Source: Myxococcota bacterium (GTDB lineage: Bacteria; Myxococcota_A; Polyangia; Polyangiales; Houyiibacteriaceae). From it: a DNA stretch of 64,000 nt. This document shows, piece after piece, positions 1 through 64,000 of this stretch (position 1 is its first letter; every line of letters starts with the position of its first letter). A program made the translations under genes and the position numbers. Below the pieces are notes generated by a model. It was given only the letters and a program-made list of their open reading frames with translations, searched no databases and had not been told where the DNA came from. Where the stretch lies: assembly GCA_039030515.1 (NCBI GenBank), contig JBCCEA010000014.1, positions 1 through 64,000 on the forward strand, in the 5' to 3' direction.

Positions 1-59
1 GAATCAAATCGTGATTTGCGGGAGGCAAAAGCTGGCGAGCGCCGCCAAATGGCGGAGCA

Positions 60-420
60 GCCCGCCAAATCCGCCAGCCTGAAACCGTACCCGGTCAGGT
101 GTGGGGAGAGGCGTGAGGAGGCTGCAGCACCGTACCTGGTCTGGTTTGAGGCTGCAGTGCAGCTGGATAGGTACAGCGATGTGCCGTACCCGGTCAGGTG
201 TGGGGAGACCCTGCAGCACCGTACCTGGTCAGGTTTCAGGCTGCAGTGCAGCTGGATAGGTACAGCGATGTGCCGTACCTGGTCAGGTGTGAGGCTGCAG
301 TGCAGCTGGACGTATACAGCGATGTGCCGTACCTGGTCAGGCGCGGGGAGGCTGCAGCACCGTACCTGGTCCGGTTTGAGGCTGGCGGATTTGGCGGGCC
401 GCCGCGAAGCCGTGCCTGGT
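60..420. repeat. Array of short repeats (core CCGTACC[C/T]GGTC) enclosed by 28-bp inverted repeats; REP/MITE-like
   Basis: Core at 85, 130, 184, 219, 273, 327 and 360, plus degenerate CCGTGCCTGGT at 410. 60-87 GCCCGCCAAATCCGCCAGCCTGAAACCG is the reverse complement of 372-399 with one mismatch. Confidence 0.85.
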
Positions 421-551
421 GCGAGAGGTAGTGTCAGGTTGAGTGCGTTCTTAGGAGCTGAGAACGCGTCGAAGAGTCAGAGCACAATAAGAGATAAACA
501 ATCACCGGTCTGCGCTTCAGTACTGAGAGAAGAATGAATCAGTGACTTCTC

Positions 552-1121
552 CTAAAACGGTTCGAGCTGGATTCGGTCAATCCACTTACTGTAGGCAAAG
601 AGCATTCTAGACAGCACATTCCGCGTATCTTCGTCGGTCAGGACCAGATTTTTGTCGAAGCGTTTATGTGCGGAGGCGATTAGAACCTCCGGATAGGGAA
701 ACAACGCTGCCACCATGCCTAGTAGTACATTTTTCAAGTGGCCCTGAGCTCTTGCGGTTCCGACAGAGCTCTGAGTGGCTCCTAGGATTGCTACAGGCTT
801 GAGTTGGAAGGGAGAAGCGTACGCCGGACGCGATGCCCAATCGAGTGCATTCTTCAACACTCCCGGAATGCCATAGTTGTACTCGGGCGTTGCAATTAGA
901 ACGGCATCAGCCTCAGTGATCGCTTTTCTGAATTGCTCTACGGGTCTTAGGCCGTCCTCTGAATCGAGGTCACTGTTGTACAGCGGAAGCGCCCCGATCG
1001 ACGCGATCTCGATTTGGAAGCCCCTCGGGGTTAGCTCAGCACAAGCTTGCAGGGCAGCACGGTTGAAAGATTTCGCTCGAAGACTACCGCTCAGCGCAAG
1101 GATCGTTTTTTCAGTGGTCAT
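552..1121 (-). CDS. NADPH-dependent FMN reductase (ChrR/SsuE-type flavodoxin fold)
   Basis: Motifs GSLRAKSFN, ATPEYNYGIPGVLKNALDWASRP, GTARAQ. Confidence 0.93.
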   Translation of the reverse strand: MTTEKTILALSGSLRAKSFNRAALQACAELTPRGFQIEIASIGALPLYNSDLDSEDGLRPVEQFRKAITEADAVLIATPEYNYGIPGVLKNALDWASRPAYASPFQLKPVAILGATQSSVGTARAQGHLKNVLLGMVAALFPYPEVLIASAHKRFDKNLVLTDEDTRNVLSRMLFAYSKWIDRIQLEPF

Positions 1122-1220
1122 CACACTTCCTGTCTGTCGACGCGGCCTTTAACGGGGTGACGCGACGCTCGCATACGCCAGTTTGATTTTGCGTCGAGGC
1201 AAAGACGCAGAGTTTTAACT

Positions 1221-1916
1221 CTAAGCGAGATCGAAAAGTAGAAATTCTGAATTCTCCTGAGCTTCAAACTTAATGTCAGTCTGATTTTGAAGCGCGGCTC
1301 CGTCTCCCCTGGAAAGCGCTACGCCGCACATATCGAGTGTTCCCCGAACTACCTGAATCCAGGCATGCCTTGTGGGTAATAGCTCGTAACTCAAAGCCTC
1401 TCCCGTGTGCAGAGCTGAAGCGAAGAGACTCACGTCTTGTCGTACACGTAGCGACCCGTCCCGACCGTCTTTCGACGCGACGATCCTCAGTGTTCCCACA
1501 AGCTCGTCCCCGAACATTTTTTGTTCGTATTCCGGAGCGCCTCCTTCATCTTCTGGTGTCAGCCAGATTTGTAGGAAATGTACGGGTGATTCGTGCGAAT
1601 GATTGTATTCGCTATGGGTTACTCCCGTACCAGCGCTCATTCGCTGAAGCTCTCCCGGACGAATGACCGAGCCGGTGCCCATGCTGTCTCGATGCTCCAG
1701 CGCGCCTTCCACGACATAGCTTAGGATTTCCATATTTCGATGAGGATGAGTTGGAAATCCAGCTCCTGGAGCCACTCGATCTTCATTGAGTACTCGAAGT
1801 GCTCGAAATCCCATGTATTCTTCGTCATAGTAGTTCGCGAATGAGAAACTATGTTGACTTTTTAGCCAGCCGTGGTCGGCATGGCCGCGTTCGTTTGATT
1901 TCCTGACTCGTATCAT
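1221..1916 (-). CDS. Pirin family protein (YhhW-like bicupin)
   Basis: RGHADHGWLKSQHSFSFANYY, GFPTHPHRNMEI, HRDSMG, MSAGTGVTHSEYN, FLQIW. Confidence 0.95.
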   Translation of the reverse strand: MIRVRKSNERGHADHGWLKSQHSFSFANYYDEEYMGFRALRVLNEDRVAPGAGFPTHPHRNMEILSYVVEGALEHRDSMGTGSVIRPGELQRMSAGTGVTHSEYNHSHESPVHFLQIWLTPEDEGGAPEYEQKMFGDELVGTLRIVASKDGRDGSLRVRQDVSLFASALHTGEALSYELLPTRHAWIQVVRGTLDMCGVALSRGDGAALQNQTDIKFEAQENSEFLLFDLA

Positions 1917-2058
1917 TGCGTGCTTCCTCCGCGACGACTCATGTCTGGAGTATCGGTACTCAGCGTCTAGGTTCGAAAGCGTGCTCGCAGCGTTTCACCT
2001 GACGTCCGCCCGGGTACGCAGAAGTTCTTGGAGCCAGTCTCGACCACCAAATCCTTTC

Positions 2059-2125
2059 AAACCAGACCGGGTACGGTGCCTGGGAAACCAGACCGGGTAC
2101 GGTGCCTGGGGGTACGGTGCCTGGG
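2059..2125 (-). repeat. Tandem 26-bp repeat carrying the same core in reverse orientation
   Basis: AAACCAGACCGGGTACGGTGCCTGGG at 2059-2084 and 2085-2110, plus a partial copy at 2111-2125. GACCGGGTACGG is the reverse complement of CCGTACCCGGTC. Confidence 0.85.
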
Positions 2126-2440
2126 ATAAATCAAGAGCGCGTGATGGAAGCTCGGAGTGCTCGGTTCTCACTGAGGACTTTGACCGCTTGCAGTCTCTTC
2201 ATTGGCACTCGCTTTTGCGTTGATCGAATTCAAAAGAACGCTGTCATGCGGCTACCTGACCAAGACATGCTTTCGATTGGTAAAGATATTTTTCTACTTT
2301 GGTCACATCGTCGGCCTTGTCGCACCGCGCGGATGATCCCGACGTCCTGCTCCGCCGGCTCGTGCGGTTCTTGCGTACTGCAAGAAGCTCCAGAGTTATG
2401 GGCTGGTCGCGGCTTGAACCAATTTTTTGTAAACTGCTTT

Positions 2441-3407
2441 CTATATGCTTACAAAAGAACGATGTTCACATGCTGAATGCAAATTCTTGTGTTGCTTTCG
2501 AATATAGCGAAGGCGTTCCGTTTTGCTCGGATAGGACAGACCAAGTGCTCTTAACAATGTTGGGTTTGCGAAATAAATCTTTTTGGCATTGATAAAAAAC
2601 TTCTCATCGCCTGGGCCTTCTGGCTCCCGTAAATCTTCCTTTAAGTCTTGTTCCAGCAAGATGATCCGGCGGATAGACGGCTACGTTTTCAAGCGCAAAG
2701 GCATGAGGTCTGTAGATTGCACCAAATGTTGGACATCTAGGGACACCGCTCCGTTGTCTTCCCTGAAAGAAACAGCCATCCCAGTTCGTCTGCAGGCGTG
2801 TCTCTCTTGGCGTTGGGGTGGACAGCCGAGCTGGGAGACGGTGATCTTGGGGTCGACGTGTGACAAAGATGTCTCGATTCGGTGGCTTTAGAACGTCGAC
2901 AATTCCAAAACCGCTGATGTTGTGGGGCTGCAAATCGCGTTTGTTTTCCATCGGGCGACAGGGCACCGGATACTCAAAGGCTGCGTCCGCTACCGCCCAG
3001 CTAAGGCCAAGAGAAAAGTTTGTGTTTGCGCCGAAAAAGCAAGATCGGTGGCCGTTTAGGTACTCGACTAGCACCACGCGAAGGCTCTCTGCAAAAATCA
3101 GCGCCCAAGCAACTGAGCCGCATGCATACAGACTGTATTCAGGCTTTGCACCACCAGTGCTTGATGTACCTTCCCAAAGCTCCATGCAGCGATGAAGCCA
3201 GTTGTTGCCCAGAGCACCTTCAGTCAAAGGATCGGCGAAACCATGCGAAGAAGCTGCCTGCTGCAAACGAGGAAGATAGTTCCAGGTGTGATGAACAGCA
3301 TTCTCAGCGCAGTCGAAAAGATCACCTATTCCTTCTTTGACGACATCGAAAGAATGGTAGCCGATCGAGGAGTTATCCCAGTCGAGGTGGTCCAAACGGG
3401 GCGGCAT
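2441..3407 (-). pseudogene. Possible degraded gene of unknown function
   Basis: The 267-aa ORF (2604-3407) has a protein-like N-terminal part. ORFs 2681-2866 and 2441-2659 share a frame, separated by one TAG. The region looks more AT-rich than its neighbours. No family recognised. Confidence 0.3.
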
Positions 3408-3545
3408 TTGCTTTGGAGCATCTCGCTTCGTCGAGCTGTACTCGATCGAGTGCCGCTAACGGCTGATCTGTCAGGAGCGAACACGCTTGCCCGGTGATGT
3501 TGCGTCGTTCTTTGCAAAGATAGGCCGCGTTTCAGAGCGGTTTCT

Positions 3546-4340
3546 TCAAGGATCGCTTCGTTTGGACCAGGGGCATCTCGGGAACAATGCCGGAGTTCTT
3601 TGAATGTAGTCGGCATAACCTGGCTTCGTCTGCTTGAGATGCGCATCGAGCATCGAAACGCCAGAAACGCGGATCAACAAAAAGGTTTTTAGGACAGGTC
3701 CGCTGAGGGCGAGTAGCCCGTACGGTTCATCGATGGCCGCAAGACCAAACGCCCACCAAAGCACGGCCTCGCCGAAGTAGTTGGGGTGGCGCGTCAGGGC
3801 AAAGAGGCCTCGATCGAATACCTTGCCTCGATTGGCTGGCTCTCTGCGAAATCGATCGAGCTGAGCATCCGCAACAGCTTCGAAGCCAAAGCCCAGCAGA
3901 AAAAGACCCAGCACCGCGGCGTCGAGCGGGGCAAGCGGATCTCTCGGAGGAGCCGCAGCGGCAAGTTGTAGAGGAGCCGAGATAAGCCACGCGAGCATAC
4001 CCTGCAGCAGAAAGACTTGGAAAAAGCTCACCCACCAATACCGATGGGCGCCAAAGTGCTTTCGAAACGCGGCATAGCGCGGGTCTTCGGCGGCCCCGAG
4101 AGATCGGTAGAGTAGGTATCCGAAAAGGCGAAGCGCCCAGACCGCCACGAGTACCAGTAAGAATCCTTTGGCCGGAGTGAAGCCCGTTCGAATGGCGGTA
4201 TGAATGGTGACTAGCAGAAAAGAGATCGACCAAAAGGGATCGACGATGCTCGCATCCCTTTTGTAAACGCTTACGAACCAAAGCGTCGTCATCAAGCTCA
4301 AGATGAGCGCCCCGTTTTCAAAGCCCAAGCGTAGCGTCAT
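3546..4340 (-). CDS. DUF1295 family membrane protein (steroid 5-alpha reductase-like)
   Basis: DASIVDPFW, EDPRY, ADAQL, GLFALTRHPNYFGE; multiple TM helices. Confidence 0.9.
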   Translation of the reverse strand: MTLRLGFENGALILSLMTTLWFVSVYKRDASIVDPFWSISFLLVTIHTAIRTGFTPAKGFLLVLVAVWALRLFGYLLYRSLGAAEDPRYAAFRKHFGAHRYWWVSFFQVFLLQGMLAWLISAPLQLAAAAPPRDPLAPLDAAVLGLFLLGFGFEAVADAQLDRFRREPANRGKVFDRGLFALTRHPNYFGEAVLWWAFGLAAIDEPYGLLALSGPVLKTFLLIRVSGVSMLDAHLKQTKPGYADYIQRTPALFPRCPWSKRSDP

Positions 4341-4431
4341 GAGTCAGTGACTATAGAATAGCTCTCGGAAGAGGGGGCACAATCGCCGCTCGTGCCCCCT
4401 ACCTACAAGAATCTTCCCGATCAAACTCGGC

Positions 4432-5334
4432 TCACGCCTCTGCGGCTACCGGTAGCTCCGCACCGCAGTCGGCAAGCAGATCAAAAAGCTGGCTTTCGCT
4501 GGGATAATGACGAAGGCAAGTAAAGGCGCCCGCTCTGAGAAACTGCTGTCGCACCCCTTCGGTGATGTGCTCACTGATGATGACGATTTTGACGCCGCGT
4601 AGTGGCGGCCATGTGCGGATGTTTTGGCAGACATCGACACCGCCTAGTCCAGGCATGATCAGGTCTAGAAAGACCACATCGGGTGCGAACGAAGCGACGA
4701 GAACACCCGCGGAGAAGGCGTCGTTGGCGGATCGAACGACCGCTCGAGGGCACACCGCACGTATCGCTGTCGGCAGTGTGGAGGTGAGTTTACCGTTGCT
4801 GTCGCACACCGCGATGCGGGGCGCTTCCGGATCCTGGGTGGCCACTTCCGGTGGTACCGGTATGCCGCTCTTGCGCATGAAGGCGACGATATCCGCCCGC
4901 GCGATGCGTCGACGACCTCCTGCGGTGCGAAAGCTGGGCACAATGCCCGCGTCCGCCCAGCGGGCCACCGTTCTTCGGTCTACGCCGCACAGCAAAGCTG
5001 CCTGCCCCGTAGTGAGGGCCGCACCAGATTTCGTCGAACGTTCCGAGCCGGAAACACCAGCATGAAGTTCGAGCGTTTCGGTCAAGGATTTGAGCGTGTC
5101 GGTGTAGGAACAGAGTATTACGGACATGTCCAGGTATCTCCGCGAGCTGTGAGTGAAGCGTTCAACCAAGGTGGTTCGTCCAGGACGATACCAGGAAAAT
5201 TCGCCAAGAGCCTGGTTGATGTCTGTTTCTGTCCAGTTTTTGAGCAGGACTTGTCCAGGTATTCTCAGGTCCACGGACTCAAGAGTCCCGGAACCGCGGG
5301 TTCTTTTTGTCCAACTGGAACCCGCATGCTGCAA
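4432..5334 (-). CDS. Excisionase-like HTH plus receiver-domain regulator (start uncertain; alternative ATG at 5127)
   Basis: LTTGQAALLCGVDRRTVARWADAG...RTAGGRRRI (HTH_17 type), followed by PDVVFLDLIMPGLGG (REC). Confidence 0.85.
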   Translation of the reverse strand: MQHAGSSWTKRTRGSGTLESVDLRIPGQVLLKNWTETDINQALGEFSWYRPGRTTLVERFTHSSRRYLDMSVILCSYTDTLKSLTETLELHAGVSGSERSTKSGAALTTGQAALLCGVDRRTVARWADAGIVPSFRTAGGRRRIARADIVAFMRKSGIPVPPEVATQDPEAPRIAVCDSNGKLTSTLPTAIRAVCPRAVVRSANDAFSAGVLVASFAPDVVFLDLIMPGLGGVDVCQNIRTWPPLRGVKIVIISEHITEGVRQQFLRAGAFTCLRHYPSESQLFDLLADCGAELPVAAEA

Positions 5335-6168
5335 CGTGGATGGAAGGGTAGGTCCGGGCGCGCGCCTCTATGAGGCGATCGATCCGCCGTCACAGCGCGT
5401 CTTTGAGTGTCTCCTGGGACGTTATTGGCGTGGGTGCGGCTCGTAGGCCGGCTGTGATTGCGCTACGCTACAAGCCCGTTTTCGACGTGAAAAGATCTTC
5501 TTTAGAGAGTAGCGACTGACCTCCTTCCCGAAACCTTCGAACACTCCGCTCTGGTGGAGCCAAAGAAACGAAAGAGTTGCAAGTTACGAAAGATCGAAGG
5601 GTTTTTGGCGATCCTCTTTCAAATCGCACTCACCGATGTGTTTGACGGCGCCATTTCTTGCGATGCCCACCGTTCAAGGTACAAGAAAGATCAATGTCGG
5701 TTCTTGCCGAGGTCCAATCTGGCTCTTTTGCGCGAGAGGGGGCTGTCCCGTCGCGACAAAGATGCACTTAAGGGCATCGGTTTTGATTTAACGGGTAGGT
5801 TTCACACGTTCGTTGATGACAGGTGCTCCGAGCTCGGGATTACGCGTCCTCGTACAGGGGATGCACGCTACCTATTCGACACGGCTCTTAAAGAGAACCC
5901 TAGTTCTTGGAACGGCATCACCGAGGAGTTTCTCGGTCGCTATACGCAGTGTGCCCAGATGGAGCGTTCCGTATCGCGGAAAGACGGAGTCCATTTGTTG
6001 CGGCCCGTTTTTGAGTACCGCCTCTTCAATGCTCCCGGAACGCTTCGCTTGGTCCGAGCTCGGCTGTCCCTGCGTTCGGGACTTTGCCATGCCGTGCTTG
6101 ACCGATATGCGTGCGTTCCTCGTTGAATCTACGCGTGCCCTAGCGTACACGACGCGAGGAGGCCCACC

Positions 6169-6834
6169 ATGGAAGTCGATCCCAAGCAGCTCTCACTCTC
6201 CGAAACATACAAGATTCTCTCGGGTTGCGTGACTCCGCGACCCGTCGCTTTTGTATCGAGCTGCTCGCCCGAAGGGTATCCGAACCTGGCTCCATTTTCG
6301 TTTTTCAACGGGATAAGCGCCAACCCGATGGCGGTAGCGTTCTCACCCCTCACCGCTCCCGATGGAGTCGAAAAAGACACGCTCCAGAACGTATTGCCGG
6401 AGGAGGAGGGCGGAACTGGTGAATTCGTGGTGAATCTCGCATCTGAGGCCTACATCCGCGAGGTTTCTGCGGCTGCGGAACGCCTGCCTCGGAGCGAGAG
6501 CGAGTTCGACCTTACCAAGCTCGAGATGGCGTCCTCTAGGCTTGTTCGCCCGGCTCGGGTGGCCCGCTCTCCAGTGGCTTTCGAGTGCCGCACACTTCAG
6601 GTGGTACGCATCAATCGAGGTGCCCCGATGGCGGGCAATCTCGTGATCGGAGAAGTCGTGCACGTCTACCTAAGGGACGACATTACAGATGCAGAGTTTC
6701 ATATCGATCAGATGAAGATCGCCAACGTCGGGCGCATGGGCGGACCGCTTTACTGCCGAACTCTCGATGCGTTTCCTCTCGAGCGCGGCATAGCGGCACT
6801 TGAGGCGACGCTGCCCTTCACCCCTCGCGAATGA
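6169..6834 (+). CDS. Flavin reductase family protein (DIM6/NTAB type)
   Basis: PRPVAFVSS, NLAPFSFFN, KDTLQNV, GEFVVN, GRMGGPLYCRT; GGAGG RBS upstream. Confidence 0.92.
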   Translation: MEVDPKQLSLSETYKILSGCVTPRPVAFVSSCSPEGYPNLAPFSFFNGISANPMAVAFSPLTAPDGVEKDTLQNVLPEEEGGTGEFVVNLASEAYIREVSAAAERLPRSESEFDLTKLEMASSRLVRPARVARSPVAFECRTLQVVRINRGAPMAGNLVIGEVVHVYLRDDITDAEFHIDQMKIANVGRMGGPLYCRTLDAFPLERGIAALEATLPFTPRE

Positions 6835-7090
6835 TGTAGAGATCGCGAGGGGTGAGCGTTCGGGATTCGAGGTAGCTATGACGACCCGAGGTAGTGGGCT
6901 TGATGGTCCGATGCGGCCTTCTCATCCAGATCGGCCATCATGAACCGCCTAAGCCGATTGATCTTGTGTTTGATGGTCTATCCGGGCCGGGCTCTAACGC
7001 AGCCTCCCATCGGCACGTTTGCCCTCCGTGCAGCAGAAACCGCGACCTCCATCAAGCGATGCTCTTTCCGCGAATCCATCACCTAAGATG

Positions 7091-7372
7091 TTACACGTGC
7101 CATGTGACGGTTCGCGCCCCAACGCTATGAAGCCATTTCTGGACCTGCTTGTTGAGCTTGGCCCCCACGTAGTGATTACCGGCGCAGCCTTTGCGCGCCT
7201 CGCCTACCGTCATCGCGCGGCAGAGCAGCTTCAGTTGCCACCGAGTAATCACAGCTGCTATCTCACGACGCACTTTGCCGCTCGGAATGGCCGCTGAAGG
7301 GTAGTGTTTTTCGTAGACGCTTTTCGCCTTGTTCGTGAGGAACGTACCCGGCTCGATCGTTGGGTGAGCCAT
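7091..7372 (-). CDS. Hypothetical protein (ORFan or gene remnant)
   Basis: 93-aa ATG ORF with plausible composition; no family recognised. Confidence 0.3.
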   Translation of the reverse strand: MAHPTIEPGTFLTNKAKSVYEKHYPSAAIPSGKVRREIAAVITRWQLKLLCRAMTVGEARKGCAGNHYVGAKLNKQVQKWLHSVGARTVTWHV

Positions 7373-7428
7373 GGGACGAGCCTTGAGGCACTTCCTTCTT
7401 TCACGAAAATCGTATTAATATCTTTCTG

Positions 7429-9903
7429 GTGAGAATCGATAGGTGGGGTCGATTCGGGGGTGATCGAGGTCGATTTTTGGGGCTCGGTAGACTGCTTCAG
7501 TTGGTCTTGAGCTCGCTTGGACTCCTGAATATCTGCTGCACCGAAGCTGCGCCTGAGCTTGGAGATCCCGAGCTGCCCCCGTTTTTTGTGACGATTCAGC
7601 TCAGTACTGAAGAGGGTGTCCCCATCTCCGGGGTAGTCGAAAGTGCGCAGGAGCGCTGGGAGGTAGGCCCGGACGGCAGGCTTTCACTCTGGCTTACGGA
7701 TGCAACGCCGTTTCGGGCGAGTGCCGAGGGGTTTCTCAGCGAGCCTTTTGTGGTCGGTCGCAAGGACGACTCGCCCAATCCGGTCAAAGTCTTGTTGCTT
7801 CGGAGTCGCAATCGCATCGCGCTGCATTTCGGAGGCGACGTCATGTTTGGGCGCCGCTACGAGACATTGGACATGCCGCTCATTCGCTCTGGGTCTCGCG
7901 CTTCCGATGCGGCTTCCGTCGTGAGTGACCTTTCCTTGCTTTTTGAAACCGCAGATCTGAGCGTAGTGAATCTAGAAACGGTGGTGAGCCAACAGAGCCT
8001 TGATGAGGCGTATCCGCGAAAAAGATTCTTGCTGCAGATGCATCCTGAGTCGCTTGCTGGCATTTCGGCGCTCGGGGTAGATGCGGTCACGCTTGGCAAC
8101 AATCATGTTCGCGATTGGTTGGACCAAGGCGTTATCGATACGCTTTTGGCGCTCGAAGACGCCGGGATTCCTCAGGTAGGCGCCGGGATGAGTATGGAGC
8201 AGGCCGCCCAGGCTTTGCGGCTTTCTGCCGCGGGTCAGGAGGTTTCCCTACTTTCTTTCACCACAGTCGATGGTGACTTTGTCAACGACAACTACCCCCT
8301 CGATCCGACGAAGGATGTCGACGCAAGCGAGCGGTGGCAGGTGGAAGCGCGAAGGTGGGGGTGGAGTGGCACCTCGAATCAGATAGAGGTGCAGGAGCGG
8401 ATTGTCGGGGAAGTTTGGGCTTTGTTCGAAGATCTAGAGCGCACCCTAAGCGAGGATGAGATTCGGTCGCTGTGGGAGAGTCTCATTTTGGTTTATCCGG
8501 AGCTGCAAGATTGGGTTGCGCGTCGCGGTCATGGAGGTGCTGCCGGTTGGAATGGGGAGGCGGTGGAGCGAATCGCCTTGGAGTGTGCAAAGGGCGGCAT
8601 TGTGGTGGTGCAGCTGCATGCCGGTTTTCAGTTCCAGGATGCGCCATCCAGCGGGCTTCGCAGGATCGCGCAGCAGTCGATCGAAGCTGGGGCAGATCTC
8701 GTGGTCGCGCATCACCCTCATGTGCTGCAGGGCATGGAATGGTATCGCGACAAACTGATCGTCTACAGTTTGGGAAACTTCGTTTTCGATCAGAACTTTC
8801 TTCAGACTTTTCCCAGCGGCTTTCTTCGGGTGATCTTCGAATTGGATTCGGAGGACGCAAAGAAGCCGCTAGGTGAACGCCGTCGCGCTTCTCTCGTGCA
8901 GACCCGCTTTTACCCGCTTGAAATCGTGGGCTATCGTCCCGTTGCGGTGGTCGATGATGCCGCCTCCGAGATCGCACGTGGCATGCTCGCCAGCAGTGTG
9001 CTCTTTGCAGAGGCGTTCCGGGACGACGATTTGAGCGTCAAAGTGGCTCCTATCGATTCGCCTCCATCCACTGAGCCCGCTCGCTTTACAAGCGACAGGC
9101 AAAGCTTTCTGGTCTCTCAAGGCGTTTCGTTGTCTTCTGAGGCGGTCGCTGTCGCCGGGGAAACCAGCGTGTTTTTTGAGAAGCACGTCCAGGCGCTGAG
9201 TCTTGACTCCGTACAGGGCGCTTCGATGTTGGCCGGGCGCAATTTATTTCCCTACGGGGACTTTGAGGATCACTACGCCGAGGGAGACCTCAGATCTTTC
9301 GGCCATATCGCGCTCAGCGGGCCAGATGAGGTTGTCACCGCTGCAGATGCACCGTCCGGCTTGCGTTTTCTTAGAATGCGTCGGTCGGTGAGCAATGCGT
9401 CCAATCTGTTGGTGCGTCCCGTGAGTCGCGTGTCGCTGCCGAGGCATCGACTTTACGACGAACTGGGGGCTCCTCAGGACGGGGTGCCTTTGTATGAAGT
9501 CCGCTTGTGGACGCGTTGGAGTGGAAGGGGCCAGTCTGAGGCACGTCTCCGGCTCGACTACTATCGCTTTGACGATAGCGACCCGACCTCTGACCCCAGT
9601 TCGGTTCTGCTGGGTCAAACCAACGTTCCTCTGGTTTCCGAGTTTGATGGGGCGTGGCACCAGCTGCGGCTCGCTGTTCCGGAGCCACCGGTCGACCAGT
9701 GGGGGCGACCCGCCAACTCAGTTCTGCTCTACATCGAGCTGGAGCCTCCGGGAACCTGGGAGTCGATTCTTGATGTCGACCAACTCGAGTTCTGGGAATT
9801 CCGCCCGATCGTGCCCCGTCAGCAAAGGCCGTTCACGGCCCTTCACAACCCGTTTTCGGTAGATGCACAGGCTGTCGTCGGTGTTCTATCGCTCGATCGC
9901 TAA
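7429..9903 (+). CDS. capA: CapA/PgsA family metallophosphoesterase-fold protein with N- and C-terminal extensions
   Basis: GGDVMFGR, VVNLET, TLGNNHVRDW, LHAG, GADLVVAHHPHVLQGME, IVYSLGNFVF; hydrophobic N-terminus ending in Cys. Confidence 0.9.
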   Translation: MRIDRWGRFGGDRGRFLGLGRLLQLVLSSLGLLNICCTEAAPELGDPELPPFFVTIQLSTEEGVPISGVVESAQERWEVGPDGRLSLWLTDATPFRASAEGFLSEPFVVGRKDDSPNPVKVLLLRSRNRIALHFGGDVMFGRRYETLDMPLIRSGSRASDAASVVSDLSLLFETADLSVVNLETVVSQQSLDEAYPRKRFLLQMHPESLAGISALGVDAVTLGNNHVRDWLDQGVIDTLLALEDAGIPQVGAGMSMEQAAQALRLSAAGQEVSLLSFTTVDGDFVNDNYPLDPTKDVDASERWQVEARRWGWSGTSNQIEVQERIVGEVWALFEDLERTLSEDEIRSLWESLILVYPELQDWVARRGHGGAAGWNGEAVERIALECAKGGIVVVQLHAGFQFQDAPSSGLRRIAQQSIEAGADLVVAHHPHVLQGMEWYRDKLIVYSLGNFVFDQNFLQTFPSGFLRVIFELDSEDAKKPLGERRRASLVQTRFYPLEIVGYRPVAVVDDAASEIARGMLASSVLFAEAFRDDDLSVKVAPIDSPPSTEPARFTSDRQSFLVSQGVSLSSEAVAVAGETSVFFEKHVQALSLDSVQGASMLAGRNLFPYGDFEDHYAEGDLRSFGHIALSGPDEVVTAADAPSGLRFLRMRRSVSNASNLLVRPVSRVSLPRHRLYDELGAPQDGVPLYEVRLWTRWSGRGQSEARLRLDYYRFDDSDPTSDPSSVLLGQTNVPLVSEFDGAWHQLRLAVPEPPVDQWGRPANSVLLYIELEPPGTWESILDVDQLEFWEFRPIVPRQQRPFTALHNPFSVDAQAVVGVLSLDR

Positions 9904-9967
9904 ACGTTTCCGGTAGCTTACGGACTGCCTTGCTCAGCGCGCTCGTCGGCGTCCTGCTGATGTCAGA

Positions 9968-10080
9968 ACCGTACCTGGTACGGATTGTCCAGGAAGCGTC
10001 CAGGTGAGTTAGCGGCGGTTCACCGTACCTGGTACGGATTGTCTAGGAAACGTCCAGGTGGCTCTCCGTGCCTGGTCAGG
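9968..10080 (+). repeat. Two 39-bp direct repeats with palindromic core CCGTACC-T-GGTACGG, plus a degenerate copy
   Basis: Copies at 9968-10006 and 10022-10060 (54-bp period); CCGTGCCTGGTCAGG at 10066-10080. Confidence 0.85.
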
Positions 10081-10146
10081 GGATTTGGACTCTCGTATCC
10101 GAGGAATTCGAGCCGCAGGGTTCAGGGGGTGATCGGGTGACCGTTT

Positions 10147-11112
10147 TTGAAATCAGTGGATATCCCGCTGGTCCTCGTGGATGCGCGCATGGAGTCGATC
10201 GCCTCGTCGTTCTTGGGGAGCCTCGAACTGGCTGGATACCGATGTGTTGTCGAGGATTTACGGGTCGCGGTGAAGCAGTCGCTCTCACCTTACGCGCTGC
10301 TCCTTTCCTCCGCGGACGCCGACACCCTCGGGACCCTACGTCTGCTGCGACGTAAGCAGCCAGGCATCCTCGGTGTCCTTTGCGCGGGCACAGTCGAAGA
10401 GGCGACGGTGGCCACCGCTTCGGTCGATGCAGTCGTCGCTCAGAGCCGACTGGGTGATGAAATCGTTCGTGTTTTGGAAGAGTGCCACGATCTCCGCGGG
10501 AGACGTCACCGGGAGGCCCTCTCCGTCGCCAGAGCGCTGGTGCGGGGGCTGTCGATCCGTCAGGTCGAGACCCGAGAGCATCAGGAGCGGCTTGCGGCTT
10601 GGGGAAAGTTGCTCGCGAACGCCATCGGAGATGCCCAACTTGCCGAGCAAGTCGAGCTGGGCGCGATCGTCCACGACATCGGCATGATCGGCGTCCCAGA
10701 TGCGGTGCTGACGAAACAGGGAACACTCTCGGCAGAGGAGTGGGTGCTTGTGCGCAAGCATCCAGAATACGGCGCGAAGCAGCTCAAGGATCTGGATCTT
10801 TTGCGTTCTGCCGTCCCACTGGTGCTCTCTCATCACGAACGATGGGACGGTACGGGGTATCCCAAGGGGCTAAGAAGGAAAACTATTCCACTGGTGGCTC
10901 GGGTTTTTGCAGTGTGTGATGCGTTTGAGGCGATGACCGCCGACCGGCCTTATCGAAAGGCAGCAGCGGTTGCAGAGGCTCAAGAAAAGATCGCCAACGA
11001 ACGCGGTAAGGCGTTTGATCCAGAAGTCGTCGATGCCTTCATGACCTTGGATACTTCGGAGCTGCTTATCGCCGGGAGCCAGAGGGCTTCTCTGTGGCCG
11101 AGTCTCACTTAA
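10147..11112 (+). CDS. HD-GYP domain cyclic dinucleotide phosphodiesterase with degenerate receiver-like N-terminus
   Basis: HDIGMIGVPDAVLTK, HPEYG, HHERWDGTGYPKGL, ARVFAVCDAFEAMTADRPYR. Confidence 0.92.
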   Translation: MKSVDIPLVLVDARMESIASSFLGSLELAGYRCVVEDLRVAVKQSLSPYALLLSSADADTLGTLRLLRRKQPGILGVLCAGTVEEATVATASVDAVVAQSRLGDEIVRVLEECHDLRGRRHREALSVARALVRGLSIRQVETREHQERLAAWGKLLANAIGDAQLAEQVELGAIVHDIGMIGVPDAVLTKQGTLSAEEWVLVRKHPEYGAKQLKDLDLLRSAVPLVLSHHERWDGTGYPKGLRRKTIPLVARVFAVCDAFEAMTADRPYRKAAAVAEAQEKIANERGKAFDPEVVDAFMTLDTSELLIAGSQRASLWPSLT

Positions 11113-11266
11113 CCCCCTCAGACCCTGCTAACCCCTTCAGACCGAGTTCTGCTCGAGATGAATCGATGGCTTTGGTTCCGGAGTGGCGCTCAAGGTGGTT
11201 GACTGTTGCGCCGATGAACGCGCACGATTTGCGGGTCTCTAGCGATGCTTTCATGAGTCTGTAGCG

Positions 11267-13687
11267 ATGATGGGGAACGCCGAAGCCCTTGTGTTCGAGT
11301 TGCTACCCGAAAATGGCCTCGATCGAAGTGTGCTCTTGCCGGTTCTCGTGGGACTGGCCTACATCACCCTCTTCACTGAGACGCTCGGCTGGACGTTCGT
11401 CGCGCTGGTCGTCCCCGGCTACCTCGCCTCGGTCTTTATCGCAGCGCCTGCTTGCGGATTCACGATGGTCGCGGAGGCGCTCATCACCTATCTGCTTTCC
11501 CGAGCGATCGGGCTGTGGCTCCCCAAGACCCGGATCTGGACGGTCTCTTTCGGTAGGGAACGTTTCTTCCTTATCATTCTCATGAGCATCCTCGTGCGCC
11601 TGCTTAGCGAGGGATGGGTGCTCCCGAGGCTCGGCGCGTACTTCGACTTCGGTGGCGCGGCAGAGCTCTACAGCATCGGTCTCGTCGTAGTTCCTCTGAC
11701 CGCAAACGCGCTTTGGAATGTCGGTCTGACGACCGGAGTGCGCCGCACAGCCACGATCACCCTGCTTACCTGGGCCACGGTTCAATACCTTGTCGTCCCT
11801 TACACCAATCTCAACCTGACTTATTTCGAACTGACCTACGAGAGCGTCGCACTGGACTTTCTCACCGCGTCTAAGGCCTACCTGCTCCTGCTTTCCGGAG
11901 CCCTTCTCGCGGCGAGGGCCAACGTCCGGTTCGGCTGGGACTTCAACGGTATTCTCGTTCCGGGGCTTCTCGCGATCGCCTGGTACAGTCCCCTCAAGCT
12001 CGCTTCAACTTTTGTTGAAGCAGTGATCGTGATGGTGGTCGCGCGCGCCCTGGTCTCGGCGGGACCGTTGTCCCGCGTGCTGATGGAGGGACCCCGCCGC
12101 ACGTTTTACGCGTTCTCGGTAGGGTTTGCTTTGAAGTTCGCCGCAGGGCACCTGTCCCACCGCTGGTTGCCGGGTATGCAGGCGACCGACCTTTACGGGT
12201 TCGGCTACGTGCTGCCCTCCTTACTTGCGGTGAAGATGTGGCAATTGGGCAGCGTGCCGAGAGTGCTCGTGCCGACTCTCGCCATCTCATCTCTCGGATT
12301 TTTGGTCGGCAACGGTATTGGCTATGCGGTGGCGGTCGCGATGGACGAACAAGCGCTGGAACCTTCCGGGGCGATCACGCGCCGTTCCTCCGCCGCACGT
12401 GAGCTGATACGCGCCTCGTCTTGGCCGTCTCGACCACGGCTCGATCGAGAACTCACGGGTCTTCAAGAAGTTGCGTCCATAGTGTACGGTCTTCGTGAAC
12501 GCAGCGATGTTCGACCGACGCACGGCATCCAAATCGCTGAGGTTGCATCCCAGGCCGGGAACCTCTACCGGGTTCTTCACGGAGGGGAGGCTTTTTCCCA
12601 TCTTCCTGCTTTCGCCGTTTCGGCAAGCCCTGAGGCGGCCGGCATCGTCGGGGTGAAGAGCGAGCCTTGCGGGATGTTGTCTGCAGTGGCCATCGAGATT
12701 GCCGATGCCGTGCAGGCATCCATCGTCGTGGTTGCTCGTTCAGAAACGAGTCTCAACGCCTTTGTGCAGCTGCTCTCGATTCAGACGGGAGAAGAGGAGA
12801 CTTTGGAGCTGCACGGCTCAGAGCAGGTAGCGCAGCTCCTCACGCAGCACGGGGCTTTGGACCTACTGGAGTCCCGCGCGGTCTCGCTTTTTGCGATCGA
12901 GACGGCCGAGCTTCAGTCGAGCGCTCAAGCGCTGGATGGTCTTCGCAGTTCTGTTGAACGATTCGTGCCCAAAGCAGATGCACGAGACCTCCGATGTTTC
13001 AGCTCTATTGTTGCGCCTGCGATGAACGCAGTGGAGCCACCGAGCGCTTATGCTCGGGCGGTTGCCGCCCAACTCGGCTTCTCTTTCGAGGATGATCCGG
13101 GTGCAGGGCGCCGAGCTTTGGTCTCTCGCTTTCAAGGCGGCATGGTTTGGCTTCGTTCCGCGACGTTTGATTCGCCTTCCGCGGTCGTCGTGCCTTTTCC
13201 CATGGGGCATGCAGGGCTTCTCGCTGCGGGTCAGTGGGTGCATCGGGAGCTGGGCTTTCGAGATCTCGTCGCGGCCGGGGCGCTCATGCGTTACCAGCCC
13301 GACATCGGTATCGGTTCCTACCGGTCGCAGTCGTATCTCCAGCGCACGGTGGAGACCCTACTCGGAGATGGGGAAACCCAAGTCGTCGTGGTTCGAGTGC
13401 TGCCTACCCATCAAGAGCTCATCGATGTCGCGGGGGTCTTTTCGGACGGGGAAGTCTCCGAAGACCCCGCCGCTTCACACCCGGAGTTTGTTTCCTGGTT
13501 TCAGGACCATATCGGAGCGGTCGAATGGTTTGACGGCACGAGGCGCATGTTTCCTTTTCGCGGAGCGGGAGATCCGATGGTGGGCTTCGGTAGGCAGTTT
13601 GCCTCACGGCAGGTGCTGCTGACCTGGTGGTCTAGCCGGGCCCGCTCGATCGCGCTTCGCCAGGGGTTGGAGCCCGCACCGCCATGA
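11267..13687 (+). CDS. capC: Poly-gamma-glutamate biosynthesis protein PgsC/CapC, tandem-duplicated, with long C-terminal extension
   Basis: Copy 1: GWTFVALVVPGYLA...FGRERFF...LYSIGLVVVPLTAN. Copy 2: GWDFNGILVPGLLA...EGPRRTF...LYGFGYVLPSLLA. Confidence 0.85.
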   Translation: MMGNAEALVFELLPENGLDRSVLLPVLVGLAYITLFTETLGWTFVALVVPGYLASVFIAAPACGFTMVAEALITYLLSRAIGLWLPKTRIWTVSFGRERFFLIILMSILVRLLSEGWVLPRLGAYFDFGGAAELYSIGLVVVPLTANALWNVGLTTGVRRTATITLLTWATVQYLVVPYTNLNLTYFELTYESVALDFLTASKAYLLLLSGALLAARANVRFGWDFNGILVPGLLAIAWYSPLKLASTFVEAVIVMVVARALVSAGPLSRVLMEGPRRTFYAFSVGFALKFAAGHLSHRWLPGMQATDLYGFGYVLPSLLAVKMWQLGSVPRVLVPTLAISSLGFLVGNGIGYAVAVAMDEQALEPSGAITRRSSAARELIRASSWPSRPRLDRELTGLQEVASIVYGLRERSDVRPTHGIQIAEVASQAGNLYRVLHGGEAFSHLPAFAVSASPEAAGIVGVKSEPCGMLSAVAIEIADAVQASIVVVARSETSLNAFVQLLSIQTGEEETLELHGSEQVAQLLTQHGALDLLESRAVSLFAIETAELQSSAQALDGLRSSVERFVPKADARDLRCFSSIVAPAMNAVEPPSAYARAVAAQLGFSFEDDPGAGRRALVSRFQGGMVWLRSATFDSPSAVVVPFPMGHAGLLAAGQWVHRELGFRDLVAAGALMRYQPDIGIGSYRSQSYLQRTVETLLGDGETQVVVVRVLPTHQELIDVAGVFSDGEVSEDPAASHPEFVSWFQDHIGAVEWFDGTRRMFPFRGAGDPMVGFGRQFASRQVLLTWWSSRARSIALRQGLEPAPP

Positions 13688-16344
13688 TCGTTCGCTTGCT
13701 CACCGCTCTGCTCTTTGTGGCGCCGCTGCTCATCGCGGTCGTGCCCAGTCGCCTCTTTATCCCTGGCTTCTTAGAGCCTCGCTATCGGGCAAGGGAGCAT
13801 CTCTTTTACAGCTATCTCGGTGATCGACCGCTAGAGTTTTCCGTTCCGGGCGGAACCGAACGCGTGGAGCTTCAGTGCGTTGCCGCAGTCGACGTCGGCA
13901 CCTACAGCCCAAGTCAGCGCTACGCGTTTTCTTTGAAGGCGGAGTTTCGCAAGTCCGGCACAAGCCCGCCCCGTTCCTTTGAGCTCGACCTCAACAGTCG
14001 CGTCAGCGTGCTGGGCAAGCGCAGATCCCCACTCGCGGTCTACGGCGCCCGAATGTACCGGTTATCCGGTGAGATGACCGACCCCCGCTGGGTGACCTTA
14101 CGGGTCCCCCGCCGGTTTCGCGGGGGTGTGATGCGGATCGTTGCGATGGAGGGTGCGACCCGGCGGGTGTGGGTGCGTCCGTTTGGCGTGCAGACGGAAT
14201 CTACCGGGCTGCAGAGGTATCAGAAGCTTGACCTTGAGACTGAGGATCGTCGGCAACGCGTCAAAGAGTACGGAACCGGGCTCGGGATGGACGACCTGCC
14301 CGCATCTCTTCGTGACGCGCTCCTGCTTGCCGCGGCCTACCGTCTGGTACCCCTTGGACGCAAAGGCGACGATTTTGATGTCCGAAAGGTCGTCACCACC
14401 GACTATCGGCGTCCCATCTCGCAAACCGATCACGCTCCTTTGCCTTGTTCGCCGCAATTTCACCTGGCGTTCAATGTTCGTGGCCCCATTCGGCTTTTTT
14501 TTGAGGCTGAGCGCAGCTCGAGGGTGGTGGTTGCAGATGGGGTGGCCGAAGATTCTCGGGACATCGCACTCGATCTCGAAGCTCTGGAGTCCCAGGAGTT
14601 GCGGATGGATGCGCCGCCCGATGCGGCACGCACCCTGGTCGTGTCTTGCCCCGATAGGCTTACCCCGCTTCGTGTATCGACAAACGACGCCGGCTACGGG
14701 GCGTTGCTCGGAGAGACGCCGGTACTGAGATCAGAGCGCCGGCTCAAGAACCCATTTGAACTGCGGCCAGATATTCGCAGCTCTCGCTACATACGCCTTC
14801 ACCCCGCAGAGCCGGTAGCGTTTCACATGCCCGAAGATACAGAGGCGGTGGTGAGTTTGCGCGTCGAGATGCCCGACAATGCTTCTTCGACAACGCTGCG
14901 TGCCGCGTTTCGACTCGATGATGCGCCGTTTGAACTTATCGATCGGCCGGCGGTGCGCTCCTTTTTTGAGCGGATTGGGGGTTCTGGCTTGGTGAGTGAC
15001 CCCTCGAGCCGTCGTATCCAAGTGCGGGCGGGAGAGGTGCTCGAGGTGCTCGGCGCACGCACCGCGCTCTTGAAGGTGGCTTTGCGGGTGCCTGGGGTCA
15101 CCGAGTTGGTTCGCGCGCGGTATCGGGGGCAGGGTGGGCGTTTTCGCTATGCGCCTCGAGACCTCGATGCGTCGGCCTGGGCTCGTCCTCGCAACTTCGA
15201 TAAACTGTCGCGGGAGGGACGCATGGTGACCGTGGCGCAGCAGGTGAGACTGCGCGACCCCCGGCGAGCGCTACGCATGGCTCGCAGAACCGCATCTCGT
15301 GCTGCGGAGATCGCCGCGACCGCTACAAAGGTTCCCCGTGGACCGGGCGAACAGACCGCACCTAGCCGTGGCGCCGAAGAGGGCATCGCCAGACGGAGCA
15401 CGGCACAACAGCAGGGGCAGGTATCTGAGACAGGGGGCCAGGCAGGCGGCCAGCTTGAGGGTGCTTCGTTGGACGCCTCCACTGCTTTTCGACAGGCCTC
15501 AGGGGTCCAAGCGTGGGAGCGATGGCGGGATCGATTTCGTCCGGGTCCCCGCTACACGCGGGTGATTCGACCTTTGGGTTCGCCTTTGTCGCAGCGAATT
15601 TCCGTGTATCAGCGGAGCGCGCCTACGGAGGCTCGCCGGGGGATGCTTACCGAGGTCCACCGCGAACGTCGGGTTCACGTGCGGCAGCAGGATCCGGTTC
15701 ATCGGCTTTTGCTGCGGCCGGCGGAGGAGCGCCTCGGCTCACCGATCACAGTGTTCGTCGATCGAGAGCCGGTGAGCACATTTCGGGTCTACACCACCGC
15801 AGAGCAGATCGCGTTGGATCTTTCGCCCGGTGAACATGCACTTCATGTGCAAGGCGTGGGGTTCGAGTCGGGAGGACGCGCCTTTTCCACAGCCGCTCCA
15901 GTGGAGGGTGGGGTGTTTCGAATGCGTCGCTACCACTCGCTACAGGCCCCGCTTGTCTTCGAGGTGCCGGTAGAACGGTTTGAGCGTCAGGTGGCGTTCG
16001 CCCAATTGGTCTCCTCGGAACCGATCGAGGGATACAGTCTGGAGTTCACCATGCATCACGATGGCAGCGCTCTTGTCACAGCGCTCAGAGCGGGACGTAC
16101 CCGGCCAGAGTCCACCGTGAGGTTTTGGGATCGACCGATGTCTCACCGCGCTGGATTCGCGAGGGCGCGGGTCCCGTTTGCGCGCGCTCCTCGGTCTGGG
16201 GTGCGGCGGATCGAGGTTCGGCGGAACCGAGATGGCGGAGGCGCGCTTTGGTTGCGGATGGTACTGGTAACTGAACGTCCCGGGACGGATCCAGAGGCGG
16301 TGGTTTCGGTATCGCGCCGCACCGCGTTTGCTCCCGGTCTCTGA
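13684..16344 (+). CDS. Uncharacterised 886-aa membrane-anchored or exported protein of the cap/pgs locus
   Basis: Long ORF with an N-terminal hydrophobic helix; ATGA overlap with capC and TGATG overlap with the next gene. Confidence 0.8.
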   Translation: MIVRLLTALLFVAPLLIAVVPSRLFIPGFLEPRYRAREHLFYSYLGDRPLEFSVPGGTERVELQCVAAVDVGTYSPSQRYAFSLKAEFRKSGTSPPRSFELDLNSRVSVLGKRRSPLAVYGARMYRLSGEMTDPRWVTLRVPRRFRGGVMRIVAMEGATRRVWVRPFGVQTESTGLQRYQKLDLETEDRRQRVKEYGTGLGMDDLPASLRDALLLAAAYRLVPLGRKGDDFDVRKVVTTDYRRPISQTDHAPLPCSPQFHLAFNVRGPIRLFFEAERSSRVVVADGVAEDSRDIALDLEALESQELRMDAPPDAARTLVVSCPDRLTPLRVSTNDAGYGALLGETPVLRSERRLKNPFELRPDIRSSRYIRLHPAEPVAFHMPEDTEAVVSLRVEMPDNASSTTLRAAFRLDDAPFELIDRPAVRSFFERIGGSGLVSDPSSRRIQVRAGEVLEVLGARTALLKVALRVPGVTELVRARYRGQGGRFRYAPRDLDASAWARPRNFDKLSREGRMVTVAQQVRLRDPRRALRMARRTASRAAEIAATATKVPRGPGEQTAPSRGAEEGIARRSTAQQQGQVSETGGQAGGQLEGASLDASTAFRQASGVQAWERWRDRFRPGPRYTRVIRPLGSPLSQRISVYQRSAPTEARRGMLTEVHRERRVHVRQQDPVHRLLLRPAEERLGSPITVFVDREPVSTFRVYTTAEQIALDLSPGEHALHVQGVGFESGGRAFSTAAPVEGGVFRMRRYHSLQAPLVFEVPVERFERQVAFAQLVSSEPIEGYSLEFTMHHDGSALVTALRAGRTRPESTVRFWDRPMSHRAGFARARVPFARAPRSGVRRIEVRRNRDGGGALWLRMVLVTERPGTDPEAVVSVSRRTAFAPGL

Positions 16345-17423
16345 TGGCCCGGCCCCGGAAGTGCTCGGGCGGCAAGCGCCGGTGGACGGAACGCTTGCGG
16401 CAGGCTTGGCTTGCTCTCGCGCCCTTTGGACTGCTGCTTTTTCTGACCGGGTGCGTTCGAACCGATGGAGTCAAGATGACGCGGACCAAGATGACGCCTA
16501 CCGAGCCCTCTTCACCTACCGAGCCCTCTTCACTTACCGAGCCCTCTTCACTTACCGAGTCCTCTTCGCTTTTTGAGCTGCTTGCGGAGGCAAGGCGCGC
16601 GTCGAGAGATACGTTTTTGACGCCGACCGAAGATCGGTGGGCAGAGCTCTATCGCTGGGCTCAGCAGGCGGGCGGAGCTGAGCCTCCCGAAGCGCCCTCC
16701 GGATTTGAGCGGCACGCGACGAACGAAGACGGCGTGTTTTTGTTTACCGAAAAAAGCCCCACCGGAGCCGGAGCATTCCTCATGCGGGATCGAGGAGCTC
16801 CGGTCGTTGTTGAGGTTCCCCACAGTTTCTTTGACCGGCATACTCTGCAGATAGGACTCGCCCTTTTTCGCGCGATTCCCGCTCGGGCGATGATCGTCAA
16901 CACCGCCCATCGCTATCGGGGTGCGGGCTGCGCGTCGTCTTCAGGCTGCGCGTCGTCTTCTCCCAAGGCTTGTCCCTCAGACGTGGTTCGCAACGCCACC
17001 ACGCTTTTTCATGCGGTGCATCGTGGATGGACTGAAAGAAGCTCCAGTCGTCCGGCGGTCGTCGCGCTCCACGGATACCGTCAAGGAGCCTCGGAGCCCC
17101 AGGTACTCCTCAGCAGCGCCGGCACCGAGTTTCCCCTATCGGGTGTGGTCCAGGCGTTGCGATCTGAGTTCCAGATTTGGCGAGCCGATCCGCGCTTTGT
17201 CCGGGAAGAACCCAGCCAGTTCGTGGCGACGTATCCGCACGAGATCACAAGACTCGGCGGCGTCAAAGGGGTTCAGGCGGCCCATGTGAGAAGCCTAAAC
17301 GGCTATTTTTTGCACGTAGAGCTCGGACGAACACTCCGCGATTTTTTGGCCATAGATCGCAAGCAGCGTGCGTCTTTTGCCCTAGCGCTCGCGAATGCCG
17401 TTCGGCGAGAGCTTGGACCGTAG
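16344..17423 (+). CDS. Lipoprotein, putative Zn-dependent gamma-glutamyl/PGA hydrolase-like
   Basis: Lipobox FLTGC, Pro/Ser/Thr tether, then EVPHSFFD, ALHGY and FLHVELG. Confidence 0.6.
   Translation: MARPRKCSGGKRRWTERLRQAWLALAPFGLLLFLTGCVRTDGVKMTRTKMTPTEPSSPTEPSSLTEPSSLTESSSLFELLAEARRASRDTFLTPTEDRWAELYRWAQQAGGAEPPEAPSGFERHATNEDGVFLFTEKSPTGAGAFLMRDRGAPVVVEVPHSFFDRHTLQIGLALFRAIPARAMIVNTAHRYRGAGCASSSGCASSSPKACPSDVVRNATTLFHAVHRGWTERSSSRPAVVALHGYRQGASEPQVLLSSAGTEFPLSGVVQALRSEFQIWRADPRFVREEPSQFVATYPHEITRLGGVKGVQAAHVRSLNGYFLHVELGRTLRDFLAIDRKQRASFALALANAVRRELGP
16497..16568 (+). repeat. 18-bp tandem repeat x4 (encodes [P/L]TE[P/S]SS linker)
   Basis: CCTACCGAGCCCTCTTCA unit repeated four times with minor changes. 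Confidence 0.95.
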
Positions 17424-17654
17424 CGATTCTACGCCCTAGCGGAAGATCGTTTCCGATGCGGGCTAACCGATCGCCCTCGGTGGCGCTTCGGGGTCTCAGC
17501 ACTCCCGCTCAGCTCGATTTCTGCGTCTAGGAACGGTCGGTGGGTCGTTTGGTCCTGGAGGTTTGCAAAAATCGACCGTACCTATCTTGAGTCTGATTGA
17601 TTTCGGTAGCGTTGAACTCTTACTGTAACTTCGTTGGTATAGAGGCTCCGACCG

Positions 17655-20600
17655 ATGAAGGCGCTCCGCTCGCACGAAATAAGGCAACTGTTCCTCCATC
17701 GCGTGGCGTTCTGGAGTGTGACGTTGGCGCTCGTAGCGATCTCAACGCCGGACGGGCGGGCACAATCGGTGGATGCGCCTTTGCTGGACGCGCCTTCGCT
17801 GGATCAGGCGCCGGAGGGAGCGGGCACTCAGCTTTACTGGCGTCCTCTCGAGGGAACCTACCCGTGCATGCAGCGTGCGACAGAAACCACCTGCAGGGTA
17901 GAGCACGGAATGTTGCCGACCTCTGCACGGGTGTTCATCCCCGCATCCGATGGGGACCTGCTTCGCGTGCGGGGCCAGGTTGTCGATCTTGGGCTCGCAA
18001 GCGGCCCTGCGCCCCGTAGTTCGGTGATTCGCTGGCTTGAGCCTGGAGCAGCGGACGATCCGTCTTCGAATGAGCGGACGATCGCGCTGCCTCTGTCGAG
18101 TCCGGTGGACTTCGCGGTATTCGAGACCTCGAGCCACCCGGCACAGGCGTATGTTCTCGAGCAGCGACTGCAGCCCCTCGCTGCGGATCGCTATCTCGGT
18201 AGTCTCGCAGCGTCGTCTGGGGCCGCGGCGCCATCGTCCATGCGCTCTCTAGAGCGAGATATCCAGCCGTTCTTTGAAGCTTTTCCGAACGCTCCAGCTG
18301 GGGCTTTTGTCGACCTTATTCGGGCGCGGAGTCTGGCGCTTCACGGCCGATTGAGACCGATATCTGCGCCTTTTTTTGCGAGAACAACGGGGGGTCGCCG
18401 GCACCTTCGCGCCACAGACGAACTCGAGATCGAAGATGCAGATCTGGTGTCCTTGCGGATCCGCGCCCGCCTGGGGCTACCCACGGTCGTCGAGGTCTAT
18501 GCGGGAGACGTGCTGGTTTCGAGCGAGCGATTTCGCGGGACCGAGTCGGGAACGGGTGGGCGTACCGGCGTGCGCTCGCTTCGTGTTGCCGGTCCTCGGG
18601 TTCGCATTCGCCTCGTCTCCGGGGAGGCGGAGGTTCGCCACGATGGATACACCCGTCGCTGGGCTGCCTTCGGACGGCGCCTCGCCACCAAAGAGACGCC
18701 GTTTTCTCTCTATGCCGAGGTAATCAAGGGCGACTCCAATGCGGCGCAAGCGCTCAGCAGCTATCGAGGTACGCAGCAGCAGGAGGCGCTTCATCAGGCT
18801 TTGCTCGCGCTCTATGCCCCGGGAGCGCTTGGTATCACGATGCAGGGTCGAGCTCTAAGCCATCCTGCGCTACCGCTTTCTTATCGCTTGCACCTCTTGC
18901 GTAGATTGTGGAATACGGGCGCCCTCGTCCCAGAGGAATTTTGTGCTTCGACCGCGCTTTCAGGTGATGCGAACCCGGAGTCCGATCGCTTTTGGGGGAC
19001 CGGCGATCGTTCTCTGCGCGACGTCTGGATGATCGAGGCGGTCGATGCGCTAGGGGAGTTGATGTGTCAGAGCCGCCCGAGTGCGCTCTCGCTCTCGAAA
19101 TTGGTCTCCATTGCGCGCGCCAAACCGCAGGAGGGGGAGCTGTCGCGATGGGTTCGGCAGATCCTACATCGCTCTGTGTTTTTTCTTCGCCCTGAAGCAC
19201 CAGGCGCTTCCGCTCAAGTGATCCCGTTGCCGGAGTCAAACGGTGTGTGCTCCAGTTACGGCCCTCATGGATGGCGCTATCAGATCCTTGCATCTGGTGA
19301 GCATCGTTTCTACGTCGATCGAATGGAGCGGCTCGGTTTTCGAGTGCGCGCGCTCTCTTTGGGTGCAGGTTGGCAGGGCTCGGTCGAGCTGAATGAGACT
19401 CACGTGCCCGTGCACGGTGCGCTGGGTCTTGAGAGTGCCGTAGATCTAGATCAGGGGCCCGCTCGGCTTACGGTGCCCTCTTCTGCGCCGCCTTTGCTCG
19501 TGCGGGTACCTGCACATCGCACGGTGCCCTGTGGCTCTCTTCGTGACGTCGTCCAAACAACCGCGATCGGCTCAGGCGCTACCGTACCCTTGGAGCACGC
19601 GTCCGCTGCGCTCGGTAGGCTAGAGCTTCGCTTTTTTGCAGGTGATCGGAGTCTAGCGCTCGGCAGAGCAGGTTTTCGCAAGTTTGAGGTCGTCGTCGGC
19701 TCAGCGGTGCATCGGGTCGAGGTCGGACCTTCAGTGTCTACTGAACGCGTGCATATTCCGCTGCCTCTGAGCGCGCATCGAATCGCGGTGGTTCCGGAGG
19801 TAAGCGTATCCTCCGACTCTTTTGCAGTCCGAGTGGCTCATGTTCGTGCGCGTGCTGCGCGGCGTGCTTCTGAAGCGGCTGCGCTCCCGTCCGAACAGGC
19901 GCTACTAGACCTCGTGCGGCAGACAAGTCGTGATCTCGCTCGTGCGCCCACGCGCTCTGGCTTGCGTCTCAGTCGTGCTCGAGCGCTCACGGCGCTCGGC
20001 TACCCCACTTGGGCGGGGGTGGACCGATCTCGGCTTGAAGAGCGTGCCGAGCAAGACGGCGTGCGCTCAGGTTCGGCTGACGGTTCGCTCCGTGCAGAGG
20101 TGGTGTCCGTGCCCGCTATGGCCCGACGTCAGCGGGAGATCCGCCGCAACCTGCTGGCGAAGATCGCTCCGATCGAGGTCAGCGACCTACGCCGGATACC
20201 CACCGCACGCCGGCTCTTTGCGCGTGGACAGTATGAATCGGTGCTCGACCTGCTGGAGGAAGCCCCCTCAAGCGTCGACCAGTTGATGCGGGCGCTCGCC
20301 TACGTGCGCTTAGGCCGAATCGAGGAAGCTGCAGACGCCTTTGTGCTCGTCGAGCAGCCGGCAGCGCTCGTCGAGGCTGCTCGATTCAAGCTCGAGATCG
20401 CCGAGCGCGATCGAGATCCTCGCCTGGCTCTCGAATCGCTTGCGCTGCTCACGGTGGCACGTCGAGGCGGGCAGGATGTGCAGCACCTACTCTGGAAAGC
20501 GAAGGCTCTTTCGCGTTGGGTCGTTCCGAGTGCAGCTGAGAGTGCCGCCGGAAGTCGGCTCGTGCCTCGGTCGATCACGAATCGAGTCGGCTATTTGAGT

Positions 20601-22187
20601 GCCGACGTTCGCCGCGCGCTTCTCGACGCTCCGGACGACTCGCTTTTGCTCTATGCTTCGGAGTGGCTCGAAGGCCGGATCGCGTCCGGCGCTGCGTCTC
20701 AGCTTTCCTTTGCTGGGGGGTGCCTGAGAGTCGACACCTTGGCGCCCTGCAGGCTTTCGGTATTTTTAGACGGTCAGCCCACGGTTGCGGCTCGAGGCAC
20801 TATCGAGATTCCGAGCGGGAGTCACGTACTTCGGATCGTTTCTCCGGCTGACGCGCTGGCTTGGGTGAAGGTGGGGGGCGAGCTCGGGGCAATTCGCACG
20901 TACTCGCTCTACTACGAGATGACCCCGCAGGAGCCGGTGAGGTTCGCCGTGGCCGCACCCACCGTGCTTCGGGTGCGTTTGGGGGCAGGGGCGCCGCCCG
21001 ACGAAGTTCTCGGGGTCGAGGTGCATGTAGATGGAGCACGTGTCGATGCGCTTCGTCGTGACGACTATCTCGAGGTGCCTATCCTGGGCTCGAGCGTGCA
21101 TCAAGTCCGCTTGGTTTCCTCTCATCGAAGCTTGATCCGACCCACAGTTGCGGTGCCCGTTCCGCCGCCGCCTGAACCGGAGCGCGAAACGCCAAGCGCG
21201 TTTGAGGATTCACTGCCTCCTCTGAGTGCCGAACTTGTTTCGCTGCACGCGGGCGAGCCGCGTTTTGCAGGGCCGCTTTCGGTGGAGACGCACCTGCGCG
21301 CGGTTGGCGCGGAGATTCGTGATCTGGACAGCTTTGCGGAGGGCAGCCCGCATCTCGAGTTTGGTTCGACGCTCTTCTACCGAGATTCCTCGCGTACCCA
21401 AGGAGTCTCGGCCCTTGCGTTTTACCGGATGCGCGACGGCCCCTCGACGCTCGGTGTGCGGGCAACGTACGCCCGACGCAGTCAGGGCCTGCTGCCCGGG
21501 ATTACCTTGCGAGGAGAGGTGGCCGGACAGCGTTTTGACGGCCTCAATGTGGGTCTGCAGGGTTCTGCCCGTCTCCACTACCGAGTGTATCGGCATCCCA
21601 TCCTCTCGATCTATCCTTTCGCGGGTATACTCGCGTTTGACACCGACCAGCCGAACTCGTCTCGCCAGGGTTTGGATCCGGACGTGTTCAATCGATTTTC
21701 TCGAGATCATCCAGTGACGGTGCAAGCCGGGGCGTTTTCGGTATTTCGCCCAGCGCTCGACCTTGTGGGCCGGGTTTCATTCGTCGCGCACAGCAATAGT
21801 GATTGGCGCACGCTGGACCGAGTGAGTGCTTCGCTCTACCTAGATGCGCTTGTCGGCGAAGGGCTCGCCCCGTGGATCACCTTGGGGTACCAGGCGAGTC
21901 AGAGGTTTCGGGACGCGCATCGCCCTACCGCGATCGGTCGTCACGTAGGGCTCTTGCAGTCTCGACTCTGGCACTGGGCCTCACCGACCGGACGTCTCAT
22001 GTTTCATTCACGAGCAGAATGGGTGATCGATCGCATGGAGATCGCCGGATTTCTCGAACTGCGCTATCTGTTCACTCCCTACCGAGGCGTGCACGATCTG
22101 CCTCAAAGTCATGCGCCCTACCGGGCAAGGCTCGAGGAAGGCGCCCTGGTTGCGGAGCAGTTTGGGGTGACCGCCCGGTTGAACTAG
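17655..22187 (+). CDS. 1510-aa exported protein with TPR-like segments and a probable C-terminal outer-membrane beta-barrel
   Basis: Signal peptide (...ISTPDGRA/QS), TPR-like ARRLFARGQYESVLDLL...RALAYVRLGRIEEAADAF, Pro-rich linker, then ~300 aa of amphipathic aromatic-rich strands. Confidence 0.65.
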   Translation: MKALRSHEIRQLFLHRVAFWSVTLALVAISTPDGRAQSVDAPLLDAPSLDQAPEGAGTQLYWRPLEGTYPCMQRATETTCRVEHGMLPTSARVFIPASDGDLLRVRGQVVDLGLASGPAPRSSVIRWLEPGAADDPSSNERTIALPLSSPVDFAVFETSSHPAQAYVLEQRLQPLAADRYLGSLAASSGAAAPSSMRSLERDIQPFFEAFPNAPAGAFVDLIRARSLALHGRLRPISAPFFARTTGGRRHLRATDELEIEDADLVSLRIRARLGLPTVVEVYAGDVLVSSERFRGTESGTGGRTGVRSLRVAGPRVRIRLVSGEAEVRHDGYTRRWAAFGRRLATKETPFSLYAEVIKGDSNAAQALSSYRGTQQQEALHQALLALYAPGALGITMQGRALSHPALPLSYRLHLLRRLWNTGALVPEEFCASTALSGDANPESDRFWGTGDRSLRDVWMIEAVDALGELMCQSRPSALSLSKLVSIARAKPQEGELSRWVRQILHRSVFFLRPEAPGASAQVIPLPESNGVCSSYGPHGWRYQILASGEHRFYVDRMERLGFRVRALSLGAGWQGSVELNETHVPVHGALGLESAVDLDQGPARLTVPSSAPPLLVRVPAHRTVPCGSLRDVVQTTAIGSGATVPLEHASAALGRLELRFFAGDRSLALGRAGFRKFEVVVGSAVHRVEVGPSVSTERVHIPLPLSAHRIAVVPEVSVSSDSFAVRVAHVRARAARRASEAAALPSEQALLDLVRQTSRDLARAPTRSGLRLSRARALTALGYPTWAGVDRSRLEERAEQDGVRSGSADGSLRAEVVSVPAMARRQREIRRNLLAKIAPIEVSDLRRIPTARRLFARGQYESVLDLLEEAPSSVDQLMRALAYVRLGRIEEAADAFVLVEQPAALVEAARFKLEIAERDRDPRLALESLALLTVARRGGQDVQHLLWKAKALSRWVVPSAAESAAGSRLVPRSITNRVGYLSADVRRALLDAPDDSLLLYASEWLEGRIASGAASQLSFAGGCLRVDTLAPCRLSVFLDGQPTVAARGTIEIPSGSHVLRIVSPADALAWVKVGGELGAIRTYSLYYEMTPQEPVRFAVAAPTVLRVRLGAGAPPDEVLGVEVHVDGARVDALRRDDYLEVPILGSSVHQVRLVSSHRSLIRPTVAVPVPPPPEPERETPSAFEDSLPPLSAELVSLHAGEPRFAGPLSVETHLRAVGAEIRDLDSFAEGSPHLEFGSTLFYRDSSRTQGVSALAFYRMRDGPSTLGVRATYARRSQGLLPGITLRGEVAGQRFDGLNVGLQGSARLHYRVYRHPILSIYPFAGILAFDTDQPNSSRQGLDPDVFNRFSRDHPVTVQAGAFSVFRPALDLVGRVSFVAHSNSDWRTLDRVSASLYLDALVGEGLAPWITLGYQASQRFRDAHRPTAIGRHVGLLQSRLWHWASPTGRLMFHSRAEWVIDRMEIAGFLELRYLFTPYRGVHDLPQSHAPYRARLEEGALVAEQFGVTARLN

Positions 22188-22245
22188 AGTCCGACGCGTC
22201 ACCCCGCAGCAAGATACGGCACGCAATCTGCTAGGGATCGAGGAA

Positions 22246-23436
22246 GTGGACGGAATATCAGATTGGCTCTTTCGAAGGCGACGCCCGTCCCACACAAGGC
22301 CTCCGTGTACCCTGGGGAATGTTCCCGACGCTGTGCTTCGACACATGCTTCAGAGCGGCATCTTGACGCGACCTGATGTTGACAGTTTCGCAGCCAATTG
22401 GCGCATGCACGACGTGTCCAGGGCGGCTCTGTCCGCACCGCAGCGACCGATTTGGTTGCGCGAACGTGTCCACAAGGGGCACCGCAATTGGGCCCTTTCC
22501 CTGGCGTTCTCTCACGACAGCCCACGCGGAGCCTCCGGCTCACTCGACGGTGACATCACGATCTGGGACCTCGACACAGACGCGTGCCTTCGAACCCTTA
22601 GGGGGCACCGCGCAGCAGTAGATAGCGTGGCGTTCTTTCGGGACCACCTCGGAGCCCTCCGCATCGTCTCCGGCTCAGAAGACGATACCATCAGGGTCTG
22701 GGACCCGGGCACAGGCGCGTGCCTTCAAACCCTTGTCGGGCACCGCAGGTCGGTCCGTTGCGTGGAGGTCTTTCGGGATCATGACGGAGAGGTCCGCATC
22801 GTATCCAGCGCATTCGACAGTGAAATCAAGGTCTGGGACCCGGGCACGGGCGCGTGCCTTCAAACCCTTGTCGGGCACCGCAATTGGGTCTGGGCCCTTT
22901 CCGTGGCGGTCTTGCCGGGCGGCTCAGGCGGAGTCACCTGCATCGTTTCCGGCTCACTCGACGGTGAAGTCAAGGTCTGGGACCCGGGCACAGGCGCGTG
23001 CCTCAACACGCTCAGGGGGCACCAAGCAGCAGTACGTTGCGTGACAGTTTTTCCGGGCGGCCCCGGAGGAGCCCCTCGCATCGTCTCCGGTTCAGACGAC
23101 GGTACCATCAGGGTCTGGGATCCGGGCACAGGCGCGTGCCTTCGTACGTTTTGCTGGCACGGCAATTGGGTCCGTTGCGTGGAGGTCTTTCAAGACCATG
23201 ACGGAAAGTTCTGCATTATCGCCGGCTCATACGACGGTGACATCACGATCTGGGACCCCAAAACAGGCAAGCATCTTCAAACCCTTCGCGGGCACCGCAA
23301 CCTCGTCTACTGCGTGGCGGTTCGCTATGGGCGAGGCGGCCTCCTCGTCGTCTCCGGCTCGTGGGACGGTACTATCAGGTATTGGCGGACCGATGGGCGT
23401 TGCCTTCACACGACTCTTTGCAGGCCTCGGGCGTAG
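22246..23436 (+). CDS. WD40-repeat protein (7 blades) with F-box-like N-terminus
   Basis: Seven GH...SGS.D..I.[VI]WD-type repeats (some degenerate); N-terminal LGNVPDAVLRHMLQSGILTRPDV. Confidence 0.9.
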   Translation: MDGISDWLFRRRRPSHTRPPCTLGNVPDAVLRHMLQSGILTRPDVDSFAANWRMHDVSRAALSAPQRPIWLRERVHKGHRNWALSLAFSHDSPRGASGSLDGDITIWDLDTDACLRTLRGHRAAVDSVAFFRDHLGALRIVSGSEDDTIRVWDPGTGACLQTLVGHRRSVRCVEVFRDHDGEVRIVSSAFDSEIKVWDPGTGACLQTLVGHRNWVWALSVAVLPGGSGGVTCIVSGSLDGEVKVWDPGTGACLNTLRGHQAAVRCVTVFPGGPGGAPRIVSGSDDGTIRVWDPGTGACLRTFCWHGNWVRCVEVFQDHDGKFCIIAGSYDGDITIWDPKTGKHLQTLRGHRNLVYCVAVRYGRGGLLVVSGSWDGTIRYWRTDGRCLHTTLCRPRA

Positions 23437-23557
23437 TCAGTGGTTTGGACCCGGTCCTGCGATTCGAGGGTAGGCTTTGCGAGCCTATGCGTGGTGCGGC
23501 AGTTTGATAGTCTGCCGCCATGGGCCATCAACCTACGCACGACCACCCGGAGGTCTT

Positions 23558-23587
23558 TCGCCACCTGGCCTGTCGCCACCTGGCCTG
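23558..23587 (+). repeat. 15-bp tandem duplication (TCGCCACCTGGCCTG x2)
   Basis: Direct reading of the intergenic DNA. Confidence 0.8.
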
Positions 23588-23610
23588 TCTCCAACTGAAC
23601 TGAGGACCAG

Positions 23611-26600
23611 ATGGAAGATCCCCGATACAAAGTGCCCTGCGATCTATATGAGGGCGATCCCTATCAGGCTCATCCATGTCAGGGTGATCCACATCGGGCC
23701 CCGAGTGCGGAGGCGATTCAGGATGCGTGGCGCGAGTCTGCTCAGCGCCAAACCCCAGGCTCCGGAGGTCCAAAGGGAGGTGACCCCCTGTGGCTGCAGG
23801 AGTGGGAACTTGGTGCGCTGGTCGGCTCGAGCCTTGCCCCATCGGAAGAACGACGCCGTAAACTTACCCAATCTCTCCCTGGCTCGCCGGAGGCCCGATT
23901 TGACTCGCCCCAGACCGGAGGTTTGCCCTCTGTAGCCTTGCCTGAGGCAGCAGCAGCAGCCTCCTATGGGGTGTGCACCATTTGGCCGACGCCGCCTGCT
24001 TCGGTAGCTGCCCGTCGTGCCCTGCATCCAGGCGCGACCGAGCATCAAGACGCGACCGAGCGACCGCCAGAGGCTCGCCAGCGGGGTCTGTTTCTCAAAA
24101 GCCCCCTCAGCTCCCCTTACTACCGGAACCAGCCTTCGGCGCTCTTCCGTACGCTGACTCAAACGATCGTAGACGACTGTCTCCAAGAGCCACCAAAGCA
24201 ATTCAAAGAGCTTATTTCTAAATGGACAAGATCGAGCCCCGTCGGGGTCGTGCTGGTTCGTCACCCGAGCGTCTTCGAGGTTCTTCAAGGCGTAGGGCTT
24301 ATCGACTCGTCATCTCAAGCTAAGACGCAAGGCGCATGTTCTGAAGTCGCTGCCCTCTCCCGCGGGCTCTTTCTTTTTTTCTTACGCACAGACACGCTCT
24401 GCCCCATCGTGCGCTCCTGGGTGAGCGGTAGCCGAAACGAAACGGCTCGAGCGCCCATCGGCTCCGACCGTACCGATATTGGCGACCATGCACGAGTATG
24501 CGGTGCCTCTAGAGAAAGCGATGTTCTCCGAGCTGCGGTAGAGCGGATCGGTTTCACCCCGTCGGTGTACGCGCTCTTAGAGTACGCGCATTTGAGAAAG
24601 TCGAACCCGGCCGTTTCTTTCGAGTCCTATCCGGGCAACGCTCCAAGTGGATCCGCTTTGAGCTCGGCGGCTAGGTTTGTTTGCTTAGGCGGTGCAATAT
24701 CCAATCGATCAGAGCTGCATCGCTTACTCGCTTCCGATCCGATGCGGCAATTGCGGCGTCTCGCCAAGCGTATCGGTGGCGATCATCGGTCTTTGGCGCA
24801 TGCCGTGGTCGTGCTCCTGGACGGGCTTGCGTTTGAGTTAAACAGCGCCGCTGAGACGAGCCAGCGAGGGGCCTGTGATCTGAAGAATCGTGCAGCATCC
24901 TGCTTTGATCGTTCTCCCGTGGTTCGCGAAGCCTTGCGAGGTATCGAAATGCTGCTCGAGTTGATGTACCGACTGCGATCGCGCAGTAGCCGGATGATCG
25001 AAGCCTATCGGCTTTTCTATCAAGAGCTCTTTGTCCTCCTGCAGGTAGCGCCCCTGTACGATCAAAACGCGGTTGCGCAGAGTTTTATCGACGTCTACCA
25101 AGCTCGCGGAGTGCCGGCAGAGCTGTCGATACAGCCCTGCCTCGCTGGCTCCGGCATGGGGGCGGTATCCGTTGCGCTGGCCGGAGTTCGTCACGCTATC
25201 GACTCGAACCACACAAAGAGCGGCGAGGCGATGCCGGTTTTGGTCTCCGATCCAGCGCGTCGCGAGGAGAGCGGATTTGACGCCAGCTATTACGAGGTCT
25301 GCCAGCTCGTGGGAGGTCCGCACGATCCCGATCGGCGCTCGCGGATCCTGGTGGCCAATCTAAACTCGAGCGACCCGGGTCCACCTCAGGGGCTCGACCC
25401 GATCCTCAATGCGGTGAAAGTTGCCCTCCGAGACTGCGCGAACAAGCCCGTACACTTGATCTTGGACATCACCATCGAGGTCGATGCGTGGCGGCTGAAG
25501 AAGCTTTTTCACGAGCTGCACGAGCCGATGCGGCAACGCCGTCTGCAGGTGGTCTTGTGCAAGAGCCTGCAGAAATTCTCGGCACTCGGCTCCGGAAAAG
25601 CCATGATGGGCCTGGTACTGTCGGTTCAGCCGACTAGGCCTTACCCTCATCTCCCTCGGCCCGCTGACGAGTTCCAGGGATTTTCTGACTGGCTTAATCT
25701 TCAGACAGAACAGGCTCCGGAGACGGACCCCGAAGTTCAGTTCGTGACCCATCTGGCGCGTCACGGCGCTCTTCTGGAGCTTGTTCAGGTCCGTCAAGCC
25801 ATTCAAGGCGCTCGGATGATTCGCGGTGAGGAGCGCTCCTTGGACTCGGTGCCTGACCCCACCGAGCATCCACTGGCGGGCCGTCGCAATTATCGTGGAG
25901 GCTTAAGAGCCTCCCCAGCGCACGGCGAGTTTCCAAAGGTCGATCTTGGGGACCTGCTCGCTCAGCGTCTGGCACAGAAGCCGAGCTTTGCTGCTGCGTC
26001 CACCTCGTTTCTCGCTGTGGACGGCGATAAGGAAGCGGACGGTTACGTTCGGTACCGAATCTCGCCGGGTCAGGAGCCTCTAAGGCGGGTTCAAGAGTTG
26101 ATGCTGGCGATCAATGCAGTAGCGGAGCCCTCTGCTGGAGATTGGACGCGAGGCGACGTGCAGTCCCCGCGTCCATTCAAGATCTCGCCGCAACATGTGA
26201 TCCGTCTGCTTTCAACATGCGTATTGAATTGTGCGGAAGGCAACGTCGAAGAGATCGCTGCGGGACTCATAGCCTGCGGAGCACGGCTGCGTCTCATGCT
26301 GCAAGTCCCGAGTGCTCAGCGAGGACCAGGCTGGCGCTCAGAATACAGGAAGAGCAGCCGCATCATCATCAAATCAGCCTCGTTTATCTATCTGCTGGAC
26401 TGCATCTTTGTCGACAGTGCCGCGAAAAGCGGCATGTGCGCAGGTCCTGAGAGCATACCGCGGCTCTGTGAGGGGATGTTGGGTGAGCCTTTCAACCACC
26501 TGACTGAGGATATGCGAAGCGAGCTCGCCACCATTTGGCTCCGCCGATGTACCGAGCTGCATTCTTCTGTGATGTCTTCGTCATCGATCGAGCAGTTTGG

Positions 26601-26964
26601 TGCACTCATCCCGCGCGTGCGGATCTATGAGATTCTTAGCTCTCTCGGCGAGCAGCAGGAGTTCCAAAAGCTTCCGCGTGTGGTCCAAATCCGGCTTTGC
26701 CGTCTGCTTTTCGAGGGGCTGTCGCTGGGAACGGTAGCTCGAGTCGTTCAGTCCTTTCATGCGTACGCGGCGATTCATCAACTCAGCCAGACGCTGTTTT
26801 CACATGCGCTAGCGCAGTTGGGGCTCGGTCAGAGAAATCCCAGCTTTTTGAACCAACCGAGGCCGATAACGCTCGAGGCCATCCGCAGCGGGGCGAGCGG
26901 TCCCATCTTTCCAAGTCTTGCAGGGGTTTCCATACCTGTAGTTTCATCGGTAAGGCCCGCGTGA
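23611..26964 (+). CDS. 1117-aa protein with internal PLP-dependent (Cys/Met metabolism, fold type I) domain
   Basis: SGMGAV, YYE, LILDIT, KSLQKFSALGSGKAMMG and RISPGQE occur in the order of cystathionine gamma-synthase/lyase motifs. Confidence 0.65.
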   Translation: MEDPRYKVPCDLYEGDPYQAHPCQGDPHRAPSAEAIQDAWRESAQRQTPGSGGPKGGDPLWLQEWELGALVGSSLAPSEERRRKLTQSLPGSPEARFDSPQTGGLPSVALPEAAAAASYGVCTIWPTPPASVAARRALHPGATEHQDATERPPEARQRGLFLKSPLSSPYYRNQPSALFRTLTQTIVDDCLQEPPKQFKELISKWTRSSPVGVVLVRHPSVFEVLQGVGLIDSSSQAKTQGACSEVAALSRGLFLFFLRTDTLCPIVRSWVSGSRNETARAPIGSDRTDIGDHARVCGASRESDVLRAAVERIGFTPSVYALLEYAHLRKSNPAVSFESYPGNAPSGSALSSAARFVCLGGAISNRSELHRLLASDPMRQLRRLAKRIGGDHRSLAHAVVVLLDGLAFELNSAAETSQRGACDLKNRAASCFDRSPVVREALRGIEMLLELMYRLRSRSSRMIEAYRLFYQELFVLLQVAPLYDQNAVAQSFIDVYQARGVPAELSIQPCLAGSGMGAVSVALAGVRHAIDSNHTKSGEAMPVLVSDPARREESGFDASYYEVCQLVGGPHDPDRRSRILVANLNSSDPGPPQGLDPILNAVKVALRDCANKPVHLILDITIEVDAWRLKKLFHELHEPMRQRRLQVVLCKSLQKFSALGSGKAMMGLVLSVQPTRPYPHLPRPADEFQGFSDWLNLQTEQAPETDPEVQFVTHLARHGALLELVQVRQAIQGARMIRGEERSLDSVPDPTEHPLAGRRNYRGGLRASPAHGEFPKVDLGDLLAQRLAQKPSFAAASTSFLAVDGDKEADGYVRYRISPGQEPLRRVQELMLAINAVAEPSAGDWTRGDVQSPRPFKISPQHVIRLLSTCVLNCAEGNVEEIAAGLIACGARLRLMLQVPSAQRGPGWRSEYRKSSRIIIKSASFIYLLDCIFVDSAAKSGMCAGPESIPRLCEGMLGEPFNHLTEDMRSELATIWLRRCTELHSSVMSSSSIEQFGALIPRVRIYEILSSLGEQQEFQKLPRVVQIRLCRLLFEGLSLGTVARVVQSFHAYAAIHQLSQTLFSHALAQLGLGQRNPSFLNQPRPITLEAIRSGASGPIFPSLAGVSIPVVSSVRPA

Positions 26965-29900
26965 GTACAGAGGCTCCGGAGCCGCCGTGCTGGCGCGACT
27001 TCTTCATCGAAGCGCTTTGCCCGTTGAAAAAGCGCGTCTTGCTGGATTTCGTGACTGACTTCGCAGAACCACTTGAAGGGTCCAGCCCGTCGATTGTGCA
27101 GCATGCGTGCATCGACGCCATAGTGGATCTGCATCAACGGTGCGCCTCTGCTCGAAGTGAGCTCGACCAGCTGATAGGCCAGGTGCTCGGCGCGTCAAAT
27201 GAGTTGGAGCGGCAGCAGTTGCTGCGTACCCACCTGAGAAGGGCGGCAAAGCGCAGAGCCGATCGTCATAAGGCGCATGAGGCCCGCTCCCGAATCGCGC
27301 GTGCCGAATCGACCCGCCGAGGCAGCGTTTGGCGGGTGCCGGTTTGGCCCAAACGGTGGCGCGTGCCGCTGAGGCGTCTTTTGAGGCGATCGGCTCCGGA
27401 GCCGACGCTGAAGTCGTCGATGCTGCGCAGCTTCGATTTGGATGCGGTGCTTGATTTTGAAGCGGGCGTTCTTGCAAGGGAGGAGCTGAAGATTCGCGCC
27501 CTTCTCGATGTCGTGCGGCGGCTTGCGGTCGACTCGATATCGCATTTTGGAGCGGGGACGCTGGAGTTCCTCTTCGTTCTCAGCTCAGGTCGATCGTCCT
27601 TGAACGTCCGACTCGACGCGCTTGAGACCTGGCTCTGTCTTCTTCGTTCGGGTGGCGCTATGGACGAACTCGCGCCGGTCCTGCCTTGGCTTCGCGAGCG
27701 AATGGCCTCCGAGGTCGAGTCGCCTCTGCTCCGCATCAAGGTGGTCGAGCTGCTTGCGATCCTGGAGCCGAATCAGGCCGCACGTGAGATTCGGCGCAGC
27801 CTTGCGTCAGGTTCAGGCTCTCCCAAGGAGTTTCTCTACCGCAGGGGACTGATACGGATTGCGTCGGGTCTCTCTGGCGAGATCACTGTTTCCGAACTGC
27901 CGCTGCTTTCGGATGCAAGTGGCCATGTGCGTCAAGGTTTTGCTTCGTCTCTTGCCGAAGAGCGATCTCCTGCGGCGCTCGAACTGCTTGCGACGCTCGC
28001 GCTCGATGATGCGGCGGAGCGGGTTCGGGCGTTCGCTATGCGGGCCTTGTTTCAGGCCGCCGAACACGACTCGCTCGCCGCCAGTGTTTGGCGCGAGACG
28101 TTGCGCTCTATGTTGACCGAGGAGCAGAGCGAACTGGTGATTCGGGTTGCACTTCAGACAACGGAGGCGTGGGCTCGTTCGCATGCTGCAGTCGATTTGG
28201 CCGAGGACCTAGTGCGGTTCATCGGCGAAACCGAATATGCACACCTCGGCTGGAGCGCTGCGTCGATCTTGTGTCGGTGGGCCTGTAACTCCGAGCCGGC
28301 CACAGCCGATCTGCTCGAGCGTTTGGAAGACACACTCCAAGGGCGTGCGGAGGGGGCGTGGACGAAGCTCAAGCTGAGCCTGGAGGAGGCGGAGCGCGTC
28401 GATCAGGTGCTTCCTTTGCTCGCGGCAGAGGATTTTCCGGTCTCCTACTACCGGCGACGGCAAACTTTTGGATTTGTTCGCGGAGAACGCCGGGGTCGAC
28501 GGCTGTGGCGCTTGCTCTATGAGCTCAGGAATCCAAGGCCGGACAAACGCCAGGACGTGTCGCACGTGACCGCTCGGGTCGGGCCGGCGGATGCGGTGGC
28601 CGTACCTCGACTGCTCGCCGAAGTGACCCAGACCAAGGTTCCCGGAGAGCGTCGCGTGGTGTCGCGATTGGGTGATTGGGCTCCGCTCACGCCCAGGGTC
28701 GACGACTTCTTGCTTGCACTCGATGGGAAACGGCCGAGGAGGATTCTCACCCCTGCCGGAGCGATCACGATCATCCCGCCCCGCGGTTTTCGAAATCTTT
28801 ATGCCTGGGCGGCACTCTCCACGGGGTATCGTCGCTTTGCAGCCCTTCGAGAGGAGTTTCTCGATAGCGGTGAGGATCCCGCCAAGTACTTCGGTCCCCT
28901 CGAGCGTTTGGGGTTTGTCATCGAATATGCTCCGGCGACCTGGCACATTTCGGGCACGCCTTACGCAATCGAGCTGCGAGAGGCGGATCGAACCTTCAGT
29001 ACGCGGGCGACCTGGTCCTTGCCGGCCGTCGTCGACAGTCCCTTGGGGTATCTGCTGGACGATAAGGGAAGCCTTCCCTCGCACCTGCTCGTCGTCGTTC
29101 TCTCCACGACGTTGCTATTGCTCCTTCGCGGGGTCTTGCAGCAACGCTCGATCGAGCGATTGATCGGCCGTATTCCCGTGGTGATCGGGGGCTGGGGGAC
29201 CCGGGGCAAGTCGGGCACAGAGAGGCTCAAAGCCGCGCTGTTTCAGGGTCTCGGATACGACGTGTGGGTCAAGACGACGGGGTGTGAAGCGATGGTGATC
29301 CACGGCATTCCCGGCAGACCTGCGGAAGAGGTCTTTCTCTATCGGCCCTACGACAAACCCACGATTTGGGAGCAGCTCCGCGTAGTCGACTTGGCGGTTC
29401 GCGGGGGAGCACAGGTTTTTCTTTGGGAATGCATGGCCCTGAGGCCTCGATTTGTCGAAGTACTCGCGCACCGCTGGATGAACGCCTCAGTGTCGACGTT
29501 GACCAACGCCTATCCCGACCATGAAGATGTGATGGGGCCGAGTGGGGAGGATGTGGCCCGAGTGATCGCATCGTTCATGTCCAAAGGAGGCGTGTGCTTT
29601 ACTGCGGAAGAACAGATGCTTCCCATCCTAAAAGAGCAGGCTCGTCTCGCCGGTACGGATTTGCGCGTGATCACGCCCACCGAGTCCGACTTGATTGCGG
29701 GCGATCTGCTCGACATGTTTCCCTACCAGGAGCATCCGAGAAATATCGCGCTGACCGTTCGGATGGCCGAGCATTTCGGGATCGATCGAGAGCGCGCCGT
29801 CTTGGCGATGGCCGAGCACGTGGTCCCCGATCTCGGCGTGCTGAAGACCTATCCTGCGATACAGCATCGCTACCGAGAGGCGTTCTTCACAAATGGCATG

Positions 29901-31205
29901 AGCGCCAACGAGCGTGCAGGCTGCTTGAGTAACTGGAAGAGGCTCGGGCTTTTTGAGCCGCAACCGCCCGATCAGTGGGTGGTCACCGTGGTGAACAACC
30001 GTTCTGATCGCATTCCCAGGTCGCGTGTTTTTGCAAAGATCCTGGTTCAAGACCTGAACGCGCGTGCGCATCTTTGTATCGGTACGGGGCTCAAAGGGCT
30101 TCGAACGTTTCTCGCAGAAGAGCTGGATGTCTTTCTCAGCACCCAGAACATTGCAGCGCTGCCCAATCGAGATGCTGCTGCTCCACAAGAAGAAATGCTC
30201 GAACGTTTCGATCGGCTCTTCGATCGTTTGGGATACCGGGTAAGCACGGTGGCGCTTCGAGAAGAGGTCTTGCGCATCGCGCTTGCCATGGGTGCGCGCA
30301 GGTCGGACCTTGAGGAGGCCTTTGCCGGTGTGGATCTCATCGAAGCGCATGCAGAGCACGTCGCGGAGATCGCGCGCTCTTGCGTCCCTGACGTGGAGCC
30401 TCAGGACTCGGAGGAGCAGCCCGCAACCTGGCAGGAGGCATCACGCTTTATTCGTCACGCGGTGCATACCCATCGCCGGCTCACCGCACTTCGCACGGCG
30501 CTGCTTTCGGACGAAGACCCTGCCGAACTCGATCGACGCATTCGTTCCCTGTATCGCGAGCTTTTTCTCGGGTCGGTGGTGTTTCTGGAAGACGTCTATG
30601 CGACCGGCGATCAAGTGATCGACCGAGCGGTAGGTATCGCGCCGCCGGGCAGTCGAATCCATCTTGTGGGCCTACAGAATATCAAGGGCACGGGACTAGA
30701 TTTTGTCTATCGATGGCTGTCGATCGAAAAGGTTTTACGATCTACGGACTCTCTTTCGACCCCCAAGTTTCAGGCGGACGATGAAGCGCAAACGATCCGC
30801 TTTCTCGGGACCTACGGTGGATACGGGCTTTTTGACTGTCGGGTTGCGCTTCGTGCTCTTCGCAGCCGAATTCGGCCCGATACGTCTTCGGAGACGAAGC
30901 TCTTGCTTGAGCGATCGATCGGGCGCCTTGAGGAGCTGGAGCAGAACCTTGCGGCGCGACTGTCCACCCAGCATGCGCGTTCGATCGTGGAACGAATCAT
31001 GGCTGTAGCGGAGCAGTGGCTGGATCCTTTGGACAGCATTGCTCGCGCGGTTCGAGCGCGTCGAGTGCAAGAAGCGTTTGTGTACGGAACGCTGAGTCAG
31101 ACAGGCGCTGCGGCCCGGATGCGCGAGATCACCTCTCGGGACAAGGGAGGGTGGCTCTACAAAGCGATCAAGTCGATATCAGCGCGCAAGGAAACTGGAG
31201 GGTGA
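26961..31205 (+). CDS. capB: Poly-gamma-glutamate synthase PgsB/CapB (Mur ligase fold) with ~700-aa N-terminal HEAT-repeat-containing extension
   Basis: IGGWGTRGKSGTERL, KTTG, TIWEQ, WECMAL, TNAYPDHEDVMGP, EHPRNIAL, VVPDLG, NGMSANE, VVNNRSDR. In-frame GTG at 26961 overlaps the upstream TGA. Confidence 0.9.
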   Translation: MSTEAPEPPCWRDFFIEALCPLKKRVLLDFVTDFAEPLEGSSPSIVQHACIDAIVDLHQRCASARSELDQLIGQVLGASNELERQQLLRTHLRRAAKRRADRHKAHEARSRIARAESTRRGSVWRVPVWPKRWRVPLRRLLRRSAPEPTLKSSMLRSFDLDAVLDFEAGVLAREELKIRALLDVVRRLAVDSISHFGAGTLEFLFVLSSGRSSLNVRLDALETWLCLLRSGGAMDELAPVLPWLRERMASEVESPLLRIKVVELLAILEPNQAAREIRRSLASGSGSPKEFLYRRGLIRIASGLSGEITVSELPLLSDASGHVRQGFASSLAEERSPAALELLATLALDDAAERVRAFAMRALFQAAEHDSLAASVWRETLRSMLTEEQSELVIRVALQTTEAWARSHAAVDLAEDLVRFIGETEYAHLGWSAASILCRWACNSEPATADLLERLEDTLQGRAEGAWTKLKLSLEEAERVDQVLPLLAAEDFPVSYYRRRQTFGFVRGERRGRRLWRLLYELRNPRPDKRQDVSHVTARVGPADAVAVPRLLAEVTQTKVPGERRVVSRLGDWAPLTPRVDDFLLALDGKRPRRILTPAGAITIIPPRGFRNLYAWAALSTGYRRFAALREEFLDSGEDPAKYFGPLERLGFVIEYAPATWHISGTPYAIELREADRTFSTRATWSLPAVVDSPLGYLLDDKGSLPSHLLVVVLSTTLLLLLRGVLQQRSIERLIGRIPVVIGGWGTRGKSGTERLKAALFQGLGYDVWVKTTGCEAMVIHGIPGRPAEEVFLYRPYDKPTIWEQLRVVDLAVRGGAQVFLWECMALRPRFVEVLAHRWMNASVSTLTNAYPDHEDVMGPSGEDVARVIASFMSKGGVCFTAEEQMLPILKEQARLAGTDLRVITPTESDLIAGDLLDMFPYQEHPRNIALTVRMAEHFGIDRERAVLAMAEHVVPDLGVLKTYPAIQHRYREAFFTNGMSANERAGCLSNWKRLGLFEPQPPDQWVVTVVNNRSDRIPRSRVFAKILVQDLNARAHLCIGTGLKGLRTFLAEELDVFLSTQNIAALPNRDAAAPQEEMLERFDRLFDRLGYRVSTVALREEVLRIALAMGARRSDLEEAFAGVDLIEAHAEHVAEIARSCVPDVEPQDSEEQPATWQEASRFIRHAVHTHRRLTALRTALLSDEDPAELDRRIRSLYRELFLGSVVFLEDVYATGDQVIDRAVGIAPPGSRIHLVGLQNIKGTGLDFVYRWLSIEKVLRSTDSLSTPKFQADDEAQTIRFLGTYGGYGLFDCRVALRALRSRIRPDTSSETKLLLERSIGRLEELEQNLAARLSTQHARSIVERIMAVAEQWLDPLDSIARAVRARRVQEAFVYGTLSQTGAAARMREITSRDKGGWLYKAIKSISARKETGG

Positions 31206-31285
31206 TCTTCGCCTTCGAGCGACGTGCTCATGCCAGGCGGCTATGCTCATGCCAGCCCGGTCGTGTCCGTCACCGCTGCTGAGCA

Positions 31286-32014
31286 CTACCAGGGGATATC
31301 CGTTCCGTCCCAGGCAAAGAAGCGGCCGTTTTCCGCAGAGGTAAGTCCGTCGAGCACTTTCAAGAGGCTTTGGACCGCTTTTTGGGTCGAGAATACGACT
31401 TTAGCGCTGCGCTGATACGGTCTGCTCAGATCGGTGTCCACCGTGCCTGGGTGCAGTGCGACAACGCATGCGTCCTTGATTCGCCGCTTGAGCTCGATCG
31501 ATAGGTTCTTGGTCAACATGTTTTGAGCGGCTTTGGAGCATCGATATCCGTACCAGCCGCCCAAGCGGTTGTCCGAGATGCTCCCCACCCGCGCCGACAG
31601 GCTGGCAAAGACTGCCGGAGATCCTTGCATGAACGAGGCGAAATGTTTGGCAACGAGTGCTGGGCCCACCGTATTGATCCGAAAAGCGGAGACCAGTTGC
31701 TCCGGATCGATTTGGGAGAGTTTTTTTTCTGGCACCACCCCGTGTCCATGGAGCAGTCCGGCCACGTTGATGATCCACCGCAGGGATTCACCTCGCGCGG
31801 CAAGCCGCTCTGCTGCCTTTTCGAGGGTCGATTCATCGAGCAAATCGACTTTTTCGATAGAAATATGTTTTTGGCGCTTTGCGAGTTCCTGCAGTTCTGA
31901 AGATCGCTCTGGTGCACGCGCGGTTGCAACCACTCGGGTTCCTCGCTCGCTCAGCTGTTTGCAGAACTCGAGACCGATCCCGCGGCTCGCCCCTTGAATC
32001 ATCACGCTTTCCAT
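31286..32014 (-). CDS. Short-chain dehydrogenase, C-factor/CsgA-like family
   Basis: GASRGIG, SARVGSISDNRLGGWYGYRCSKAA, LHPGTVDT. Confidence 0.92.
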   Translation of the reverse strand: MESVMIQGASRGIGLEFCKQLSERGTRVVATARAPERSSELQELAKRQKHISIEKVDLLDESTLEKAAERLAARGESLRWIINVAGLLHGHGVVPEKKLSQIDPEQLVSAFRINTVGPALVAKHFASFMQGSPAVFASLSARVGSISDNRLGGWYGYRCSKAAQNMLTKNLSIELKRRIKDACVVALHPGTVDTDLSRPYQRSAKVVFSTQKAVQSLLKVLDGLTSAENGRFFAWDGTDIPW

Positions 32015-32035
32015 GAGCTGCCCCTGTAGTTTTCT

Positions 32036-32680
32036 TCAGTGTTCCACATGCCTGCCCCAGATCGCTTGAAGTCTTTGGTCTCGACCGCAACCGGCTCGGT
32101 AGCGTGCATAGTGGACTGGATGGGTCTTGTAGAAATCTTGGTGGTAGCCCTCCGCAATCCAAAACGTGGCGGCGTCTCGCACTTCCGTTGCAATCGGTAC
32201 TTGAAGCGCCGCTCTGACCCGCCTTTTGGCGCGCTCGGCTAAGGTTCGTTCCGTTCGGTTTTTTACAAAGATAGCGGAGCGGTACTGAGATCCTCGGTCG
32301 CAGAACTGACCGTCGTTTTGAGACGGGTCGATATTGCGAAAAAACACGTCGAGCAGACGTTCGTAAGCGATCTGGCGCGGGTCGTACTCGACTCGAACCG
32401 CTTCCACATGTCCGGTCGTCGAGGTGCCGATCTGATCGTAGGTCACGTGGTCGACATGCCCGCCGGTGTATCCGGATAGGACGGAGTACACGCCGTCGAG
32501 ATCTTCAAATGGGCGCTCCATGCACCAAAAGCAGCCTCCAGCGAAGATCGCCACCGCGTGATCCGCCGCTGGTGGGCCGGCTGCGCGGGTACCGGAGCTT
32601 TGGCCCGCCGCAGATCCTTGGGTACATCCGGCGGTAAGCAGCAGTGTGACGATGACTGCAGGCTTGATGAAGCGATTCAT
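32036..32680 (-). CDS. msrA: Peptide methionine-S-sulfoxide reductase, predicted lipoprotein
   Basis: FAGGCFWCME, SGYTGG, GQFCDRGSQYRSAIF, AEGYHQDFY; lipobox LTAGC. Confidence 0.96.
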   Translation of the reverse strand: MNRFIKPAVIVTLLLTAGCTQGSAAGQSSGTRAAGPPAADHAVAIFAGGCFWCMERPFEDLDGVYSVLSGYTGGHVDHVTYDQIGTSTTGHVEAVRVEYDPRQIAYERLLDVFFRNIDPSQNDGQFCDRGSQYRSAIFVKNRTERTLAERAKRRVRAALQVPIATEVRDAATFWIAEGYHQDFYKTHPVHYARYRAGCGRDQRLQAIWGRHVEH

Positions 32681-33375
32681 CGGCGCACTCCAGGTTCAGC
32701 AGAGAGTGCGGAAGCCCTACGAGAGGGCGCGAAATCGAGTGAGGTTCCGTTGATGCAGTAACGTAAGCCGGTCGGTGCGGGGCCGTCTTCAAACACATGC
32801 CCCAGATGTCCACCACAGCGGGCACATTCGACCTCGGTCCGAATCATGCCGTGGCTTAGATCGGTGCGCTCCGAGACCCTACCTGCCTCGACAGGCCTCG
32901 TAAAAGAGGGCCACCCGGTTCGGGAGTCGAACTTATCGCTTGATCGAAACAGTGGCGCCCCACACCCGGAGCAGTGAAAGGTTCCTGAGCGATGTTCCCC
33001 GTTCAGTGGGTGGGAAAACGCGCGTTCGGTACCTTCTTGTCGCAGTATTCGGTACTGATCTCGAGTGAGCCGTCTCTTCCATGCTTCCTCCGAGAGATGG
33101 AGACGGCTTTCGATAGGAGGCGGCGAGGTCGATATCCGTGAAACCGGCGATTCTGGACCAGGCCACGGCGCTACAGCCTGTGCTTGGGCACATGAGCTGG
33201 TGGCCCATCCCAGCATCATCCAGATCAGTAAATAAGTACGGCGCGGCCGATCCGAACGTCTGCATAATTTGGAGGTTTGCCCCTTAAAGTACGTATGAGG
33301 CGCGCCGCGGAGGCTGCCCCTATTGGCCGTCACGCACGCACCGCGTACCGTCGCCATCCATCTCCCGAACATCAT
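32677..33375 (-). CDS. msrB: Peptide methionine-R-sulfoxide reductase (start uncertain)
   Basis: GTERAF, CSGCG, KFDSRTGWPSF, CARCGGHLGHVFEDGPAPTGLRYCING. Confidence 0.96.
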   Translation of the reverse strand: MMFGRWMATVRGACVTANRGSLRGAPHTYFKGQTSKLCRRSDRPRRTYLLIWMMLGWATSSCAQAQAVAPWPGPESPVSRISTSPPPIESRLHLSEEAWKRRLTRDQYRILRQEGTERAFSHPLNGEHRSGTFHCSGCGAPLFRSSDKFDSRTGWPSFTRPVEAGRVSERTDLSHGMIRTEVECARCGGHLGHVFEDGPAPTGLRYCINGTSLDFAPSRRASALSAEPGVRR

Positions 33376-33447
33376 GGTCTACTGTACGGGCCCTAGCGGC
33401 TTAAAGTTACATTTGAATAAAGGCTAGTTGGGTATTGAGGCGCGAGT

Positions 33448-34374
33448 TCAGCCACAAGCTGCAGTCGTCGCTTCGAGGCGTGTCTGCCGGAGCGGTTTCA
33501 GTGCGACATCGTGCAGCGGTTCTGCGAGAAACACGACGCGATTTCTCCCCCCACGCTTGGCCTCGTACATCGCCAAGTCTGCTCGGTGTTCGAGAGTCTC
33601 TGCGGATTCCGATCCGTTCCAACTTGCGATGCCTATGGACACTGTCTGGTCGATAGAGTCTTTGCGCGCGATCTTGAGCGGCTCTCGGGTCAGGGCAAGT
33701 CGGATCCGTTCTCCGACCGCATGCGCCTGGGCGGCATCCGCGGCGGGCATGAGCAAGACGAACTCCTCTCCGCCTCTTCGCACGAGCACATCGGTCGTTC
33801 TGACGTGTTGCCTTACGATATCGACGAAGCAACGAAGCACAGCGTCTCCTGTTGAGTGGCCGAACTGGTCGTTGACGCGTTTGAAGTGGTCTAGATCCAT
33901 GAGCAGAACAGAGAGTGGATTGGCGTTGCGACGGGCTCGGCTCATCTCCAATTTCAGTCTTGGCAGGAGATGACGGCGGTTGTAGGCCTGCGTTTCAGGA
34001 TCCGTTAAGGTCAGGGTTTCGTACTCTGAGATTCGCAGAATTTGCGCGGCGAGATTTGCGAGCGTATCTCCAACACACTGCGCTTTGTCGGGTTCGCAAA
34101 AGGGGACGCGACGACGAAGGGTGAGTGTGCCCCGGTAGGCACTTCCGATGGCGAGGCGCGAGGAGATCTCGGCGCTGTCGTCCCCTTTCAGCTGCCTTCC
34201 GTGCACGTAGTCCGTCAGCGCTCCCTCTGCGTCGTAGATTTGAGCGATGGCGCAGTCGGCGTTGGTGAGGTTTACGCCAACGCTTAGGATGCGCTGAAGC
34301 GCTGGCTCGAGGTCCGTTCGCTCCAGCAAGTCCGCAGTTAGCTTGGCTAGCACATCCAGCGCGTTTTTTTCCAT
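33448..34374 (-). CDS. Diguanylate cyclase (GAF-like plus GGDEF)
   Basis: DLDHFKRVNDQFGHSTGD and RTTDVLVRRGGEEF (intact RxxD I-site and GGEEF). Confidence 0.93.
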   Translation of the reverse strand: MEKNALDVLAKLTADLLERTDLEPALQRILSVGVNLTNADCAIAQIYDAEGALTDYVHGRQLKGDDSAEISSRLAIGSAYRGTLTLRRRVPFCEPDKAQCVGDTLANLAAQILRISEYETLTLTDPETQAYNRRHLLPRLKLEMSRARRNANPLSVLLMDLDHFKRVNDQFGHSTGDAVLRCFVDIVRQHVRTTDVLVRRGGEEFVLLMPAADAAQAHAVGERIRLALTREPLKIARKDSIDQTVSIGIASWNGSESAETLEHRADLAMYEAKRGGRNRVVFLAEPLHDVALKPLRQTRLEATTAACG

Positions 34375-34445
34375 GGCGCCGATGGTATGTCCGCTCGCGA
34401 CAATGGAAAGAGAATAATCGATGCCTGCAGGAAATTTGCATTCTG

Positions 34446-35675
34446 GTGACATCGCAACCCGCTTCATATCGAAGCCCTCATCTTGGCCTCATTAGGGTTC
34501 CACGCTACCTTTGCGTGACCGTGCGTTTGAGGCGTGGGTATTCAAAGGTCCAGAATTCGTGGTCGGTCTCGGTACTGCCGACGAGATCCCTCGCGCGCAT
34601 CGTGTTGGCTCCGCTCATGCTGTTCGGCTGCACGCTGTTCGGCTGCACGCTGTTCGGCTGTACGCTGCCGGATCGCCTCAGCGAAAACGAAGTCGTCTGC
34701 AGCCCGCGCCGCCTCGCAAGCCATCTGCTGTGCGGTCCCAAGCAGGTTGGTCGAAGAAACAGGGCCTGTGAGTCTGCGGGCCTCCATCCCGAGGCGCCTC
34801 CGGGAGCGCTGCTTGCAAGTCTGAACCTACCCCCGTCGAAACACATGCCTACGTCGCGCATGCAAGGAGTGCCGCGCGTCGTTTCAGGGAGCCCCGTTCA
34901 CCCTCTACTTCGAGGGCTGAGCGAGGGAGCGGGTCAGCCGTTCGGTTCGAGCAAGATCCAACAGCCTCGCTCCAGATGGCGTGCGGGAACAGAGACCCTA
35001 CCTCCAAGCGCTCGGTATTCGAAGATGCAGCGTCGATCGCTGCGTCGCGCGCAGCAGCTCGGTCTGGGAACGACACGGGCTGCACGACAGTTGCTCGCGG
35101 GTCGGGTCGAGCCTCGCTGGATTCAGGCCGCCGGTGGGTCTCGATTTCCAGGTACCCTGCAGTGGCCCGTTCGCCATGGCTGGATCACACGCGGTTTTGG
35201 TAGCGGAGAAGGGGGGTATCATCTCGCGGTCGACATCATGGGAACGATCGGCTGGAACGTGCGCGCTGCCGCCTCAGGGATCGTCGCGTACTCGGGTGAT
35301 GGAGTGCGTGGTTTTGGAAACCTGGTGATGCTCGTTCATCCGGGAGGGTGGGTCACCATGTATGCGCACAACTCGGTGAACCTCGTGGTCGCCGGCGAAA
35401 CTGTGGCTCGGGGCCGCGTGCTCGCCGAAGTAGGCAGCACCGGAATCAGCCGAGGTCCGCACGTGCACTTCGAGTTTATCTACAACAGGCAAAACTGCGA
35501 TCCAGCGGCGTTGTTCCGCCCTGGAGTTCGGCGCCGCAATGGTGGTTGGGCTGCCGTCAGGAAACGCCGGTGGACCGATCCGGGCCGGCGGCCCCGTGAG
35601 GTTCGCTGCGCTCGGCGCAGGCGACATCCCCGCTCTCGGTATCGGCAGGGCGCTCAAAGGACTCCGGAGCGATGA
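34446..35675 (+). CDS. M23 family metallopeptidase (LytM type); start uncertain
   Basis: HLAVDI, GFGNLVMLVH, MYAHN, STGISRGPHVHFE. Confidence 0.9.
   Translation: MTSQPASYRSPHLGLIRVPRYLCVTVRLRRGYSKVQNSWSVSVLPTRSLARIVLAPLMLFGCTLFGCTLFGCTLPDRLSENEVVCSPRRLASHLLCGPKQVGRRNRACESAGLHPEAPPGALLASLNLPPSKHMPTSRMQGVPRVVSGSPVHPLLRGLSEGAGQPFGSSKIQQPRSRWRAGTETLPPSARYSKMQRRSLRRAQQLGLGTTRAARQLLAGRVEPRWIQAAGGSRFPGTLQWPVRHGWITRGFGSGEGGYHLAVDIMGTIGWNVRAAASGIVAYSGDGVRGFGNLVMLVHPGGWVTMYAHNSVNLVVAGETVARGRVLAEVGSTGISRGPHVHFEFIYNRQNCDPAALFRPGVRRRNGGWAAVRKRRWTDPGRRPREVRCARRRRHPRSRYRQGAQRTPER
34619..34663 (+). repeat. 15-bp tandem repeat x3 encoding LFGCT
   Basis: GCTGTTCGGCTG[C/T]AC x3. Confidence 0.95.
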
Positions 35676-36460
35676 CTTCGATCGCCCTCACCATCGCGGG
35701 CTCAGACCCTTCAGGCGGAGCAGGTTTGCAGGCCGACCTGAAAACCTTCCATCAGCACGGGGTGTACGGTGCCGCCGCTGTTTCTCTCATTACGGTTCAA
35801 AATACGCGATCCGTTTCCAAAGTGGTGCCTCTCGAGCCGGAGCTGCTGCGCAGTCAGATCCGAGCGGTCATCGAAGATTTGGACGTCGATGCAGTCAAGA
35901 CCGGGGCGCTCGGTAGCGAGGCAAATATCGAGGTTGTGTCTGAAGAGTTTCGCGACCGACGGGTTCCCCTGGTGGTCGATCCGGTCATGGTAAGCACCCA
36001 CGGTGCCTTGCTGCTCGACGAGTCTGGTCAAAGACGTGTACGTGCCTTGCTGCCCTCGACCTTTCTGGTGACACCCAATGCACCTGAGGCTGCGCTTTTG
36101 ACAGGGCGTTCGGTTGCGTCGGTTGCGGATGCAGAGGACGCCGCAAGGGCCCTCGTCCAGTGCGGGGTAGAGAGCGTATTGGTCAAAGGAGGTCACTTGC
36201 CTCACGACGAGCAGGCCTGTGATGTGCTCCTCACCCAGGGGGTGATCCATCGCTTTCCGGCAAAGAGAATTCCATCTCGGCATACTCACGGTACGGGCTG
36301 CTCCCTCTCCGCTGCGATCACCGCATGGCTTGCACACGGGGAGTCGCTTCCGACCGCGGTATGGAGAAGCAAACGCTGGATCTCGAGCGCCATCGAATCG
36401 GCCAAGCCCATAGGAACCGGCGCCGGACCGATCAATCACGCTGAGCCAGTGGTCCCTTAG
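35672..36460 (+). CDS. thiD: Hydroxymethylpyrimidine/phosphomethylpyrimidine kinase
   Basis: TIAGSDPSGGAGLQADLKT, VDPVM, TPN, HTHGTGCSLSAA. Confidence 0.96.
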   Translation: MTSIALTIAGSDPSGGAGLQADLKTFHQHGVYGAAAVSLITVQNTRSVSKVVPLEPELLRSQIRAVIEDLDVDAVKTGALGSEANIEVVSEEFRDRRVPLVVDPVMVSTHGALLLDESGQRRVRALLPSTFLVTPNAPEAALLTGRSVASVADAEDAARALVQCGVESVLVKGGHLPHDEQACDVLLTQGVIHRFPAKRIPSRHTHGTGCSLSAAITAWLAHGESLPTAVWRSKRWISSAIESAKPIGTGAGPINHAEPVVP

Positions 36461-36577
36461 GACCGTAGCGCGACGTGTCTCAAGGCCTCTTCATCGCTGT
36501 CGTGTTCCATGGCGTTTTTTCGCATAGTGCGCGGTTTGTCTCGCAGGAGAAAGAGAATCCGGATAGCCTACGCTCCC

Positions 36578-37189
36578 ATGACCGAAGTCACCGAGTCGGT
36601 GAAGCATCTCTCAGATGAACCAGGGGATCATGCGCTCGCGTATGTTGATCTCGAGGTGCTTTGCCGCGAACCGCGACTCGTAAAGAAGTTCGCCAGCATG
36701 ATCGTTGCACGGGTTCAGGAGTTCGCTCCAGGACGTCGATGGACGCTCGAAGACCTCAAGGATGTTCTCGACAACGCGGCTCAAGGAGCTGAGCAACAGA
36801 CGCGGGCTCAGGTTCTTGCTGGACGGCATTTTCGCAAGAAACTACGCGAACAGAGTCATCTTGCGGCGCGACACGGCGACCGGTTTTCCTGCGTTGTGCT
36901 CTCGCTGGACGAGCGATGTGTTGACGATGAATACCCAAGCGTTCTGGACGCCGTACTCGATCGTCTCAGAGGTTCCGATATGGTGTTCCTTTACCGGCGA
37001 AAACTCGCTCTGCTTTTGCCGGGTTTGGGGAGCGAAGCCTTGAGCCCGCTGCTCGATCGAGTTCAGGCGCTCGTCAGTTTTGGTTCTGGTGAGAGCACGC
37101 TTGCTTCGATAGATGCTCTGGTTTGCCCGAATGACATCATCGAGACCACTGAAGCGGTTCTCGATTGGGCAGAAAATCGCCTGCGCTGA
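36578..37189 (+). CDS. Protein with degenerate GGDEF-like domain
   Basis: FRKKLREQ...ARHGDRFSCVVL...LRGSDMVF...LALLLP resembles the GGDEF scaffold without the signature motif. Confidence 0.55.
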   Translation: MTEVTESVKHLSDEPGDHALAYVDLEVLCREPRLVKKFASMIVARVQEFAPGRRWTLEDLKDVLDNAAQGAEQQTRAQVLAGRHFRKKLREQSHLAARHGDRFSCVVLSLDERCVDDEYPSVLDAVLDRLRGSDMVFLYRRKLALLLPGLGSEALSPLLDRVQALVSFGSGESTLASIDALVCPNDIIETTEAVLDWAENRLR

Positions 37190-37420
37190 CATGACCGGTG
37201 GTCGAATTCCCCATGTCGAGATTGGACCCTGGCCTTATCGAGCAGCGACGGTTCCTTGCAGAATCGCATGCAGTCCTGCTACAGCCGGAGCATCGGAATC
37301 GAGGTGCAGGCCACCGAGATTATACCCAGTCTTGTCAAGTGAAGTCTCGCCTCCCGATTCACGATGCTGCTTTGCGGCCCTGGGTGCTCTCGACTTTGCA
37401 TAGGCGCTTGGAGAGATCCT

Positions 37421-39787
37421 ATGGCTCGCAGAAAACGCACCAAATCCTCGTCCAGCTTGGCCGAAGACGTTGTCGGCCCGATCGACGACGCCTCGCTCGC
37501 TGAAGAGACGCAGCGACGTTATCTCAATTACGCGCTGAGTGTGATTACCTCGCGGGCGCTGCCGGATGTGCGCGACGGACTCAAGCCGGTGCAGCGCCGC
37601 ATCTTGTACACCATGCTGAACGAGCTTCGACTCCGACACGATGTGAAGTACCGCAAGAGTGCCGCCATTGTCGGTGACGTCATGGGTAAATTCCACCCGC
37701 ACGGGGACTCTGCAATCTACGATGCGCTCGTACGTCTCGCTCAAGAGTTCACGATGCAGGCGCCGCTCGTAGACGGACGAGGCAATTTCGGTTCTCCAGA
37801 CGGTGATGCAGCAGCGGCCATGCGGTACACCGAAGCGAGACTCACCAAGCTTTCTGAAGAACTACTGGTCGAGCTTGGAAAACGCACGGTTTCGTTTCGT
37901 CCAAACTACGACGGAACGCGATTTGAGCCGGTCGTGTTGCCCGCTCGTTTTCCCAATCTGCTGGTCAACGGTTCCCAAGGAATCGCAGTCGGGATGGCAA
38001 CCTCGATCCCCCCGCACAACCTTGGAGAGGTGATCTCGGCGTGTTTGGCGATGATCGACGATCCCGATCTCGATACGCGCAATATTCTCAAACACGTGAA
38101 AGGGCCTGATTTTCCAACCGGCGGTCAGCTTGTCTGTAGTCGAGCCGAACTCGCTCGCGTGTATGAAAGCGGACACGGCTCTCTTCGCTTGCGTGGCGCT
38201 TGGAAAAAGGAGCCTCGTCGTGGCGGCGGGTTCGACCTGATAATTCACTCGATTCCCTACACGGTGGAGCGACGCGCCGTCGTAGAAAAGATCGCCGATG
38301 TCATACGCAGCAAGAAACTCCCTGCAGTGCAGGATGTTCGCGACGAGAGCACAGAGGAATGTCGTATCGTTTGTGAGCTAAAGAAAGACACCGAGTTCGA
38401 TCTCGTGATGGCGTATCTCTATAAGCATACGCCTTTAGCGACCAATGTGAGCGTCAATCTCACGTGCTTGGTGCCTACAGACAATCCAGAAATTTCAGCT
38501 CCAGAACGGGTCTCTCTCTTTAGGACGCTGCGGCATTTTCTCGATTTTCGCATGGAAGTCGTCACCAAGAGGCTGCAGTTCGACCTGCAGAAACTTGAGG
38601 AGCGCATTCACATTCTCGAGGGACTCGTCGTTATTTTCGAGTTTCTCGATGAGGCCATTCGGATCATTCGTAAGTCCGACGGAAAAAAAGATGCGGCTCA
38701 GAAACTAATGCGCCGCTTCGAGCTGGATGAGCTTCAAGTCGAGGCGATTCTCGAGCTCCGTCTTTATAAACTGGCCAAACTCGAAATCCTGCTCATTCGT
38801 CAAGAGCTACAAGACAAAGAAAAACAAGCCGGGAAGATACGTGCCCTACTCAAGAGTGACTCTGGGCGCTGGAAATTGATCCGTAGTGAGTTGAACGAGC
38901 TTAAGGCAGAGTTTGCGAGGCCGAGGCGAACCAAGATTGTGGCGAACGTTCAAGAGCCCGACTACGACGCGCAAGCCTACATCGTCGATGAAGACGCCAT
39001 GGTGCTGATCAGCGTGCAGGGATGGCTCAAACGACAGCAACGCATTCGTGACCTTGCAACCACTCGGGTTCGGGAGGGTGATCGGGTGATGGAGGTGGTC
39101 GCCGGATCGACCAAGAGCTCGGTGGCTTTGTTCTCCTCGGCGGGCATCTGCTACGTCCAGCGACTTGTCGATATTCCCCAGACAAGCGGTTACGGCGTTC
39201 CCGTACAAACGCTGCTCAAGATGGGGGACGGGGAACGGATCGTGGCGATGACGAGCTTCGACGCCCGTTTCTTGAACGTTCCTGAACCGTCAGACGAGAC
39301 CCAAGAACCCGAGGAGCCTTTGGCGCTAGTGGTGACCGCACTCGGAAAATCACTGCGCTTTTCTCTTCGCAACCATCGCGAGCCGTCGACAAAAAGCGGT
39401 AGAAGATTCTGTCGACTCAAATCAGGTGACGAGGTGATCTACTGCGGCGTCTCTCAACCAGGAACGACTGTGGCCGTGGCTACCGCGGGTGGCCGAGCGC
39501 TTCTTTGCAGTATCGATGAAGTTGCTGTTCTTGGAGGACCAGGGCAGGGGGTCACGCTCATCCGCCTTCAGGACGAAGATCGTGTGGTTGCAGCCCGCTT
39601 GCTTGCCGCGCGTGATGACGCCTTGGTGGTCAAGCGGCTCAATGGAAGCGACTACCCAATCTCAAAGCGCAAATACGAAACGGTCTCCCGCGGCGGTAAA
39701 GGGCATGCGCTGTTTAAGCGTGGCTCTGTCGAGAGACCGGTCGAGGCAGAGGTGGTCCTTCCCGAGTTTCCAGCGGAGGAGAATTGA
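37421..39787 (+). CDS. parC: Type IIA DNA topoisomerase subunit A (probably topoisomerase IV-like)
   Basis: [35 protein letters not shown]; no GyrA-box at the start of the CTD. The family is clear; parC versus gyrA is inferred. Confidence 0.85.
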
Positions 39788-41703
39788 TGGCCGAAACCAG
39801 CTACAGCGCGCGCGACATCGATGTGCTCGAGGGGCTCGAACCCGTTCGCAAGCGTCCGGCGATGTACATCGGCGGTACGGACGCTTCCGGGTTTCACCAT
39901 CTGCTCTGGGAGATTGTCGACAACTCCGTGGATGAGGCGATCAACGGGCATGCATCGCGCATAGAAGTGACGCTTGATGCTGATTTTAGGGGTGCCTCCA
40001 TCTCCGATAACGGGCGGGGTATTCCTGTTGATATTCATCCTAAGCATAAGAAATCTGCACTGGAACTTATCCTAACTACGCTACATGCAGGTGGTAAATT
40101 CGAGGGAAAGAGCTACCAAGTCTCCGGAGGTTTGCACGGCGTAGGAAGTTCAGTTGTAAACGCTCTGAGCTCAGAGCTGACCGCTACCGTTCGTCGAGAG
40201 GGAAAAGAGTACATCCAAACCTACGAGCGCGGCGTCCCAACTGCCAAGCTTAGCCGAGGTAAAAAGGCTAGCGGCAGAGGCACAACGATTTACTTTCGTC
40301 CCGACGAATCTATTTTCGGCACGAAGGCCCGATTCGATCCGGGTGTTGTCAAGGATCGACTCGAAGCCAAGAGCTACCTGCACAGGGGACTTCGTATCGT
40401 TTTTCGAGACGAAGGCTCAAAAGAGCGGATCGAATTTCACCATCCAGACGGGATTCGTGAGTTTCTCGAAAAAGAGGTTCGCAGTAGCGGAAAACCTCCA
40501 GTTCACGCAGAGGTGTTTCATGTTGAACGGGAGGAAGAGCCCAAGTTTGAGCTGGCCTTGCTTTGGACTGAGGCGCCCACGGATAGGTTGCGCAGCTATG
40601 CGAACGGTATACCGACGGCTAGTGGCGGCACCCATGAGAACGCACTGAAGCAAGCACTAAACAAGGCTGTCCGCGCGTACATGGCCAGCTGCAAACTCAC
40701 GCCCAAAGGGGTGCAGGTGTCGGCTGAGGATATCCGCGAGGGCGTTTTCGCGGTCCTGAGCGCCTATATTCGCGAACCTCAGTTTCAAGGACAGACCAAG
40801 GATCGTCTCAACAATCCGGAGATTACCGCGCCGATCGAAGGAGCGATCCGTACCGCTCTTGAGCAGTGGCTGCTCGAGAACAAGAGCATGGCAGAGTCGG
40901 TGGTCGCCCGTATCGTACTGTCGGCCCGGGCCCGTCAAGCAAGTCGAGCCGCCAGTCAGCAAGTTCTTCGCAAGACCGCGGTGAGCCATCGCCTAAATCT
41001 GCCCGGTAAACTCGCGGACTGCGCCAGCACCGATCCAAACGAGAGCGAACTGTTCCTGGTCGAGGGCGACAGTGCAGGCGGCAACGCCAAGCAAGGACGC
41101 GACCGCCGAACGCAGGCGATCTTGCCGCTTCGAGGCAAGGTACTCAACGCCTGGCGTGCAAGTCGCCAGCAGATCTTGGGCAATAAAGAGCTTTCAGACG
41201 TGGTCAGTGCCCTCGGATGCGGGATCGGTAAAGATTTCGATATTCGAAAGCTCCGCTATTCCAAGGTCTTTCTGCTCATGGATGCGGACAGCGATGGGCA
41301 TCATATTGCGACCCTCCTCCTCACCTTCTTCTATCGAATGCTTCCCGGATTGGTTCGCGCCGGGCATGTTTATTTGGCGCAACCACCTCTGTACCGAGTG
41401 GATGCAGCCAAGCAGACTTATTGGGCGCTGGACGACGGCGAGCGAGATCAGGTACTAAGCGGTCTGCCCAAGAACGTGAATGCCGACGTAAGCCGATTCA
41501 AGGGGCTGGGAGAGATGACGGCGGCAGAGCTCAGAGACACCACGCTCGATAAAGCCAGGCGAAGGGCACTCCGAGTCACGATCGACGGTGAGCTCGAAAC
41601 CGACCGAGTTTTTGAGGAGTTGATGGGTAAAGATGCTTCCTCTCGCTACCAGTTCATCATGGATCACGCGCCTCGGGCGGATGTTGGCGATTTGGACGTT
41701 TGA
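39787..41703 (+). CDS. parE: Type IIA DNA topoisomerase subunit B (probably topoisomerase IV-like)
   Basis: LEGLEPVRKRPAMYIG, EIVDNSVDE, DNGRGIP, SGGLHGVG, EGDSAGG, PLRGK, DADSDG, RFKGLGEM. Confidence 0.85.
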   Translation: MAETSYSARDIDVLEGLEPVRKRPAMYIGGTDASGFHHLLWEIVDNSVDEAINGHASRIEVTLDADFRGASISDNGRGIPVDIHPKHKKSALELILTTLHAGGKFEGKSYQVSGGLHGVGSSVVNALSSELTATVRREGKEYIQTYERGVPTAKLSRGKKASGRGTTIYFRPDESIFGTKARFDPGVVKDRLEAKSYLHRGLRIVFRDEGSKERIEFHHPDGIREFLEKEVRSSGKPPVHAEVFHVEREEEPKFELALLWTEAPTDRLRSYANGIPTASGGTHENALKQALNKAVRAYMASCKLTPKGVQVSAEDIREGVFAVLSAYIREPQFQGQTKDRLNNPEITAPIEGAIRTALEQWLLENKSMAESVVARIVLSARARQASRAASQQVLRKTAVSHRLNLPGKLADCASTDPNESELFLVEGDSAGGNAKQGRDRRTQAILPLRGKVLNAWRASRQQILGNKELSDVVSALGCGIGKDFDIRKLRYSKVFLLMDADSDGHHIATLLLTFFYRMLPGLVRAGHVYLAQPPLYRVDAAKQTYWALDDGERDQVLSGLPKNVNADVSRFKGLGEMTAAELRDTTLDKARRRALRVTIDGELETDRVFEELMGKDASSRYQFIMDHAPRADVGDLDV

Positions 41704-41774
41704 GGCCTTGCCCCTGCCCGGGGTGTGCAGTCTCTCGCGCATAGTTGTGCAACCACCTGTCGATAGGGTGTAAG

Positions 41775-43325
41775 ATGCCGTCATCCATGCAAACTCGCGG
41801 TGGGAAGCTTAGGGGCCCGTTGCGTGACGCGGTGGTTTTCGCCATCGCTTCTGTCCTATTGTATCCCGTGGCCACGCCCTCTGCTCGGGAGGCAACGAGT
41901 TCCCGAGCGCCTTTCGGCGATCTTCAGAGCTGGCTGATGTTCACTCCCTCGCGTGCCGCCGCACAGGAATCGAGGGCAGAGGACATGTCCGAGCCGAAGA
42001 TGCAGGGTGAGCCGTGGCTTCTTTCGGGAGATGCCTCTTTTGCGCTTCCTCTGACCGAACCCCAATCGGATTGGTTCGGGCCGGGCGCAACGGTTGGACT
42101 TTCGGTGCAGCGTGGATTGTTTCCTTGGCTCACCGCAGGGCTTCGCTTCCGTTTTGGCTTTTTGTCCGACGGAGATGCGCCAGACGAAACCCTGCAGGAT
42201 CCCGGATTAGGTTCTTTTTACATCGCCAGTGCTCTGCTTCGCGTGCGACCTCTCGGCTCCAGAAGGGATCCTGCGCGAGGTACAGGTCTGTACCTGGAAG
42301 GCGCTCTCGGAGGAGGCTTCACCGGAGAGGATTTAAGGCCAGCGATCGAGCTCGGTGCAGGGTACGGTTTTGAGGTGGGATCGGTAGATATCGGTCCTGT
42401 GATTCGCTTTCTCCAAATCATCGAGAGCACGGATGCGCTTGACAACCGCGATGCGCGTCTGTTGCTTCTCGGTGTAGAAGCGACTCTCTTCGACCGACGC
42501 AAGCGACCGCCTGTTGTTCCCGTGGTCCGTTCCGATCGAGATGAGGACGGCCTGTACGATGAGGACGATGCGTGTCCAGATCTGCCTGAGGACTTTGACG
42601 GGTTTGAAGACGAAGATGGCTGTCCGGATCTCGATGACGATGCGGACGGTATTCCTGATACGGAAGATCAGTGCCGTCTGGAGCCCGAAGATCGAGATGG
42701 TTTTGAGGACGAAGACGGTTGCCCAGATCCTGATGATGATTCCGACGGTTTCCTAGATATCGACGATTTGTGTCCCAATGAGCCGGAAGTGGTCAACGGA
42801 GTCGAGGATGATGACGGGTGTCCGGATGAAGGGCTCATCGAACTCATCAACGATCGCATCGTATTGGAGGAGCGGGTTTTATTCGATTTCGATCGCGTTA
42901 GAATCAAGAGTCGAGGCCATGCCGTTCTAGGTGCGATCATTCAGTTATGGAGGCTTCATCCGGAGTGGGCTCAAGTGGTGATCGAAGGTCATGCAGACGT
43001 GCGCGGTACCGCGGAACACAATCTCGACCTCAGCGAAAGGCGGGCCGCGAAAGTACGACAAGCTCTGGTAGAGATGGGCATGCCCGCTGAGATGCTGACC
43101 AGCGTCGGATATGGCGAGGAGCATCCGCGAGACCTGCGTGCGGTAGATGACGCGCACCAAAGAAATCGTCGGGTTGAGTTTGTCATCACGGCGCGACACC
43201 CGCCTTCTGAGGCCCCCCCGGCTGACTTAGGGCAAACCCCAGGGGAGGGCGCCACCGCGGCTCAACCGTTAGAGAAATCGTCGGACCGCGGTCCTTGGAA
43301 CACCGAGCGGGTGGGCGCCCAATGA
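41775..43325 (+). CDS. OmpA family protein: beta-barrel, thrombospondin type 3 repeats and OmpA C-terminal domain
   Basis: DxDxDG...D.CP...ED.DGF.DEDGCP repeats; IEGHAD, NLDLSERRA, GYGE, NRRVEF. Confidence 0.93.
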   Translation: MPSSMQTRGGKLRGPLRDAVVFAIASVLLYPVATPSAREATSSRAPFGDLQSWLMFTPSRAAAQESRAEDMSEPKMQGEPWLLSGDASFALPLTEPQSDWFGPGATVGLSVQRGLFPWLTAGLRFRFGFLSDGDAPDETLQDPGLGSFYIASALLRVRPLGSRRDPARGTGLYLEGALGGGFTGEDLRPAIELGAGYGFEVGSVDIGPVIRFLQIIESTDALDNRDARLLLLGVEATLFDRRKRPPVVPVVRSDRDEDGLYDEDDACPDLPEDFDGFEDEDGCPDLDDDADGIPDTEDQCRLEPEDRDGFEDEDGCPDPDDDSDGFLDIDDLCPNEPEVVNGVEDDDGCPDEGLIELINDRIVLEERVLFDFDRVRIKSRGHAVLGAIIQLWRLHPEWAQVVIEGHADVRGTAEHNLDLSERRAAKVRQALVEMGMPAEMLTSVGYGEEHPRDLRAVDDAHQRNRRVEFVITARHPPSEAPPADLGQTPGEGATAAQPLEKSSDRGPWNTERVGAQ

Positions 43326-44731
43326 GCAGGATGCGCATGATCGGCCGAGCGACTGTACAGGTCATTCTGGGTTTGTTTGCGGTTCTCGATGGCTGTGGCA
43401 GCTCCGTGGTGGGCGGAGAATGTCGTGACGGTTTGACGGTCTGCTCGGGCAGGTGTGTGGACCTCAGCTTGGATCCATCGCATTGCGGGGCGTGTAATAA
43501 CGTCTGTCCCGCTGCATGCTCGAATGCCACCTGTACCGCGGCAGATATAGATGGTGCTGTTCTAGATGGGGCGATAGACGATGCAGCGGTAGACGGAAGC
43601 GCAGATGGAGGCGGACCGCTCCCGGATGGTCAAATCACGCCCGATTCTGGTCTGACAGACGGCGGAGAGTCCGATGGGGAGGTGTCTGACGGTGCCCTCC
43701 TTCTGGATGGATCTGTCGACGGCGCGACGGGTTTGGATGGCGCGACAGGTTTGGATGGCGCGACGGGTCAGGATGGTTCCATGGGAGATGCGTCGGTCTC
43801 GATGGATGCCGGAATCTGCGTTTGCGGGATTGGTGAGGTGTGCTGCGGCGTCGACTGCGTGGATCCTCGTTTCTCCTCAACACACTGCGGCGTGTGCGAC
43901 AATACGTGCGGCACCGGACAACTGTGTGGCGTGAACCCTCCAGGCAGCGATCCGGTCGCGAGTTGTGTCGATATATGTCCCGCGCCCTTAGTCTCCTGCG
44001 GTGATTTCTGTCTAGATTTGTCGATCGACGATCCCACAAATTGCGGTGGATGCGGGATTTCCTGTTCGAGCGGAATCTGTACAGATGGCGCGTGCCAAGG
44101 GTCGCTCGCTGCCCATGTGGTGGTGATCGGGCACGACTTCACCCAGAGCCTTGCAGCCATGGACAATCTGCTCGCGAACGCAGTGTTCTTATCGCGAACG
44201 ATTCAAACGCCGGTCCGGGTGCTCGTATACGAGGGAACCGCAGGAGTCACTTCGATCGGCAACATACAAAGCGCGATCAATAGCGCGGCAATAGCCTGGA
44301 CTCCTCAGCCCGTTTCATCGGCACAGGAGATCACGAGATCCCTCGCGAACGCAAATGTCCTGCTCTTTTATCCTCAGCCAGGCATGTCTGATGTCGAGCT
44401 TGAACTGCTCGGTGCGCCCTTGACGTTGGCACTACAGCAGTTCGTAGAGCGAGGCGGAGTGATCGTTCTTCTCGACACGCATTCAGAGTTCAACTCGGGT
44501 ACGTATCAAATACTGCAGTCTGCCGGTCAGTTTGTGGCAAGTAGCGTCGAAGAAGTGTCTGGAGCCACGGTTCGAGTGGTCCGTGCTGGCGATGCGGTCG
44601 CGCTCGGTGTGACCACGATGTACGTCGCACAACCGACAAGCGTGTCGTTTGAAGGAACGACCGTGAATGCAGTGGTGGCCGGGGATGACGGGCCGGTTGT
44701 GCTGCACGAGGCGATCAATCCTCCGCTCTAA
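43322..44731 (+). CDS. Cys-rich (myxobacterial/STIG1-like repeat) exported protein, possible lipoprotein
   Basis: CVDLSLDPSHCGACNNVC-type repeats, Asp-Gly-rich linker with an 18-bp x3 repeat (43718-43771), globular C-terminal domain. Confidence 0.75.
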   Translation: MSRMRMIGRATVQVILGLFAVLDGCGSSVVGGECRDGLTVCSGRCVDLSLDPSHCGACNNVCPAACSNATCTAADIDGAVLDGAIDDAAVDGSADGGGPLPDGQITPDSGLTDGGESDGEVSDGALLLDGSVDGATGLDGATGLDGATGQDGSMGDASVSMDAGICVCGIGEVCCGVDCVDPRFSSTHCGVCDNTCGTGQLCGVNPPGSDPVASCVDICPAPLVSCGDFCLDLSIDDPTNCGGCGISCSSGICTDGACQGSLAAHVVVIGHDFTQSLAAMDNLLANAVFLSRTIQTPVRVLVYEGTAGVTSIGNIQSAINSAAIAWTPQPVSSAQEITRSLANANVLLFYPQPGMSDVELELLGAPLTLALQQFVERGGVIVLLDTHSEFNSGTYQILQSAGQFVASSVEEVSGATVRVVRAGDAVALGVTTMYVAQPTSVSFEGTTVNAVVAGDDGPVVLHEAINPPL

Positions 44732-44935
44732 GATTTGCTGCCGCGCTTTTGGAATACAGGCCGCTCCAGCGGAACGATGCCGCGCTGGGGTCAGGATCTC
44801 CACGTTCGGGGCTCGAAGCACGAGTTATGATGTCTTCGTTTCTGCCTGTTTTTTGACCTCGGCAGCGGTCTTTGGTCAAACACTTACATAACCGCTTCGA
44901 TGAGCCTCAGTATTGTTTGGGCTCGTGGAGGACTG

Positions 44936-46111
44936 ATGGATACCCCGAACTCGACATGTACTGTTTGTGGTCGCTCATTCAAGGTGCGTTTTCGCTATCA
45001 GGTGCAGGAGTCCTCATCGGGCAAGTTTGAATATTTCTGCTCACAGGCTTGCCAACAACATCATTCCGAGGGCGACTGCACTTGTGTCGAATGCGGATCT
45101 AAGTTTTCGTTGGAATATGCGTTCCAGCTTGCGGTGGTCGATCGAACTCCAACGCACTGGTGCTCAACTCAGTGTCGTAGTCAGTGGGAGGAAGCACGCC
45201 GGAACCAGGGCAATGATGTGTCGATCAAGCGTGCTCGCCGAATCGCGGTATTCAATCACAAAGGAGGTACCGCCAAGACTACGACAGCGGTCAATCTAGC
45301 CGCCGGAATTGCAGAACGAGGATTGTCTACGCTCATCGTGGACGCAGATGGCCAAGGCAACGTCGGAGCATCCTTGGGTATATCCGGAGAAAAGTCGCTT
45401 TATCATGTGCTCGTCCAGGGATTAGATATTTCTCAAGTTGCGATCCCGGTGCGTGAGAACTTGGATGTGATCACGTCCAATGCCACCTTGGCTTCCGCCG
45501 AAATTCATCTCGCTTCTTTGCCCAATCGCCATCGAATTATGAGAGATCGGCTCAGTCAAAACTCCAAGGATTACGACGTGATCGTGATCGATTGTGCTCC
45601 GGCACTCTCGCTTATGAATCAAAATGCGTTGTTTTACGCGGACAGCGTAGTAGTGCCGGTGGGATGCGACTATCTCTCGCTGCTCGGTGTCAAACAGGTG
45701 CTCCAAACACTCAAAGACGTACGACGTCTCTTGGCACACGACATCCGTCTTTTGGGGGTACTCCCAACATTTTTTGACAGACGTAACCGCATTTCAGTTC
45801 AGTCTTTAGAGACACTACAGAAGCACTTTGGTGAGCGTTGTCTGCCTCCCATTCGTGTCAATACCCGACTCCGAGAAGCACCTAGTGCGAGGCAAACGAT
45901 ATTCGAGTTTGCACCTCAGTCGAATGGAGCATCGGATTATGCGGGTCTAGTGCAGCATATTTGGGAAACAGGAGGGTTGGATGGAGTCAGATCAAAAGAG
46001 CACGCAGAAGAGCGCGATGAGCAACATGTTCTCTCCAGAAGAAGTGAAGGAGGTGCTGCAGGAAACCTTCTACAAGGCGCCCACCAGGGTGCACCGGCAG
46101 CGCAAGGCTAA
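44936..46111 (+). CDS. ParA/Soj family ATPase with two N-terminal TRASH/YHS-like Cys motifs
   Basis: CTVCG...FCSQAC and CVECG...WCSTQC, then [32 protein letters not shown]. Confidence 0.9.
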
Positions 46112-46286
46112 GAAGCCAACTCACTACGAAGTTATCTGTATTTCCCTCTACAAAGAGGACTTGGGACGTCTTGATGGGATGGTAAGCGAGCTAAAAGAGC
46201 AGGGGCATCGTAAGATGAGCCGAAGCGCTTTGATTCGCTTTGCTCTAGACAGCGTAGATTTGACGTCACTACCAAAGGGTTATTGA
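45981..46286 (+). CDS. Small ParA-partner protein, ribbon-helix-helix-like
   Basis: [22 protein letters not shown]...[16 protein letters not shown] upstream of ATG 45981 (alternative ATG at 46017). Confidence 0.7.
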
Positions 46287-46440
46287 GCAAGGAGCTATTG
46301 AAAATCTGGGTTCTGGATGAGGTCGTTATCCGGTTGTTTCCTTGACTGCTGTTTTGGCTCAGTTCTCCCCGGGTCGCGTTTTCGTTCAGATGTGTTTCGG
46401 ATTTTCTTTGCGACTGCTCCCTGCCCAGGGCTCGATGGAC

Positions 46441-46776
46441 CTAGCCTAGTTTCCGCAAGTTCTGCTGCCCCTGCGTGTCACCAATGTCCCCAGAGAACAG
46501 CTCCAATAAATTGGGTGCATCCATCGCGATCCAAGCCGCACGCTCTCGAAACTCAAACGCCAACGCGTCGCTGATCGTCGTACCGTCTTCAAGAACTCGA
46601 CGCACGGTTTGATGCACTGTCATATAGCTAGAGAGACGCTCTCCGAACGACTTCCGATCGAGTCTAGTCACAAGGTAGGTTCCGAATTTGACATACGTTC
46701 CTACCGACCGATCGCCAAAGCGGCGAGCAAAGCGAGTTTCATAAGCGCGAAAAGCGGTGTTCTTGTTCAGTTCCAT
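46441..46776 (-). CDS. Hypothetical protein
   Basis: 111-aa ATG ORF with natural composition, filling an intergenic gap. Confidence 0.6.
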   Translation of the reverse strand: MELNKNTAFRAYETRFARRFGDRSVGTYVKFGTYLVTRLDRKSFGERLSSYMTVHQTVRRVLEDGTTISDALAFEFRERAAWIAMDAPNLLELFSGDIGDTQGQQNLRKLG

Positions 46777-46832
46777 CAGAAAGCCTTAAACATGTGATCT
46801 CAGCGAACCGCAGATGGTGTTCCTTCAAGCTA

Positions 46833-46848
46833 TGCGTATTTCATGCCA
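46833..46848 (-). promoter_or_regulatory. Possible sigma-54 (-24/-12) promoter for the 46441-46776 gene
   Basis: TGGCATG-AAAT-ACGCA has the correct GG-N10-GC spacing, but the TT before GC is not conserved. Confidence 0.3.
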
Positions 46849-46998
46849 ACGTGCCCAGAGGGTTCCTGGTTCCTGCCGCTTCGGCGCGAAAACATCGGTC
46901 TCCGTCGCGTTTCAACAGTCTGCGGGTTCGGCTTTACGGTCCACTTTGGCGCGCTAAGCTGGCGCCGGCGTCATTTTTGGAGCTAGATCCGAACCTGA

Positions 46999-48471
<1,473 letters not shown>

Positions 48472-48509
48472 CTTCGACCTGCTTCCCCGGTCGTGTTACA
48501 CGCTTCCGC

Positions 48510-50054
48510 ATGCTGCGCCGCCCCGTACTGATCATTGACTTCGGCTCTCAATACACTCAGCTGATCGCTCGCCGAGTGCGTGAGCAGCACGTCTACTGTT
48601 GCATTCAGCCGTGCACACTCGCATTCGAGGCGCTTTTGGAACTCAGGCCCTACGCTCTGATTTTATCGGGTGGGCCCGCGAGTGTTTTTGCTCCGGGGGC
48701 GCCTCAGATCGATTCCAGAATCTTTGAGATGAATATACCTATCTTGGGCATTTGCTACGGAATGCAGCTCATGGCTCAAATCTTAGGAGGGGATGTCGAG
48801 GCGGCAGGAGAGCGGGAATATGGTCCTTCGACGCTCCGCATTACTCAGAGTAGGGGGATGTTCCGTGGCTTCGCTTCAGGAGAAACTACGGAGGTCTGGA
48901 TGAGTCACGGGGATCGAGTCAAGTCGCTCCCCAGCGGTTTTGAAGTCCTCGGAGTGAGTTCCAATAGTCCCTTTGCGGCGGTTGGAAACGCGAATGACGG
49001 GTTTTATGCTTTGCAGTTTCATCCCGAGGTTGTCCACACTTCAAGGGGCACTGAGATGCTCCGGTCGTTCCTGTTCGAAGTTGTGGGGTGCCCCGCGGAT
49101 TGGACTCCTGGATCCTTTGTGGCGGAGTCAGTGGAGCATATTCGCGCCCAGGTCGGCTCGGCAGGTGCGGTTTGTGGGCTTTCTGGAGGTGTAGACTCTG
49201 CCGTTGCCGCAATGCTCGTTTCACGTGCGATCGGTGAACGACTGACCTGCGTGTTCGTGGACAATGGTTTGTTACGGCAAGACGAAGCGAACCAAGTAGT
49301 GCGTACCTTCCGCGACCAGCTGGGGTTGAACCTAGTTCACGTCGATGCTGCCGACGAATTTCTTTGCGCGCTTGATGGTGTTTCTGATCCAGAGCAGAAG
49401 AGAAAAGTAATCGGCAGGGTATTTGTCGATGTATTCGAGCGAGAAGCCAAGAAGCTGTCCAATGTTGACTATTTAGTTCAAGGCACTCTTTATCCAGATG
49501 TGATCGAGAGTGTTTCTTTCAAAGGACCGAGCGCAGTCATCAAGAGCCATCACAACGTGGGCGGATTGCCCGATCGCATGGCACTGGCTTTGGTTGAGCC
49601 GCTTCGAGAGCTTTTTAAGGATGAAGTTCGCGCAATCGGTAAGGAACTCGGCATGGCTTCCGAAGTGCTTTCTCGACAGCCGTTTCCCGGTCCGGGTTTG
49701 GCAGTTCGCTGTCTCGGAACCCTATCTGACGAACGTCTGCGTATCCTTCGGGAAGCCGATTCCATCTTCGAACAGGAGATTCGTCGAGCCGGGCTCTACG
49801 ACTGCGTCTGGCAGGCCTTTTGCGTGTTGGTGCCGGTGAAGACGGTAGGCGTGATGGGAGACAATCGTACCTATGAGTACGTGATCGCCCTTCGTGCAGT
49901 GGACTCTAAAGATGGCATGACCGCCGACTGGTCGCGCTTGCCCTTCGACCTGCTGGCGAAAGTTTCCTCGCGGATCATCAATGAAGTGCGAGGCTGCAAT
50001 CGAGTGGTCTACGATATCTCCTCGAAACCCCCCGCAACCATCGAGTGGGAATAA
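48510..50054 (+). CDS. guaA: GMP synthase (glutamine-hydrolysing)
   Basis: [49 protein letters not shown]. Confidence 0.98.
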
Positions 50055-50066
50055 CTTCGGTCGCCT

Positions 50067-50399
50067 GTGCAGCACTACTTTTGGAGAGTTGTTCTTCGTG
50101 GAGTTCCCGCTGTTGGACTCCTACCCTTCTTTATACTCTCGTCGTGCAACATCGAGTCAAACTTTAGCCGTTTGCCTGCATCCCTTCGCGTGGTCACCGA
50201 ACCACCTGAGGCGCGGGTCTACATCAACGGTCAATTTGTCGGGCAAGGGCACGTCTTAGAAGCGCAGCCTGCTGAGCTCCGAGTCGGCGAGAGTTTTATG
50301 ACCGTTCAGAGTCCAGGCTATTTTCCCCACGATCTTCGTCTCGAACTCGTGCCGGGTGTCACGAAGGTTGAGGTTCGATTGCGTCCCGTGCCTCTGTAA
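50067..50399 (+). CDS. PEGA-domain lipoprotein
   Basis: ILSSC lipobox; LRVVTEPPEARVYING...VQSPGY. Confidence 0.75.
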   Translation: MQHYFWRVVLRGVPAVGLLPFFILSSCNIESNFSRLPASLRVVTEPPEARVYINGQFVGQGHVLEAQPAELRVGESFMTVQSPGYFPHDLRLELVPGVTKVEVRLRPVPL

Positions 50400-50406
50400 T
50401 TGAGCA

Positions 50407-51150
50407 CTAAGAACGATTCTCTCTCTTGTGTACGATATCTTTGGGATCGAGGGCGGCGACAAATGCCTCCATCGCACGGGAGACTACCGATTTGCTCTTG
50501 CCGTCAAAGGTTATCTTAGTCTCGTAGGACGGATCGCCCCATACGGGATAGCTGCCAATATCGACTTGCGGGTACGCTTGCGTGAGTCGATTCAACAAGG
50601 GCGCGAGCAAAGATTCGTTGCATTGAGTGAAAACTTCGTTCGTAGCGAATGCCTCACCCGTGTCTAGTGTCTCTCGAAGCAGCTCGAGTTTCTTTCGGAA
50701 CGCCTGCGGAACGCCCGGCATCACGAATACGTTCTCGACCCGGAGCGTAGGCCACATTTGATCGTCACCATGCACCAAGGTGGAGCCCTCCGGAATATCC
50801 GCCATTCGCAAATGAACTTCCGTAACAGCATCTCCATGGTGGGCTCGAATTCGCCGCTCGAGTTCCGGAGAGCGAGCAATCTCACGAGCGAAGTGTTGGG
50901 CGACTGCGGCTATGGTGACGTCATCATGGGTTGGTCCCACGCCGCCACTCGTAAATACCCAGTCGTAGTTCCCATCGAGGGTGGAGAGCTCGGATGCGAT
51001 GTCTTGCTCCGTATCCCGGCACATCACGACTCGGTGAAGCTCGATACCCCATCGGAACAACTGTTTTGCCAGGACCTGAAGGTTGCTCTCTTGGATTTTA
51101 CCAGTGAGCAGTTCGTTGCCGATGATGAGGAACGCTGCTGTAAGAGCCAT
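50407..51150 (-). CDS. CinA-like molybdopterin-binding domain protein
   Basis: IIGNELLTGKIQESN, TSGGVGPTHDDVT, VMPGVP, IGSYP. Confidence 0.9.
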   Translation of the reverse strand: MALTAAFLIIGNELLTGKIQESNLQVLAKQLFRWGIELHRVVMCRDTEQDIASELSTLDGNYDWVFTSGGVGPTHDDVTIAAVAQHFAREIARSPELERRIRAHHGDAVTEVHLRMADIPEGSTLVHGDDQMWPTLRVENVFVMPGVPQAFRKKLELLRETLDTGEAFATNEVFTQCNESLLAPLLNRLTQAYPQVDIGSYPVWGDPSYETKITFDGKSKSVVSRAMEAFVAALDPKDIVHKRENRS

Positions 51151-51341
51151 AATCATCCACCCTAGCACGCGGTTTTCCACCGCGGTGCCGGCACGACCTA
51201 AAATGGTGCGCGCGGTCTGTTGATCCCACTTAAGCGAGTGCCCACGAATCGGATCAGATCACGAGAAGAACAGAGGCACTCGGAAGAACCCAACATTCTG
51301 AGAAGCTCGACTTGATCGGCTTCAGGTGAGCTGCGCGTGCC

Positions 51342-51638
51342 TTAGAAGTCTGGGTCGTAGTCGAACTCGGGTTCCGGCGGCGCCGGGGCGGTGGCGTTCA
51401 TGCCGGCCCAGCTGGTTGCAAAGACCATAAGACCACCGACAAGCGCGCTGAGGAGATACATCCTACGTGGATGGTTCAGCTTGGCTAGTCCGAAGAATAC
51501 GATGTAGAGCGGAATGACAGCGCAGAGTAGGCCTTGAGAAACACTCTGACGGAATGCCATGACGACTAGTACGGCACCCGCAGCAAGAGAAATTAATCCT
51601 GAGAGCGCCAGTAGTGCATTGAACAGCAGATACATCAT
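51342..51638 (-). CDS. Small hypothetical membrane protein
   Basis: 98 aa with three hydrophobic segments; GGAG RBS. Confidence 0.7.
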   Translation of the reverse strand: MMYLLFNALLALSGLISLAAGAVLVVMAFRQSVSQGLLCAVIPLYIVFFGLAKLNHPRRMYLLSALVGGLMVFATSWAGMNATAPAPPEPEFDYDPDF

Positions 51639-51701
51639 CAGCTCCGAATTATCCTGGGTGGGCAGGGTTGAGTTTGAATCAGTGAAAGGTGCATTTTATC
51701 G

Positions 51702-52406
51702 CTACATAGATCTTGTCGCTACGTAGAGAGCAACGCCTGCGGCGACGGAAGCATTCAGGCTTTCCATCGGGCCTTCGAGCGGTATCCTGACAAGCTGCTC
51801 GCAGTGTGCTGCAACCAATCTTCTAAGCCCAGTACCCTCGGATCCGATGACAAGTGCTTTGGGGCGATTTGTGGTTTCTAGCAGCGAGAGGTCGCCGTTT
51901 CCTTCCGCTGCCAGTCCCAAAGTTTCGTATCCAGATTTGGAAAGATGAGCGAGCGTCCGTGAGATGTTACTTACGCGCGCGATGCAAGCGTACTCTGTGG
52001 CGCCCGTGGATGCACGCACGACTACCGGAGTGACTGGGCATGCCCTTCGCTGCTGGATGACGATGTGCTTTACTCCGAATGCGACCGAGCTTCGCACGAT
52101 CGCGCCAAAATTGTAGGGATCCGTAATACCGTCGAGTACGACGACTCGCGAGGGGGCCTCTTCAAGAAGTTGCGATATGTCCGCATAAGGATAGGGTCCG
52201 GCGATCGCAACCGCTCCTTGATGGCGAATCTCTGGAACCAGGCAGTCCAGTTCATGATCGGGCCGATGCTCCACCGGAATGCGGCGTTGATTGGCCAGCT
52301 TCTCTATATCTGGATGGTTTCGGGCTAGATATACCGCGGCGATCTCGAGTTGCTTCTGATTCAGTGCGGAGGTGACCGCTCGGATGCCTGCAATTTTACG
52401 AGGCAT
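51702..52406 (-). CDS. rlmB: 23S rRNA (G2251) 2'-O-methyltransferase, TrmH/SpoU family
   Basis: HQGAVA, LDGITDPYNFGAIVRS, GSEGTGLR, ESLNASVA. Confidence 0.9.
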   Translation of the reverse strand: MPRKIAGIRAVTSALNQKQLEIAAVYLARNHPDIEKLANQRRIPVEHRPDHELDCLVPEIRHQGAVAIAGPYPYADISQLLEEAPSRVVVLDGITDPYNFGAIVRSSVAFGVKHIVIQQRRACPVTPVVVRASTGATEYACIARVSNISRTLAHLSKSGYETLGLAAEGNGDLSLLETTNRPKALVIGSEGTGLRRLVAAHCEQLVRIPLEGPMESLNASVAAGVALYVATRSM

Positions 52407-52409
52407 TTT

Positions 52410-53138
52410 CTACGAGGCGTTGCGCGAGGAGGCGACTTCAATTTCGTTCAGGATAGATCGGGCGGACGCCAGAGGATCTGGGGCTTCTCGAATGGGACGC
52501 CCGACAACCAGCAGATCGGCACCATGTGTGATCGCTGTGGTTGCGGTCTCTGTGCGCTTCTGGTCGTCTGCGCTTCCGCCGGGATTGAGGCGGCGGATAC
52601 CTGGCGTGACTAAATGAGCTTCTGGCCCCAACTCTTGGCGCAGGGATGCGCATTCGAGGGGAGCGCATACAAAACCTCGAACTCCACAGTCAAACGATAC
52701 TCGTGCGAGTCGATGTGCTGCAGCGTTGGCGTTTCCCATCATCCCAATGGCTTCAAGGTCGGTATCCGAAAAGCTAGTAAGCACGGTGACTGCAAGTATT
52801 TTTGTATTTGCCTGTAATGTGCACGAAGCTGCTCTGCGCAGCGCTTCTGGTCCCGATGCGGCGTGGACCGTAACATAACGAACCTGGTGAGCGACTGCAG
52901 CGTGGACCGCACGTTCGACCGTGGCCGGGATATCGTGAATTTTGAGATCCAGAAAGCAGGCAACGTTTCGTTCAGCAAGGTCTTTCAGCAGCCTTGGACC
53001 TTCGCTGATGAATAGCTGGAGGCCTACCTTGAATACGCCGATCTCACTTTGAAGCGTGTCGACCCACCGAAGCGCTTCCTCACGGGAGTGTACATCGAGT
53101 GCGAACGCAATACGGTCGCGGGCGGATAAGTTCGTCAT
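52410..53138 (-). CDS. pyrF: Orotidine-5'-phosphate decarboxylase
   Basis: FALDV, KVG, FLDLKIHDIPATV, VTVLTS, VTPGIR, VVGRPI. Confidence 0.97.
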   Translation of the reverse strand: MTNLSARDRIAFALDVHSREEALRWVDTLQSEIGVFKVGLQLFISEGPRLLKDLAERNVACFLDLKIHDIPATVERAVHAAVAHQVRYVTVHAASGPEALRRAASCTLQANTKILAVTVLTSFSDTDLEAIGMMGNANAAAHRLARVSFDCGVRGFVCAPLECASLRQELGPEAHLVTPGIRRLNPGGSADDQKRTETATTAITHGADLLVVGRPIREAPDPLASARSILNEIEVASSRNAS

Positions 53139-53198
53139 CGGATTCTAAGGTCTACATAAGTAAGAAGGGGTGTCGGGCCGGAGCCCGCAACCTAGAAC

Positions 53199-53990
53199 CT
53201 ACAGCCCGTCGAGACCTGCTAACGGATCGTCGCTGATGCCGGTTGCTCGACTACCCATCGACGCAGCTCCCATATCGGCGCTTCGTTCATTCATCGTAGC
53301 GCTGTTTGCTCCCCGGGCTCGGGCCGCCCGAATCGCGGCAAGCCGTCGGGTTCGCGCTGTGCCCTCCGGTTGGCGTGTTTCTGCTTGGGCCGCGGCCTGT
53401 GCTTCAGCTTCTCGGCGTGCGTTTTCAGCCTCTTGCCGCGCATGCTCCGCCGCCTCGGCCTGCTCTCGCAACTCAGCCGCCTCTGCCGCTTGACGCTCGT
53501 GGTTGGCCCGCTCCTGATCCGCACGGGCCTCTGCCTCGGCAAGGCTTTGCGTGAATACATAGACTCCAGTGGCCCCGGCGCCCATGAGCACCAGCATCAA
53601 AAAGCCCAGGATCAACGGCGAGATGCCTTTTCGTTCCTGAGCTTTTAGTGCGGCCATTTCGCGTTCGTGGGCCAAGAGCGCTTCTTGCTCTTTTGCACGA
53701 GCTGCAGCCTCCGCCTCGAGTCGCACGCGAAGTTCATGCTCTTTTCGTTCACGTACCAGGCGCTCTTCTTCAGCGCGCACTGCACGGTCCTTGGCCACCC
53801 GCGCTTCTTCTGCCTCGCGAGTTCTGCGCTCCTCCTCCTCACGACGTCGGCGCATTGCCTCGGCACGTGCCTCTTCGGCCGCTTTTGCTTGTCGAAGTGC
53901 TTCGTCTTCCTCAGCCTGGATGCGATCTGCCTCAAGGGACATCAGTTCCTTGAGGTTAAAGAGTACAGAGGATTCCTTGTCGTCAGGCAT
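53199..53990 (-). CDS. Coiled-coil, single-TM protein (myxobacterial TolA-like)
   Basis: N-terminal ESSVLFNLKELM, long E/R/A coiled coil, one TM helix, second coiled coil. Confidence 0.75.
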   Translation of the reverse strand: MPDDKESSVLFNLKELMSLEADRIQAEEDEALRQAKAAEEARAEAMRRRREEEERRTREAEEARVAKDRAVRAEEERLVRERKEHELRVRLEAEAAARAKEQEALLAHEREMAALKAQERKGISPLILGFLMLVLMGAGATGVYVFTQSLAEAEARADQERANHERQAAEAAELREQAEAAEHARQEAENARREAEAQAAAQAETRQPEGTARTRRLAAIRAARARGANSATMNERSADMGAASMGSRATGISDDPLAGLDGL

Positions 53991-54217
53991 CAGAATGGAC
54001 TCTCTCTGGGCATCAGAAGAAAGATTACTCGAATACCACAAAAAAGTAGCAGTTGTGGGTCGGTATTGTCAATGAAGAGCAGCGCACGAAAAGAGTCAGG
54101 GTTGATCTCAAACTCCTCGAAATCATTGGTGCTCCAGCGGGTAACGCTGCGAGTTGGTTCAGCCAAGAGAAATGTAATCTAGACAACGTCTCAGCCTATC
54201 GAATCTCTACTTCCGCC

Positions 54218-55231
54218 TCATTCTCGCCAAAAGAGTTTCCAAGGGTTGTGTTTCAGATCGCGGAGCATTTCCTGGATATCGTCGTAAAGCTCTTCGTCCA
54301 TCATAAGCGCCCCCACGGTGCCTTCACCCGAACGGACATGCGAAACGATCGCTTGAGCATCTCCCAGTGTCCCCTGCGCAGTCCGAGTGAGCTGAGAGAT
54401 GTCTGCAATGGTGTTTTGCAGCTGAAGTTGTTGATCAGGGCCGATCACATCCAGAACGCCGTTTGCTTTCGTGGTGGTTTCGCGGACTGCAATCATGATC
54501 GGAGCGATGTCGCGGGCCACTGCCTGCATAGTCCGATCGATATTCGCGAGCGTGCGCTGTACTTCGGCGCCGTCGATCGTCTCTCGTGCAGTATTCATCA
54601 GGGCAGAAGCTTCTCCTGTAGCCTCCTCAACATTTTGAATGATACGTGCAAGCTGAGGCCTATGCTCGGTGAGAAGCTGGTTGACCGATCGAAGAATACC
54701 TCCAAGGTTTTCGAGCATCTCCTTCAGTTGCCCACGATGGTTTCGGAAAAGGCCGACCATATTGTCCAAGAGCTCGTAGGCGAGAGCCATTGCAAGGTCC
54801 AACCGAGGCGGGTCGACGCCGACCACTACGGCATCCTCAGCCAGCACCGGACGTTCGTAGCTTCCAGGGTCGATGGCGATAAGACTTTCTCCAAGCAGAC
54901 TTTGGGAAGTGACGTAAAAGAGTGCATCTTCATGGACTGTGTCGCGCACCGATTGATCGATAGCTAGCTTGACGCGAATCAGAGCACGGGTTCCGGTTCG
55001 CGGATCAAGGGCTCCGCCTCGATACTCGATCGCGTCGACCGAACCCACCTTGAGACTGCCGATCTGGACAGGAGCGCCCGGTTTGATACTTCCGGGATTA
55101 TCGAAGTCGACGTAGACCGTGTACTTTGCGGAGAAGTCAAATCCACCAAGGGTAAAAACAAAGCTCACGAGCAGTCCCAGGGCTGCCAGCACGAGCAATC
55201 CAACTCGGATTTCGAGAGAGAGGCCTTTCAT
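54218..55231 (-). CDS. mlaD: MCE/MlaD family protein with long helical extension
   Basis: EIRVGLLV TM, FDNPGSIKPGAPVQIGSLKVGSV, SLLGE, GEGTVGAL, NPW terminus. Confidence 0.92.
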   Translation of the reverse strand: MKGLSLEIRVGLLVLAALGLLVSFVFTLGGFDFSAKYTVYVDFDNPGSIKPGAPVQIGSLKVGSVDAIEYRGGALDPRTGTRALIRVKLAIDQSVRDTVHEDALFYVTSQSLLGESLIAIDPGSYERPVLAEDAVVVGVDPPRLDLAMALAYELLDNMVGLFRNHRGQLKEMLENLGGILRSVNQLLTEHRPQLARIIQNVEEATGEASALMNTARETIDGAEVQRTLANIDRTMQAVARDIAPIMIAVRETTTKANGVLDVIGPDQQLQLQNTIADISQLTRTAQGTLGDAQAIVSHVRSGEGTVGALMMDEELYDDIQEMLRDLKHNPWKLFWRE

Positions 55232-55974
55232 ACTTCCATCGGTCCTTCGGCCTGGCCGTTGATAAACTGCTGCACGACGGGATCGCCCGCCTTGCTAAAG
55301 TCTTCAGGTGTTCCAAGCAAGCGCACTTGCCCCTGATAGAGCATCGCGATCCGATCCGCGATCGAGAAGATGCTGACGAGGTCGTGGCTCACGACGATGC
55401 AGGTCACCCCGAGATCGCTCGACAGCCTACGGATCATCCGATCCACTCTTCTGGCGCTTACGGGATCAAGTGAAGTCGTAGGTTCGTCGAAAAGAACGTA
55501 TTTGGGTTGAAGGGTGAGTGCACGCGCGATGGCCACTCGTTTTCGCATGCCGTCCCCCAGTTCTGCGGGAAAAGCGTGGGCGAACTCCTGCATCTGAACC
55601 TGCTCGAGATATTGCGTTGCCTCTGAACGCGCGGCTTCAATTTCGAGGTGTTTATGTTTCCTCAGCGGCAGTGCAACGTTATCGAGGCAGTCGAGTGAGT
55701 CGAATAGAGTCGAATTCTGGAACACCATGGCGCAGCGTTTACGCACCTCAAAGAACTCTGTCTCGGTAAAGTCGGTGATGTCCTCTCCATCGAGGAAGAT
55801 CTGACCCCGATCCGGGTGAAGCAGTCCGATCAACTGCTTGATTAGAACGCTTTTGCCAGCTCCGGAGGCGCCTATGATAAAAAAGCACTCGGCATCTTGA
55901 ACTTGAATGTCGACGCCTCTGAGGATCTCCGCCTGTCCGAAAGACTTATAAACATCATGGAAGCTTATCGGCAT
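55228..55974 (-). CDS. mlaF: MlaF-type ABC ATPase (degenerate signature)
   Basis: GASGAGKS, FQNSTLFD, LGDGMRKR, FDEPT, SHD. Confidence 0.9.
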   Translation of the reverse strand: MPISFHDVYKSFGQAEILRGVDIQVQDAECFFIIGASGAGKSVLIKQLIGLLHPDRGQIFLDGEDITDFTETEFFEVRKRCAMVFQNSTLFDSLDCLDNVALPLRKHKHLEIEAARSEATQYLEQVQMQEFAHAFPAELGDGMRKRVAIARALTLQPKYVLFDEPTTSLDPVSARRVDRMIRRLSSDLGVTCIVVSHDLVSIFSIADRIAMLYQGQVRLLGTPEDFSKAGDPVVQQFINGQAEGPMEV

Positions 55975-55984
55975 GCGAGGCCTC

Positions 55985-56776
55985 TTAGGCGGGTAGCACC
56001 ACGTAGGAAACGGTGCTGATGAAGAAGTTGAGAACTATGATGGCAAAGCATGAGCCGACGACCGCGTCGGTAGTGGCTTGACCGACTCCTTGTGAACCTC
56101 CGAAGGTAGCGAGTCCTCGATGTGAGGATACGATAGCGATCGCCGCTCCGTATGCGACGCATTTGATCAAGCCGACTGCAAGATCGCCCCAGGTGACCAA
56201 GTCGTAGTTTAGAAAACTACGGAAGCTCACGCCAAACATCAGATGACTGACGAGCATTCCGGAGCCGAGCGCCGCAGCACCCGCGCAGATCAACACGGCT
56301 GTGCTCATGACCACCGAAGCGATGAAGCGAGGCACGACGAGGTAGTCTACGGGTTCTGCAGCGGTCATGCGCAGCGCATCGACCTGCTCGGTTACGACCA
56401 TCGAACCGATTTCTGCGGCAATTCCGGCCCCTACTCGGGTGGCAAGGGGCATCGCCCCGACTGACGCAGCGATGTCGCGTACCAGGAGTTTGATGTAGCT
56501 GGCGCCCAGCATACTGAGGTCGGGCAGCAATTTCTGCGATTGGGTCGCCGATTGATAGGTGATGATGGCGCCAATGAACCCCATCGTTATGTTCATGAAC
56601 AAAAACGAACGATTGCCTATCGCATACATTTGTGCGGCGATCGCTCCAGGCTCTCGTGTGCCCCGCACGCAGTAGTAAAGTGTTCGGGTCAGGAGATGAT
56701 AGAGCTCCATGACCCCTCCGAATCCACTACGGATCGCGCTGCCAAGATTCCATCCCCGTTGTTCGTTGGTCTTCAT
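55985..56776 (-). CDS. mlaE: MlaE-type ABC permease
   Basis: RVGAGIAAEIGSMVVTEQVDAL, YLVVPR, GVGQATT. Confidence 0.93.
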   Translation of the reverse strand: MKTNEQRGWNLGSAIRSGFGGVMELYHLLTRTLYYCVRGTREPGAIAAQMYAIGNRSFLFMNITMGFIGAIITYQSATQSQKLLPDLSMLGASYIKLLVRDIAASVGAMPLATRVGAGIAAEIGSMVVTEQVDALRMTAAEPVDYLVVPRFIASVVMSTAVLICAGAAALGSGMLVSHLMFGVSFRSFLNYDLVTWGDLAVGLIKCVAYGAAIAIVSSHRGLATFGGSQGVGQATTDAVVGSCFAIIVLNFFISTVSYVVLPA

Positions 56777-56788
56777 ACGCAGCAGGTT

Positions 56789-57574
56789 TCAACCGAGGAT
56801 GAAAGTACAGAGGTAGTCGACGATAAAAATGCCGGCGGCAGCAGCGACCACCGCCGCGTTAACACCGCGACCTACGCCGGGCGCGCCACCACGTACCGTG
56901 AGCCCAAAGTGACAGGAAGTAAGCGCAATAAGTCCGCCGAATAGAGTGCTCTTAATCAAGCCGCTGAAAAGATCCCACGTTTCGATCATCGTGGAGACGG
57001 AGTTCCAGAAGGTGCGTGGGCTAACATCGAGAAGTACATAGCCGGTGAGCATGGAACCCAAAAGAGCGACGGCGTCACCCAGTATAGTGAGTGCAAATAG
57101 GGTAAAGACCATGGAGATCAATCGCGGCAGCACGAGGTAATTGATCGGATCGATAGCCAATGCACGAAGCGCGTCGATTTGTTCGGTGACCACCATGGTG
57201 CCAAGTTCCGCAGCGTTGTTGGCGCCCACGCGGCCGTTGAAAATGAGGGCGATGAGCAGTGGGCCTACCTCACGAAACGTGGTGTAGGTGGCTCCCCATC
57301 CTACCCATTCGCGTGCGTTGAATCGCACCAAAAGAGGGGCTGCCTGAACGACCATGATCGCTCCGGTGAATGCGGCTGTCGCCATGACGATCGGCACGGA
57401 GCGTACACCCATAAGATGCAAGTTGCGGATGAGTTCGTGTCGGTCGATACGGGGCCGGATAAGTCGGGCGACAATGCGAGCCAACAGCAACGCGAGTCCG
57501 CCGATCTGATGGGCGAGTATGAGGGTGGATGCGCCCAGCCTGATCGGGATCACCAAAGGAGAGGGGCGGTTCAT
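56789..57574 (-). CDS. mlaE: MlaE-type ABC permease
   Basis: REVGP, GRVGANNAAELGTMVVTEQIDAL, YLVLPR, GGAPGVG. Confidence 0.93.
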   Translation of the reverse strand: MNRPSPLVIPIRLGASTLILAHQIGGLALLLARIVARLIRPRIDRHELIRNLHLMGVRSVPIVMATAAFTGAIMVVQAAPLLVRFNAREWVGWGATYTTFREVGPLLIALIFNGRVGANNAAELGTMVVTEQIDALRALAIDPINYLVLPRLISMVFTLFALTILGDAVALLGSMLTGYVLLDVSPRTFWNSVSTMIETWDLFSGLIKSTLFGGLIALTSCHFGLTVRGGAPGVGRGVNAAVVAAAAGIFIVDYLCTFILG

Positions 57575-58305
57575 AGGGGACCCTCCGTGTGCCCGTGGAC
57601 AAACTGAAGTACGCGTGGATCGTCAGCACGTTGCGCTTCTTCGGCTGTGCCTTCGAATATGAGCTCCCCTCGAAGAAGCATGCCCACGCGGTCCGCGATG
57701 GTCATCACCCCGGCTACGTCACTTGAGATCACCACGACGGTAGCCCCAACCTCACGTTGATCTGCAAGGATCAAGTCGTAGATCTTTTGGCTCGTCACCG
57801 GGTCGAGTCCCGCGGTAGGTTCGTCGTAAAGGCGAATCGGGGGTTTGGTCACCGTTGCGCGGGCGAATCCTACCCGTTTTTTCTGCCCACCTGAAAGTTG
57901 TCGAATATCTCGATCCTGAAATCCGCTCAGATTAACTCGCTCCAATCGCTCGGCCACACGATGCGCTACTTCGTTGTCGCTAAGGTTCAACAGGCGGCGC
58001 AAAGGGAAGGCGATGTTCTGGCCGACCGTAAGAAAGTCGAAAAGTGCGTAGTTTTGAAACAGGTATCCCATTCGCTTTCTAAGTTCTGCGAGTTCGAATT
58101 CGTCCATCTGCGTGATCTCGCTTCTGTCGACTTCGATGGAACCATCGTCAATCGGCAAGAGCCCGGCGATCGACTTGAAAAGCACACTCTTTCCGCTCGC
58201 ACCCGGTCCGATCAGTGCAAAGACTTCGCCTTTTTTTATTTCTAGGGAAACGCCTTTGAGCACGTGGCGTCGGAATCGCTTGTGCACGCTTTGGACACGA
58301 ATCAC
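57571..58305 (-). CDS. mlaF: MlaF-type ABC ATPase (H-loop His replaced)
   Basis: GPGASGKS, FQNYALFD, LSGGQKKR, YDEPTAGLDP, ISSD. Confidence 0.9.
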   Translation of the reverse strand: MIRVQSVHKRFRRHVLKGVSLEIKKGEVFALIGPGASGKSVLFKSIAGLLPIDDGSIEVDRSEITQMDEFELAELRKRMGYLFQNYALFDFLTVGQNIAFPLRRLLNLSDNEVAHRVAERLERVNLSGFQDRDIRQLSGGQKKRVGFARATVTKPPIRLYDEPTAGLDPVTSQKIYDLILADQREVGATVVVISSDVAGVMTIADRVGMLLRGELIFEGTAEEAQRADDPRVLQFVHGHTEGPL

Positions 58306-58429
58306 GTCAGCAGCACCTTAGCTACCAGGACGGTCGAAGACACCTGATGCGTGCTCTTTCTCGTGAAAATCTCGTTTTCAGTCGTGTTTGTTCCGATTTG
58401 CGCGTTTTACGTTCCGAGAGTCATCGCGG

Positions 58430-60253
58430 TCATTGAACGCTAAAGCCGTAGCGTGCTCCCATTCGCGGTGCACCGAAGCTCGGAAATCGAATGCTCTGCA
58501 CCTTCGCTGAGATGCACGACTTGAAGGCAGGGCTTCCCTGTCTCGGGCTCGCGCCTAGAACGGAGCCGTCACTCGCGATGGCCAAGTCGATTTGAACGTT
58601 AGAGAGCTGCTTGCCCCGACGAAGCTCTTGCCCGACGCAGCTAAAGAGGGAATTGATGTGTCGGTTCATCACGGAGCTCACTTGGGCTCCCGAAAGTTGT
58701 CCACCTCCGCCAGACTTTGTGACGTCGCCGAATTCCACGACTTCATTCATCGCTTCCTCGTAGGATAGGCGTCCCTTTTTTCTTCGGGTGCCCTGTCTGG
58801 ACGCCCGCTTGCCCTGCCCACGTCGACCGGAGGTAGGAAGCACATTTGCGTTTCCGGTGATCTCCACCTCTCCAGACTCGTAGAGAGCGGCCTGGTCGTT
58901 TCGCGCCAAGGCGGTTTCCTCGCTTTCGCCTCGAGTGAGGACATATCTAAATATTCCTGCTCCAAAGAGCGCCAAAACGACTGAAGCGCCAACGACGATA
59001 GCGAACTTCGAGCGCCGCTCCTTACGCTCTGCAGATACAAGAGCAGCCTGCTGAGCCTGTGCAGCGCTCGATAGACGAAACTGTTCGACAAACCCTCGGA
59101 AGTCTGCAGCTTCTCCCACCGTCTGGCGCGCGCCAGTGTCCATATTGGTCAGGCCATGCTCTGCGCGAACTTCACCAGAAAGGATCATCTTAACCAGTTC
59201 GCGTCCGGAAAACGGTCCGTGGTCGAGACGGTCCTTCGCGATCATCCATCTAGGAGAACCGTCTTCGGAGATCGATTTGGCTAACGCCTTTAAGTCGGCC
59301 TCAGGACTGGACGGCCCAGAGTTGCGAGTCGTCCCAGAGGAGGGAGCATCGGCCTTTTTGGGTTTTGGGTTAGGAACCGAGCTCACCGATTCATCGTCCG
59401 AAACTCCGAACTCCGCGGCGAAATCGACCTTAGACTGGGTCGCCATCCAAGGATGTAACGCAGTGCGCAGTTCCTCGGGGGAGCTAAATCGTGCCTCGGG
59501 ATTTGCCGCCAGACACGCAACGAGTACCTGATCCAGCGTTTCGGAAGCCTCGGGATGGACCTGGGATGGGGGCATAAAACGTTCGGTTGGGGAGCGACCG
59601 GTAAGCAGCAAGTACATCAGGGTTCCAAGTCCGAAGATATCTGCCGGGAGCCGAGGTGCGTCACCGGCTCTCACCTCAGGGGCGAGGTAGGACTGTTCGA
59701 TCTGTCCGAGGGATGCTGCGCCTGCGCTGCGAACCACCGTGTGGCTTACCCCAAAATCGGACACCTTAATCTGCCCGAGAGAATCCAACCAAACGCTGCT
59801 CGGACGTAGCGCGCCGTGAGTGATCCCTGCTGCGTGTGCGCAATGGAGCGCGTCGCATACGCGTGAGATGATCTCAAAGCTGACCTCAAGAGAGATGTGC
59901 TCCCTCCGCTGCTCAGCGAGCTGCCCGAGGGTTTGACCTTCGATCCATTCGCTAGCGACGAAAGGCGTGCCGCTTGCGTCTGTGCCGACGCCATACGTGT
60001 CTGCAATATGGACGTGGCTCAAGGCTGCAGCTTTTCGACATTCCTCCCGCAACATGCTCATTCCGGCTTGCCCGAGCAATCCTTTGGCGAGTAGGCGAAG
60101 GGCAACACGCTTGCCCGTTTTCTCATCTACAGCTGATAAAACGATTCCAGTAGGATCCTCTGAAACCTCTGATTTTACGGCAAAGCGTCCGCCAATGAGC
60201 CTGCCTATTGGGCCTGTCTTGCCCTCGCTGTTGGCTACTGAGTTCGCAGACAT
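58430..60253 (-). CDS. Ser/Thr kinase-fold (pseudokinase) + GYF-like + TM + AgmX/PglI C-terminal-like protein
   Basis: VALRLL, HGALRPSSV, DFG, YLAPE, DIFGLG; WMIAKDRLDHGPFS; C-terminal IASDGSV...CISAKVQSIRFP. Confidence 0.85.
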   Translation of the reverse strand: MSANSVANSEGKTGPIGRLIGGRFAVKSEVSEDPTGIVLSAVDEKTGKRVALRLLAKGLLGQAGMSMLREECRKAAALSHVHIADTYGVGTDASGTPFVASEWIEGQTLGQLAEQRREHISLEVSFEIISRVCDALHCAHAAGITHGALRPSSVWLDSLGQIKVSDFGVSHTVVRSAGAASLGQIEQSYLAPEVRAGDAPRLPADIFGLGTLMYLLLTGRSPTERFMPPSQVHPEASETLDQVLVACLAANPEARFSSPEELRTALHPWMATQSKVDFAAEFGVSDDESVSSVPNPKPKKADAPSSGTTRNSGPSSPEADLKALAKSISEDGSPRWMIAKDRLDHGPFSGRELVKMILSGEVRAEHGLTNMDTGARQTVGEAADFRGFVEQFRLSSAAQAQQAALVSAERKERRSKFAIVVGASVVLALFGAGIFRYVLTRGESEETALARNDQAALYESGEVEITGNANVLPTSGRRGQGKRASRQGTRRKKGRLSYEEAMNEVVEFGDVTKSGGGGQLSGAQVSSVMNRHINSLFSCVGQELRRGKQLSNVQIDLAIASDGSVLGASPRQGSPAFKSCISAKVQSIRFPSFGAPRMGARYGFSVQ

Positions 60254-60391
60254 CGAACAACGACTCCTGTTCGTCGAGGCTGTTTGTCGGGTCTGACTGG
60301 CGAGGATAGCATTGTCTCGCCGAGACGGGCTACGTCCCGGTGATGGAAACGAAACCCGCTTTGGTAGAGATGTCTCCGAGGATTTTTCTGC

Positions 60392-61045
60392 TCACATGAG
60401 CTGACGCCGAGCTTCTGTTTCTAAGCGGAAAGAGACTTCAATCTTCGTAGGCGCATGTGGGACGGGGCGGCGCAGTGTCAATCCAAGTGCCCGCGCTCGC
60501 ATACAGCTCAGGGCATCTTCTCCAAGCTTTGGGCTGCCTGAGACTTCGTTGCTGCGAACGTAGGCTCTGGAGACGGTACCAGATGAGGTGACGTGAATTT
60601 CAAATTCCAGGTCGATGGGCTGCCGCGCACGAGTTTCCGAGTGGATGCAAGAGGCGATGGGTTCCTTCTCCAACGCCGCACGTATTTCAGTCTCAAGATC
60701 CCGAGCCGAACCTAGAGCTCCTGCCGGAACGTCGGCTGTTTTTTTGAGGGCGGTCGTGTCGGGACTTTGCTGTGCGCCTCTGGGCCGTGGCCTTGGAGGG
60801 GTTCTTGCGGCGAGCGTCTGCAGGTTGCTGCTGGTGTCTTGCACTCTTGGTTCGCCCTGTTCGTTGAACGCGGTTTCAGGGGTGCTTGAGGTAGGTCGAC
60901 CAGGTGCGCGCCTGGTTCCTCGACTGTGCTCAGTGCTGCGCTCGTTTCCGCACCCCGAAAGCAGAGGCCATGCCGGCGAGCTGGCGGCGATCAAGATGCT
61001 TGCCGTGACAACGTTCACCTTGAGTCGCCTACGTTTCGCGGTCAT
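60392..61045 (-). CDS. Exported protein/lipoprotein with TonB-C/AgmX-like C-terminal domain
   Basis: LLSGC lipobox-like, Pro-rich linker, IASCI...FEIHVTSSGTVSRA...SCMRARA. Confidence 0.65.
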   Translation of the reverse strand: MTAKRRRLKVNVVTASILIAASSPAWPLLSGCGNERSTEHSRGTRRAPGRPTSSTPETAFNEQGEPRVQDTSSNLQTLAARTPPRPRPRGAQQSPDTTALKKTADVPAGALGSARDLETEIRAALEKEPIASCIHSETRARQPIDLEFEIHVTSSGTVSRAYVRSNEVSGSPKLGEDALSCMRARALGLTLRRPVPHAPTKIEVSFRLETEARRQLM

Positions 61046-62730
61046 TCGCTGCGAGCGTAGTCGATTTCCACGTTGCGTTTGGCGTAAAGTCGTCCTCGAA
61101 GGGCCCCTACGACGTCGTCAGCAAGTTCCCTCGGAACTTCGAAGAAGCTGTGGGTGTCCTTGATGCGTATGCTTCGTATTTGCGCTCGAGTGATACCGGT
61201 GTGCTCCTCGACAAAACGACCAAGCGCCTGGGGGCGAAGTCCATCGCGTCGACCTAGGTTCAAAAACAGCTTTTCTCGAGACACCGTTTCTTTATCGAGG
61301 ATCTCTTTGGGCTCTTGATGTTCTTCGGATCGAGTCTCAGCGTCATCACCGCAGGCTGGCTCCACCCGTGCTCTTCGTGCGGCGGCGGCGACCTCATCTA
61401 CATCCTCGGCCTCTCCGAAAAAGGCTGATAGAAGACCACCGAGAATGCGCTCGGCATCGCGATGAGTCTGTAAACGTCGCGCCAGAGCCGCATCGAGCTC
61501 GCTTGGTTGATTTGGGAACGCCTGCGTCAGCATGCAGATCCGATCCATTTCGATTCGGGTTTGCGCTTCTCCTTCCGAGGGAAGTGAGCGCTCTGCTGGG
61601 AAGATTTTGTACTGTAGTCGTATATAATAAAGCGCACCGAGTTCTCGCGGGCTTACGAGGGAGATCGCAGTTCCGGTGCGTCCGGCGCGACCGGTACGGC
61701 CGGTGCGATGAATATACTGCGCGGGAGCCTCGGGGAGCATGTAGTTGATCACGTGGGTGAGATGAGAGACGTCGATGCCTCGTGCCGCGACATCCGTCGC
61801 TACGAGATACCGAATCTCGCCGCTTCGCGTGCGCGCCATCACCTTTTCGCGTTCGCTTTGCGGCAGGTCGCCGTTTAACCAGTCCGATGTAAATCCAGAG
61901 GACTTCAGTTCAGATGCAACTTTTTCGGTTTCCATTTTTGTGTTGCAAAAAATGATGGCGCTCTCTGGATCTTCAACTTCTAGTATTCTCACCAAATCCC
62001 GGGCGCGTCCCAATCCGCTAATGGAGTAGGTGAAGTGAAGGATGCTCGCAGCGCCGATGTCGTTGCCGGAAAGCATGATGAACTGCGGATCGTTCATGTG
62101 ACGCTGAGCCATGCGCTGCACGTCATCATCCACGGTGGCGGAGAAGAGCAGGGTCTGTTTCGATCGAGGCAGTTGATCTAAAATTGCATTCAGTTCACGG
62201 GCAAACCCCATCGAGAGCATTTCATCAGCCTCGTCGAGGACCAGTACCCGGATGGTTTCCACGTTCAAGGTGCCTCTCAGGATGTGGTCCAGAACGCGCC
62301 CGGGGGTTCCGCTAAGAATCTGAGGGCCTTTCTTGAGCTCTCGAATCTGACGATCCATCGGCGCGCCGCCGTAGAGCGCGAGGATCTTTAGGTTGCGATA
62401 CGCTGCGAGGGACTCTAGTTCCCTAGCGCTTTGAAGGGCCAACTCCCGAGTCGGTGCCAGTAGAAGCGCCTGAGGTTCGTTGCGAGGCTCAACGATCTTG
62501 TCGACGAGCGGTAGCCCGAAGGCACCTGTCTTCCCGGTTCCTGTCCGGGCCTGTACTACGAGATCGGTGCCCGCCACGGCAGGCGGGTAGGTTTCAATTT
62601 GAACTGGGGTCGGATGTAGCCATCCGAGTTCATTCACCGCTCGCCGTACCTCTGAAGTTAGTGGCAGCTTATCGAAAGTCGGAGCCAACTCGGCTTCGGT
62701 GGGTTCAGCAGGTGCGTTTTTGGAATTCAT
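61042..62730 (-). CDS. deaD: DEAD-box RNA helicase with DbpA-type C-terminal RNA-binding domain
   Basis: TGTGKT, PTRELA, TPGR, DEAD, SAT, ARGID, HRTGRTGR, LFLNLGRRDG. Confidence 0.92.
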   Translation of the reverse strand: MNSKNAPAEPTEAELAPTFDKLPLTSEVRRAVNELGWLHPTPVQIETYPPAVAGTDLVVQARTGTGKTGAFGLPLVDKIVEPRNEPQALLLAPTRELALQSARELESLAAYRNLKILALYGGAPMDRQIRELKKGPQILSGTPGRVLDHILRGTLNVETIRVLVLDEADEMLSMGFARELNAILDQLPRSKQTLLFSATVDDDVQRMAQRHMNDPQFIMLSGNDIGAASILHFTYSISGLGRARDLVRILEVEDPESAIIFCNTKMETEKVASELKSSGFTSDWLNGDLPQSEREKVMARTRSGEIRYLVATDVAARGIDVSHLTHVINYMLPEAPAQYIHRTGRTGRAGRTGTAISLVSPRELGALYYIRLQYKIFPAERSLPSEGEAQTRIEMDRICMLTQAFPNQPSELDAALARRLQTHRDAERILGGLLSAFFGEAEDVDEVAAAARRARVEPACGDDAETRSEEHQEPKEILDKETVSREKLFLNLGRRDGLRPQALGRFVEEHTGITRAQIRSIRIKDTHSFFEVPRELADDVVGALRGRLYAKRNVEIDYARSE

Positions 62731-62764
62731 AGTGTTACGTCGGAGCGCGTTGGTGGGGTGTTCG

Positions 62765-63187
62765 TCATCGGAATGCTGCTTCGATATCGCGAATCAACGG
62801 TGCTTGTCTCGACCTATACCGGAGAAGTGAGGTTTGCGTCAGGTGCCGGAGCCGTTCGGACTTTTCGTGTGCGTTTCGAAGCTGGGGGTCTCGACTACAG
62901 GACGCTCGAATGGCCCGATGTCTTCGATCCCAGCTGCGGTACCACTGGGTCTGCTTAAGCGGAGGATCCGGAGAATCCATTTGTGAGAGTTCGAAGTCTC
63001 GAAGTTCACGAACTAGGTTCGGCATTTCCGTCTCGCAGTCTTTTGGGGGACCGCTTGCGGGATAAAAGACCTGAGGCAGTATCGAGTAAAAGCCAATGAA
63101 AACTAGATATATGGTGGCCGTACCCGCGACCGTCGCTCCAACGCGTCTACCCAAGAGCTCGAGTTTCGGCGGGGTATGCTCGGTCAC
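62765..63187 (-). CDS. Hypothetical single-TM protein
   Basis: 140 aa; N-terminal TM helix then helical domain with two Cys. Confidence 0.7.
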   Translation of the reverse strand: MTEHTPPKLELLGRRVGATVAGTATIYLVFIGFYSILPQVFYPASGPPKDCETEMPNLVRELRDFELSQMDSPDPPLKQTQWYRSWDRRHRAIRASCSRDPQLRNAHEKSERLRHLTQTSLLRYRSRQAPLIRDIEAAFR

Positions 63188-63375
63188 GATCCAGCAGGTC
63201 TTAGCACAAGCCTACTAAGTCGCACGCCGCGTAGGCGACGGTGCGCGCCAAAGGACTATGTTCTCCTGGCGGAATAGCCGATGGCAAACGCGGCGATCCT
63301 CTTTGAATCACCGAACTAAACTAATAAGGATGCATCTGTCTGCTTCAGTCCTCGGTATCGCCGAGACTGAAGGCT

Positions 63376-63534
63376 CTACCGGTTCTGGGTTTTGGTGCGA
63401 GACTCCTGCTGACGCCGTTTCCGGCGGTCGGACCAGAGGCCGAAGGTACCTAAGGCCAAGGCCACGATCATCGCAACCGCGATCACGCCAGCGCACAGTA
63501 GGTACAGCGATAGGTAAAGAGTGCCAGTGCCCAT
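63376..63534 (-). CDS. Small single-TM protein (52 aa, below the ORF-track cutoff)
   Basis: MGTGTLYLSLYLLCAGVIAVAMIVALALGTFGLWSDRRKRRQQESRTKTQNR*: hydrophobic helix plus basic tail, co-oriented with neighbours. Confidence 0.55.
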   Translation of the reverse strand: MGTGTLYLSLYLLCAGVIAVAMIVALALGTFGLWSDRRKRRQQESRTKTQNR

Positions 63535-63581
63535 GTCAGTGTCCGGTAGCGTCCGTAGTGAGAGAGATCAAGTGTAACGGC

Positions 63582-64000
63582 TCAAGCGTTGGGTGCCGTC
63601 ATCTTGTACCCAACTCCGTACAGGGTGACGATAAAGCGAGGCTTTTCAGGCTGTGGTTCAATTTTTTTTCGGATCTTGACGATGAAGTTGTCCACGGTGC
63701 GATTTGATGCGTTCCCTTCGACGCCCCAGACTTGATCAAGAATGTCGTCGCGGGAAACAGGTTGTCCCTGCTTCTCGTGAAGTAACTTCAGTATCTCTAC
63801 CTCGTAGAAACTGAGCGATATGACCGCCCCTTCGCGCGCCAAAGTGTGGCTGGCGGGATTGACTTGCGCTGCACCGACCATGAAAGGTTCGGTAGGGTCA
63901 GGTGCTGATCGGGTGGCCCGGCGAAAAAGGGCTCGAATACGCGCCACGAGCTCGCCTAACGAAAATGGCTTCGTCACATAGTCGTCCGCGCCAACATCTA
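63582..64000 (-). CDS. OmpR-family response regulator (5' end beyond the window)
   Basis: GADDYVTKPFSLGELVARIRA, VSRDDIL, RTVDNFIVKIRKKIE, TLYGVGYK. Confidence 0.93.
   Translation of the reverse strand, partial: DVGADDYVTKPFSLGELVARIRALFRRATRSAPDPTEPFMVGAAQVNPASHTLAREGAVISLSFYEVEILKLLHEKQGQPVSRDDILDQVWGVEGNASNRTVDNFIVKIRKKIEPQPEKPRFIVTLYGVGYKMTAPNA

What the first reader, a model, noticed from the sequence alone, without database searches (positions are those of the whole stretch)
7429..31205. Expanded poly-gamma-glutamate-type capsule/secretion system in a diderm myxobacterium
Seen: nine co-oriented genes: capA (824 aa), HD-GYP, double capC fusion (806), unknown (886), hydrolase-like lipoprotein (359), TPR/barrel-like protein (1510), WD40, PLP-domain protein and giant capB (~1414). 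capC, the 886-aa gene and the lipoprotein gene have overlapping stop/start codons. No capD (gamma-glutamyltransferase) or capE is recognisable. Known: Bacillus CapB/C/A are roughly 400, 150 and 400 aa and need no outer-membrane step. Gram-negative synthase-dependent exopolysaccharide systems (Pel, Pga, Bcs, Alg) combine a synthase, a periplasmic hydrolase, a TPR scaffold, a beta-barrel and c-di-GMP control. Inference: this locus applies that architecture to a polyamide, forming a trans-envelope PGA (or PGA-like) secretion machine. I know of no experimental description of such a system.
Basis: partly seen in the sequence, partly recalled or inferred. Interest (0 to 1): 0.88.

Follow-up and report, generated by a model that had tools for sequence, protein, structure and literature searches.

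The report
Myxobacterial polyglutamate export machine
A two-membrane bacterium carries five genes, inherited together across many myxobacteria, that appear to make the slime polymer poly-gamma-glutamate and pipe it through both membranes using a trimming enzyme and a dedicated outer-membrane channel, a layout so far known only for sugar polymers.

Summary
All nine ORFs are real, but only five form the system: tandem-CapC fusion, 886-aa jelly-roll protein, 359-aa lipoprotein, 1510-aa TPR/barrel protein and giant CapB. That order recurs in 22 of 30 relatives' loci. Among 401 genomes of the order, 53 have long CapB; all 51 with the 886-aa family and 49 of 50 with the barrel are among them, even where the genes are scattered (Sorangium, Chondromyces). 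CapB keeps the ligase motifs. The lipoprotein aligns with phage gamma-PGA hydrolase PghP with all four key residues in register and invariant or nearly so; CapC carries a dead copy of that domain. The 1510-aa protein folds as TPR, beta-sandwiches and a 14-strand outer-membrane barrel with a basic lumen (matches CymA, OmpG, BcsC, PelB, PgaA). Long CapA is accessory (33 of 53). HD-GYP, WD40 and PLP genes are local passengers; c-di-GMP control is unsupported. Best reading: synthase-dependent trans-envelope export of gamma-PGA (0.68). Polymer identity and complex assembly are inferred, not shown. Ten literature searches found no description. This scan earlier noted a smaller, differently built diderm PgsB/C/W-barrel cassette on other DNA (e1-4840320).

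The parts
11267..13687 (+). Core: tandem CapC/PgsC membrane repeats (aa ~27-166 and ~211-332) fused to a periplasmic region (aa ~355-806) holding at least one catalytically dead PghP-like domain (aa ~550-800) and perhaps a second degenerate copy
   Evidence: PF14102 two stretches, TIGR04011 two stretches; halves align at E 8e-9; periplasmic part vs lipoprotein family hhalign prob 98.65, E 5e-16, second copy prob 18.8; the four metal/catalytic positions are not conserved in it
13684..16344 (+). Core: 886-aa protein, N-terminal hydrophobic anchor then tandem all-beta jelly-roll (CBM-like) domains; probable inner-membrane-anchored periplasmic scaffold
   Evidence: Hydrophobic aa 2-20; AF2 pLDDT 77.6, nearly all beta; best VIA Z 10.4 with many CBM-like ties, BcsB at 9.2, none specific; 1223 50%-identity clusters; fused to the lipoprotein family in 5 of the 150 listed hits
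16344..17423 (+). Core: lipoprotein (lipobox LTGC, Cys37), PghP/YndL-like zinc peptidase; H160, D164, H243, E326; probable periplasmic gamma-glutamyl endo-hydrolase
   Evidence: H160, H243, E326 in 47 of 47 and D164 in 46 of 47 aligned homologues; profile's only two PDB hits are YndL, E 0.53; PF05908 hit by 6 of 47 members, best E 7e-4; hhalign to PghP family prob 75.6, E 2.4e-5, H40/E45/H103/E165 in register, 0 of 20 column shuffles above prob 0.31
17655..22187 (+). Core: 1510-aa secreted protein; residues 740-1510 modelled as TPR-like helices, beta-sandwiches, and a 14-strand outer-membrane beta-barrel (aa ~1209-1473) with a conserved C-terminal tail
   Evidence: AF2 pLDDT 84.6; VIA Z 18.3 CymA (rmsd 4.2, 253 aligned), 16.8 OmpG, 14.0 BcsC, 14.0 PelB, 13.7 PgaA; Foldseek top hits OmpG and PgaA; lumen-facing R+K 0.194 vs D+E 0.110, whole region 0.117 vs 0.118. 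Residues 36-739 were not modelled
26961..31205 (+). Core: giant CapB/PgsB: N-terminal helical/HEAT region without signal peptide, membrane segment, Mur-type ligase (nt ~29094-30119), helical insertion, CapB C-terminal motif, helical C-tail
   Evidence: TIGR04012 E 2e-61; 30% over 333 aa to a characterised CapB with GTRGKS, KTTG, EQ, ECMA, N..DH.DVMGP, NG..AN, NR.DR kept; HEAT/alphaRep matches at profile positions ~200-440; one strong and one weaker hydrophobic segment
7429..9903 (+). Accessory: long CapA/PgsA-family lipoprotein metallo-enzyme with C-terminal extension; candidate L-to-D epimerase
   Evidence: PF09587 E 9e-58; MslH model NF038314 E 1e-18 and PDB 8GQ9 E 2e-14; metallophosphoesterase motifs kept; its C-terminal family found in 34 of 401 genomes, 33 of them long-CapB genomes; 1 of 10 re-tested negatives gave a weak hit
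10147..11112 (+). Passenger: HD-GYP phosphodiesterase-like gene, not conserved with the system
   Evidence: PF13487, NF053512; no homologue in 119 other loci; two paralogues elsewhere in the genome
22246..23436 (+). Passenger: WD40 propeller from a genome-wide expanded family, inserted between barrel gene and capB
   Evidence: 28 tblastn segments in own genome; barrel gene and capB are adjacent in all 22 intact relatives' loci
23611..26964 (+). Passenger: 1117-aa protein with Cys/Met-metabolism PLP-like domain, inserted; its stop overlaps a possible capB start
   Evidence: ESM Atlas 0.95 to PF01053 clusters; paralogue on contig C11, E 2e-12; no homologue in 119 other loci

Best explanation
A five-component, synthase-dependent secretion system for poly-gamma-glutamate (or a very close gamma-glutamyl polyanion) that spans both membranes. 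[quoted passage not shown] (2) The tandem CapC repeats, a fused dimer, form the inner-membrane conduit (inferred from CapC's assigned role). (3) The chain is handed to CapC's dead PghP-like domain, which binds but cannot cut, and passes along the jelly-roll scaffold of the 886-aa protein (inferred). (4) The TPR/beta-sandwich arm of the 1510-aa protein bridges the periplasm and its 14-strand basic barrel lets the polyanion out (fold shown by model; cargo inferred). (5) The active PghP-like lipoprotein trims chains or clears polymer stranded in the periplasm, as PgaB, PelA, BcsZ and AlgL do (analogy recalled; fold and catalytic residues shown). Where present, long CapA probably epimerises some L-Glu to D-Glu. 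With no CapD in the locus the product is more likely released slime or loosely held coat than a wall-anchored capsule.
For: Gene order kept in 22 of 30 loci, rearranged but complete in 1 more. Presence/absence in one set of 401 genomes: long CapB 53, 886-aa family 51 (all in CapB genomes), barrel 50 (49 in CapB genomes); 0 and 1 of the 348 CapB-negative genomes respectively; patchy within one family (41, 41 and 40 of 227). Genes stay intact when scattered in Sorangium- and Chondromyces-type genomes. Three independent PGA-linked families in one system: CapB, CapC and a PghP-like hydrolase, plus CapA. Barrel fold and basic lumen. Rosetta links: 886-lipoprotein fusions and a lipoprotein-like domain inside CapC.
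Against: No polymer, activity or expression data. All six long CapBs scanned fall below the TIGR04012 equivalog cut-off (185-208 vs 222.7) and form a clade on a long branch from short CapBs (quick tree), so substrate could have drifted. The PghP match is remote (prob 75.6; Pfam cut-off not reached in the genome search) and the fold is shared with other zinc peptidases (recalled). E. coli expressing pgsBCA yields PGA recovered from supernatant without a dedicated barrel (PMC3815934 passages), so a channel is not strictly needed. The 886-aa fold match is non-specific. Profiles were built from capB neighbours and two of the profile searches used a stricter first look, so tallies are floors and related genomes are not independent.
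Confidence: 0.68

Rival explanations
1. Same trans-envelope machine, but the product is a different or mixed polyamide (for example a Glu/Asp or Glu/X copolymer), made by a CapB whose specificity has shifted.
For: Long CapBs are a deep separate clade, below the equivalog cut-off, with invariant extra regions; this genome also keeps a second, canonical capB-capC-TIGR04332 locus, which would be redundant if both made plain PGA.
Against: The NR.DR motif of the ligase C-domain and all other CapB motifs align with a characterised glutamate ligase; the partner hydrolase's nearest known family is gamma-PGA specific; basic lumen fits a polyanion.
Confidence: 0.15
2. The system adds short gamma-glutamyl chains to an acceptor (an envelope protein, glycan or lipid) that is then exported through the barrel, rather than secreting free polymer.
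For: The very large HEAT, jelly-roll and TPR modules could be acceptor-binding scaffolds; CBM-like folds could bind a glycan.
Against: No glycosyltransferase or recurring acceptor gene among neighbours of 72 loci clustered; a 14-strand barrel is narrow for a folded protein (inference); CapC is kept in duplicate.
Confidence: 0.09
3. Barrel and hydrolase serve uptake and recycling of external PGA, and are clustered with the synthase for regulation only; export needs no dedicated channel.
For: Best barrel matches are import porins CymA and OmpG; PghP-like genes are proposed to feed on environmental PGA (PMC4497714 passages); heterologous E. coli releases PGA.
Against: Barrel and 886-aa families are almost never found without long CapB (1 and 0 of 348), unlike scavenging PghP genes, which mostly occur without pgsB in non-Bacillales; TPR-then-barrel order is that of exporters BcsC, PelB, PgaA; CapC itself carries the periplasmic binding domain.
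Confidence: 0.06

Closest known systems
Bacillus CapBCA(DE)/PgsBCA(E) poly-gamma-glutamate synthase
   Same: CapB ligase with conserved motifs, CapC (PF14102/TIGR04011) and a CapA-family protein (PF09587).
   Different: CapB is three times longer with HEAT region, insertion and tail; CapC is doubled and fused to a periplasmic pseudo-hydrolase; CapA is a lipoprotein with extra domains and optional; no CapD in the locus; three extra conserved envelope components; different gene order.
Synthase-dependent exopolysaccharide secretion systems (Pga, Pel, Bcs, Alg)
   Same: Inner-membrane processive synthase, periplasmic scaffold, periplasmic hydrolase, TPR plus outer-membrane barrel in one chain (structural neighbours BcsC 6TZK, PelB 9H80, PgaA 4Y25).
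   Different: Synthase is an ATP-dependent amide ligase, not a GT2; barrel has 14 strands in the model, closest to CymA/OmpG (16 strands for BcsC/PelB/PgaA is recalled); hydrolase is a zinc peptidase; no conserved c-di-GMP receptor or enzyme was found.
PghP/YndL (PF05908) gamma-PGA hydrolases
   Same: Whole-domain profile alignment with H40/E45/H103/E165 in register.
   Different: About 13% identity, Asp for Glu at the second ligand, membrane-anchored, encoded inside a synthesis operon and co-inherited with it; a dead copy is fused to CapC.
Compact pgsB-pgsC-TIGR04332 cassette (also present in this genome, G000:C2:79983-82891)
   Same: CapB and CapC homologues in a diderm.
   Different: Short CapB passes the equivalog cut-off (428.7 bits), single CapC, third gene TIGR04332; no homologue of the hydrolase, 886-aa or 1510-aa genes elsewhere in the genome.

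Membership tests
CapB/PgsB gamma-PGA synthase (TIGR04012) | Mur-type ligase motifs incl. P-loop G.RGKS, KTTG, ECMA, DH.DVMGP, NR.DR | tested here: met
   Pairwise alignment to a characterised CapB, 30% over 333 aa; invariant columns in 36 long CapBs
CapB/PgsB gamma-PGA synthase (TIGR04012) | Score above the curated equivalog cut-off (222.7 bits) | tested here: not met
   208 bits for the window protein, 185-200 for 5 of 5 relatives scanned; the model's last ~50 positions are displaced by an insertion
CapB/PgsB gamma-PGA synthase (TIGR04012) | ATP-dependent gamma-glutamyl polymerisation | not testable with these tools
   Needs biochemistry
PGA capsule system (CapsuleFinder model) | CapB and CapC both present | tested here: met
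   rule from PMC5542703 passage
PGA capsule system (CapsuleFinder model) | Wall anchoring by CapD and absence of a releasing hydrolase | tested here: not met
   No GGT in the locus; sole GGT on another contig; a PghP-like hydrolase is a core gene. Points to secreted polymer rather than anchored capsule
Synthase-dependent EPS secretion (Pga/Pel/Bcs/Alg) | TPR domain followed by outer-membrane beta-barrel | tested here: met
   AF2 model and fold searches
Synthase-dependent EPS secretion (Pga/Pel/Bcs/Alg) | Processive glycosyltransferase (GT2) synthase | tested here: not met
   No glycosyltransferase among the nine ORFs; the synthase is an amide ligase
Synthase-dependent EPS secretion (Pga/Pel/Bcs/Alg) | Dedicated periplasmic polymer hydrolase | tested here: met
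   Lipoprotein with invariant PghP-like active site; location inferred from lipobox or signal peptide
Synthase-dependent EPS secretion (Pga/Pel/Bcs/Alg) | c-di-GMP receptor or conserved c-di-GMP gene | tested here: inconclusive
   No PilZ/GGDEF hit in core proteins; HD-GYP gene not conserved; an unrecognised binding site is not excluded
PghP family (PF05908) | Pfam score above gathering cut-off | tested here: not met
   No hit for the window protein; 6 of 47 homologues hit weakly
PghP family (PF05908) | His/Glu/His zinc ligands and catalytic Glu in register | tested here: met
   H160/D164/H243/E326 align to PghP H40/E45/H103/E165; the roles of those PghP residues are recalled, their identities were read from the sequence
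PghP family (PF05908) | Hydrolysis of gamma-PGA | not testable with these tools
   Needs enzyme assay
MslH/CapA peptide epimerases | CapA-type metallophosphoesterase domain | tested here: met
   PF09587, NF038314 E 1e-18 but far below its 700-bit cut-off, PDB 8GQ9; epimerase role for CapA is a suggestion in PMC8179263

The most novel reading that the evidence does not exclude
A new class of secretion system: the first synthase-dependent, two-membrane export machine for a polyamide, built by convergence on the Pel/Pga/Bcs layout from peptide-acting parts (amide ligase, doubled CapC carrying a dead peptidase as polymer guide, active peptidase as chain-length control, 14-strand anion barrel, optional epimerase), making an unrecognised myxobacterial slime component that may differ chemically from Bacillus PGA.
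Probability: 0.45. Interest if true: 0.9.

Novelty: new variant of a known kind. Interest (0 to 1): 0.8.

Why it matters
How gamma-PGA leaves the cell is called incompletely understood even for Bacillus in a 2026 review (PMC13721041 section 8.2.4), and how a diderm gets it across the outer membrane has no described answer in the papers I could search. This locus names candidate parts for every step and they sit in cultured, well-studied myxobacteria (Sorangium, Polyangium, Chondromyces), so the question becomes directly testable. It would extend synthase-dependent secretion from polysaccharides to polyamides, add an unsuspected polymer to myxobacterial slime, assign roles to three large unannotated families (the 886-aa family alone has over 1200 clusters), and offer an export channel and a fused CapC dimer for engineering PGA production in Gram-negative hosts.

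Tried and rejected
Complex prediction of the lipoprotein with the TPR/beta-sandwich part of the barrel protein gave no verdict (score 0.00); not used either way. No RNA holder listed among 4 sequencing runs; contigs from those runs cover the whole stretch and showed no credible form lacking the WD40/PLP insert. No solved relative by sequence for CapC or CapB ligase. No specific fold match for the 886-aa protein, and no clear homology between it and the 1510-aa protein (hhalign prob under 20). CapC's periplasmic part does not match the PghP alignment directly; the link is transitive through the lipoprotein family. Phage search with the lipoprotein found nothing. Plasmid search found only short CapBs. 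Promoter/terminator scan at or below chance. Rejected: nine-gene system; c-di-GMP control by the HD-GYP gene; WD40 and PLP genes as components; the 408-aa gene before the second, short capB as a barrel. Horizontal acquisition is plausible (core GC 0.621 vs genome 0.575, 10 of 338 windows as high; 0 of 72 same-family genomes but G016 has it) but was not tested with a finished tree. Literature searches without a description of this system; most subscription journals are not searched, and S1 Table of PMC4497714, which lists PgsB-bearing species, was not opened.
Full report
Observation. The nine co-oriented ORFs exist at the stated coordinates, with the two stop/start overlaps. Family scans confirm CapA (PF09587), HD (PF13487), two CapC stretches (PF14102, TIGR04011), WD40 and CapB (TIGR04012, E 2e-61, below cut-off); the 886-, 359-, 1510- and 1117-aa proteins have no Pfam or NCBIfam hit. 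Homologue names (Sorangium, Polyangium, Chondromyces, Polyangiaceae) and a TraB-like gene in the window place the host in the Polyangiales; the genome is 4.08 Mb, 85% complete.

Which genes belong. I fetched up to 40 kb around long capB for 30 loci from 29 genomes, chosen for long contigs out of the 53 hit genomes plus G016. The order capC, 886, lipoprotein, 1510, capB is intact in 22 of 30, with the barrel gene directly abutting capB; one more has all five rearranged, three are cut by contig ends, one is unclear, and three have capB alone. The 80 shorter loci repeat the 886-lipoprotein-1510-capB order in many named Myxococcota records and in records labelled as other phyla, whose labels I did not verify. 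In the capB-alone genomes tested (Sorangium- and Chondromyces-type), the other four genes are present elsewhere as full-length open frames, capC still beside the 886-aa gene. Across one set of 401 genomes of the order, long CapB was found in 53, the 886-aa family in 51 (all among the 53) and the barrel region in 50 (49 among the 53). The profiles were built from capB neighbours, so hits in training genomes are circular; of 26 CapB genomes not fetched by handle, 24 and 22 were hit, though a few of these entered through loci. The informative half is the near-absence in the 348 CapB-negative genomes (0 and 1). Searches used a stricter first look, so counts are floors, and kin are not independent; but the trait is patchy within one family (41 of 227). 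The long CapA's C-terminal family was found in 34 genomes, 33 with long CapB, mostly unlinked; 9 of 10 re-tested negatives stayed negative, so it is accessory. The HD-GYP and PLP genes had no homologue in the 119 other loci and WD40 had two unrelated placements; each has paralogues elsewhere in this genome. They are local insertions. One point against that: the PLP gene's stop overlaps a possible capB start, so it may be co-transcribed here.

CapB. The ligase region aligns with a characterised CapB at 30% over 333 aa with every motif kept, including NR.DR, and these columns are invariant in 36 long homologues. Long CapBs form their own clade on a long branch (quick tree, 70 rows, near-duplicate Sorangium and Polyangium rows left out). 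The 650-residue N-terminal region has HEAT repeats and no signal peptide; a strong hydrophobic helix precedes the ligase and a weaker one lies just before it (family means 2.17 and 1.10), so a hairpin keeping both regions cytoplasmic is plausible but inferred. In a few loci the N-terminal half is a separate gene (L027, L075, L077).

Lipoprotein and CapC. In 47 homologues H160, H243 and E326 are invariant and D164 is D in 46. The profile's only two PDB hits are B. subtilis YndL (E 0.53), a shown gamma-PGA hydrolase (PMC4497714 passages); 6 of 47 members hit PF05908 weakly. Against 17 PF05908 sequences including phiNIT1 PghP, hhalign gives prob 75.6, E 2.4e-5 over 142 columns with H40, E45, H103 and E165 in exact register; 20 column shuffles reached at most 0.31. 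The roles of those residues are recalled. CapC's periplasmic part is homologous to the lipoprotein (prob 98.65) but lacks all four residues: a pseudo-hydrolase placed at the exit of the membrane conduit. Five of the 150 listed 886-family hits are fused to the lipoprotein domain.

Barrel protein and scaffold. Residues 740-1510 model at pLDDT 84.6 as helical repeats, beta-sandwiches and 14 amphipathic strands. Best structural matches are CymA (Z 18.3, rmsd 4.2, 253 aligned) and OmpG (16.8), then FhaC, BcsC, PelB, CdiB and PgaA (13.7-14.1). The barrel fold is secure; likeness to exporters rests on the TPR-then-barrel order, not on Z rank. Lumen-facing positions, assigned by a rough hydropathy rule on 50 sequences, are 19.4% R+K against 11.0% D+E, while the whole region is balanced; no control porin was run. 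The 886-aa protein models at pLDDT 77.6 as tandem jelly-rolls with an N-terminal anchor; matches are generic CBM-like folds (Z up to 10.4). Its family has 1223 clusters at 50% identity, with named members from Myxococcota and Candidatus Poribacteria among 10 looked up.

Mechanism. Shown: co-inheritance of five genes, intact ligase motifs, doubled CapC, a PghP-like active site, its dead copy on CapC, an outer-membrane barrel. Inferred: that the product is gamma-PGA, that the parts form one conduit, the direction of transport, the trimming role, and epimerisation by CapA (suggested for CapA in one passage of PMC8179263; MslH structures are its PDB neighbours). I put trans-envelope gamma-PGA export at 0.68, a different polyamide at 0.15, acceptor glutamylation at 0.09, uptake at 0.06. 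Against need for a channel: E. coli with pgsBCA gives PGA in supernatant (PMC3815934 passages; PMC5542703 passage). This genome also has a canonical short capB-capC-TIGR04332 locus, unexplained if both make the same polymer.

Known and new. PGA genes in diderms are known from surveys (PMC5542703, PMC4497714, passages) and Fusobacterium makes PGA (Candela 2009, seen only as a citation). NCBI already labels these proteins CapB. Ten searches found no paper on long CapB, on myxobacterial PGA, or on an outer-membrane PGA channel; a 2026 review's protein-capsule section covers Bacillus only and calls export incompletely understood (PMC13721041, section 76 and passages; first 300,000 of 525,587 characters held). 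PMC10897055 was seen as passages only. No supplements were read. An earlier scan note describes a compact PgsB/C/W cassette with a barrel in another genome; I could not compare its sequences, and the present system differs in its giant CapB, doubled CapC, hydrolase and pseudo-hydrolase. It works like a Pel/Pga/Bcs system but is not a member (no glycosyltransferase); it is a CapBC system with a new envelope module. Verdict: real, conserved five-gene system, new variant of a known kind bordering on a new class; interest 0.8.

Noticed in passing
G000:C2:79983-82891 (L091:9984-12892): Second, canonical PGA locus in the same genome: short capB (426 aa, above TIGR04012 cut-off), capC (160 aa), TIGR04332 gene (377 aa), preceded by an overlapping 408-aa lipoprotein-like ORF of no family.
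   Followed up: partly
L126:3475-5931 (-) and equivalents in 15 relatives' loci: A conserved ~820-aa membrane protein divergent from capC, no Pfam or NCBIfam hit, by eye like a degenerate sensor kinase (periplasmic sensor, TM, GAF/PAS, HATPase-like); absent from this genome. Candidate regulator of the system. L084 has an 879-aa sensor-like ORF and a receiver-like ORF between capB and capC.
   Followed up: partly
P0183, P0187, P0243, P0246, P0247: Proteins of 1650-2085 aa with several stretches matching the 886-aa profile but no barrel or hydrolase domain; one from Candidatus Poribacteria.
   Followed up: partly
window 22246-26964: WD40 gene belongs to an expanded family (28 segments in genome) and the PLP-like gene has a paralogue on C11; one other run shows a 402-base in-frame-sized skip inside the WD40 repeats.
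   Followed up: partly
window 16500-16554: Short tandem repeat (TEPSS-type) in the lipoprotein linker varies in length in other runs: 18 and 54 bases left out.
   Followed up: no
window 41745-44731: TraB-like OmpA/barrel gene next to a cysteine-rich MXAN_6577/Stig1-like gene, resembling the myxobacterial outer-membrane-exchange pair, downstream of topoisomerase IV genes.
   Followed up: no
window 33448-34467 (-): GGDEF gene 2 kb downstream of capB on the opposite strand; not checked for conservation with the system beyond the neighbour clustering, where it did not appear among the top clusters.
   Followed up: no
G332 (C80; C65 and C5), G092 L139:13028-14074, G364:C1:6392337-6393188: Some genomes carry two complete systems or an extra stand-alone lipoprotein homologue.
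   Followed up: no
L161-L170: Canonical PF05908 hydrolases occur in 11 of 251 genomes of the phylum, six in a same-family genus in which no long CapB was found.
   Followed up: no
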